From positions 1 to 42,113 of the forward strand of contig JWZX01002736.1 in assembly GCA_001275005.1 (NCBI GenBank): a stretch of DNA of 42,113 nt, given 5' to 3'. The position numbers were made by a program, and so were the translations under genes. Below the pieces are notes generated by a model. That model was given only the letters and a program-made list of their open reading frames with translations, was not told where the DNA came from and made no database searches. Below, piece by piece: positions 1-42,113 of the stretch. Within the stretch, counting starts at the first letter, position 1. Each line of letters begins with the position of its first letter. This DNA is from Chrysochromulina tobinii. Its lineage: Eukaryota.

Positions 1-2
1 CT

Positions 3-509
3 GCGGGCGTTGCTGCTGCCAAGGCGGGTGAGCTCTTACGCGGTTCACTGGACGCTGATCAGCAGGTGATCTTCGACTCGGCCACACGTGTAAGTGGACA
101 GATCGGCGAGGTGCTCGGCGTGACGGCCAAGGTGGGCCTCGAGGGAGTCAAGATGGGAGTTGCGACCGTTGGCAAAGTGGCGGAGGTCGCCACCCCGATC
201 GTCGAGGAGGGCATCCGGCAGGCCGCCCCGATCGTCGAGGAGGGTATCCGGCAGGGCACTCCTGTGGTGCTCAAGGCGAGTGAGCAGATTCTGCGAGGCG
301 TGGCGCAGGGCGCGGAGCTGGGGAGCAAGGCGGTTCAGCCTGCCTTGGACGAGCTCAGCAAGACCGGCACGGTCACCTCAGCGACGGTCAATAAGATCGC
401 GAGCGACGCCGTCTCCACTCTCTCCGACGGATCTCGTGAACTGACCAAAGGACTGATGCGCATCTTCTCTGGTGAGGAGTCACTTCAGCTGCCGTCCGCC
501 CCAGACTGA
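3..509 (+). CDS. C-terminal part of an unknown helical protein (5' truncated by window edge) with 11-aa periodic repeats
   Basis: Frame is open from nt 3 (AGVAAAKAGELLRGSLDADQQVIFD...) to TGA at 507-509. It contains the 33-nt-period repeat PIVEEGIRQAA/PIVEEGIRQGT. Confidence 0.7.
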   Translation, partial: AGVAAAKAGELLRGSLDADQQVIFDSATRVSGQIGEVLGVTAKVGLEGVKMGVATVGKVAEVATPIVEEGIRQAAPIVEEGIRQGTPVVLKASEQILRGVAQGAELGSKAVQPALDELSKTGTVTSATVNKIASDAVSTLSDGSRELTKGLMRIFSGEESLQLPSAPD

Positions 510-808
510 GGCATGTTCTGAGGGATCATCTCAAGATCATGGCGAGATGATACAGAATAGAGTACACATTCGAGAGTACTGCCCGCGGATGCAGTCACGA
601 GAACTCACTTGATCTATGAACCAATGCGATGAAGCCGCCGCGCGTTGTGTACACATACGTAGCCCTGTCGCTGGGGGAGAGCGCGCGTATGAGCTATATG
701 ATTCGAAGTTGGAACACGAAGAGGAGACGAGAGATTGTCGAACCGAAACAGGACGCCGTATCACAGCATGTGACATGTAGCTGAGAGCAACATCGTGTCA
801 TTTGTAAT

Positions 809-1744
809 TTACTCTGTAGCCGCGCTCTCGCCTTCGCCAAGCACGAGAACGGCGTGTATAGGCCGATGATCACTTGCCATCTCGCCCTTTATGAGAGCCT
901 CCTGCGTGCCGGCCACTCGGAAGTCACGCACGTGGCAGCCGCCGCGTGTGAGAACGAGATCGCATGCCATCAAGTCGCCCGTGTGCGCAATGTGCGAGAC
1001 CCAGCCAGTTGCTGGTGCCCCGCTGCGCAGACCCCCAGTCGTGGTTAGCTCAGAGACGGCCGGGTCGTCCACGTCGCCGTTGAGGTCGCCGAAGACGCAG
1101 ACCGGCTCCGAGCGCTCGCGGACGAGCTCACTCAGCTTGCGCGCCTGCTGCCGGCGCATCACGGGATCGTGTGCACTCGCGTGAGGAAAGGTGAGATGCG
1201 TCTGCAGCAGCGTGAGTGGGCCGATTCCTTCGAGAGTCAAGTCGCACGCTTGCACGATGCGCGATCCCCAATCATTGAAAGTGTAGGCTGAGAAGCGACA
1301 AGCAGAGCTCGGCATCCGGACGAGCATCGCGCAGCCGTCGCGCTTGCCATCCGTGCGCGGAACAAGGTGCATCGTGTAATGGTGCTCTTTGGCCCACTCA
1401 GTCCAGAGCTGGACATGCGCTGTCTCCAACCAAAACTCCTGAAGCCCGATGATGTCCGCGTCGCTCGCCGCAGCGTACAACATCTGCTCGGCAGCCCTCG
1501 CTCGCCAGGACTCCTCAGACTCGCGTCCACTGTTGCGCCGATTGTAAGGCGGCGCGAGGAGGTTCCACGACATCAGCTTCAGTGGCAGCGAAGTCGTGGA
1601 AGAGATGCTGGGTCGTTGCCACTGCGTCGATGTCTCCACGAGAGGTGGTGCGCTCGGGATCGCTTTGATCGGCCCACTGAAAATGGCACCAAAAATGGCG
1701 TCCATCATGGAGAACAGTTGCGTCCCTCGACCGTTCTGTGTCAT
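809..1744 (-). CDS. Endonuclease/exonuclease/phosphatase (EEP) family protein, similar to the plant calcium-binding EEP group but with no obvious EF-hand insert
   Basis: EEP motifs SWNLLAP, DIIGLQEFW, DGCAMLV, THLTFPH, FGDLNG, WVSH and SDHRPI. Intronless. The start could be one of the downstream MM codons. Confidence 0.85.
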   Translation of the reverse strand: MTQNGRGTQLFSMMDAIFGAIFSGPIKAIPSAPPLVETSTQWQRPSISSTTSLPLKLMSWNLLAPPYNRRNSGRESEESWRARAAEQMLYAAASDADIIGLQEFWLETAHVQLWTEWAKEHHYTMHLVPRTDGKRDGCAMLVRMPSSACRFSAYTFNDWGSRIVQACDLTLEGIGPLTLLQTHLTFPHASAHDPVMRRQQARKLSELVRERSEPVCVFGDLNGDVDDPAVSELTTTGGLRSGAPATGWVSHIAHTGDLMACDLVLTRGGCHVRDFRVAGTQEALIKGEMASDHRPIHAVLVLGEGESAATE

Positions 1745-1851
1745 GGCTGGTTCTGTACGGTTAGGAACCTACAAATAACTTGGGAGTTGTCCCGGGAGTC
1801 GGCCCGACGTGCTACCCCATTCACATGAAACTGGGGTCGGAAAGCGAGCCA

Positions 1852-4800
1852 ATGGCGCGCAACCGGGTCAGCTTCCTGGGAGAAGGGGTGGCGGCCGAAG
1901 GTACCCTCGAAGCGGACGAGGAGATATTTCCGGATGCTGAAGTGCTGGTGGAGACGGAACCTGGCTTGTATCTCCGTGGTCTAGTCCTCGCCGTCGGCGA
2001 TGCAGATATCGAGGTCGCGTTTGGCGAGGACGAGCGAGAGCAATGTGCGCGCAGCCACGTGTGGCCGGCCAATGAGGCCGGGTTGTATGTGGAAGACACG
2101 TCGGCGCTCGTGCACCTGTCCGAGGCCACGATCGTCGAGAACATTCGCGCCGGCCTAGTCGAGCGTGAAAGCATCTACCAGTGGGTCGGCCCGACCCTGA
2201 TCGCCGTCAACCCCATGCGGACGCTTTCGGGCGGCGAGCGCTACGGGGCGGCGGCCATGGAACGGTGCCGCAACGGGGCGGCAGCGAATCCACCCGCGCA
2301 TCCCTTTTTCCTCGTCGAGCTCGCGCTCCGCGACCTCGTGCGCCAGGGCCGCTCGGCCGCCTTTGTCGTGAGTGGCGAGAGTGGCGCGGGCAAAACGGAG
2401 TGCAACAAGCACCTGCTGCAGTACTGTCTGTGGCGTGCGGGGCACGAGGGGGTGCTCGCGTCGCGGCTGCGTGCGGTCACGCCGCTCGTCGAGCTCTTCG
2501 GCAGCGGCGCCACACGCCACAATGCCAACTCGTCGCGGGTGGGCCGCTTCCTGCAGCTGCATCTGGGGGTTGGAGCTCGTCCCAGTGATCGTGGCGTCTG
2601 GCCGACGCCGGTGGTGCGTCATGCGCAGCTGCAGACGTTTCTGCTCGAGCGCTCGCGCGTCGTCTCGGTCAACGTCGGCGAGCGCGGCTTTCACAGCTTC
2701 TATGGGCTCCTTGGCACAGCGCCCCTTGCGGGCGCGATCGGGCTTCTCGCCTTTGGTCACGAGCCTTCCGAGTTTGGATACCTCCATCCGGGCGTCGCGG
2801 CGCTGCCGGGGCGCGATGACGCCGCCGAGTTCGCAAGCGGCTGGGGCGCCCTCGGCGCCCTCGGCGTGAGTGCCGCCGACGCCACCTCGGCCGCCCAGCT
2901 TTTGGCCGCCGTGCTGCTGCTGGGTAATGTGAGCTTCGAGCAGTGTGCTGAGGGCGCATCCCCGACCGAGGGGGCGCATGCGGCGCTGGCGCAGCTCGGC
3001 CGTTGGTTGGGCGCCGACTTGAGCGGCGCGCTGCTCCATCGCTCGATGCCAGGGGGCTTTGGGCGCGCGAACGTGCTCTTGCCGCGCGACGCGGCGGCCG
3101 CGGCACGCGCGCGAGACGCGGTGGCACGCGCCCTTTACGTGCGCCTGTTTGCGCATCTGGTGGAGCTTGTCAACGCCGCCCTCGCGTCACCCGACGCGCC
3201 GACGGAGGCGCCGACGGAGGCGGAGGCTGCGGCCGGCGGCGGCGGAGGAGGCGGCGGCGGTGGCGGCGGCGGGCGGCTCGGGCTGCTAGACATCTTTGGC
3301 TTTGAGCGCTTCGAGATCAACTCGTTCGAGCAGCTGCTCATCAACTACTCAAACGAGGCGCTGCACGCACACTTCCTGCGCTCCATCTTCGAGTCCGAGC
3401 TGCGTCTGTACAAGGCGGAGGGCGTGCCGTGGCCGGATGTGCCGGTCGGTGCCGAAGAGCTCGACCTCTCATTGCCAATGATGGCCTCTGATGCCCTCTG
3501 CTGACCTCTGATGATGTGCCGGTCGGTGCCGAAGAGCTCGACCTCTCATTGCCAATGCTCTGATGGCCTCTGATGGCCTCTGATGGCCTCTGATGGCCTC
3601 TGATGGCCTCTGATGGCCTCTGATGGCCTCTGATGGCCTCTGATGGCCTCTGATGGCCTCTGATGGCCTCCGATGGCCTCCGAGCGCCCCTGATGGCATT
3701 TGATGACCTCTGATGGCATGCTGAGTGCATCTCTGAGTGCATGCCGATTGCCTGCCTCATCAGGTGCCGGAGAATCACGAGCTCCTTACGCTGCTCGCCG
3801 CGCGTCCAACTGGGCTCCTCCCACTGCTCGATGAACAGTGCGCCCTCGCCGATCCGAAGGACGAGGCCTTCCTGGAACGGGCCATGCAGGCGCACGCCCG
3901 CTCGCGCGTCTTCTCGCGCCCGAAGCAGCGCCGAGGACGGCGGCGCGGCGGCGGCGCTGCCAATAGCGATGCGCCCAAGGCCGAGTTTGTGCTGCGCCAC
4001 TTCGCCGGACCCATCCGCTACTCCTCTTCGCACTTCGTCGAGAAGAATGTGGACAAGCTGCCAGTGGAGGCTTCCGACGCCCTCGCCACCTCCACCGACG
4101 CCCTCGTCCACGCCCTCTTTGGCGGCGCTGGTGGCGGCGCTGGCGGCGGCGGCCGGCGTGGCGCGGCCACCGTGTACGCGGCCTTCGAGGCCTCCCTTCG
4201 CGAGCTGCTCGACGCTCTCGCCGCCACGCGCTCCTACTTTGTACGCTGCGTGCGCCCGCGCGGCGGCGTACACGCGCAGGAGCCTACCGGTACGGCCAGT
4301 GAGGCCGTCGGCGACGGCGCCTATGGCGAGCGTGCCTATGGCGAGCAGTACGAAGCGGGCGCGGGTGGCGCAGCGCCGCGGGTCGAGTTCGACGGCCGTG
4401 TAGTGCTCGGCCAGCTGCGTGCGTCGGGCCTGCTCGAGGCGGTGCGGCTGATGAAGCTCGGGTTCCCCACTCGACTCGACTACGTCGAGGTGCATGCCAA
4501 GTACGCGAGCGGGCTGCCCGAGTGGGCGGCTCAGCTGCCCGCGCGCGAGCTCGTGCGGGCTCTCGCTCTCGCGAGCGGTGTGCCCGCAACGGACCTGCGC
4601 TTCGGTACCACCAAGCTCTTCTGCCGTGCTTCGAGGGGCAGCTTCCTTGGGCGCCTCATGGGCGGCGGCGGCGGTGCGGATGCGCTCGACACGGCGCTTG
4701 ATGCGTCCGCCTCGCTGCCCGAGGTTCGTGCCCTCCTCGAAGAATATGAGCGGCGGCGTGCGGCTTTGCCCATCCTCGAGAAGACGTTGCTTATGTGGGT

Positions 4801-6268
4801 GCACAAGCGTCGCTACCGTATGTTGCGCTCCGCCAAGCGCAACGCCATCGAGCGCGCGCGAGAGCGCATCCGGAGCGCGGGTCAGAAGATTGCCAGGGTC
4901 ATGCTGCCCTTCCTGGGCGCGCGCCGGCAGCACGGGCACGAGCGCTGCCGGCAGCTCGAGCAGCAGCGTCAGCGCGCCGTGCTCGAGCAGCTGGCCGCCG
5001 CCCGCATCCAGCGCGCCTTTGCCGCACGGCGCGAGCGCGCTGGCGACGACGACGACGACGACGACGAGATAGTCTACCTGCCGCATCTCCCGCGCCTCAA
5101 GAGCCAACGCTTCTCAAGCTCTCGGGCCAGTAGCGCCGCCGACGCGCGCCTCACTCGCACGCCTCTCTCTCTCTTGCGCGCGGCGGCGCGAAGGGTGGTC
5201 ACGGGCGAGTTGGCTGCGATGGAAGCGTCCGCGTCGGCGGCGGCGGCGGCGGCGGCGTTGTCGGCCGAGGTGGTCGATGGGGTGTTTGAGGGTCGAGTGT
5301 TGCATGCGGGGCACCTGTGGCTTTCGGCTGAGGGGGGCGATGCGCCGAGCCGACCCCGCGCCGAGTGGTACTGCGTCCTTCTCTCCTCACGCCTCCTGCT
5401 CTGCCTCGAGCGCGCGCGGGCGGGCGACGGCGGCGCAGCCGCAACTGGAGCAGCAGCAGCAGCCGCAGGAAAGGTCCACCGCTCGCGGAGCATCGAAGGG
5501 GGGGAGAGGCCCTTCGCCATCGGCGCGAAAGTGCTGGTCAAACGGACCGACGGCAGCGAGTCGGCGGCCACTGTTGAGAAGTGTGAAATGGACATCGTAG
5601 GGCGCCCCCTCTACACTGTCAAGCTGGAGGTTGGGCACGTGAAGCGTGCCCTTGAGAGGGACGTGCGCGGCCGACCAGCCGGCGCAGCCCGAGGAGAGGG
5701 CAGCGCCGTCGTGAGCGAGAGCGCCAGCGGCGGCAGGGGCGGCAGCGGCGGCAGCTTCGGCAGCTTCGACGCTGCGAATGGCGAGGCGCGTCGTGTGATC
5801 CCCATTCGTCTCGAGAGCGGTGTCGCGGTGCGCGCGCTCGGTGGTCGAGGAGAGCGCCTCGCGATGGTGCGGCCGGCCAAGGCGCCCACCACGACGCTAG
5901 CCGCGGCCTTTGAGCTCACGTGCAACGGGCGGCGCTGGACCGCGGAGCCCGCACTGCTCGGCCACGACGACGCGCAGCACACGGTGTGCGCGCGCGCGGT
6001 GCAGGTGTGGGTGCGCCGGCTGTGCGCTGTGTTGATCTCCGAGGAGTCGCGTGGCTCGCGCGTGACGCTCGGCGGCGCGGGCTATCGGGCGACGCTGGGC
6101 TGGCGAGCCGCTGGTGGCCTCGACGACGACGACGACGACGACGACGAACGTGAGGAGCTGCCCGCACCGCCATGCTACCTCGCAGGCCAGTGGAAGGAGG
6201 GATGCTATTACGCCGGCGACGGGAGTGTCGCGTACTATGTGGGCACCTGCCCAGATGACCCGTATTAG
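1852..6268 (+). CDS. Unconventional myosin: motor, IQ-like neck and split PH-like tail; two exons, intron 3445-3763
   Basis: P-loop GESGAGKT, switch I NANSSRVG, switch II LLDIFGFE, NSFEQLLINYSNE, GLLPLLDEQC, HFAG and YFVRCVRP. Splicing 3444 to 3764 joins WPDVP|VPENHELL in frame. Alternative ATG at 1825. Confidence 0.92.
3558..3720 (+). repeat. Intronic 10-nt minisatellite (TGATGGCCTC)n in the myosin intron
   Basis: About ten perfect tandem copies that decay toward the CCTCATCAG acceptor. Confidence 0.95.
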
Positions 6269-6656
6269 GTATGTGGGCCGACCTGCCCAGATGACCCGTA
6301 TTAGTCGCTCCAAGACAGAAAGGGCGGGGTAAGAGTGCTCGTACATACAACAGTACTATAGCACTTAACGTGATGTGCGTTGTCGTGGGCGGGGGCACAA
6401 ACCGACGTTCCGACGAATTGTCGATGTAATCCCAGTCGGCAGCGGGAAGAGCAAGAGCGAAGAGGCTCCCGGGCACCAGAAATGCATGATCGGAGGAGCT
6501 CTTTGAGACGGAGGGTTGGTGAGCGCGGGAGAGGCCGCGACATGACTGATGGACTGTCACAGAGGCTGCTCATCGCCACGTCATGCCAACAGATCTCGTA
6601 ACTAAACGCATTCTAAGTTGGTTTCGGTCGAACCTCCCCATCGAGATTGCTTTGCC

Positions 6657-7385
6657 ATGCTCGTCGCCGCCGCCGTTCTTGTCGCATGCACGTTGTCGCT
6701 CACCACTCCGCCGCCGCTATTGACGCGTCGTGCGGCAGCGACCGCCTTAGCATCTGCAGCGGCCGCCGCTCTGCCGCCGCTGCGTGCGCATGCTGGTTTA
6801 TTTGGCTCGGAGCTAGATGGACCATTCCGCGAGATACAGCTTTCGCAGACGCGCCTCAAGGAGCTCGCTTCAAAGCTCAAGAGCAAGGAACTAAAGGGTG
6901 ACAGCGCCGATGATAGCATTGTTGTGCTCCAGACCGTCACGGTCCAGCTGAGCGGCACGGTCAAAGTCATGGACAAGGCCACCACCCAGATGACGCTGCT
7001 GAGCGAGGTCGATCTCTCCAAGGCGAGGTCGCTCTCGGCCCGCCTCGAGAGCGAGTTGAGCGCCATAAAGCAGGGCTGCCGCGAGCAGAAGGCCGACCAG
7101 CAGCTCGCTGGCGCCGAGGCGGCGGGCAGCGTCCTCGGCGAGTACCTGACGCTGGCTGGATCCAAATACACGTTGCCTGAGGTGGTCTCGATGGAGTTAC
7201 CCGCTGCCGGCTCGAGCGAGTTCATCTCGCAGTACCTTGGTATCTTCTCGTGCGAGGGGCAGGGGTTGGAGCGAATCCCAGGCTCCAACTCGTGCCGAAA
7301 TTCCGCCGATAAGAGCCAGAACAAGAATCCGATGCCAACCAAGAACTTCCTCGACTTTGACTTCTTGACTGGCAAGGCTTTGTGA
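6657..7385 (+). CDS. Predicted thylakoid-lumen protein, PsbQ-like helical bundle
   Basis: Signal peptide MLVAAAVLVACTLSL, then twin-arginine TRRAAA, a hydrophobic stretch and an AHA cleavage site. The helical core KARSLSARLESELSAIKQGCRE...LGEYLTLA resembles PsbQ-type bundles. Confidence 0.65.
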   Translation: MLVAAAVLVACTLSLTTPPPLLTRRAAATALASAAAAALPPLRAHAGLFGSELDGPFREIQLSQTRLKELASKLKSKELKGDSADDSIVVLQTVTVQLSGTVKVMDKATTQMTLLSEVDLSKARSLSARLESELSAIKQGCREQKADQQLAGAEAAGSVLGEYLTLAGSKYTLPEVVSMELPAAGSSEFISQYLGIFSCEGQGLERIPGSNSCRNSADKSQNKNPMPTKNFLDFDFLTGKAL

Positions 7386-8092
7386 TCGGTCCGGCGTCTC
7401 ACAGATGATTCTCTGCACAATGACTGTTAGCACACAGTACGTCTTTTAGCACACAGCATTGTCATTTCTCTAAATCCTCGCGTCTTCGTCCTCGCACGGC
7501 GGGGCGGATGCCGGGCAATCGGATGCCGGATCCCGGATCGGTGCGGGTTCCAGATCCGGATCGTTCGACGACTAGCCGGGGGTCGCAGCGGGGTACTCGA
7601 GTTATCACGTCAGGATGTTCCTGTTACAACAGGAACGACTCGACAACGACAATCGAAATCCTGAGGATTAGGTTTAGGCCACACTACGCTAGTTCGGTCC
7701 ATGGTCCGGTCACGGCACCGACGAGAGCGCGCGCCGCACAGCACCACCACCAGCACCACGCAGCCAGCACGAGCACATGCGCGAGCAAGGCCGTCGCCAC
7801 CAGAATGCAGCAAGGCCGCCACCATCCACACCACATGACCACACGTCGCATGCGGTCACAAAGCACGGGTTTGTATCAATCCGTGTGCAAAACCCGGCCC
7901 AGGGAGCCGGCACAGTCTTGGACAACATGACACCCGCCCCCTGCGCGCGTGGCCTTCCCCATGTCTCCGTTCTCACTTTCTCCGGTCGGTCTACTTCCCC
8001 CTTTGTGCACTGTTCAACAGATAGTTCACGGGCAGGGCAGGACTTCGGGCCAGAGAGCGGTGGCGTGGGGCTGGATGCGCAGGCCAAGTTCG

Positions 8093-11000
8093 TCAGATCG
8101 AGCGCAGCCGATCAGCGCTCACCCCCTCCACGTACTTGCCGCCCTGCAAGGCCACGTCATACGTACCCTCCGCCTCGTTCCCGTCGTAAATTCGACCCTG
8201 GCGCCACTCGTCGCCGACAATCACTTCCACTGCCTGTCCCTCCCGGTAGCCGATGGCGACCGGTGCGACCGCGGGAGCCACGGCCAGTAGTTCACCGGTA
8301 TGAATACTGTACTGTGCACTGTCCCAGCCGGCAGTCCCCCTCCTGTTGTTGAGCTCAGGCTTCGCCACCTGCCCATGCAGCAGCACCTGCTCGCCAACGA
8401 GCCCTCCAGCACTCGGGTCGGGTGATGACGAAGACGGCGCCGTTCCTTGGACAGATTGTGTCCCTGGCTGTGGCTCATGTGTAGTGTCAAGCTGTTGCAG
8501 GTTGGCTGGCTTCAAGGACAGCAAGCTCCCATCCTGCAGCCGCACAGAGTACCGCCCGCGCTCGCTGTCCCAGCCAGCCGCAGTCCCCGTCCTGTCGTTG
8601 AGCTCTGGCTTCGCGACGAGCCCATGCACCAGCACCTGCTTGCCGACGAGCGGCGCGCGCTTCAATTCGAGCGCCCTATGCATGTCCATGACTTTGAGCG
8701 TGTCGGGGTGCCGATCGCCGAGCGTCCCACGGCTATGCTCGGTCAACAACGGCAGCGCGTCGCCAAGAAAACCCTTGGCCTTCAGCAGCATCCCCAGACT
8801 GTTGCTGTAGATGATCGTTTTAGGGTGCTGATCACCGAGCGTCGCACGGCTCGCCTCAAGCGCCTCGCGCAACAGCGGCTCCGCCTCGTCGAGCTTGCCT
8901 TCAGCATGCAGCAGCAGCCCCAGATTGTTCAGGGAGGTGAGCGTGTGAGGGTGCCGATCGCCGAGCGTCGCACGGCTCGCCTCAAGGTTTTCGCGCAACA
9001 GCGGCTCCGCCTCGTCGAGCTTGCCCTGGTCTGTCAGCAGCCCCCCCAGATAGCTCATGGAGATGAGCGTTTGAGCGTGCCGATCGCCGAGCGTCGCACG
9101 CCTCGCCTCGAGCGCCTCGCGCAACAGCGGCTCCGCCTCGTCGAGCTTGCCCTGGGCGTGCAGCAGCAACCCCAGATTGCCCATGGAGCCAAGCGTGTGA
9201 GGGTGCCGATCACCGAGCGTCGCACGCCTCGCCTCGAGCGCCTCGAGTCGCCCGCAGAGGAGCTCGTTCATGGCCTCGTTGTTCATGGCCTCGTTGGCCT
9301 CGATCTTTTTTTGGCGAATGGAGGTGAGCGTGTCAGGGTGCCGATCGCCGAGCGTCGCTCGCTGCGTCTCGATCGTCGCGATGGCGCCCAAAAGGCGCGT
9401 CGTCGCGATGGCGTCCAACAGCGAGTCCACGAGGGAGACCTCCTGCGCGTCCGCGAGGTCCACCATCTGTGGCTCCTGTGTAGTGTCAAGCTGTCGCAGG
9501 TTGGCTGGCTTCAAGGACAGCAAGCTCCCATCCAGCAGCCGCACAGAGTACCGCCCGCGCTCGCTGTCCCAGCCAGCCGCAGTCCCCGTCCTGTCGTTGA
9601 GCTCCGGCTTCGCGACGAGCCCATGCACCAGCACCTGCTTGCCGACGAGCGGCGCACGCTTCAATTCGAGCGCCCTTTGCACGTCCATGAGTCGGAGCGT
9701 GTCGGGGTGCCGATCGCCGAGCGTCCCACGGCAATGCTCGACTAACAGCGGCAGCGCCTCGTCGTGCTTGCCCTGGGCATGCAGCAGCGACCCCAGATGG
9801 CCGATGGAGCTGAGCGTGCTATGGTGCCGATCGCCGAGCGTGGCACGCTGCACCTCGAGCCCCTCGCGCAGCAGCGGCTCCGCCTCGTCGAGCTTGCCCT
9901 GTTCATACAGCAGCGTCCCAAGATTCATGATCGAGGCGAGTGTGTGAGGATGCCGATCGCCGAGCGTCGCACGGCTCGCCTCAAGGTCCTCGCGCAGCAG
10001 CGGCTCCGCCTCAAGGTCCTCGCGCAGCAGCGGCTCCGCCTCGTCAAGCCTGCCCTGGGCCTTCAGCAGCGATTCCAGATTGCGCATGGAGTTGAGCGTG
10101 TGCGGGTGCTGATAACCGAGCGTCGCACGCTTCGCCTCGAGCGCCTCGCGCAACAGCGGCTCCGCCTCGTCGAGCTTGCCCTGGTCCTTCAGCATCGCCC
10201 CCAGATTGTTGATGTAGATGAGCGTGTCAGGGTGCCGATCGCCGAGCGTCGCACGGCTCGCCTCAATTGCCTCACGCAACAGCGGCTCCGCCTCGTCGAA
10301 CTTGCCCTGGTCTGTCAGCAGCGTCCCCAGACTGCTCATGGAGTCAAGCGTGTCAGAGTGCCGATCGCCGAGCATCGCACGCCTGGCATCAAGCGCCGAG
10401 CGCATCAGCGGCTCCGCCTCGTCGAGCTTGCCCTGGTTATACAGCAGCGCCCCCAGATTGTTCATAGAGGCGAGCGTGTCAGAGTGCCGATCGCCGAGCC
10501 TCGCACGCTGCGCCTTGAGCCCCTCGCGCATCAGCGGCTCCGCCTCGTCGAGCTTGCCCTGGGCCTGCAGCAGCGTCCCCAGATTGTTGATGGAAGCGAG
10601 CGTGCCAGGGTGCCGATCGCCGAGCGTGGCACGCTGCACCTCGAGCCCCTCACGCAGCAGCGGCTCCGCCTCGTCAAGCTTGCTCTGGTTAAACAGCAGC
10701 AACCCCAGGCGATTCTGCAGCTTCGACGTCGCCCGCTCCTCGCGCGGCAGGCGCGCCAACGCCGCGCGGCCCTCCGACACGAGCCACTCGCGCAGCGCCT
10801 CCGAGAGCCGCGCATCTAGCTCTGTGTGACCGCCTTTCAGCGTGCGATCGATCGCCGCATGGACCATCGCCTGGTCCTCCCGCGTGAAGCACTCGGCCGA
10901 GCGCGAGTCAATGCGTGCCACGCTCGCCGCGATCGCGTCGAACTCATTCACCAGCGCCGCTTGAAAGTCAGTCGACTCCGCCGGCGGCAGCCGCACCCTC

Positions 11001-12641
11001 AGCGCCGACGGCGCGCCGCCCTTTTTTCCTTGCGCCGTCAGAGTGCACAGCACCTCCCAGAGCATCCACGCGCGCCGAAGTGGCACCGCGTCCCGCCATG
11101 GCGCGAAGACGAGGCATGTGTGCCCGATCGCGGCCGTCGTGAGCTGGAAGACGACGTCCCAGTTGCAAGGCCGTTGTGCTGTGCCCACGTCGCCGATCCA
11201 GTGCTGGTACTGCGAAAAGATGTCGAGCCACACGTAATGCCGATCGTGCTCCTCCTCGGGCAGCGACGCCACGTGCGCACACACGGTGTCCACGAGGTCG
11301 CGGAACAGGTACTTGCGCGCGTGCGAGACGAAGATGGTTGGTGCGGCGGCCAACGGCACGCCTGTCACGGGGTCGACCGCCCCCGATCGGACGAGGCACG
11401 CGGCCAGCGAGTCCCCTGCTGTCTCGGTGAGCGGCTTGCACACGCGCTCGCACACGTCCTCAGTCGTGGCATCGACGAGCAGCGCCTCGTGTGCCCGAGC
11501 GAATGCGCGCAGGCACGCGACCGACACGCCGAGAAACGGCCAGTTGGGCAGCGCACCGACGGCCGCAGCAGACACCACGCGCTCCGTTGGCGCGTCACCG
11601 TCGCCGAGCCGCTCGAGGCGGACGCGCCACCACGCGTCGGAAGATCCGAGCTCCTCGAGGTTGGATGACTTGAGCGAGACAGTCTTGTTGTGCGGCGCAT
11701 CGAGACGAACGAACACGCGCTCGTCCAGGGCAGGCCCTTCGACCTCACCGACGCTTACGTTGAGCTCGGGCTTGCTCGCGAGTCCATGAACCCGCACCCG
11801 ACTCCCAGCGAGCTTCTCGAGGAGCGTGACACCCTGTGTAGTCAGCAGAGGGGCGCAGTGAGAGACAGCGCAATGCATTCAGGCGTCACTGAAGGGGGGT
11901 TTGCTGTGCAATCCACCCGTCTGATATTCGCACCACAGATATGAGGCGGGGCCGCGCGCCCGCACGCATGGCCGTGGGCACAACTCGATCGGCGTCCACG
12001 CACCTGGCCGTTGAGCTCCGGCTCATCCTGCAGGCCAAACAGCGCCGCCGGGTCGCCTGCCAAGAGCGCCCTCCGAGCTGCCTTCGCATCCTCGCTCACG
12101 GGCTCGAGCGACCCGATCCGAGCCAGTCGGCCTTGCGCGCCGCCAGCCGCAGCGGCGCCAGGCGCACCGCCTTCATCCACATGTCGCGGCCCACCCTCCA
12201 CGAGTATGTGACGTCGGAAGCTGGCACCGTGATCTCCTCAACTGGTTGCTGGTCGCCGCCGGTCCTGGCTCGAACAACCCACTCACCCGGCCGGCCCTCG
12301 TGCAGAAGGTCGCCCTCCAGGCCGACACCGGCGACGGTGGCGACGACAGGATCGCCTGGCCGCAGCGGCTGGTGGCGCCGCCGCTCCACCACGACGTGGA
12401 CGAGCGAGATCACGCCGTCGGACGCGAGGACGTCGAAGCCATCCTCGGTCGCCTCAACGAGTGTCTCAGCGAGCGGCACGCCGGGCAGGTACTCTTCCAT
12501 GTCCTTTGCAGCCATGTAGGTGCGGCTCCAATCGTATGGCGGGGCGATTGCGAGGTGCCGCGTCGGGCAAGGACGGTCGGTGAGCACGCGCGCCGTCGCG
12601 ATAGCGTCAATCAGCGCGCGTTCCGCGAGGGAGTCCTCCAT
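8093..12641 (-). CDS. Multidomain protein: SH3/Tudor-like modules, HET/TIR-like domain, about 12 kinesin-light-chain-type 42-aa TPRs, C-terminal Tudor/Agenet-like domain; intron 11834-12003; frame break near 12100-12165
   Basis: Motifs IFVSHA, YVWLDIFSQYQH and PWRDAVPLRRAWMLWE. Repeats read LGxLLxxQGKLDEAEPLLRExLExxRATLGDRH. A phase-0 intron joins PELNGQ|GVTLLEK and has CTGAC just before the AG. The 5' part (ATG 12641) needs a frameshift or a small intron. Confidence 0.8.
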
Positions 12642-12752
12642 CTTGCGAGCGAGCTTCTTGCGAGCGAGTTGACAAGTGTGAAGCGCATCCGTATGTGAAG
12701 CGCCGGTCCGGTGTCTTGGGTGTCGACTTATAAACATTGGCTGTGAAGCTGA

Positions 12753-12934
12753 GAACCCGTTTTTTCTCACGAAAAGCCAGGACGTCGCACATCGTGCGAG
12801 CGAGGCAGTCCACAGCTTGGCTCGTGCTAGATTTTCGAAAATGAATTTCCCATACAATAGTAGACGCCGCTCCGTCATGCGCTACGTAGGATGTGCGACG
12901 ACCAGGCTTATTTCCGTGAGAAAAAAACGGGTTC
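12753..12934. mobile_element. Foldback/MITE-like element with about 50-bp imperfect inverted arms
   Basis: 12753-12802 (GAACCCGTTTTTTCTCACGAAAAGCCAGGACGTCGCACATC...) matches the reverse complement of 12880-12934. A perfect palindrome ATTTTCGAAAAT lies near the centre at 12831-12842. No clear target-site duplication. Confidence 0.55.
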
Positions 12935-13520
12935 ACACGAGTCAAGACCATACCACAGCGATTATTTCCCGGTGTGTAACCGTTTGATCCGTGTGTCCCC
13001 GTGTGTCCCGTGCGTATGGTATGTCCCGACTTTCCCCGTGTTAGGTATTTGTGTGTGTCCCGGCTCCGATTGCCCGGGGGCCCCGGTGTTTGTGAATGAA
13101 CCGTCTTCACAACATTCACAGAAAAACTTGACATGACTTTTGGGCAGGGCATCGAAATATGACGATGTGCATGCAATCGTTGCGTCGTTGGGCCCGCAAC
13201 GGACAGAATTGCACTTAGGGGTGGTAACACCCTTAACTTTAAAAGGGCAGAGGGGGGGCGAGAGACGGTGATCCACTACATTCGATGCGCTCATCACGGC
13301 GCGTTTCGATCAATATGTGACTTTGAGACGAACCGTGATTGACGAAATCCAGTCGGAAGGTTCAGAAGGAATCGAGTCGAGACGAAATCCAGTCGATTCC
13401 CTCTTAGACTTCCACACCGACTCCAAATCTCCAATGGTGCTGATTAGCGGTCCTCTCCGCCCCTCTCTCCGTGGCCCTCACCCTTCGCCGCACCTATGTC
13501 AGTCAGAAGCCTGTGTAATT

Positions 13521-13725
13521 GGTACCCATGATAGCGTAGTACCGAGTGTCCGGGCACAGGGACTACTTAGGGACTACAGGTCCTGCCCGGGGTCGCATGC
13601 GGTGGGGCCCCGCCACGCGTTTGTCAACGGCTGACGAAACCAAGGTTTCGTCAACGGCCAGACGGGGCGCGCGGCCGGGCAGGTTACGCCACGCGCCTAA
13701 CGGCAGCGGATAACCGCCCGCCGCC
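13521..13725 (-). ncRNA. Candidate structured RNA or element: six consecutive hairpins, family unknown
   Basis: Stems at 13521-13543, 13550-13590, 13595-13618, 13623-13663, 13666-13697 and 13699-13725. Non-Watson-Crick positions read as G-U on the minus strand. Confidence 0.3.
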
Positions 13726-14023
13726 ACCAGGAGGTGTTTCATGCTAATCAAGATAAAGATAAACGAACAACAACCCTGACATCATAACAGTATACCACCA
13801 ACAGGCGCACCACACAACACAAAATGTTCAAAGAGACGAGAGGAGACGAGCACGCGAGAGCACGGCCTGATACGTCTCAACCCTCTCCTTCCTTTCACCG
13901 TACGTTAGCGCCGTGAGCCTTAGAGCCAGCACGGAGCTACTCCCAAACCCACAGTCATTTGGTCATTTACTCGGAGTCTCGGACCGAACTCATCGACGAG
14001 ATTGACGTCGACCGCGTTCCGGC

Positions 14024-14111
14024 TAAAACAGGACCACACAGTACAGCGGCGCTCATGCGGGCGCGTCCCCGGGGGGGCGTGTGCGTGAATTAAAACAGGA
14101 CCACACAGTAC
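14024..14111 (+). repeat. 21-bp exact direct repeat upstream of the helicase gene
   Basis: TAAAACAGGACCACACAGTAC at 14024-14044 and 14091-14111. Confidence 0.85.
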
Positions 14112-14219
14112 GGCGGGCGGTGCACATGCAGAGCTGCGGAATTTGTTGCCGACGTCGACGTGAACCCGACTGGATTCCTGACTGACTGGCGACTTCTTGT
14201 TCTTCCTGGTGCCCCGGCC

Positions 14220-16328
14220 ATGTCGAAGCGGGCGCTTGCCCGAGGCCCCTCGGTAGAAGACGATGACTCCTCGGACGACGAGCCCGTGGCCAAGAAGAAG
14301 AAGCAGAACAAGCAGCTTGTCGCGCCACCTGAAAAGATAGGCTCCATGCGGCCCGCGGCGTGGACGCAGCAGAGACTCACGGCCACTCCCATCCGCAAGA
14401 ACGTGTGGGAGGGCGAGCTTCCTGAACCGGCCGTGGATGAGGAGGCCGTCGAGTTGCACCGTGAGCGGCTTGGGCTGCGCGTGCCTGCAGTTGGGCGTTT
14501 ACCGTGCAAATTCTGGTTGCAGGGCCGCTGTCACAGGGGCCAGGCGTGCTCATTTGCGCATGTGAGTGCGGGCGAGGCGGCGGCGAGTAACGCGGCAACG
14601 TGTCCACCGCCCATCGAGAGCCTCTCGGACCGCGGCCTGCCGCGCACTCTGGGGCGTTCGATGCTCCACCTCGGCTACCGCGAGCCGAGTCCGATCCAAG
14701 CGCAGGCGTGGCCGGCGGCTCTCAAGGGGCATGACCTACTGTGCCGCGCCCCAACCGGCAGCGGCAAGACGCTCGCGTACCTGCTGCCCGCGTGTGCGCA
14801 CGCGCTGGCAGCGGGCACGCCGCGGGGGGGCACGGGGCCGGCCGCCCTCGTGCTCGTGCCCACGCGCGAGCTGTGCATGCAAGTGCTCGGCTTATGTCGC
14901 AAGCTCCAACGGCCAAGCGGCGTCCGCGCCGAGGCGTTGTACGGAGGCGAGCCGCGCGAGGAGCAGGCCGAGGCGATGGAGGGCGCGTTCCACGTGCTGG
15001 TGGCCACAGCCGGCCGATGCACGGACATGCTGAGCAGCGGACACGTGTCGCTCGCCCGGGTGGGCTGCCTAGTCCTCGATGAGGCCGACCAACTGCTCAC
15101 GCTCGGCTTCTCTGTCCAGGTGAGCCAGGTGCTCAGCCAGATCCGACCGGACCGCCAGATGCTGCTCTTCTCGGCCACGCTCTCCGAGCGACTCGAGACC
15201 GTCGTGGGCAAATGGTTCACAAAGCCGCCGCTGCGCATCTATGCCGACGAGGCTGTGAATATGAATGTGAATGGCTCGACCGCCCCCACTGAGCCGGAGA
15301 GCCTGCTGCCCTCGGTGGCGGCCGACGAGGCGAGCGGCGAGGCGAGCGGCGAGGCAAGCGGCGAGGCGAGCGGCGGCGCGTCGCTGGACACCGAGGCCGC
15401 GGCGATGCTGAGCAATGTGCCTTCGAGCGTCGAACAGCGCTTCGTCTTATGCGGGCAGGTGTGAACATCACGCCAAGACGGATGGACTCCTGATTGCCTC
15501 TGATGACTGCTGAGTGTGTCCGAATGCCACGGATTGCAGGGCAGCCGCTCGAACGAGCTGTGTGGGTTACTCGCCGAGCTCGGCCATACCGTGAGCGCCG
15601 AGGGCTCGGGGTTCGAGGAGCTCGGTGCGGGCCCGTTTGCGAGCCAGCGAAGCGCCGTCATGGGCACCATCGATGGCGTCGGCCAACGCGGGGGGCTCAA
15701 GGGCCACCTCCTCAAGGGCCACTACACCTCCTCCGCCACGGCGGCCGCGGTGGGCGCCGCCCTGGGCGGTCCTCGGCGTAACGCGCCGCGCGTGATGGTC
15801 TTCGTCAATGAGATCGCGATGCTCCGGAAGCTTGCCATACGGCTTCGGAAGCGCGCTGTGAAGTGTGAAGTGCTCCACGGAGAGCTCTCTCAACGGGAGC
15901 GTGAGGAGGCACTCCAGCAGTTCAAGGCCGGTGCAAGGCCCGTGTTGCTCACGTCCGACCTTGCCGCGCGGGGTCTCGACATTGCACGCCTGCCGGCCAT
16001 TGTCAACTATGACGTGCCCCCCTCGACCGCCTCGTACTTGCATCGGGCAGGCCGCACTGGGCGCAAGGGCGCACCCGGGCTGGTAGTGACCTTCGTGCGG
16101 CGTGACGTGCCCAGCCGCCACTTTGCGACGCAATCGCGCGCCCTCTTCAAGCGGGCGGGCTTGCCAATCCCCGAGGCGCTCCGCTCGCTACTACGAAAGC
16201 CGGTCGATGCGGCGCAGCGCACCCCGCGAAAGCCGGTCGATGGCGATGCAGGGCTGGCGGGGGCGAGCCTACTCGACTTTGCCGCCATGGCCGCGGTACC
16301 ACGGGAGCCATGCGAGATCGGGGCGTAA
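14220..16328 (+). CDS. DEAD-box RNA helicase with N-terminal CCCH zinc finger; intron 15459-15539
   Basis: CKFWLQGRCHRGQACSFAH; Q motif PSPIQ, APTGSGKT, PTREL, DEAD, SAT, ARGLDI and HRAGRTGR. The phase-0 intron joins LCGQ|GSRS. Confidence 0.92.
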
Positions 16329-16791
16329 TACAGAGAGACCAGACCGTGCGCAGTATGCGCGGCTTCGGCATGCGCAGCTCTGAACTGTGGCTGCGCCCGT
16401 ATGCGTTGGGAGGTGGCGGTCATGGTGTTGTTGGGGTGGGTAAGGCAAACACCGCACGTGCACGGCACGTCGAAAGGTGACATGATCTCAGATCTGGAGA
16501 TCTGCCGCACCGCGGCGTCGCGGGCCGACCCGCGACCGACCGCGCCGCGACCACACCGACCGGCCGCAACTCACCGACACGCGCGCGCGCCGGGCTCGGG
16601 GTCTGAAGATGCACTGTCACTGCGACGGCGATCGAGACCGTTTTGAAAACGTTGAAGGTCGGAACCGCGTTAAGACTTGAAATTTCTTCAAAGCCGCGTC
16701 GCCAGTCGCGCTCCACGCCGCCAGATGCCTTGAGTTCCGCAGAGACGACGTACAGCTCGGGACCGTGGACCTCTCCAGATGCGAACAAAAA

Positions 16792-17439
16792 TTAGGCAGG
16801 CAGCTTCAAGCCGCGCATCTGTTGAGCCTTGGCGCGGTCGGCTTCCGCACTCGCCTGGTCTCGAAGCTGCTCGTGAACATCTGCACGGAGCTCGAGCAGG
16901 TGCGAGAGAAGCGTGGCCCCCTGATGGCGAAGGGACCCGGCTTCATTGAGTGCACTCGTTAGTAATCCGAGTGCCTCCTTCGGATTGTTCGCGCGAAGTG
17001 CCCGCATCGCGTACATCCGCTTCACCCACGCCTTGGTGGCTGACTCTGGGACCGTGATCCCCTCCTCTTGCAGCAGTGCCACGCAAGTTGCAGGCTTGTG
17101 GACGTCATTAAAGACCTCTCCGCCTTCGGAGACGACATTTGGCCCCTTGCCACAATTGCCCAAGCAGCCACACGAATCGACCTTCGTGGCACTAAAAGCT
17201 TGCTGAAGCATGACCGTGTCTAGCATCGCATCGTTATTGATGAGCGCCTCATTGGCACACGCTGTTAGCACACGAAAGGTTTCGAGCGAATCTCGAGAGC
17301 CCGCCTTTTTGCACGCTGTGCTCGTGCAGACTCGCAGTGCGTCGAGGCCAGTCACGAGCAATATCACCAGAATCACTCGAAAAGGTTGCGTCGAGGCCCG
17401 TTCCGAGCCGACGGGCGGGCGCACCCCGACGGTCGTCAT
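16792..17439 (-). CDS. Thioredoxin-like [2Fe-2S] ferredoxin plus TPR protein, with N-terminal hydrophobic leader
   Basis: LRVCTSTACKKAGS ... CGCLGNCGKGPNV cysteine pattern, followed by TPR-like helices (KEALGLLTSAL, LLELRADVHEQL). Confidence 0.78.
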   Translation of the reverse strand: MTTVGVRPPVGSERASTQPFRVILVILLVTGLDALRVCTSTACKKAGSRDSLETFRVLTACANEALINNDAMLDTVMLQQAFSATKVDSCGCLGNCGKGPNVVSEGGEVFNDVHKPATCVALLQEEGITVPESATKAWVKRMYAMRALRANNPKEALGLLTSALNEAGSLRHQGATLLSHLLELRADVHEQLRDQASAEADRAKAQQMRGLKLPA

Positions 17440-17547
17440 CAACTCTCGATGAAAATGTAATTCGGTATGTGCTCGCCTTTTGAGAGCGATAGTCTTCGTG
17501 CGTCTGAGAAATACTTGTGTGTGTGTACCCCACCCACAAATGCAAAA

Positions 17548-19206
17548 CTACTGCCCCGGCACCTTGCGCTTCCCGCCACGGCCCTTGCCGCTCTTGCCGT
17601 CGACGTCCATCGCGTCGGCATCGGGACCAGTGGCCGGGCCTGCAGCGCCATCGCGGAGCCTGACTTCCGGCTCGGGCTGGGTGGGCAGGAAGAGGAGCTC
17701 CTCGTCGTCGTCGTCCGCGTCGGGCACATGGTTGAGCTCTGTCGGGTCGATCGTCACGATGTCGATCTTCTCATCCTCGTCGTCCTCCCGATGCTTCGTC
17801 TCCTCTTGCGCCACTATGTCGAACTCGTCCTCCCGCTCTGATGAGGGAAGCCATCAGAGGCCATCAGAGGCCATCGGAGGCCATCAGAGGCCATCGGAGG
17901 CCATCAGAGGCCATCGGAGGCCATCGGAGGCCATCGGAGGCCATCAGCGGCCCTCACCCGCGTATTCCTCGTTCTCCTCGAGCTCCTTAAAGTCGGGTGC
18001 GAAGGCGGACCAATTCTCCGAATAGCGCTTCGTCCAGATGTAGACTGCGCCCGAGCGCGCGCAGCACGCTAGGATCGGGCGCGTCGGATGGCTCGCAAAG
18101 TACAGAGCGCCGTCCTTCACCTTGTCACCCTGCCCGAGGATATTCACGAGGTGACCTTGCATGTCCCAGATGTAGACGAGATGGTCGGCCGCCACGTACG
18201 CCGTACCGATGATGTGTTCCGACTCGGAGGAGAAGGCTGCGTGTGACCACTGCACACGGTGGAGAAGGCCCTCCCCGTCAGTGGTGATCAGCGGCCATCA
18301 TTGTGCACTCAGGCGCACTCAGGTGCACTCAGATCAGGTGCACTCAGATCAGGTGCACCTAGGCGCACTTACCTGCACGCGGTTGACCACGTCCTGCAGC
18401 TCTCGCGGCGCCGCCTTCTCGCCGGCCAGCATGCGCTCGAGCGAGCACGCGCGGATGATGCGGTCGGACGAGTTCGCCACGAACGACTTGCCGTTGCGAG
18501 AGAGCACCAGGGACTTGATCGCGGCGCCTCCTGGCAGTTGTACCGACGCGACGACCTCCCGGGAGTCGACCCTGATCAAATGGACTGCGCCGCGCGAGGT
18601 GCCCACGAGCGCGTGTGAGCCCTCGCGGTCGAAGCACGCGGCGGCCACGGCGTCCCGCCGCGCCTTGGGCGCCTCCGCGCCTGCGGACGTCTCCCCGCTC
18701 GCTGCTGCAGCCTCTTGACCCGCTGGTGCCTCCGCCACGTCCGTCTGCGGCAGCAGCGCGACACGCTGCTCGGCCCCCGGCAGCAGCGATACCAGGAACG
18801 CCTGGCTTGCCGCGCCCGTGCCGACGCATGCGAGGCAGACCGCGCGCCGACGCGGGTGCAGTGCCGCCTGTAGCACCTCGCCGCCCATGTCGACCGTCTG
18901 AAGTGCGGTGCTGTTGAGCACGTCCCAGACGATCAGCTTGCCGTCGGCCGAGCCCGAGAGTAGCTTGCGGCTGCTGCGCGTCCAGTGCACGCCGGTGACC
19001 CGGCCCGCGTGCCCGAGCAGCGTGCGGGCGACGCCGTGCGTGTCAAAGTCCCACACGACCACCGTACCCTTGAGGCAGCCGCCGGCGAGCAGATTGCCGC
19101 GCCCGTTGAAGGTGCACACAACGACCTCGTCCGGCGACACCTGCAGCCGGTCCTCGATCATCTCGGGAAGCTCGAAGAGCTCCGAGTCCAACAGGGCGAG
19201 GTTCAT
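17548..19206 (-). CDS. RBBP5: RBBP5/Swd1, WD40 subunit of the COMPASS H3K4 methyltransferase complex; introns 18250-18372 and 17838-17957
   Basis: MNLALLD start, WD40 repeats, QDVVNRVQ|WSHAAFS, and the diagnostic hinge ENWSAFAPDFKELEENEEYA|EREDEFD. Both splices are in frame. Confidence 0.93.
17850..17947 (-). repeat. Intronic 10-nt minisatellite (C[T/C]GATGGCCT)n in RBBP5 intron 2
   Basis: Plus strand reads (GAGGCCATC[A/G])n; same unit as the myosin intron when read in the sense direction. Confidence 0.93.
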
Positions 19207-19384
19207 CGCGCGCTCCGCTGCGAGAAAGTCCGGTACGTGCACACCGCGCGGTCCGGAATATGCTGTGAAATGAGGCTTAGTTTGTTCCCCTCCCTAAACT
19301 GTGGAAACAACGTGAACTTATCCATCATGGGCCCATGTTTATTGATCGAACTCGTGGCCGCGCAGAACATCAGCCCTCCAACTC

Positions 19385-20087
19385 TTACTCCTCGTCGTCC
19401 CTGGGCAGCACGTACCCTTCGACAAAGATGGCCCGCATGGCGGTAGCAAGCGCGACATCCTCCTCGTTGGCGAGGGGACGACCGCCGCCTTCGCTCCGCA
19501 CATTTGCTACCGGACCGCTCGCAGTGGCAGCACCGGCGCCTTGCCTGCCCTCTCGAGCACTTGCAGCAATGATGCCAATGCCACCGCCGCCTGGCATGCT
19601 CTCGAGCGCAAGGAGCTGCTCTCGCCGACGGTTCGCGAGCGCTGTCGGCATCGAGCTCGCAGCAGCCGACCCTGTGGAATACCAGTGCTCGCTCAGAGCG
19701 ATCGTGGCTGTACGCTTGTCGCCGACCTCGAGCGCGGCCGTCGCGATCGCCTCCCATGCCTCGGGCAGCGCGCACAGTCCGAGCGCGCACACAGCGTCGC
19801 GCAGCGCTTCGGTCGATTGGCCAAGCCGCAGCCTTGCCCTGCTCCGTTCGACGAGCACCCGAGCGCCCCAACGCTCGCGCTCGCTCCCGGGTGCGCGCGC
19901 ACGCATCGGGTCTGGGATGCGTTCACCTTCCCAGCGCCAGACCTTATCGCCAGAGCGAGCTTCGCCCTCAAAGCTCAGCCCATCCGCCGCCATCTCTAGC
20001 TGGACGGTGCCCATCACGGCGCTCCTCGAAACCCTAGTGACGCTGCCGCTGCTGCCGCTGCTGCCGCTGCTGCCGCTGCTGCCGCTA

Positions 20088-20118
<31 letters not shown>

Positions 20119-21007
20119 TGCCGCTGTCTGCACTTTCCTCGCGCCACGTTCCCCTAAACAGCCTACCCGTGGCCTCTCCCTGCACGGCGCCGAGCTGCCT
20201 GACGCCTTCCGGCCACTCGAGCACCGTCTTGCCGTAGCCAGCTCGCACCTCGACGCCAGCACGTCCGGCGCCGTCTTGAGCTCGCACCTCGACGCCAGCA
20301 CGTCCGGCGCCGGCGCCAGCGTCGTCCGCCTCCGCCATGCGAGCCGCAAAGGCCATCTCCGTCTTGTAGAAGCTTTCGCGCCATCGGCTGCCGTTCCAGT
20401 CGATGCGCGACGCCGCATTCGCGGCGGCCGCGCGAGCAAACGTGGCGGCGGGCGGCGTGTCCAAAAACTTGTCCAAAGCATCAGGCGACGTCTCGAGCAC
20501 ATAGCTCGCGGCCTCGTCGAGCATCGGCAACGCCTCGTTCGCGCGGCTCTCCTTGGAGACGCCTTGAATGGAAGCGAAGACGTCGTCGAGCAGCACGAGC
20601 GCCGCTTCGTACTTGCGGTACGCGGTCACGAGCGCCGGGTCACACAACCATTCCAGTTCGTCCTCCAGCATCTTAGCGCAGTCGTCGATAGAGTTGAGAC
20701 GGAAAAGGTCCCGTGACCGGATAGTTGGCACGCCTGCAGCTTCCGCCGCAGTGCTACAGCCTTCGAGTTTCGCATTCACGCCGCGGCTGCAGCGGATGAA
20801 GCACGTGCCCGGGCGAAGCTCCAGCCACGGCGGCCCAATGACACGCATGCACTCTATGGCCCGCCGTGCGTAACCGTAGCCAGGAGTGTAGGTAGGGTTC
20901 CGCCTCCCGCAAATGTTCGAGTTGACGCACACCGTCAGCCGACCGACCGTGCACGCGGATTCAGTCGCAGCGAGGAGGGTCAGGAGAATCACATGAACCT
21001 TGATCAT
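19385..21007 (-). CDS. Second, divergent thioredoxin-like ferredoxin plus TPR protein with signal peptide and internal insertion
   Basis: MIKVHVILLTLLAATESA signal; LTVCVNSNIC ... TCFIRCSRGVN cysteine pattern; TPR ARVLVERSRARLRLGQSTEALRDA...PEAWEAIA. There is a 39-bp-period internal duplication near 20241-20312. Confidence 0.65.
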
Positions 21008-21026
21008 CGTGCGGAATTCTGCTGTT

Positions 21027-21065
21027 TGTGAAATGTGAAATGTGAAATGTGAAATGTGAAATGTG
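21027..21065. repeat. 7-nt tandem repeat (TGTGAAA)x5.5 just upstream of the 21007 ATG
   Basis: Direct reading; the sense strand reads (TTTCACA)n. Confidence 0.9.
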
Positions 21066-21314
21066 CGGTCGTCAGGCGAAGCGCCTCGATGTGACCCACA
21101 ACCGCACGATTTGGCGAGCTGCATGGAGAGACAAGGATCGCTGGTGGACGAGCAGAGTTGTGAAGCGTGTGAGCAGGAAACCAGCACAGCCCATTCAACC
21201 TAATTGTGCTGGGCTGAGGCGCTGAGCGTACTGGGGGTGGTAAGCTACCCGTAGGTGTTGTTCGCCGCGCCACCTCTCGTCTCCTACTGGTACTGTACTG
21301 CCTAGCGTAGCTCT

Positions 21315-22821
21315 CTACCAACTGCCATGGAGCAACCTCTGACATGGAGAGAGGTTGACCTCAAACAAGCCCGAGGGCGCGGCGCTTGTCACCATAGACG
21401 GCCGTTGGAGAATCGAAGAGCCGCCGGTGGGCACGATGGGGCTAGCCATGGTGGGTACGATGCGCGGCATCGGCCGGGCCTGAGTCGCAGGCCGAGGCCA
21501 ATATTCGTCAACCGCCCCTTTGAGCTGTGAGGGGCGCAGACGCGCAACTGGCGAACCAGCATCGCTCAGGAGCCGGCTGAGGGCAAGTCGCTCATTCACA
21601 CGCCTGTTGGCACTTGGAGTGGCCAGTCCGGTGCGTCGCCGCCACAAGACGTCGAGGCTGTCCGGTGCAGGGACGGTCGATGCGCGAGGTGGCGCAGCTT
21701 GAGAGCCGCTTCGGGCCCGGCCAAGGGGGAGCGGAGCGAGATTCGCCATCTTGAGGGCGGGAGATCGAGGCTCCAGGACCGGAGGCAAGTGCGGCGGGCG
21801 CTGCGCCGTGTAGAGCGCCCGCTCCTTTGTCTGCTGCCCATAGCCCGGGAAGGCGTTGGTAGGGCAGGACAAGGAGCTTCGGAATGCAAGCTGTCCCTCC
21901 TCCTGAACAGATGGAACCCAGGTTTGGTCCCAAGTCGCCGTTGGGAGCGCCGTTTCGGTCACAAACTCGGGCGCCATCTCGGGCGCCATCTCAGTGCTGC
22001 TGCTGGGTGGCGTGCCCACGGCCCACCAGGCTGACAGCCGGCGCCGTGGCTGACGCATCGACCACGCAAGGAGAATGCCCCCGGCCGTGAGCTTCACAGG
22101 CCGGAAGTACCGCTCGTGGCCGGGTAGCCCGATCGTCACAAAGCTGTCTGGATGCACCTCCGAGATGCCCAAGAGGTCCATCTCCTCGGGTGTGAACGCG
22201 GTGCGGTCGTGGAGCAGAGCATCGGCGAGCTCTGCATTCACAATCTCCCTCGAGCTCGCTGACAACGGGCGCGAGGGACTCGCCTCCCAGATGGAGCCCA
22301 GAGGGATGTCGATGCCCATGCTGCTAGCTGCGCCCCAGCCGCCCTCGTCGGTTTCGTGAGAAGGACCACTTCCGAGTATAGTAGAGACCGTCTCGTCACC
22401 GGGGCAGCGAGCGTTCAGGCTACTCCGCGTGTGGCCGAGGGCGGGCAAGAGGGTTGGCTCCTCCTGAGGTGACTCCGAGAGCGTCACAGAGGGGTGGCGG
22501 CTCGGCGTGAGCGCAGGTGGTCCACTGCCCCATCCACCACCGGCGCGACTCGAGGAGCCAGAGCCCATACTCGAGAACACCGGCGCGTAGTCGAGTGAGC
22601 TCGGAGCCGAGATCTCCTCTCGTCCGTACGGCTCATCCCGCGTCGTCGCGCCGAAGGCGACGCGGTAGCCTCCCTTGAGGAGGATGGGTGACGCAGGAGC
22701 TTCCTTCTCCGGCCGTGCCCGAGACGGCGACGGCTGCAGCGGAGGCAATGGCGCAGGCGGAGGACGATAGCGCTTTATGCTTTTTCCCGGCGGGGGCGCT
22801 GGATGTGGCGGTAGCGGCGGA

Positions 22822-22864
<43 letters not shown>

Positions 22865-23678
22865 GCTCGATGTAGAGAGGCTTGTGATGACCGATCGTAC
22901 CGTCGGGATTGATGACGCGCTCGAGCAGCTCGCGAAGGATCTTAGCATACTCACGACGCTCGGTCGTCTTCGCATAAACGTCGACGAGCTCGAAGAGCGA
23001 ATCAAAGAAGATGACGCGCGTCATCACGCTCCCACCGCCCGTGTCATCAACCCATGAGCTGTTGGCCTCGAGCTCGGCATCCTTCGGGTCGTCGCCCACG
23101 AGGTCGAGGTAGATCTGCTCGTAGATGCACACGTAGTCGGCCTGCGTCAGTTCGATGGCATCGGGTCGACGCACTCGAGCAGTCGCCACGGCCGCCGTCC
23201 ACCACGGCTGCAGCGCGTTCAAGACGAGCGCATCCCGCCGTAGCTTCTGCCGCACGTGGAAGACCTCACTCGTCGAAAGGTCCGCGTCCCCTTGCTGGAG
23301 GTAGTTGGTCGATGCGGCCTTTCTCGCATCGTCGACCTCGGTGACTGCGAGGGCTCCAAGGCCCCCTGCGACTGCGCACCGAACAAACCCCTCAAAGTCA
23401 AGATGCCCGTCGCTGCCGCCAGCCTCGGCCATCATGGCTGCAATCTTCGCGTCGGTCATATCGAGGAGTTTGGCCTTCTTCATCATCTTTTTCAGCTCGC
23501 GCTTTGATATGGATCCGCTCTTGTCCTTGTCGTAAGCGTCGAAGATTGGCCGGAGCCTCTCCCGCAACGCTTGCTCGGCCTCCCGCTGCAGCTCGGCGTG
23601 CTTGACCTTGGCTCGCGCCCTGTCCATCCAAGGCGCGGTCCACCGTAGCAGCTTCGCGCCGAGCACGAGCTCTGCCAT
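21315..23678 (-). CDS. EF-hand protein with polyproline linker and long disordered tail
   Basis: EF loop DKDKSGSISKRE plus a degenerate second loop (GGSDGHLDFEGF), a helical block FFDSLFELVDVY, a long polyproline run and an uninterrupted ORF. Confidence 0.8.
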
Positions 23679-24129
23679 GGCTCCGCGGCGCGCACCGCGC
23701 TTCAAAGTCACTTCAAACTAATCTGAAACCGATGTAACATGTTTTGCATGTATTTTCCTCGTGCCTCCCCAAATATGTTCACACAACTCTGAATGTGCAC
23801 ACCATTCACGCCACTCCAGTCCCTCGATGCTTTCTCGACGCTCGCCCGGCAGCCATGCTGCCTGCGGTCTATTACATGTACGCAGTCGGCCCAACATGAT
23901 ACTCGTTTACAACATGGACCCAATCGAGTTACGTATACATTCTCGAAACGGAGGGTACAGAAGAAGGCACCAAATGCAAGACAACGCGTCTCGACGTTCG
24001 AACTGCTTTGACTTTGTTGCTGGCGGCTGCCCGGCCCAAAACGGCCTGCTCACGCGCCGCAAAACCTCTCAAAGCCCATCCACACCGCCGCCGACCTCCT
24101 TCTTGCCCAGTACTTGCCCAGCACCGCCG

Positions 24130-27100
24130 TCATGTTTGGGGCACCTTGGCCTTTGAGCCAGCCCCCTTGATGAAGGCTTGCCCATTCTTGACGGCATTGC
24201 CAGCCTGCTGCAGCGGCGTGGGCGGCGCTGATTGGCTCAGAATCTTCTTGAGCTCGGTAAAGTCAAGGCTGCCGCCGCCGTCCCTATCCCACTCACTAAA
24301 GAGGGTGTCAATTTCGGCGCTCGGCACTTCAAGACCGAGAGCGCCCATTGCCTCGTGGAATTCCGCACGACTCACCTGCCAAATATAGGAACACATTGCC
24401 AAATAAGGGCTGTGCTCATAGGCAATCAGTGGTAAATCAGTGGAGCTCGTCGCGGCTGCACCTGGCCATCCCCGTCCGTGTCCCAATCACATTCACATTC
24501 ACATTCACATTCACATTCACATGCACCTGGCCATCCCCGTCCGTGTCCCAATCACGGAACAAATCGAGCACCTTGCCCGCGTTCTTGCGCAGCGCGGTCG
24601 CGAGCTGCACCGAGACGGGTGGGGCGAAAGGACCTTCCTCGAAATCGAAGCCCCCGGGCAGCGACCGCGAGCCCCTGCCGCGTTCCTTGGGTGGGCGCGC
24701 GTGGCGTGGGGATTTGTCTTTCTGCGCCGCCTTGAGCTCTTCCTTGAGCTCTTCCTTGAGCGCCTTGATCGTCGCCACGTGCGCTGCCTCCGCCTTCTCA
24801 GCACATGCGGCGTTCCACTGTGCCTTCGCGAGCACCGCAGCAAGCTCCTTCTCGGCCGCCAGGCGCCCCTTCTCCTCGGCAGTTGCCTTGGCCTCTGCGC
24901 CCTGCCGCCCCTCCTTCTCAGCGGCGAGCCGTGAACTCGTCGCACTCAACTCCTTGCGGATCCGATTCGATTCGCTCTCTAGGCCACGCTGCGCGGCCTC
25001 GGCCTCCTCCCTCATCTTCTCGAGCGTCGCCTGCGCCTCCCGCTGCTTGGCCGCGGCGGCCAGCTTGAGCGCCTGCAGCTCCACCTTAGCCGCCTTGAGC
25101 TCGGCCGCGTGTTTCGTCAACTCCCTCTCGAGCCTCTCCTTTTGAAGCCGCTCGGCGTGGAGCGCGTCCGCCCCGAGCCTCTCGGACTGCCCCTCGAGCT
25201 TGCGCCGCTGCTCGGCAAGGAGGCGCTCCAAGAGCTTTTGGCTCTCGACACGCCTCCTCTCCGCATCTGCCTCCGACTCGACGCGAAGGCGCTCCGCCTC
25301 CACCGCCGCCGCCGCGGCCTCGGCATGCTTGGCCTTCTCGGCCTCATAGGCGCGCCTGAGAGGACGCTCCTCGAGGGTGGACACGTATGAGGGCCAGAGG
25401 CCAATCAGAGGCCAATCAGTGGCCAATCAGTGATCAATCAGTGGCCAATCAGTGGCCAATCAGTGGCCAATCAGAGGCCAATCAGTGGCCAATCAGTGAT
25501 CAATCAGTGGCCAATCAGTGGCCAATCAGTGGTCAATCAATCAGTGGCCAATCAGTGGTCAATCAATCAGTGGCCAATCAGTGATCAATCAGTGGCCAAT
25601 CAGTGATCAATCAGTGATCAATCAGTGGCAATCAGTGGCAATCAGAGGCTATCACCTGAGCTCCTCGAGGGTCGACTTGACATTCGCGCCGTCGCCCATC
25701 GCGCCGCCCAGCTCGGCGAGCTTGTCGCGCAGCGCCCGGATCTCGTCCTCGTGCGCGAGATTGACGAGGCCCGCCTGATGAGCCTCGTGCCGAGCTCGCC
25801 GGAGCTGCGCCTCAAGAGATGCACCCTCGCGCTCCAGCCTCGCGAGCTCAGCAAGGCGCTTCGCCTCGAGCATGCTGCTCGACCAAAAAGACCAGGCACT
25901 TGCCTTTTCGGGCGAGCGGAGCTTGTTTCCCACCGCTCGCAGATGAGCGAGCGCGTAGCTGCGAGCCACCCAGAGGTCGACCCACGCTGACCAGCCGTCG
26001 GCGAGCGCCGCGTTAAGCAGCTTGCGCACGGACTGACGACGAAGCAGCACAGCTCGATGCGGCGCTCCATCAGAGGCCATCAGAAATCATCAGGCGGGGG
26101 GGTATCAATCGTCCTCAATCTTCATCACTCGTCCTCAGCCTGCAGCACGCACGCACGCACGCACGCATGCACGCACGCACGCACGCACGCACCCTTTGGC
26201 GGATGCGCTCGATACGCTCTTCCTTTTGCTGCTCCGTCTGCATGGCCTTCACCTGCTCCGCTGAGCCGGTGAGCACCGTCAGCTGGCGCTCGAGATGCTT
26301 CTTGTGCTCGAGCCGGAGCTCGGCGATCTCGCGCTCGTGATCGAGCTTGAGCTTCTCTATCTCCACCTGATGAGGGAAGCCATCCGGGGAGATAGGGGAG
26401 ATCCATGAGTGGTATGCTCGTCGTTCAGCAGTTGGACCCCTCATGGAATATTCCTCTTCAGCAGTCCGACCTCCGTGGGATCTGTCGTCATCGGTGGCGC
26501 AATCAGAGTCGTCATCAGTGGCAATCAGTGGTCCTCGCCTTGAGAGCCGATTGGCCCGACGCGAGCGCGTCTTCCCGCCTCTTGAGCGCCTTGAGCTCCA
26601 TCCGAGCTCGGCTCTCAATCACATCCGCACTCCAGAACGAGAACATGCCCGCTACCTCAGGCGCCTTGAGACGATTGCCGCACTCACGCAGCCGCTCGTA
26701 CGCGAACGCGCGTGCCGACCAGAAGTCATGCCACGCGGACCATCCAGCGCTGAGGCCGCGGCTTAAGATGCGTCGGGCCACCTGCCAGCAGAGTCGACCA
26801 GCAGAGCAGCTCGATGCGCGCCCTCAGAACCAATCAGGGCCAATCCAAACGCAACAAGACGCACTCGAAGGTGCTCATCAAAGGCCATCAGCACGTCCCA
26901 CTCACCTGTCGGTGGAGCAGCTCGATCCTCGCCGCCCTCTCTTGCCCCGCCCGCATTGCCATCACCTCGTCCGCTGTGCCAGTCAGTTCGACCAGCTGTC
27001 GCTTCAGCGCCGTCTCCTTATCGAGCTCGGCCGCCTGCAGCCGCCGCTCGTACTCGGCGCACTTGCGCTGCATCTGCTCAGAGAGGGTGAGGGCCTTGCC

Positions 27101-30100
27101 TTCAAGCCCGAGGGATCTCCGTCGCTCCTCCCGTAGCCGCTGACGCTGCTGCAGCGCGGCTACGACCGCAAACCACACGTCGAAGGCGTCGCTGATGCCT
27201 GGTGAACGGAACGAGCGTGCTGCGAGCCGTAGCTTGCGCTTCGCGTCCGTGCGAGCCGCCCAAAGCTCGACCCACGCTGACCAGCCGTTGGCGAGCGCCG
27301 CGTTGAGCAGCCTGCGCACGGACTGCCGACGGAGCAGCTCGATCCGCTCTTCCTTCTCCGCGGCCGCGCGCATCGCAAGCACCTCCTCCGTCGAGCCTGT
27401 GAACTCCACAGCCTGTCGCTTGAGCGCCGCCTGCTTGTCTAGTTCGGCCTGCTTCAGCAGACGCTCGAGATGGTGCACCTGCAGTCCGAGTCAATCACGC
27501 GTCAAGAGTCGCAATCAAATTCGTCATGAGGCAATCAGTAGCAATCAAATTCGTCATGAGGCAATCAGTGGCAATCAAATTCGTCATCAGGGACCATCCG
27601 AGGCCATCAGTGGCAATCATCCGCGCCACCGAACCTGCTTCTGAAGCCGCTCGGATTTCGTCAGAGCATCCCCCTTGAGCCCCGACTCCTTCGCCATCTG
27701 AGCTCGCAAGGCCTTCTGCTCCCTGGTCGCGCGCGCCGTGGCGGCTCCCTCAGCCCAGAAGCTCCACGCGCTCGAGAGGGCGGACGCCTTGAGTTGCCGA
27801 GCAGTCTGCCTGAGCTGATGCATGGCATGCCGTCGCGCCTGGGCGCACTGCTGGATGGCGATGAAGCCTCGGGTGAGCCCCACGTTCATGAAGCGCCTGC
27901 CGCTCTGCCGGCGCATCAGCTCGATACGGCGCTCCCTCTCCATCTTCGCCTGCGGTCATCAGAGGTCATCAGAGGTCATCAGCGGTCTCGTCAGAAAGGA
28001 TCAGAGGCCATCAGAGGCCCTCAGAGGTGATCATCAGAGGTGATCATCAGAGGTATCATCAGCGCCCATAATCTCACCTGAGCCTCGAGCATGGCCTCCA
28101 TCTGCGATTGGCCGCCGTCCAGTACGAGCAGCTTCGCATGGAGGGCCATCCTCTCGGCCTCCGAGGCGGCGAGCCGCCTCTCGTAATCCGCCTTCATCCG
28201 ATCGAGTTGCGAGAGTAGGTCCATGCGAGCCTGGGCTGCTTGCACCTCGCGCTCGTGTGCTGCCTTCGCCTCGCGCGCCGCCTTGAGGTGAAGGACGTCT
28301 AGGCGCCAGAAGTCGAAGAATTGGGTCACCTCCGGTGCACGAAGCCGGTTGCCCGCACGCGCGCAGCTTCGCGAGCGCGGAGGACTTAGCACGCCATGTG
28401 TCCACCCAGACGGACCAGCCGCGCGTGATGCCTGCGTTCATCATGCGCCGCACCATCTGCGCGGGTGCAGGGGTAAGAGGCGCTCCATCAATGATAATCA
28501 GACGCACTCGTAGCCCATCAGACGCACTCAGAGCCTATCAGGCGCACCTGCTTGTGCATGAGCTCAATGCGCTCCCTTTTGGCCTTCGCCTCGGCCTCCT
28601 CCTTGGCCAGTGCCTCCATCGCAAGCCCGCCATCGAGCTGCGCACACTGCTGGGCGAGAGCCTTCCTCTCGTCGGTCACCACCGCGAGAGCACCGAGCGC
28701 CTTCGTGAGCGCCTCCTCGAGTCGCTGGATCTTTCGGCCCTCCTCGGTGAGTAGCTCGGCCTTCATCTGGGCCTCCGCGCGCAGATGTGCCGCGACCGTT
28801 GCATGCAACCGCTTGAGCCAGTGCGCGAATGCATGCTGGAGCTCGGGGGACTTGAGACGATTCGCCACCTCGCGTAGCCGTCCCATCGCGTACCTGATGA
28901 GGAGAGCACTCAGAGGCTCTCAGAGGCGTTCAGAGGCACTCACAGGCCTTCAGAGGAACTTGGTGGCACTCGGCGGCTCTGCACTCAGTGGCACTCAGTG
29001 GCCATCAGCTGCTCGATGGCGTACGTCTTAGCCACCCAAAACTCACACCATCCTGAGAAGGCACTCGACAGCCCCACATGCATCAGACGGCGTGCACTCT
29101 GCTTGTGCATGAGCTCGAGCCGCTCGAGCCGCTGCTTTTCAAACTCCGCCTGAGGCGCGGCCAAGACGGCAATATCAGCCATCGTCAGTGTGGCAAAACA
29201 GCGGCACTCGGAAATACTCAGAGGTGTTCAGAGGCACTCCGAGGCACTGGTACCTGCAGCGCCGCCTCGCGCCGCGCTGCATACTGGCACGTGCAGCCAG
29301 CCTGCCACTGATCAAACTTGGCGCGCTGCTGTTCAAGCAGCTTCTCGAGCAGCGTCTTGTGCGAGGCCACCTGCCAAACAAGGGGTGATCAGACGCCATC
29401 AGACGCCATCAGACGCCATCAGACGCCATCAGACGCCATCAGACGCACGTGGGCCGCAATCAGCTCCGTGTGAAAGGCTATCTGATTCTCCGCCTCCGCT
29501 TCCGCCTCGACGCAATCAGACGCAATACAGACGCAATCAGACGCAATACAGACGCAATCAGACGCAATCAGACGCAATCAGACGCAATCAGACGCAATCA
29601 GCGACCTGCTTCGCCGCCTCCGCCTCCGCCTCGAGGCGTCGCTCATCGGCGAGGGCGGCCTGCTCCAGACAGCGCTTGTTCTCGGCGATCAGCTGCTCTG
29701 GCGAGGTACTCTTGCCGAGGAGCGTCGCGTATTCGTGCTCCTTGGCCGTGAGCGTCGCGGTGAGCTCCCGCACGCGCTCGCTGAGGCCTTTGGTATCGTC
29801 CTCGTGCGCCACCTGCAGAAGCTCGAGCTTGTTCCGAAAGTATTTCTCCTGCCGCGCCTTATGCGTGTCGAGCTCGCTCAGCACGTGTGCCTGCTCTCGC
29901 AGCTGAGACTCGGCCTCGTCTAGGCTGCTGCTGAGCTCCTTCACTCGGTCGTGCAGCAGCTTACGCTCGTGCTCGGTCTGCGCCGCCTCCCTTTTCCAGT
30001 GCTCGAGCTGCGCCTGCACCGAGCGCTTCTCGAGCACCTTGTCGCCCATCAGCTTCTTGATCGCCTCGTTCTCGAGCACGCGCCTGCCACGTGCAAGCAA

Positions 30101-31511
30101 CACAAGGGGGACTTCCGTTCGTGAGAGGCTGCTGCAGCGGGGAGGACAGCGGGGAGCACAGCCCGAGATCTACCCGAGATCATGGCAGGCAGTAGCAGGC
30201 AGGTCGAGCCAAGAAGGTGGCGGCGGCGGCGGGCGGCGACGACAGCAGCGGCAGCGGCAAGCAGCGGCGAGCAGCGTCCAGGTGGCGCGGCGCGGCATGT
30301 GGCAAGTCCGGCCCCGGCGGTCTTGATCCAATCGCAAGCCTTTAGGTGGCCAGGGCCGGCGCCTCTCTCTTGCACGTCATGGGACGGAGTCTCAGGCATG
30401 GGATGCGGGCTGAGTCGTCCGGGGGTTGACGTTGTGCGACAGTTGGCCTATCGGTTGGCCGAGCAGACCCTAGAAATATGGCAATCGTAGAAGGCAATCA
30501 AGGGTCATCACAGAAATGTCTTCAGGGGCCATCAGGGGTCATCGGGGGCGTCACGCACAACCAGCCGTAGAAGGCTTCCGCCGTGCCCTTGCGTAGCCGG
30601 TTGGCACACTCGCGCAGCTTGCCGAGCGCATACGCACGCGCGTAGCAGTACTCGGCCCACGCGTTGAAGCCGAACATGATGCCCTGGTTCCGTATGCGCC
30701 TGCCGGCCTGACGATGCAGCAGGTCGACGCGCGCTTGACGCTCCTTTTCTCGTGCCTCGCGCTCCTTCTTGCTGAAGCGGGCGGAGGACTCCTCGAGCGA
30801 GCCGCTCAGGGCGCCCACCTGCGTCTTCATCACGCGAAGCTGCGAGAGAGTCGTCTCCTTCTCACGATCGCCGTCCGCGACACGTCGCTCGTACTGATCG
30901 GTGAGCTCGCGCAGCTTCGCCTGCCACTCGCGCTGCACCTGCTCGAGTTTCAGATCGAGCTCGTTAGGGGGAGTGCACTCGTTCGTCTCGCCCACGGCGC
31001 CCGAGCCGTCGAGATGCGGCATGGCCCCTGGGCGCACCACCCCGTATGCCGAGTCGATCTGCCGTTGGCGCACGGCCACGTCGATGGGCTTGCGACTCGT
31101 GTTCAGGTCGGTGACCTGCTGCTCAAGCTCCTTGATTCGCTTACGGAGCGTGATGACCTCGCGGCGCAGCTTGCGGTCTTCATCATATGGCGAGCCACTG
31201 GCGGCCGGCAGCGCCGGCAGATCGCCCGGCGTGAAGGGCCGGCTCACGCTCAGGTCTGTGTAAGGCGTGGAAGTGCGGGGGAGCATGAGCTGCACGTTGC
31301 CCTTCTGGCTGGGAGGATTGCGGTGCGGGACGTCCAGAGGCGCTACTGCGCGCGCCGCAGACGGCAGCTGAGTGCCGCCTCCGTCATGCATCTTCGTAGG
31401 GCTACCCCATGCACCGATCGGGCCGCCAAAGGGCACCACGGCCCGCGGCCGAGAAGGCTGCGGAGGGAGCTTCATGACACCGAGCTCTGCGGCGCTCAAT
31501 GAGGGATGCAT
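24130..31511 (-). CDS. Large coiled-coil protein with 7 paired Sfi1-like (centrin-binding) repeat modules and a C-terminal EF-hand pair; 13 exons; apparent +1 frameshift at about 28352
   Basis: Inferred introns: 30084-30561, 29371-29605, 29150-29253, 28894-29024, 28457-28547, 27950-28077, 27479-27634, 26782-26905, 26367-26538 (GC-AG), 26033-26192, 25356-25655, 24376-24526. Modules read RIELxxRQxxRRxxNxxxxxG[W/F]xxW...[A/F]FxxW. EF loops DTDGDGQ|VSRAE and DRDGGGSLDFTE. Confidence 0.8.
25395..25650 (-). repeat. Intronic 10-12-nt minisatellite, mainly (CTGATTGGCCA)n
   Basis: Plus strand is a tandem array of TGGCCAATCAG and TGATCAATCAG variants. Confidence 0.93.
29388..29601 (-). repeat. Two intronic 10-nt arrays, (CTGATGGCGT)n and (CTGATTGCGT)n, flanking a copy of the upstream exon end
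   Basis: Plus strand (AGACGCCATC)n at about 29388-29445 and (AGACGCAATC)n at about 29510-29601. Confidence 0.92.
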
Positions 31512-31881
31512 CGCGGCAAACGCTTAGGTGCTTCAGCCGCCAAGAGCGAGCAGCTCGCGCAGGAGGATTGCCTCCCAAGGCTGAAAGAATTGTGGTGGGT
31601 CACGAGCTCCAAAAGTGAAACGGTGGACTGCGGACTTCATCTGAACTCCTCGTTGCATGCGTTCCCGTTCACGTATAATTGCTATGTCGGCAAGACGCAC
31701 GACCACCGGTCACGTGGAGATTTCGTTGCATGCTGGTCCATTTCACACTGCAACTTCGCCGACCGGAGAGGAGGCGGGGAACTCCGCCGCCCAGTCTGCA
31801 TATCAACCGTGAAGGCTTCGCAGACCGTGCCAGGCGTAGAGGACCGTGCACATCTGTGGTGTGGTAGACTGGGTTGTTCAT

Positions 31882-32760
31882 ATGCGTGGAGCCTCGCGAA
31901 GCCAACCGTTGCGGCTCCTGTCCACCGCCCGAGCTCAATACACAACCCACCGTCGGTCGATCCTGTGCCTGGGCGACTCGATCACCGAGTACGCCTCCCA
32001 CATCGGTACGTCGACCACTCTACAAGTGGCTAGACATCCTCGTGGCAGTCCGCTCGGCAGCGACACAGAGCAAGGCCCTGGATGGGTGGCACTGCTCGCG
32101 AGAGACTATGCGTGGTCGCGGCGAGCCGACGTGCTCAATCGTGGCTTTGGCGGCTACAATTCCAGGATGCTGCTTGAGGCTCTCGACGATGCGCTCTTGC
32201 CGACCGACCGTGACTCGGTAGCGGCCGTCACCCTCACGCTTGGCTCCAACGACAGTCACTGCAGTTCGCATGCGCTGCACGTACCCGTGGACGAATTCGA
32301 GCACAACCTGATCGAGATCCTGGCACAGTTGCAAGCGAAGCTTCCTTTCGCAAAGCGTATCCTCTTGTCTCCCCCTCCGTGCGATGCGGACGATTGGCGA
32401 GCGTACAGCCTCCGCATGAGCGATGGTCTCGATGATGGTGGCGGTCTCGGCAGCGATGGGTTGGCGCCTTATGTGCGAGCTGCTAGGCGTGTTGCCGGCG
32501 TGGCACAGGAGGTCAGATTCATTGACCTCTTCCTCACCATGCACTCGCGATCCGGATGGCGCACGTTGCTCCAGGCCGATGGGCTTCACCTTAGCGCCGC
32601 TGGGAATGCGATGGTGCATGCGCTCGTGGCCGAGGCGCTCGCTGATGTGGGGCGTGCGCCCCTCGATCTGCCTGTGCACCTGCCGCACTGGTTGGCGAAG
32701 ACGTCGCCAGATGCCTTCGATGCGGAGGGAGTCCCTTTGGATGCGGGGAACGGTCGATGA
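31882..32760 (+). CDS. SGNH/GDSL hydrolase, IAH1 (isoamyl-acetate esterase)-like
   Basis: Blocks LGDSITE, DVLNRGFGGYNS, LGSND and DGLHLS. Confidence 0.9.
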   Translation: MRGASRSQPLRLLSTARAQYTTHRRSILCLGDSITEYASHIGTSTTLQVARHPRGSPLGSDTEQGPGWVALLARDYAWSRRADVLNRGFGGYNSRMLLEALDDALLPTDRDSVAAVTLTLGSNDSHCSSHALHVPVDEFEHNLIEILAQLQAKLPFAKRILLSPPPCDADDWRAYSLRMSDGLDDGGGLGSDGLAPYVRAARRVAGVAQEVRFIDLFLTMHSRSGWRTLLQADGLHLSAAGNAMVHALVAEALADVGRAPLDLPVHLPHWLAKTSPDAFDAEGVPLDAGNGR

Positions 32761-32964
32761 GCTGTGCCCCACAGAGCCTAATGGTCCCTCATACCCTGTC
32801 TGGCAGTTGCGACGGGACGTCGATTTGCTAGAGGTTCTGCCAAAGATCCACGAAGAGACGTTGTTTCTGATTAGATAGAGGTAACGCGTTTGAGTTTCAA
32901 GGATGGAAGGACTGTGAGTTCACACTTAGGAAAAAAAGCGCCGTCGCGGCGCCGGGAATTTTGC

Positions 32965-35896
32965 ATGTCGGCTCTTATCAACGCGGCTTTCGCGCTCGTG
33001 ACGGTCCTCTTGATCATGCTCGCCTTTCACCGGCCGGTCATGGAACGGCGCACTGTGGTGGTGGGCGACTGGGCGCAGTGCGTCAAGGCCGACGGCGGGC
33101 GTGGTCTTTGCATGACTGACGATGTCAACACCCGCACCTCGATCGCCAATGTCGTGGACAGCATGCAGCTCGACCTCAACGCTGCCGAAGCGGCGCTCCG
33201 CGATGCGAACAGAGCTCTCACCGGTGGTAGTGCTGTGGCAGCGCCGACACCAAGCAGTACCAGCTTTTCCGTCGCCGCTGCGGTCGCGCCGACGCCAAGC
33301 AGCGTCGGCCCTTTGGCCACGGCCGCCAGCAAGCAGTGCCATCCCGAGTGCACACGGCGCGGCACGTGCAACCTCGAGCTGGGTCGCTGTGACTGCCCGC
33401 CCTTTTATACGGGCGCCGACTGCTCGGAGCCGCTCTTTCCCGCGTGCGTCAAGCAGTGGGGCCTCGCGATGCCTGTCGCGTCCTGCGGCATCCACACGCA
33501 GCCCGCCTTCCCAAGCAGCTGCGAGTGCGTGTGGGAGTGCCACGAGCTCGGCCTGGACGCGCGCCAGGAGTGCCTGGTGGAGCCCAAGCCGGGCCAGACG
33601 ATGGCCCAGGCGGCCGCCGACGTCAAGAACCGCATGGGCTGGATGCCCGTCGTAGCGAACGAGACGTGGCTCCAGCGCACACGGGCGGATGCCGACGCGA
33701 GTGCCTCCGATGACCGGTGCTCGGGGCACGGCATCCTTTCTGTGCAGCTGCCGTACGAGTTCTACCCGAAGGAGGCGGATTGTCAGCCGGGCGGGCGTCA
33801 ATACAATCTCGAGGAATGCCTCAACCAACGCGTACCCAAGTGCCGCTGCTTCCCCGGTTGGTCGGGGGCCAAGTGTGACCTCCGGATGGACGAGCATACT
33901 CATTTGCACAAGTGCCTCAACGACTGCTCTGGACAGGGCACGTGCGTCTCCAACTTTTGCAAGTGCAAGCCGGGCATCTACGGAGCCGACTGCTCGCTCG
34001 GGGGCGCTACGCCTCTCCGGCCGACAGCGCCGTCCACAGGCCTTCGGCCACGGGTCTACGTGTACGACGTGCCGCCACGCTTCACTAGCTGGATGGGCAC
34101 CTTCCGCCGGGGCGACTGGACGCGTGACCATTGGTATGGCGTCGATGTGATGCTGCACCAGCAGCTGCTGCGCTCGCCGTACCGCACACTCGACCCCGAG
34201 CAGGCCGACTTCTTCTTCATACCTCTCCATCTCTCCCTCGGCTTCTACTCTCACCGGTACGACGCCAGGCGCTGCTTGCGTCGCTGCTTGCGTCGCTGCT
34301 TGCGTCGCTGCTTGCGTCGCTGCTTGCGTCGCGACTCTCACCGGTGTGACGCCAGGCGCTGCTTGCGTCGCTGATGGGCGAACCGCCTTCGTCCTTGGGC
34401 AGGTACTACTTCAAGCACTTCACGCTGCCCGCGGCCAAGCCACTTCGCGACGTGCTGCAGTACGTACGGCAGACGTGGCCCAAGTATTGGGCACGCCGTG
34501 GCGGGCGCGACCACCTGATCGTGATGACGCAGGACCAGGGCAATCGGTTCGTGCGCGAGTCGGTGCGTGAGTCGACGCCCCTTATCATGATACACCACTG
34601 GGGCGCCCCCGCCTCGGTCAAGGTCGACGGACAGGGGCAAGGGGATCACAAGGTGGGATTCGACATCACGGTGCCCCCCTTCCATGGCGAACAGGCGCGT
34701 CTCAATCGCTGGATGCTGCACGGTGACTTCGCCAAGGTCGCTCCCCTCGATGCGGCCGCGCTGCGCCTCGTTCCAGCGGAGGATTCCTTCAAGCACGACC
34801 TCTTCTTCTCCGGCAAGATGAACCTGAATTGGGGCCGTCATTGCTCTCTCGGCGTCCGTCAAGGCGTATACCGCGCTCACCGGCGCCACCCGCGCTTCAA
34901 AATCCTCACCTTCGACAACGGCGTGCAGGAGAAGCTCCCCTTCCCTACGCACGTGGATAACTACGCATCGGCTAAGTTCTGCCTCGCGCCCGCAGGCTAC
35001 GGCTTCTCCTCTCGCCAGTACGCTGTGATGGCCGCTCATGGCCGCTCATGGCCGCTGATTGATCCTGATGCCCACTTCATGCGTACGAGTGCGTCTCCTT
35101 GCGTGTGGCGGCCTCTGATGGGGGCCCTCCCTAATTTGGCATCTGATTGGGCACGATGGCAGGTACGAGCGCATGCTGGTGATGATTGCGGTGGATTGCG
35201 TCTGATGGAACCTCCCTAATTTGGCAGGTACGAGTGCGTGCTCGTGGGCTGCGTACCCGTAGTCATCCAGGACGACGTCGAGATGGCCTTCGAGGAGGTG
35301 CTGCCCTGGCACCGCTTCTCCATCCGGCTCAACTTTTCGGACATCCCGATCCTTCCGCAGGTGAGTACCACTGATTGCGACTGATTGGGACAGATAGGAA
35401 CGTCTTCTGAGCCTCTCGCCTCGTCCCGATCCTTCCACAGCTGCTGGCACGCGTACCTGCGGCACACGTCGCGCGCCTACGCCGCGGCCTCGGCTGCGTC
35501 TGGCCTCGGATGCTCTGGCTAGCTCCGGGCCTTTACCCGCATGCGACCGACTCCGACCCAACGCTCGTCGCTGCGCGCCCGCACGATGCCTTCGAGACGA
35601 CCATGCGGACGCTGCGCCGCCGGCTGAAGCTGGGCGACTCGGCGGCGTCAGAGGCCGAGCCGTGGCGTGCTGCCGTTGAGAGCTGCCTCGTCGAGGACGG
35701 CGACGAGGCTGCATTTGACCTCGGCGCCTTGCGCCGACAGGTGCGCGCTGAGACGCTCACGCTGAGCCAGGACGCGAGCGACATGGAGTCCATCCTCCGC
35801 GAGTGGGAGCTGGGACGTGACGACAAGACGTTTGCGATGAAGACGCGCTTCTTCCCGTCTGGCGTGAAGATTCCTGGCGTGAAGTGGACGGATTGA
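32965..35896 (+). CDS. Exostosin-family (GT47) glycosyltransferase with N-terminal TM anchor and EGF-like repeats; introns 34257-34402, 35018-35227, 35361-35440
   Basis: TM helix, EGF repeats (CNLELGRCDCPPFYTGADC, CLNDCSGQGTC), RVYVYD, RTLDPEQADFFFIP, GGRDH, FCLAPAGYGFSSRQ|YECVLVGCVPVVIQD. All three splices are in frame. Confidence 0.9.
34270..34331 (+). repeat. Intronic 12-nt repeat (CGCTGCTTGCGT)x5
   Basis: Direct reading within exostosin intron 1. Confidence 0.9.
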
Positions 35897-36235
35897 GCTT
35901 TTGAATCGGAATGCCACCGGGGCGCAGGGGATGCTGTTGCTGAGACGCGCGGCACGCCGACACGCGTGTAGTTTCCCTCGAACACGGAACATAGATTCAT
36001 AGTCGAGTCCGGTCAAGCGGCAGAGCCAAGCGAATTTCATATTATCGGTACAGCCCGACGGTTCGCGATGTTTGCCTAATGGTATATTTTATACATACTG
36101 CAGTATGGTATCTGTGGGCAATCTGGGCTCTGGCTATTACGGTCCCGTCCGGGGGTGTCTACCCGTGTCTGGCAGTTTGTCGACGAGCTGTCCCCAAGGT
36201 GTGTCAGATCGGATCACTTTCCTCCCGATCGCCTC

Positions 36236-36910
36236 TCACTCTTTGACCGGAGCGCGATTCGATATCGTGGAAAGCAAAATGAACCAAAAGAAGCTGACTG
36301 ATGCGATGAACGCGATGCGCAAGTGCACGGGCACCACGCTGAAGGTCAGGCACTGTGTGGGAGTCCAGATGAGCCAGTACTTCCACAGCAGGTCTTTCTT
36401 TGCGTCACTCACGTACCGAGAAAGCGCGTCGCGCACCGAGGACCGAAAGACAAGAGCCCTGACGATGTAAGCAGCTGGTAAACACAGGAATGGTGTCAGA
36501 ATCAGCTGATCGACGACGACCTTGCTGGCAACAGTGACTAGGTCGGTGCCTTCACCAAAAACAACCGGGAAGCAGTTGTTGAATAGAAAGTTCTCGAAAA
36601 ATCCATTGTACAATCCACCATAGATGATGAAGGCAATGTTTCGCCGAAAGCTGAATCTGGGCTGCTTGCGTGCGGATTCCGTCTTCTGCGCTATCGCGTC
36701 GCTGCACATAGCCTTGAAGCCGCAGGTGAGGAAGGCCGCTTGGTATGGAGAGGACTTGTAAAAAGCGTTGATGACGCCGAGCAGGTCTGCTGCGGCCATG
36801 GCTGGCTTTTGCCCTCTTAAGCGGCTGTGGAGCATTGCAGAGTCTGCATAAGCATGCGGACCAAAAGTAGTGGTCGGCACCACTAACAAGAGTATCATCG
36901 TGCGTCGCAT
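36236..36910 (-). CDS. Mpv17/PMP22 family membrane protein with probable bipartite plastid leader
   Basis: SDAIAQ, FSFRRNIAF, KVVVDQLILTP, YWLIWTPTQCLTFSVVPVHLRIAF. Hydrophobic leader MILLLVVP. Confidence 0.88.
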   Translation of the reverse strand: MRRTMILLLVVPTTTFGPHAYADSAMLHSRLRGQKPAMAAADLLGVINAFYKSSPYQAAFLTCGFKAMCSDAIAQKTESARKQPRFSFRRNIAFIIYGGLYNGFFENFLFNNCFPVVFGEGTDLVTVASKVVVDQLILTPFLCLPAAYIVRALVFRSSVRDALSRYVSDAKKDLLWKYWLIWTPTQCLTFSVVPVHLRIAFIASVSFFWFILLSTISNRAPVKE

Positions 36911-37389
36911 GGACGGCCTCGCGTCGCACGAGAGGATGTGCCTCGTTCGACGATCTGGTGTGAACGGTTTTTGGGGGTGTACGATTTCAAACATTGGTTG
37001 TGAAAGTTAACGCGACACACTCGACAGCCGGTGCTACGGCTGCCCGCTCAGAATACACTCACTGCGGTCTCGCGTTGGAATTCGTCAACTGATTCGCCGC
37101 ACGTGCAGCTCCAGCGGCGGAGTGAGCATTGCACTGCAAAGAGTGCGCAATTTGCAACGCGTTTCCGGGGTCCAGGATGTGCGAGAGAGTGTGGCTTTGA
37201 TATGACTTTTGAGATTGGGTGCACATCGCGACGCGGCTCCCAAACTTCTTTTTACAGTCGCCCCCCACCGCGGAGGTCGTTTTGTGTCAGGTCGGTCCTG
37301 TGGCTGACGGGTCCTTCACTCGGGCGACTGGCTGGCCAACGGTCCGCGCGACTAGCCAGCGCACGATCCGCATCGTTACGTGCTTAGCC

Positions 37390-39318
37390 ATGTCCGGACG
37401 CGCTTCGCCGCCAGTCAGCCCCAGATCCCCGCCAGCTGGACGAGCCTCGCCAACTCGTCAGCCGCCAGCTGAACTCGTCTCGCCAAAGCCACCAGCTGGA
37501 CGCACCTCGCCAAAATGTGAGCCACTAGCGACAACTAGCGCAGGGTCGGCCATTACTGACGTTGAACTCAGGAACATTCTTCGGCCCATCTTCAACAAAT
37601 TCGACGCCAAGAAGAGCGGCTTCATCTCGACAGCGGAGCTACCCTTGGTCGTCAACGCTGTGGGCGTTGAAATGACGCCGGAGCAGGTTGCAGAGATGGC
37701 GCAAGAGATAGATCCGAATGGCACTGGTGACATCGACTTCGACGAATTCGTGCAGGCTTTCCGGACGCAACTGGATCAGAGTCCGGGTGACATCCTTGGC
37801 AACAGCCCCTTTGGGAAAATGGCGACTACGGAAACCCGTGCAGCTGGCCGTTCGGCGCTCGTCATCGAAGAGGACGAGCGCCGTACGGCTAGTTACGACG
37901 AGGACGGTTTGGCGCGTTGGGTTGGTGATCTTCCGTTTCAGCTGATCGCAATCATGAAAAATCATACCGCGCGCGTGATGGAGTTGTTCAACACCCTCGA
38001 CGAAGATGGCGACGGACAAATAGTGATGCCCGAGTTCGTGCGTATCATCAAGCAGCTAGGCGTTGCGGACGCCGCCTCAGAAAAAGACCTGGAACGGCTC
38101 TTCAAGGGCATCGACTCGAACGATAACGGGGTCATCACATTTATAGAGCTGCAAGACGCGTGTTCGAAAGCTCGGCGGGGGCGATCGGTACTGACGATGA
38201 CCGAGGAGGAGGAAATGCAGCGTGAGGCAGCCAGGTCAGAGCTCGAGCGTGCTCGTGCAGAGGAAGAAGATCGGTTGGCAAAGGAGCGTGCTGCAGCGGC
38301 AGCGGCTGAGGAAGAAGCACGAAGGCAACTGGAGCTCGCGGCGCTAGAAGCAGCGAAGGAAGCAGAGCGCCGTCGCATAGAAGAGCGGCGACGCCTTAGG
38401 GCGGAGCAAGAGAGACTGCGGGCGGAGGCTGAGGCTGCTCGGGTGGCAAGGGAGTTGGAGAAACTTCGTGAGCTGGCCCTGACCATGCAGAAGATGCAGC
38501 AGCAGATGCTGGAGTCGCAATCACATCGTAAAGCGCCTCGGATGGAGCGACCTCCTTGGAAAGCCTACCTATCGCCTCCCGACGGGGCCAAGCTGAGCGT
38601 GTACCTTCGCACGAAGGCAGACTCTTGCACAGAGCATGCCATGCTGGATCAGACGCTCGCGAGGTGGCGGAACGAACGGCAACGCCGTGGGCAAGTTTGG
38701 GCTACTGGTTATGGTTCCGCTCCTGTTCCTGCTTCTCCAAACTCAACACTGCTGGATGATGGCAGTCGGACGAGGCGGATTGCACCCGATGGACTGCGTC
38801 TGCACCTGCTATCTGTGTCGCGGATGGCGCCCCATCACTACGTGTTTGCGACTTGGGCAAATTTGGCAAGTGGGCCGTCCGCATCCGCGGCGACAGTCGA
38901 GCTCAACCCTGGGCCTGGCTTCATCCGTGACGATACCCTTGTAGAGGCTGCATTGAGTGCGCTGCAGAGGGCGTACCCACGGGACGTACCCCGTGAGACA
39001 GCGCATGCCGATTACTCGGGGGCGGGGGGCACCTGCCGTCGCCGCGTGCGTACGATTCTCAGTTGCAATGGCAGCGTGCTCGATGTTGCAAAGCCCATCG
39101 GCGAGCAGTGCCGTGTGAGATGCTTCGTCAATGTTGCGTCGCCTCGATTGCACACTCGTTCGCCGCGGCCACCAGCTCACGCGCCACCTGTCGAAGAGAA
39201 GCCAGGCCAACCCCTGCATAGGCCGGCTCCGCCTCCCGGCAGAGCGAGCGTTCCAGCGGCGCCATCCCATCGTGCACCACCTGGCGCGTGTCAGCAGAGG
39301 CCTGTCAGCGCGCGGTAG
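37390..39318 (+). CDS. Four-EF-hand (calmodulin-like) protein with E/R-rich helix and unknown C-terminus
   Basis: EF loops DAKKSGFISTAE, DPNGTGDIDFDE, DEDGDGQIVMPE and DSNDNGVITFIE, followed by EAERRRIEERRRLRAEQE. Confidence 0.85.
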   Translation: MSGRASPPVSPRSPPAGRASPTRQPPAELVSPKPPAGRTSPKCEPLATTSAGSAITDVELRNILRPIFNKFDAKKSGFISTAELPLVVNAVGVEMTPEQVAEMAQEIDPNGTGDIDFDEFVQAFRTQLDQSPGDILGNSPFGKMATTETRAAGRSALVIEEDERRTASYDEDGLARWVGDLPFQLIAIMKNHTARVMELFNTLDEDGDGQIVMPEFVRIIKQLGVADAASEKDLERLFKGIDSNDNGVITFIELQDACSKARRGRSVLTMTEEEEMQREAARSELERARAEEEDRLAKERAAAAAAEEEARRQLELAALEAAKEAERRRIEERRRLRAEQERLRAEAEAARVARELEKLRELALTMQKMQQQMLESQSHRKAPRMERPPWKAYLSPPDGAKLSVYLRTKADSCTEHAMLDQTLARWRNERQRRGQVWATGYGSAPVPASPNSTLLDDGSRTRRIAPDGLRLHLLSVSRMAPHHYVFATWANLASGPSASAATVELNPGPGFIRDDTLVEAALSALQRAYPRDVPRETAHADYSGAGGTCRRRVRTILSCNGSVLDVAKPIGEQCRVRCFVNVASPRLHTRSPRPPAHAPPVEEKPGQPLHRPAPPPGRASVPAAPSHRAPPGACQQRPVSAR

Positions 39319-39668
39319 TACTCAGTACAGCGAGACTGCGGTACGAAAGCCCGGCCGCGTACAAAACAGTACTCCAAGGAGTTCGCGGATATCGTCGTGA
39401 TCGTCCGCATCGTGCTCGGTGTGGTTCTCGCTTCGGTTCGCGTTCGCGTGGCCCGTCGTACACGATCAGACAACAAACAGACAAGAACCACCGTAAACGT
39501 AAAGTCCGCGCCGGATACCAAGCGAAGCATAAACGTGCGTATAGCGGTAGAGCGTAGACAGTACCCGTGTTTCGTTTACATTTTGCTACTCGTCCGCCTA
39601 CACTACTTTATTAGAGGCAACTAGTACCGTACATCAAAGCGAAGTACTAATTTGATTCCCATTTCGCA

Positions 39669-40378
39669 TTACCCCGCCGCCGAGAGCCAGGAGGGCAGCC
39701 ACGAGGTCTCCGCCTGCTGCTGCTGCTGCATCACCTTGCTGCCACTGCGGCGCATCTCAGCTCTTGCGATCGCGCGAGCCTGCGACTCTTCGAGCTTTTG
39801 GCGCTCCTTTTCCGCCTTTGCCCTGGCTGCGGCCGCGGCTGCTGCCGCCTCGGCCTCGAGCCGTTGCCTCAGCGCCTCCTTCTCGGCTTCGAGCCGTTGC
39901 TGCTCGGCCAAGAGCTCGGCCGCGTCGCGTCGCTGCTCCACTCCCCAGTCAGCGCTGGCCACCTGCCCTTGTCGCAGCTGGAGGCTGTGCAGAGACGCGC
40001 CCGCGCCCGTGACGGCGCCGGCGTGCTCATGCTCGCCCCCATGGGCCAGCGCTTCGTGCTCGGTCGCTCGCCGATGCTCGGATCGCTCGGCCGCGCGCGC
40101 GCGAGACTCGAGCAACTTACGAGCCTTGTGGGTCCGCGCCGTGTCGGGCGCTTCGGGCTCCGCCAGTGCGGCAACGGCGCCCAAAGCGGCGCTGAGCTCG
40201 GCCACTTGTATAGCGTGCGGCGAGAGCTGGGGCGTGGCCCAGGGCAGCAGCCAGCCCATCCAGCCCGGGGTTGCCTCGGGAGAGGTACTAGAGGCACTCG
40301 AGGCCCCTGCTGTGGATGTCGGCAGAAGGCTGCTCTCGCTACTGCGACCGAGCCACGAGGGCAGCCACGAGGCGTTCG

Positions 40379-40416
<38 letters not shown>

Positions 40417-42113
40417 GTCGCCGCCAAAGCGTGCCACCCTCTCCCCCTGCGGCCGCCCAGCGCCGTGGTGCTCGCCTGCGCTCGAATGCTGGCCTGTCGG
40501 GAGACGCGACTTGCCGTTCGAGCCAGGCGATGAGGCACACCATTGCTGTGTTGGCCGGGGTGCGCGTCCGCATGCGTGCTGCCCTCTTGACCGCGACGCC
40601 AGCGCAGAGGTGCTTCCTTGAGTCCCCGGCGCGTCAGCGGACCAGACTCCCGGCTTGAGCGCTGCGGATGCTGCCACGCGCCCGAGTGAGCGGCCGGACG
40701 ACCTGCCCCGTCGTCGTGTTCACGCATCCGCGCCACGCGCCTGGCGGCGATTTGGCTGAGCAGCGCCTGGCGCCGCTCCCGTTCAGCTGCGAGCCTCTGA
40801 TCTCGATGGAGCTGCCTCAGCACGCTGCCACTCGCGCCGCCCACGTCGCCGCCCTCGTTGCCGACGACGTCGGCCGCGACACCAAGCGCCGTCCCAAGCG
40901 CCATATCGTTGTCGGCCTCATCAAGTGTACGTAGCCGTTCTTCCAGGATCCAAAAGTGGATCAACGGTCGCAGCCGCGTTCCAGTGAGGTGCGGCACATG
41001 CGGGGCGCCCTCACCCCCCCACTCCCTTGCGGCGCCCAGTGTGCGTGCCAATGGAGCGCGATCTCTTGAGACGTGCTCGCCGCCAGCTCTGCTGCGGTAG
41101 TTCGCCATCGCCGGCGTACTTGGTCGTGCGAGGTTCACGGCCTCCCTCTGCAGCCGCGCCTCGGCCTCCCAAAACGTAACCGCGCGTGAATAGCTCTGGC
41201 GGAATGGTGCTTGAGTGGCGAGTGCACTGCGATCCCCCCGTGGACACAGCTTGGGTTGCCTTCCCAGCTCAAGCCGCGCAGCCCCTTCAACATGACGAAG
41301 AGGCCCTGGGCGAGGCGTTGGCGTCGTCGTTACCGTGGCCATGGCCGTGGCCGTCGTCATCGTCGCCATCGTCGTCGTCGTCGCGGCCCTGGCCGCGTCG
41401 CGCCGTGCGCGCCACTCTTCCCGGCGCTCTTCCCTTGCCGCCGTCGCATCCGCATGTCGCATCTCCAACTCGCGCCGCAGCACCTGACGCACCGCAGGCA
41501 TCTGTCGTTGCATATGCTCGCGTAAGGCCGCTCGTCGCGTTGCAAGCATACGTGCATACTCCAAGGCCGCGGCACGTAATTCCTTATCAGGGGCTGCCAT
41601 CCCGATGCCGCCGGAATCGGTCGTGGACTCCATCTCGGGCTTCGTCAGGGAGGCCTCGGTGAGAGGGAGCATGCTCCCTGAGAGGGAGGCCTCGGGTGCG
41701 AAGCTGACCGTCTTGCGATCGTGCGAGCTGCCAAGTGCAGCGACCGCTGCGGCTTGGCGCCGACGGAGCTGTCTATGGCGCCATATCAAGAAGGTGGTGC
41801 ACGCGATGAGCAATAGGATCGAAGGTATGGCTGCGCCAAGGACGACGGGCATGATTGGTGGCGGAGCGGGCGGCGGTGAGGGCGGCGGAGGCGAAGGTGG
41901 CGGTGTGGGTGGCGGCGATGGCGGCGGCGGCGATGGCGGTGGTGAGGGTGGCGGTGGCGACGGCGGCGGTGAGGGAGGTGGAGGTGAGGGCGGCGGCGAG
42001 GGCGGCGGTGGCGAGGGCGGCGGTGCGGGTGGCGGCGATGGCGGCGGCGACGGCGGTGGCAATGGCGGCGGCGAGGGTGGTGGTGGTGAGGGCGGTGGTG
42101 AGGGTGGCGGTGT
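39669..42113 (-). CDS. Single-pass membrane protein with extensin-like SP3-4 stalk and long cytosolic tail (5' truncated)
   Basis: Frame is open from the window end. (SPPP[P])n at about 41859-42113, then TM VVLGAAIPSILLLIACTTFLIW followed by basic RHRQLRRR. Confidence 0.75.

What the first reader, a model, noticed from the sequence alone, without database searches (positions are those of the whole stretch)
3436..35440. Introns that carry copies of their own splice junctions: candidate active intron-birth or remodelling system
Seen in sequence: 11 of the 20 introns placed by frame joining contain a recognisable copy of the adjacent exon end or exon start. They are the myosin intron, RBBP5 intron 18250-18372, six introns of the 24-31 kb gene and all three exostosin introns. 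Copies are about 11-50 nt, unrelated to one another, and usually abut a minisatellite. Established: tandem duplication of exon sequence containing AG|GT is a long-proposed route to intron gain with few clear natural examples, and Introner elements typically show shared internal sequence and short TSDs instead. Inference: this lineage repeatedly duplicates junction sequence and fills the gap with satellite, creating or rewriting introns.
Basis: partly seen in the sequence, partly recalled or inferred. Interest (0 to 1): 0.88.

Follow-up and report, generated by a model that had tools for sequence, protein, structure and literature searches.

The report
Introns bearing scars of their birth
In a freshwater alga, about half of the introns in this region hold a short copy of the neighbouring exon end, and in several the copy forms the intron's splice site, which likely marks new introns made by duplicating the insertion point and filling the gap with a repeat that resembles a splicing signal.

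Summary
I placed 19 introns, not 20. Ten carry a clear copy of their own junction and one more is marginal (0 of 200,000 permutations reach the score; the excess lies only in the last 40 exon bases). RNA contigs confirm 6 of the 15 introns laid. Other assemblies and a related strain carry the copies.

The copies are of two kinds. In five introns the exon-end copy is the intron's own 3' end, like a long target-site duplication. One of these keeps the ancestral codons, and one shows the permuted order of a tandem duplication across an intronless site. In five others the copy is internal and repeats an existing splice site (amphioxus 'mirage' type), so it postdates the intron.

RBBP5 and exostosin positions are mostly absent in relatives.

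Best reading: gain by staggered-break insertion plus later local re-duplication, a long-repeat variant of known Daphnia and Introner footprints. Ongoing activity is not shown. The scan noted one similar intron elsewhere in this genome.

The parts
3445..3763 (+). MYO1, myosin intron; internal perfect 45-nt copy (3513-3557) of exon end plus donor region (3436-3480), next to a 10-nt satellite; ends in the shared CCTCATCAG module
   Evidence: junction by frame only
15459..15539 (+). DEAD1, helicase intron; no long copy, only a 4-nt GCAG match at both ends
17838..17957 (-). RBBP5_2 intron; no copy; donor in register with the 10-nt satellite; 18-nt 3' end shared with CC9
   Evidence: position uninterrupted in L031, P0010, P0014
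18250..18372 (-). RBBP5_1 intron; its last 20 nt are 9 nt of the downstream exon (18261-18269) followed directly by 11 nt of the upstream exon end (18250-18260), which supply the acceptor: permuted tandem-duplication signature
   Evidence: absent in genomic L031, L032, L033/L034; present in the 96%-identical P0002
24376..24526 (-). CC12 intron; internal perfect 34-nt copy (24457-24490) of exon end plus donor, behind a 6-nt microsatellite
25356..25655 (-). CC11 intron; terminal copy of the exon end (25356-25382; 16 of 17, then a 6-nt insertion) supplies the acceptor; 11-nt satellite filler
26033..26192 (-). CC10 intron; 3' end (26033-26067) reads LLRRQ in frame, the family consensus, while the present exon end reads RIRQR
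26367..26538 (-). CC9 intron; GC donor, shared 3' module, no copy
   Evidence: RNA joint of 172 nt
26782..26905 (-). CC8 intron; terminal copy of the exon end (26782-26822) with an internal 13-nt duplication; supplies the acceptor
   Evidence: RNA joint of 124 nt
27479..27634 (-). CC7 intron; internal 30-nt triplication, no junction copy
27950..28077 (-). CC6 intron; satellite throughout, no junction copy
28457..28547 (-). CC5 intron; possible decayed exon-end copy at the 3' end (marginal)
28894..29024 (-). CC4 intron; start resembles the downstream exon start (marginal); shared 3' module
29150..29253 (-). CC3 intron; possible decayed exon-end copy at the 3' end (marginal)
29371..29605 (-). 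CC2 intron; internal exon-end copy (29482-29510; 26 of 29) between two satellite arrays; ends in the shared TTTGGCAG module
30084..30558 (-). CC1 intron, 475 nt; no convincing copy
   Evidence: RNA joint of 475 nt
34257..34402 (+). EXT1, exostosin intron; internal 40-nt copy (34334-34373) of exon end plus donor region, after a 12-nt array
   Evidence: RNA joint of 146 nt, outer donor used
35018..35227 (+). EXT2 intron; internal copies of the exon start (35083-35094) and of the acceptor junction (35126-35141, 35157-35181); run X15 has a further 9 nt of exon-start copy after 35150
   Evidence: RNA joint of 210 nt, outer acceptor used
35361..35440 (+). EXT3 intron; terminal 17-nt copy of the exon end (35424-35440; 16 of 17) supplies the acceptor; donor in register with the satellite
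   Evidence: RNA joint of 80 nt in three runs

Best explanation
About half of these introns carry a copy of their own exon junction, and the copies likely come from two steps: new introns likely arise when a stretch of 10-nt CTGAT-type repeat is inserted at a staggered break that duplicates roughly 10-30 bases of exon, and short local duplications then likely recopy existing splice sites. Step 1 (inferred): the filler lies in the sense direction and offers branch-point-like words and often a donor that is a one-unit variant of the repeat. The duplicated exon end, which usually finishes in CAG, becomes the acceptor (RBBP5_1, EXT3, CC8, CC10, CC11; perhaps CC3, CC5). Where no exon copy ends the intron, a shared 3' module or the satellite itself provides the acceptor. 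The filler is probably copied from the genome's own intron pool. Step 2 (the copies are shown; the order is inferred from their content): duplications spanning a donor or acceptor leave a second, internal junction (MYO1, CC12, EXT1, EXT2, CC2) that is tolerated because the outer site is used, as RNA shows for EXT1 and EXT2.
For: An alignment anchored at the 3' ends, last 3 nt excluded, exceeds permutations (13 of 200,000; 2 of 100,000 after dropping the five internal-copy introns). A tandem duplication across an existing donor would put the copy inside the intron, not in register at its far end. RBBP5_1 ends with downstream-exon sequence followed directly by upstream-exon end (score 8.5; 0.08% of 6,156 control pairs reach 8), so its template had the two exons joined. 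CC10's tail encodes LLRRQ, the consensus of 248 family motifs and close to the nearest homologue's MLRRQ, so it is former coding sequence. RBBP5 positions: of 19 proteins inspected (of 30 hits), 11 read through RBBP5_1, 2 stop there (the window's own and a 96% relative) and 6 stop earlier. Genomic loci L031, L032 and L033/L034 are uninterrupted there. Exostosin positions: among 21 near-length hits, 11 read through EXT1, 7 through EXT2 and 3 through EXT3. Five of these leave homology elsewhere, as at their own introns. Eleven full-length orthologues run through all three sites, several from clusters with 5-14 kb contigs. Satellite: CTGA[TGC] occurs 119 times sense vs 2 antisense in 3,306 intron bases, against 0.19 per 100 nt in exons; 19 of 19 introns have sense CTGAT and 1 of 19 antisense. 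In 5 of 19 introns the first 10 nt match a satellite unit of the same intron at 6-8 of 10 positions; in 4 of them the first CTGA falls at offset 10 and in RBBP5_1 at offset 20. Four introns share CCTCATCAG, two of them 18 nt, and three share TTTGGCAG. The donor-spanning internal copies in MYO1 and CC12 are perfect, whereas terminal copies carry substitutions or insertions, which fits a later origin. A haptophyte-like contig from another genome, L052, shows the same satellite, the same 3' module, and an intron start that reads like the expected next exon.
Against: No intronless allele of this species was seen, so birth is not dated and activity is not shown. The nearest intronless genomic relatives are distant (55-76% protein identity), leaving time for gain by another route and later rewriting. 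One relative, P0202 (60%), leaves homology at the EXT1 residue; this may be an intron at or one base from the same site, or an error. The 'longer' protein search can only return intronless or spliced forms, and I inferred genomic origin from contig length and read-through, not from DNA, for all proteins except those of L031-L034. CC5, CC8 and CC10 lie at the same position of an internal protein repeat, so they may descend from one older intron. Only 1 of 19 introns shows the permuted signature clearly. Short gapped duplications also occur in exons and intergenic DNA of this window, so local duplication is common here. The sample is 19 introns in 5 genes, and boundaries and copy classes were set by eye before testing. 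L052 ends before its true next exon, so it is only suggestive. CC10's acceptor and MYO1's donor lack RNA support.
Confidence: 0.5

Rival explanations
1. Remodelling only. The introns arose earlier by some other route. A donor-spanning duplication followed by deletion between the copy's AG|GT and the true acceptor, or repair templated on spliced cDNA, put an exon-end copy at the 3' end.
For: Five internal junction copies prove that duplication acts on existing introns. The excess is all on the upstream-exon side, as expected if donor duplicates are better tolerated. Microhomology deletion between splice sites is a published proposal (PMC3020277, passages). A cDNA template would also give the joined-exon copy in RBBP5_1.
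Against: It needs two precise events per intron, in 5 of 19 introns. Positions are mostly absent in relatives, so a gain is needed anyway. CC10's tail is older than the present exon end.
Confidence: 0.25
2. A dedicated mobile element (an Introner without terminal inverted repeats, possibly mobilised by a retrotransposon enzyme, which typically gives variable-length target duplications: own knowledge) makes the introns, and its body decays quickly into satellite.
For: Shared 3' ends of up to 18 nt and one repeat family in strict orientation. Chrysochromulina Introners carry the donor and co-opt the acceptor from a duplication (bioRxiv 2022.06.06.494994, passages).
Against: The exact shared 3' ends among the 19 introns reach at most 18 nt and the interiors differ on reading; lengths run from 80 to 475 nt. 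The published duplication is a fixed 4 bp. A permuted exon copy (RBBP5_1) is not a transposition product. Shared 3' words may be selected splice signals.
Confidence: 0.15
3. Plain tandem duplication of exon sequence (Rogers model) creates a small intron from exon DNA alone, and the satellite grows inside it afterwards.
For: Permuted order in RBBP5_1. CC10 reads on through its donor as R-V-R, like the next exon's S-V-R. A fresh 36-nt GT...AG duplication lies after the myosin stop.
Against: In RBBP5_1, EXT3, CC10 and CC11 the next exon does not begin with GT, and the RBBP5_1, EXT3 and CC11 donors look satellite-derived. A 32-nt unit would shift the frame until spliced. Downstream-exon copies show no overall excess.
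Confidence: 0.08
4. Assembly artefact or chance.
For: The window has at least one probable error, an extra base near 28352 that is absent in L026. No long reads were checked.
Against: Permutation tests; identical introns in two other assemblies; copies present in a diverged strain; copies differ from their source by substitutions; RNA joints match.
Confidence: 0.02

Closest known systems
Daphnia pulex neointrons attributed to staggered double-strand-break repair (Li et al. 2014, PMC4202315; passages read)
   Same: A direct repeat of the adjacent exon's terminal bases at the opposite intron end; frequent internal repeats; occasional recruitment of exon bases into the intron with insert bases into the exon, as inferred for CC10.
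   Different: Daphnia repeats are 4-12 bp (33 found; 90 neointrons studied) and the shared motifs are AT-rich. Here the copies are about 11-35 nt and the filler is one oriented 10-nt branch-point-like family. Daphnia gains are shown by population polymorphism; these are not.
Introners of Chrysochromulina sp. and of Symbiodinium/Polarella (bioRxiv 2022.06.06.494994 and 2020.10.14.339549; passages read)
   Same: One splice site carried by the insert and the other co-opted from duplicated target sequence. The Chrysochromulina example carries the donor and co-opts the acceptor, without inverted repeats.
   Different: Published duplications are fixed per family at 3-8 nt and families share sequence to the intron edges. 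Here the lengths vary and only satellite and short 3' ends are shared. A later survey removed families whose similarity came from satellites (PMC12130899, passage), so introns like these could have been filtered out.
Amphioxus 'mirage' minisatellites (PMC3087553; abstract and section 16 read)
   Same: Duplicates spanning an exon-intron boundary at either end, normal splicing retained, length variation, proposed as a route to new introns.
   Different: Mirages are head-to-tail arrays (3-6 units in BflGb6; units of 10-160 bp). Here there are 2-3 copies separated by an unrelated satellite, in a protist, alongside terminal copies that mirages do not explain.
Rogers tandem-duplication model, with ATP2A1, fission-yeast and potato RdRp cases (PMC3443670 and PMC4974935; passages read)
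   Same: Intron sequence derived from duplicated local exon; RBBP5_1 has the predicted permuted order.
   Different: The model takes both GT and AG from the duplicated AGGT; here the donor mostly comes from filler.

Membership tests
Introner | Families of introns similar along their length with common boundaries | tested here: not met
   Among the 19 introns, exact shared 3' ends reach 8-18 nt and the interiors differ on reading. This is one window only; a genome-wide clustering could not be run.
Introner | One splice site co-opted from duplicated target sequence | tested here: met
   Acceptor lies in an exon-end copy in RBBP5_1, EXT3, CC8, CC10, CC11; RNA confirms EXT3 and CC8.
Introner | Short target-site duplication of fixed length per family | tested here: not met
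   Terminal copies span about 11-35 nt; position -4 matches in 8 of 19 vs 7.3 expected.
Introner | Terminal inverted repeats (many, not all, families) | not tested
   No dedicated scan was run; none is evident on reading the ends.
Rogers tandem-duplication intron | Intron contains downstream-exon start followed by upstream-exon end | tested here: met
   Met in 1 of 19 (RBBP5_1); a weak internal case in EXT2.
Rogers tandem-duplication intron | Both splice sites come from the duplicated AGGT | tested here: not met
   RBBP5_1's next exon begins TG, and its donor matches a satellite unit at 8 of 10.
Staggered-break neointron (Daphnia type) | Direct repeat of terminal exon bases at the opposite intron end | tested here: met
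   13 of 200,000 permutations; longer than the published 4-12 bp.
Staggered-break neointron (Daphnia type) | Intron absent from outgroups | tested here: met
   Met for RBBP5_1, RBBP5_2, EXT2, EXT3. EXT1 is doubtful because of P0202; MYO1, DEAD1 and the CC introns were not resolved.
Staggered-break neointron (Daphnia type) | Presence/absence polymorphism within the species | tested here: inconclusive
   One DNA-like run (X15) shows the covered introns present; its joint table was dominated by repeats and cut short.
Mirage repeats | Duplicate spans an exon-intron boundary | tested here: met
   MYO1, CC12, EXT1, EXT2; CC2 reaches the boundary with a decayed donor.
Mirage repeats | Head-to-tail minisatellite array of the boundary unit | tested here: not met
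   Two or three copies separated by another satellite.
Mirage repeats | Normal splicing retained | tested here: met
   EXT1 and EXT2 are spliced at the outer sites in RNA contigs; MYO1, CC2 and CC12 are not shown.

The most novel reading that the evidence does not exclude
This haptophyte lineage builds introns de novo, genome-wide and still today, without a transposon. Repair at staggered breaks duplicates 10-30 bases of exon and pastes in an oriented 10-nt satellite that is a ready-made splicing cassette (donor, branch points, sometimes acceptor), leaving thousands of introns whose birth can be read and dated from their scars.
Probability: 0.3. Interest if true: 0.85.

Novelty: new variant of a known kind. 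Interest (0 to 1): 0.64.

Why it matters
The source of most newly gained introns is unknown because the traces are short or erased. Here roughly half the introns keep long, datable copies of their own junctions, and relatives with intronless sites exist. A whole-genome test could therefore separate break-repair gain, tandem duplication, Introner insertion and later rewriting in one organism. A satellite that doubles as a splicing cassette would also explain how random filler becomes spliceable at once.

Tried and rejected
Extra DNA for a genome-wide test: no whole genome is held, so that test could not be run. Satellite scans of viral contigs found 0 stretches, then 25 probable chance hits, then 0. 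The first prokaryote-genome scan found 0. The second found 19 loci; of the 9 I read, most were bacterial intergenic repeats, one (L052) was a usable haptophyte-like contig and one (L042) a truncated candidate. The rest of the contigs behind L026/L027 and the cluster members of the RBBP5 hits were not obtained, so whether P0003 and P0004 are genomic or spliced stays open.

The first read-laying (likeness 88) was swamped by repeat joints and showed no usable splice joints. Nine of 15 introns have no listed RNA joint; this is lack of cover or skipped repeats, not evidence against them. L026 first looked like a second strain (98.7%), but its differences all lie in the TPR-repeat gene.

Ideas rejected: inverted copies of exon flanks (upstream 5,761 and downstream 839 of 20,000, one of 12 tests). 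Also the idea that the CCTCATCAG module occurs only where the exon does not end in CAG, because L052 has both. No close orthologue of the 24-31 kb gene with known DNA was found, so its intron positions are untested.

Literature: ten searches found no paper describing long junction copies or an oriented CTGAT satellite in haptophyte introns. The library lacks most subscription papers. I recall that the Emiliania huxleyi genome paper reports 10-11 bp tandem repeats concentrated in introns; searches did not retrieve it. I opened no supplements; the Introner family tables of the Gozashti papers may include families from this lineage and could lower the novelty.

Full report
Setting. The window is eukaryotic, with G+C mostly 0.60-0.70. 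Named homologues of the exostosin are from Prymnesium and Isochrysis, and the named runs holding the DNA are freshwater, lake or mixed-culture. I infer a freshwater haptophyte, probably Chrysochromulina. No whole genome was available.

Introns. Frame joining gave 19 introns in five genes: a myosin, a DEAD-box helicase, RBBP5, a 1,717-residue repeat protein with C-terminal EF hands (here 'CC'), and an EGF/exostosin protein (Pfam). One extra base near 28352 breaks the CC frame and is absent in L026, so it is probably an assembly error. RNA contigs from three studies join across CC1, CC8, CC9, EXT1, EXT2 and EXT3 with exactly the predicted lengths; one PolyA contig joins all three exostosin introns (6 of 15 introns laid). 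Homologues fix the RBBP5 and exostosin joins and agree with the CC4, CC5, CC8, CC10 and CC12 joins. MYO1 rests on frame alone.

The observation. Introns resemble their own flanks far more than other introns' flanks (0 of 200,000 permutations). This holds within the repetitive CC gene (18 of 100,000) and outside it (146 of 100,000). The excess lies only in the last 40 bases of the upstream exon, in direct orientation. More distant windows, the downstream exon and inverted comparisons show none, apart from one weak value among 12 tests. Ten introns have clear copies; CC4, CC3 and CC5 are marginal. The copies are not an artefact of this assembly: L026 and L027 match in all 11 introns compared, and run X15, about 99% alike, carries those of RBBP5_1 and EXT1-3.

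Two kinds of copy. Internal copies (MYO1 45 nt perfect, CC12 34 nt perfect, EXT1 40 nt, EXT2 several, CC2 26 of 29) mostly include intron sequence, so they arose after the intron. They resemble amphioxus mirages (PMC3087553, section 16). RNA shows the outer sites used in EXT1 and EXT2. Short gapped duplications also occur in exons and between genes, so no special machinery is needed for this kind. Run X15 has 9 more bases of exon-start copy in EXT2, so the copy number still varies.

Terminal copies (RBBP5_1, EXT3, CC8, CC10, CC11) end at the acceptor, in register with the exon end. An alignment anchored there, with the last three bases excluded, is significant (13 of 200,000; 2 of 100,000 without the five internal-copy introns; 4,740 of 100,000 in the 7 non-CC introns alone). 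A simple duplication across an existing donor would not put a copy there.

Two cases are telling. RBBP5_1 ends with 9 bases of the downstream exon followed directly by 11 bases of the upstream exon end. That is the junction a 32-base tandem duplication across the intronless site would leave (0.08% of 6,156 control pairs score as high, about 0.015 expected among 19). CC10's last five codons read LLRRQ, the consensus of 248 family motifs, while the present exon end reads RIRQR and the nearest homologue has MLRRQ. The intron tail is therefore old coding sequence, and the exon end was replaced by the same number of bases (inference).

The filler. The 'minisatellites' are mostly one family of 10-11 nt units built on CTGAT/CTGAG, strictly oriented with the gene: 119 sense vs 2 antisense in 3,306 intron bases, present in 19 of 19 introns, and clustered nowhere else in the window except one 3' UTR. 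CTGAY is the usual branch-point consensus (own knowledge). Five donors match a unit of their own satellite at 6-8 of 10 bases and sit in its 10-base register. Four unrelated introns end in CCTCATCAG, two sharing 18 bases, and three end in TTTGGCAG. The introns are therefore related to one another even though the copies are not. The orientation could reflect origin or selection for splicing; I cannot separate these. L052, a haptophyte-like contig in a bacterial bin, has the same satellite and 3' module, a start that reads like the expected next exon of its CofG-like gene, and two further copies of that sequence. The contig ends before the real exon.

Gain or old introns. RBBP5_1 is uninterrupted in genomic loci L031, L032 and L033/L034 (10 loci returned, of which two are this strain, three look like transcripts and one is a distant fragment). 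Of 19 proteins inspected among 30 hits, 11 read through the site, 2 stop there (self and a 96% relative) and 6 stop earlier at other positions. For exostosin, 11 full-length orthologues, including the sister sequence in a tree, run through all three sites, but that search can only return intronless or spliced forms. A near-length search without that bias gave 21 hits: 11 read through EXT1, 7 through EXT2 and 3 through EXT3. One 98% relative has EXT1, and one 60% relative (P0202) breaks off at the EXT1 residue, which counts against EXT1 being unique. Relatives have their own introns at many other positions, so turnover in haptophytes is high. Gain is favoured for RBBP5_1, RBBP5_2, EXT2 and EXT3, doubtful for EXT1, and untested for MYO1, DEAD1 and CC.

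Mechanism. Shown: the copies, their anchoring, correct splicing of six introns, the oriented satellite, the shared 3' ends, and absence of four positions in relatives. Inferred: terminal copies are birth scars of insertion at a staggered break, the filler supplies donor and branch point, and internal copies are later. I put this at 0.5, remodelling of older introns at 0.25, a dedicated mobile element at 0.15, pure exon tandem duplication at 0.08 and artefact at 0.02.

Comparison. It works like Daphnia staggered-break neointrons (PMC4202315, passages) and like Introners that co-opt an acceptor from their target duplication, already reported in Chrysochromulina with 4 bp (bioRxiv 2022.06.06.494994, passages; 3-8 nt in dinoflagellates). 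It fails Introner membership on family-wide similarity and fixed duplication length within this window, and fails the strict Rogers model on the source of the donor (PMC3443670 and PMC4974935, passages). What I did not find in print, in ten searches of a partial library with no supplements read, is the combination of long variable copies, high prevalence and an oriented branch-point-like satellite. An unchecked note from this scan describes a 15-base repeat-flanked intron family elsewhere in the same genome; I did not test it and count it as a lead only. Other papers seen: PMC4580454, PMC12130899, PMC3020277 and bioRxiv 2021.10.25.465678 as passages; the rest as search listings only.

Verdict. 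A real, statistically strong feature and a new variant of known intron-gain footprints. 'Active' is unproven and the sample is one window. Interest 0.64.

Noticed in passing
window 6245-6304: A 24-nt duplication across the myosin stop codon leaves a 36-nt segment (6269-6304) that starts GT and ends AG, a possible newborn mini-intron in the 3' UTR. Not covered by the RNA laid.
   Followed up: no
window ~28352: One extra base shifts the frame of the 24-31 kb gene; absent in L026, so probably an assembly error.
   Followed up: yes
window 24129-31511 (-): The gene belongs to a large unnamed family (499 representatives at E<=0.001) of repeat proteins with an ERIELLRRQ motif, tryptophan pairs and C-terminal EF hands; the spacing recalls centrin-binding Sfi1 repeats (recalled, untested).
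   Followed up: partly
window 26367-26538 (-): GC-AG intron; an RNA joint of the predicted 172 nt supports it.
   Followed up: yes
window 35164-35346: An RNA-run contig (X9) covers the end of EXT2 unspliced and begins just after the internal acceptor copy; it could be retention, DNA, or use of the copy. Weak hint only.
   Followed up: no
L037, L043, L045, L046, L049; genome G008: Bacterial bins (Verrucomicrobia, Acidobacteriota, Treponema) have intergenic 10-nt repeats nearly identical to the intron satellite; probably convergent.
   Followed up: no
L052 977-1440: Haptophyte-like contaminant contig in a Gemmatimonas bin: CofG-like gene interrupted by the same satellite and 3' module, with repeated copies of a likely exon start.
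   Followed up: partly
P0072; P0201: P0072 (96% to the exon before CC8) leaves homology about 12 codons before the CC8 site. P0201 (98%) reads into EXT1 with a different 12-nt array unit, suggesting fast turnover of the filler.
   Followed up: no
window 8093-11878 (-): Gene with 126-nt tandem repeats whose order differs between the window and L026; may be collapsed or rearranged in one assembly.
   Followed up: no
whole window: Introns are patchy: five genes hold all 19, while the other long ORFs show no satellite cluster.
   Followed up: partly

Follow-up and report, generated by a model that had tools for sequence, protein, structure and literature searches.

Intron L, the last intron of a reverse-strand gene in the 42,113-nucleotide stretch of DNA analyzed here (the window), probably arose by two successive duplications at the DNA level, of different age, and not from copied spliced RNA. 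Inside this intron the two sides of an old junction adjoin, as the first-pass annotation had described, and this internal junction is best read as an older exon–intron boundary that came to lie inside the intron when intron-bearing DNA was duplicated later on. A junction-spanning intronic copy looks like proof of an RNA template, yet two DNA duplications can build one; the two origins can be told apart by intron-specific bases within the copy and by unequal ages of its halves. Where new introns come from has long been asked, and a graded set of footprints that can still be read is preserved in few systems. In the present case, a gene with 12 introns contrasts with four paralog loci that read as uninterrupted ORFs, the footprints range from perfect to nearly erased and occur both singly and nested, and the route of insertion with long duplication is testable in a cultured alga.

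The host gene and the architecture of intron L

The window is GC-rich eukaryotic DNA, presumably of a freshwater haptophyte, and is matched by mixed cultures and freshwater metatranscriptomes. The host gene (about 24130–31500, reverse strand, with an approximate 5′ limit) was delimited by tblastn with the ortholog L024, a gene model and Pfam EF-hand matches, and its product is a long protein of repeats and coiled coils with a pair of EF-hands at the C terminus. Alignment to the uninterrupted ORF of L024, itself likely a transcript, gave 12 introns, designated A to L. The exons flanking introns C (104 nt), H (124 nt) and I (172 nt, with a GC donor) are joined directly in RNA contigs, and the joining across introns J and L was read by contig-record arithmetic; introns A, B and K fall outside both stretches compared, and the contigs of X13 have no cover at junction L.

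Intron L (24376–24526, reverse strand, as are all the parts described below) is a 151-nt GT-AG intron in phase 0, placed by ortholog alignment, RNA contig arithmetic and its presence in the genomic loci L019, L020, L021 and L022. Its boundaries (24526 and 24376) are the top-scoring pair against the ortholog protein. Upstream lies the 29-nt exon end in the first EF-hand loop (…DGDGQ; 24527–24555), the putative template of the younger copy. The intron opens with the donor in use, GTGCA (24526–24522), followed by five GTGAAT units (24491–24526 with the donor), an exact copy of the exon end (24462–24490, 29/29 identical and ending in AG), and a decayed copy of the first 21 nt of the next exon (24440–24461), which is 22 nt long with one extra base, starts with a second GT and was recognized by pairwise and family-profile comparison. 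A non-exonic body of 64 nt (24376–24439), also ending in AG, completes the intron, and the last exon then starts with VSRAEFH (24355–24375), the partner of the decayed copy.

The donor, the GTGAAT units and the exon-end copy together form the young, 65-nt expansion. The GTGAAT unit is similar to the donor and also to the start of the copied stretch, and runs of more than two units were found nowhere else in the window and in none of seven scanned paralog loci. The second GT, at 24461, would have been the first donor, at a time when the intron measured 86 nt. Within the 64-nt body, CTGAT motifs, which resemble the branch-point consensus, lie at −65 and −54, and the pyrimidine-rich 3′ end is doubled; a 13-nt motif from this 3′ end occurs four times in the window, against 0.10 expected. 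Likeness between the 3′ end of the intron and the end of the upstream exon extends over 4–5 nt only (p = 0.17–0.21). By computation, use of the inner donor (24461) would place a stop codon at the new junction, and use of the inner AG alone would lead to a stop about 10 codons on.

The exact copy in genomic loci and RNA contigs

The 34-nt copy reported by the first-pass annotation is exact (24457–24490 equals 24522–24555), can be extended on neither side, and consists of the 29-nt exon end plus the first five bases of the intron. The full intron, copy included, is present in 4/4 close genomic loci. Over about 2.4 kb, L019 has 19 substitutions relative to the window, one of which alters the intronic copy but not its exonic counterpart; L022 has 36 over about 3.8 kb, one of them near the 3′ end of intron L. 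Because the full intron is found in L019–L022 together with these allelic differences, the duplication is real and common to the lake and cultured lineages; an assembly artefact was rejected, the four loci having been assembled independently. In one DNA contig (X10 record 1), 24536 adjoins 24470 and 65 nt of the duplication are missing. An allele lacking these 65 nt, considered from this contig and from a word share of 0.97 in all ten DNA runs, is the less likely reading, since all four loci carry the full intron; the gap in the contig more probably reflects collapse of the 34-nt repeat in a 31-mer assembly graph.

The predicted splice pattern was borne out by two RNA contigs (X11 record 10 and X12 record 17), the lengths of which fit the removal of exactly 151 nt. 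Both come from one study, of a strain about 2–3% different from the window, which agrees with L022 at only 5 of 24 alleles and with L019 at 2 of 12. Since this strain is distant by alleles, its contigs confirm junction L and not the intron in that strain's own DNA.

Intron gain at the EF-hand site

Absence of an intron at DGDGQ|V from orthologs had been proposed as a check, and it was observed in the ortholog ORF P0002 and in all seven same-culture paralog loci, three of which have AG|GT at the site. P0002, taken as genomic from its intron-like start and its 18-kb contig, reads through all the sites of introns H to L without interruption, and four paralog loci read as uninterrupted ORFs of 1,207–1,731 amino acids. 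No intron at the exact position of intron L was found among 50 of the 74 non-focal loci, of which one was not evaluable and many are probably transcripts; three of the 50 have an intron near the site. A gain of intron L at a pre-existing AG|GT in the first EF-hand is supported by these sequence comparisons, and an intron missing from the same site in relatives is what is taken to mark a recent Introner gain. In loci L082, L084 and L085, from other species, apparent introns lie 2 and 11 nt upstream of the site within the same EF-hand loop, which suggests independent gains.

Two probable duplications of different age

The halves of the copy in intron L are unequally preserved, with 29/29 identical positions upstream and 14/21 downstream (Fisher p = 0.0012), and as judged from these counts they appear to differ in age. 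The exact copy continues into GTGCA, including the extra C, and agrees at 5/5 positions with the start of the intron and at 3/5 with the exon's GTGAG. Because it carries the intron's own first bases, its source was probably DNA in which the intron was present; a spliced template could not have provided these bases. The first-pass annotation had derived the copy from the intron-less ancestral gene or a spliced RNA; the unequal halves and the copied intron bases speak against a single copying event from either.

In the older of the two proposed steps, about 64 nt of repeat-rich DNA would have been inserted some 21 nt downstream of AG|GT, duplicating those 21 nt; the insert would have supplied branch-point-like motifs and the acceptor, and the left 21-nt copy the GT donor, giving an 86-nt intron. 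The left copy would thereafter have decayed freely while the exon copy drifted at synonymous sites. In the younger step, a 65-nt expansion would have copied the last 29 exon bases and the first five intron bases, with a locally derived GTGAAT microsatellite as the bridge, by repair or slippage synthesis with microhomology. With the upstream donor used in RNA, the old boundary would now be intronic and mimic a spliced junction. This second step was likely neutral because the full upstream donor was retained, and boundary duplications that keep a complete upstream donor and confine the change to the intron are likely tolerated in general. As no 86-nt or intron-less allele was found in this lineage, where the four close genomic loci all have the full 151 nt, we infer the order of the events. 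Recursive splicing, a known concept, is a possible mode of removal for intron L, whereby 65 nt and then 86 nt would be excised and the first removal would rebuild the old boundary.

The agent of the first step may have been either a mobile element or staggered-break repair. Duplications as variable and long as these are more in keeping with staggered-break repair or target-primed insertion than with a cut-and-paste transposon, and the 3′ ends shared among introns may point to a mobile element.

The same footprints in other introns

A sample of 26 introns was assembled, 12 set by homology and the other 14 detected by their repeats, in the window and in the two paralog loci L071 and L087. Of the 26, 8/26 begin with a copy of the next exon (p < 0.05 each; binomial p = 2.7 × 10−5), a count that does not include intron L, taken as 86 nt, and that is to be read with the boundaries of the 14 repeat-found introns having been set by ORF continuity, with ties by eye, which can favor copy-consistent boundaries; two of the L071 introns keep the reading frame open throughout and are possibly not spliced. 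Copies of the previous exon at the end of the intron were seen in 5/26. Exon copies with p < 0.05 are 7 to about 30 nt long, the strongest 15–28 nt; among the strongest start copies are a perfect one of 25 nt (L087 9630–9707) and others of 15–28 nt with few changes, some of these in the range of 25–28 nt. Copies across a donor boundary were found at 3513–3557 (9/9 exon and 36/36 intron positions) and 34334–34373 (10/10 exon and 28/30 intron positions), and mirror cases, copies across an acceptor boundary, in three introns. The first step alone thus appears in younger form in other introns, and the second step alone is represented by copies that clearly derive from intron-bearing DNA. Intron L is not the most diagnostic case that it had been held to be, given the cleaner single-step footprints in L087 and L071 and the better one-step candidate in intron B.

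Permutation of own against foreign flanks over the 12 introns of the host gene gave p = 0.0016, and 0.027 without intron L. No boundary copy was found in introns G, I, W2 and W4. Interrupted copies that are visible by eye in introns H, J and K escape the anchored test. The 3′ ends are of the CTCATCAG type in 9/26 introns and of the TGGCAG type in 6/26, and the bodies are made of variable repeats. Among viral contigs, the intron 3′ motif was matched 18 times.

Tandem arrays with a unit of intron end plus exon start occur in L071 (9014–9199 and 15072–15235) and L072 (about 8940–9200), the first array having one unit more in L072 than in L071; they are possible recursive or alternative acceptors. 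One intron at 17957–17838 (reverse strand) starts with GTGAGGG and ends with CCCTCATCAG, a partial inverted pair, possibly a trace of inverted termini in a parent element. The intron at 35018–35227 contains two further internal, decayed copies of the start of the next exon, which suggests several rounds of duplication.

Intron B and the case for a single event

Intron B of the host gene (29605–29371) contains a second junction-spanning copy (29461–29513, reverse strand), ungapped over 53 nt and identical at 42 of them; it matches the end of the upstream exon at 28/32 positions and the start of the downstream exon at 14/21. There is no GT at its junction, and 10-mer repeats flank it on both sides. 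None of 650 foreign pairs of junction and intron gave a match of this kind. The downstream half is significant alone (p = 0.0017), the halves are not significantly different (Fisher p = 0.09), and the start of the intron and the next exon each match at 3/5 positions, so no intron-specific bases were copied. One-step templating may therefore apply to intron B.

For intron L, a one-step insertion from intron-free DNA is unlikely, though it is the specific alternative that fares best. A break at the junction would have been repaired by copying about 50 nt of a sister or homologous allele, with repeats added on both sides, and later conversion would have refreshed the upstream half only. Introns L and B do have a common layout, in which the donor and repeats come first, the junction-spanning copy next, and further repeats and the acceptor last, and the halves of B are compatible with equal age. 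The used donor of L, however, has the extra C of the decayed half, and the inequality of its halves calls for a second event anyway; moreover, each half is found alone in other introns.

A broader reading, which we regard as similarly doubtful, is an ongoing intron factory other than a conventional transposon, in which breaks in coding DNA would be filled with new branch-point-like repeats and 13–45 nt of flank copied repeatedly; at least some junction copies, such as that in B, would come in one step from an intron-free template, either a sister allele or spliced RNA. Recursive removal, of 65 and then 86 nt, would be possible for nested introns of the type of L.

Origin of the downstream half

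Two duplications, as preferred here, presuppose that the decayed segment is indeed related to the start of the last exon. The similarity to VSRAEFH had been claimed earlier, with a proposal that its significance be tested, and by pairwise comparison the claim is only marginally upheld. Past the five common bases, 24461–24440 and 24375–24355 are identical at 11/17 positions (naive p = 0.0016), but with offset and length left free, 145/3000 and 132/3000 random windows match the downstream half equally well (p about 0.044–0.05), and an anchored pairwise test gave p = 0.05–0.08. The claim stands by the EF-hand family profile, which was built from 34 distinct 21-mers of 39 of the 74 non-focal loci. 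The intronic copy scores 12.1 bits against this profile and the true exon 18.2 bits. Scores of at least 12.1 bits were reached by 3 of the 4,271 GT-starting windows of the window (the exon, the copy and one unrelated) and by 1 of 15,000 random windows; among 26 other intron starts the highest score was −2.4. The profile is decisive in identifying the downstream half as true EF-hand coding homology.

It is accordingly quite improbable that the downstream likeness arose by chance, with only the exon end and donor duplicated locally and an intron of unknown origin. The GC-rich sequence and the pairwise p of only 0.044–0.08 after correction for the choice of window leave some room for such a coincidence, but the profile places the segment among the top three GT windows in exact register, and the same footprint is present in 8/26 introns.

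Hardly more credible is ectopic template switching, with the downstream half acquired from an EF-hand paralog. At least seven paralog loci are present in the organism, and the decayed copy is closer to members of the family (19/21 to one family 21-mer) than to its own exon (15/21). This gap is explained by synonymous drift of the last exon, where GC3 is lower (0.67 versus 0.83), and younger cases copy their own adjacent exon exactly. The intronic and exonic copies thus both seem to have changed from a common earlier sequence, an indication that the event is old.

Templating by a spliced mRNA or cDNA is the least probable origin: L and B each have both sides of the junction next to one another and the copy in B has no GT at its junction, but a copy of spliced sequence would be free of intron-specific bases and have equally diverged halves, the exact copy in L bears intron bases and the halves of L differ in age (p = 0.0012, compared with 0.09 in B), and the parallel copies at 3513–3557 and 34334–34373 include 28–36 nt of intron and so come from an unspliced source. 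Nor did any copy extending over more than one junction come to notice among the introns inspected.

Relation to known modes of intron gain

The nearest analog of two successive DNA duplications is found in Daphnia pulex, for which the accessible part of the report describes neointrons arising by staggered double-strand-break repair, with exon repeats of 4–12 bp and secondary staggered events (PMC4202315). Intron L works in the same way insofar as exon repeats and secondary events are concerned. The repeats of 4–12 bp given in that part of the report are shorter than the exon copies here (about 13–28 nt, with boundary copies up to 45 nt), and, unlike in the Daphnia cases it covers, the inserts here share branch-point-like 10-mer repeats and 3′ ends, and a second event re-copies the exon end and donor. 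Intron-free and intron-bearing alleles side by side in populations would mark the Daphnia type; here, 4/4 close genomic loci carry the full intron.

In Introners of Symbiodinium and Polarella (classes 4/5 and 6/8/10), the available section of the preprint has the acceptor carried by the element and the donor derived from the target-site duplication (bioRxiv 10.1101/2020.10.14.339549). As there, the donor here would come from the duplicated target and the acceptor from the insert, with the coding sequence left intact; a target-site duplication that supplies a splice site is seen in the decayed 21-nt copy starting with GT and in the perfect and near-perfect 25-nt cases in L087. The duplications in that section are fixed at 3–8 nt and the bodies are near-identical copies, whereas here the duplications are variable and much longer (7 to about 30 nt, not the fixed short length of DNA-transposon-type Introners) and the bodies are variable tandem repeats. 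A marine Chrysochromulina sp., likely of the same algal group as the organism here, also has Introner-type gain; the figured example in the part of the preprint at hand has 4-bp duplications, with the donor carried and the acceptor co-opted (bioRxiv 10.1101/2022.06.06.494994). The commonest young form here is the reverse of that example, with copies of about 25 nt. Two freshwater Chrysochromulina genomes appear, among the supplementary rows available, only in the list of screened genomes (PMC9860276), and a 2025 survey, in its accessible portion, gives about 72% of introners as unclassifiable (PMC12130899).

Introns born by tandem genomic duplication likewise have a duplicated AG|GT site, and in the potato case an intron–exon boundary is duplicated, like the acceptor-side arrays in L071. 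Such introns consist of duplicated exon only, with both splice sites from AGGT; intron L has a 64-nt foreign body and so is not duplicated exon alone. In the literature covered, mostly open-access titles, no description of long flanking-exon copies in freshwater haptophyte introns was found. Insertion with a donor-supplying duplication was already known; new here are the nested, two-age form and the test for telling it apart.

Further observations on the host gene

Elsewhere in the host gene, a single extra base at 28352–28354 disrupts the frame; because it is missing from L020, L021 and the RNA contigs of three runs, it is likely an assembly error in the window. The protein (24130–31500) has Trp-containing repeats in addition to the terminal EF-hand pair, with only the EF-hands found by Pfam in the parts scanned, and we presume a resemblance to Sfi1-like centrin-binding repeats. 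Intron I (26538–26367, reverse strand) is a GC-AG intron, and an RNA contig spans its junction. In intron J (26192–26033, reverse strand), the 3′ end resembles ortholog coding sequence (LLRRQ) and the exon end used in RNA reads RIRQR, so the more ancestral-looking copy appears to be the one that is spliced out. The 11-mer repeat array of intron K (25655–25356) is about 205 nt shorter in L022, with the exon-end copy near the acceptor kept; its repeat number differs among strains. Finally, the 10-mer intron repeat at 27954–28033 draws very high summed contig depth in 4/4 RNA runs, which suggests that it is present at many loci.
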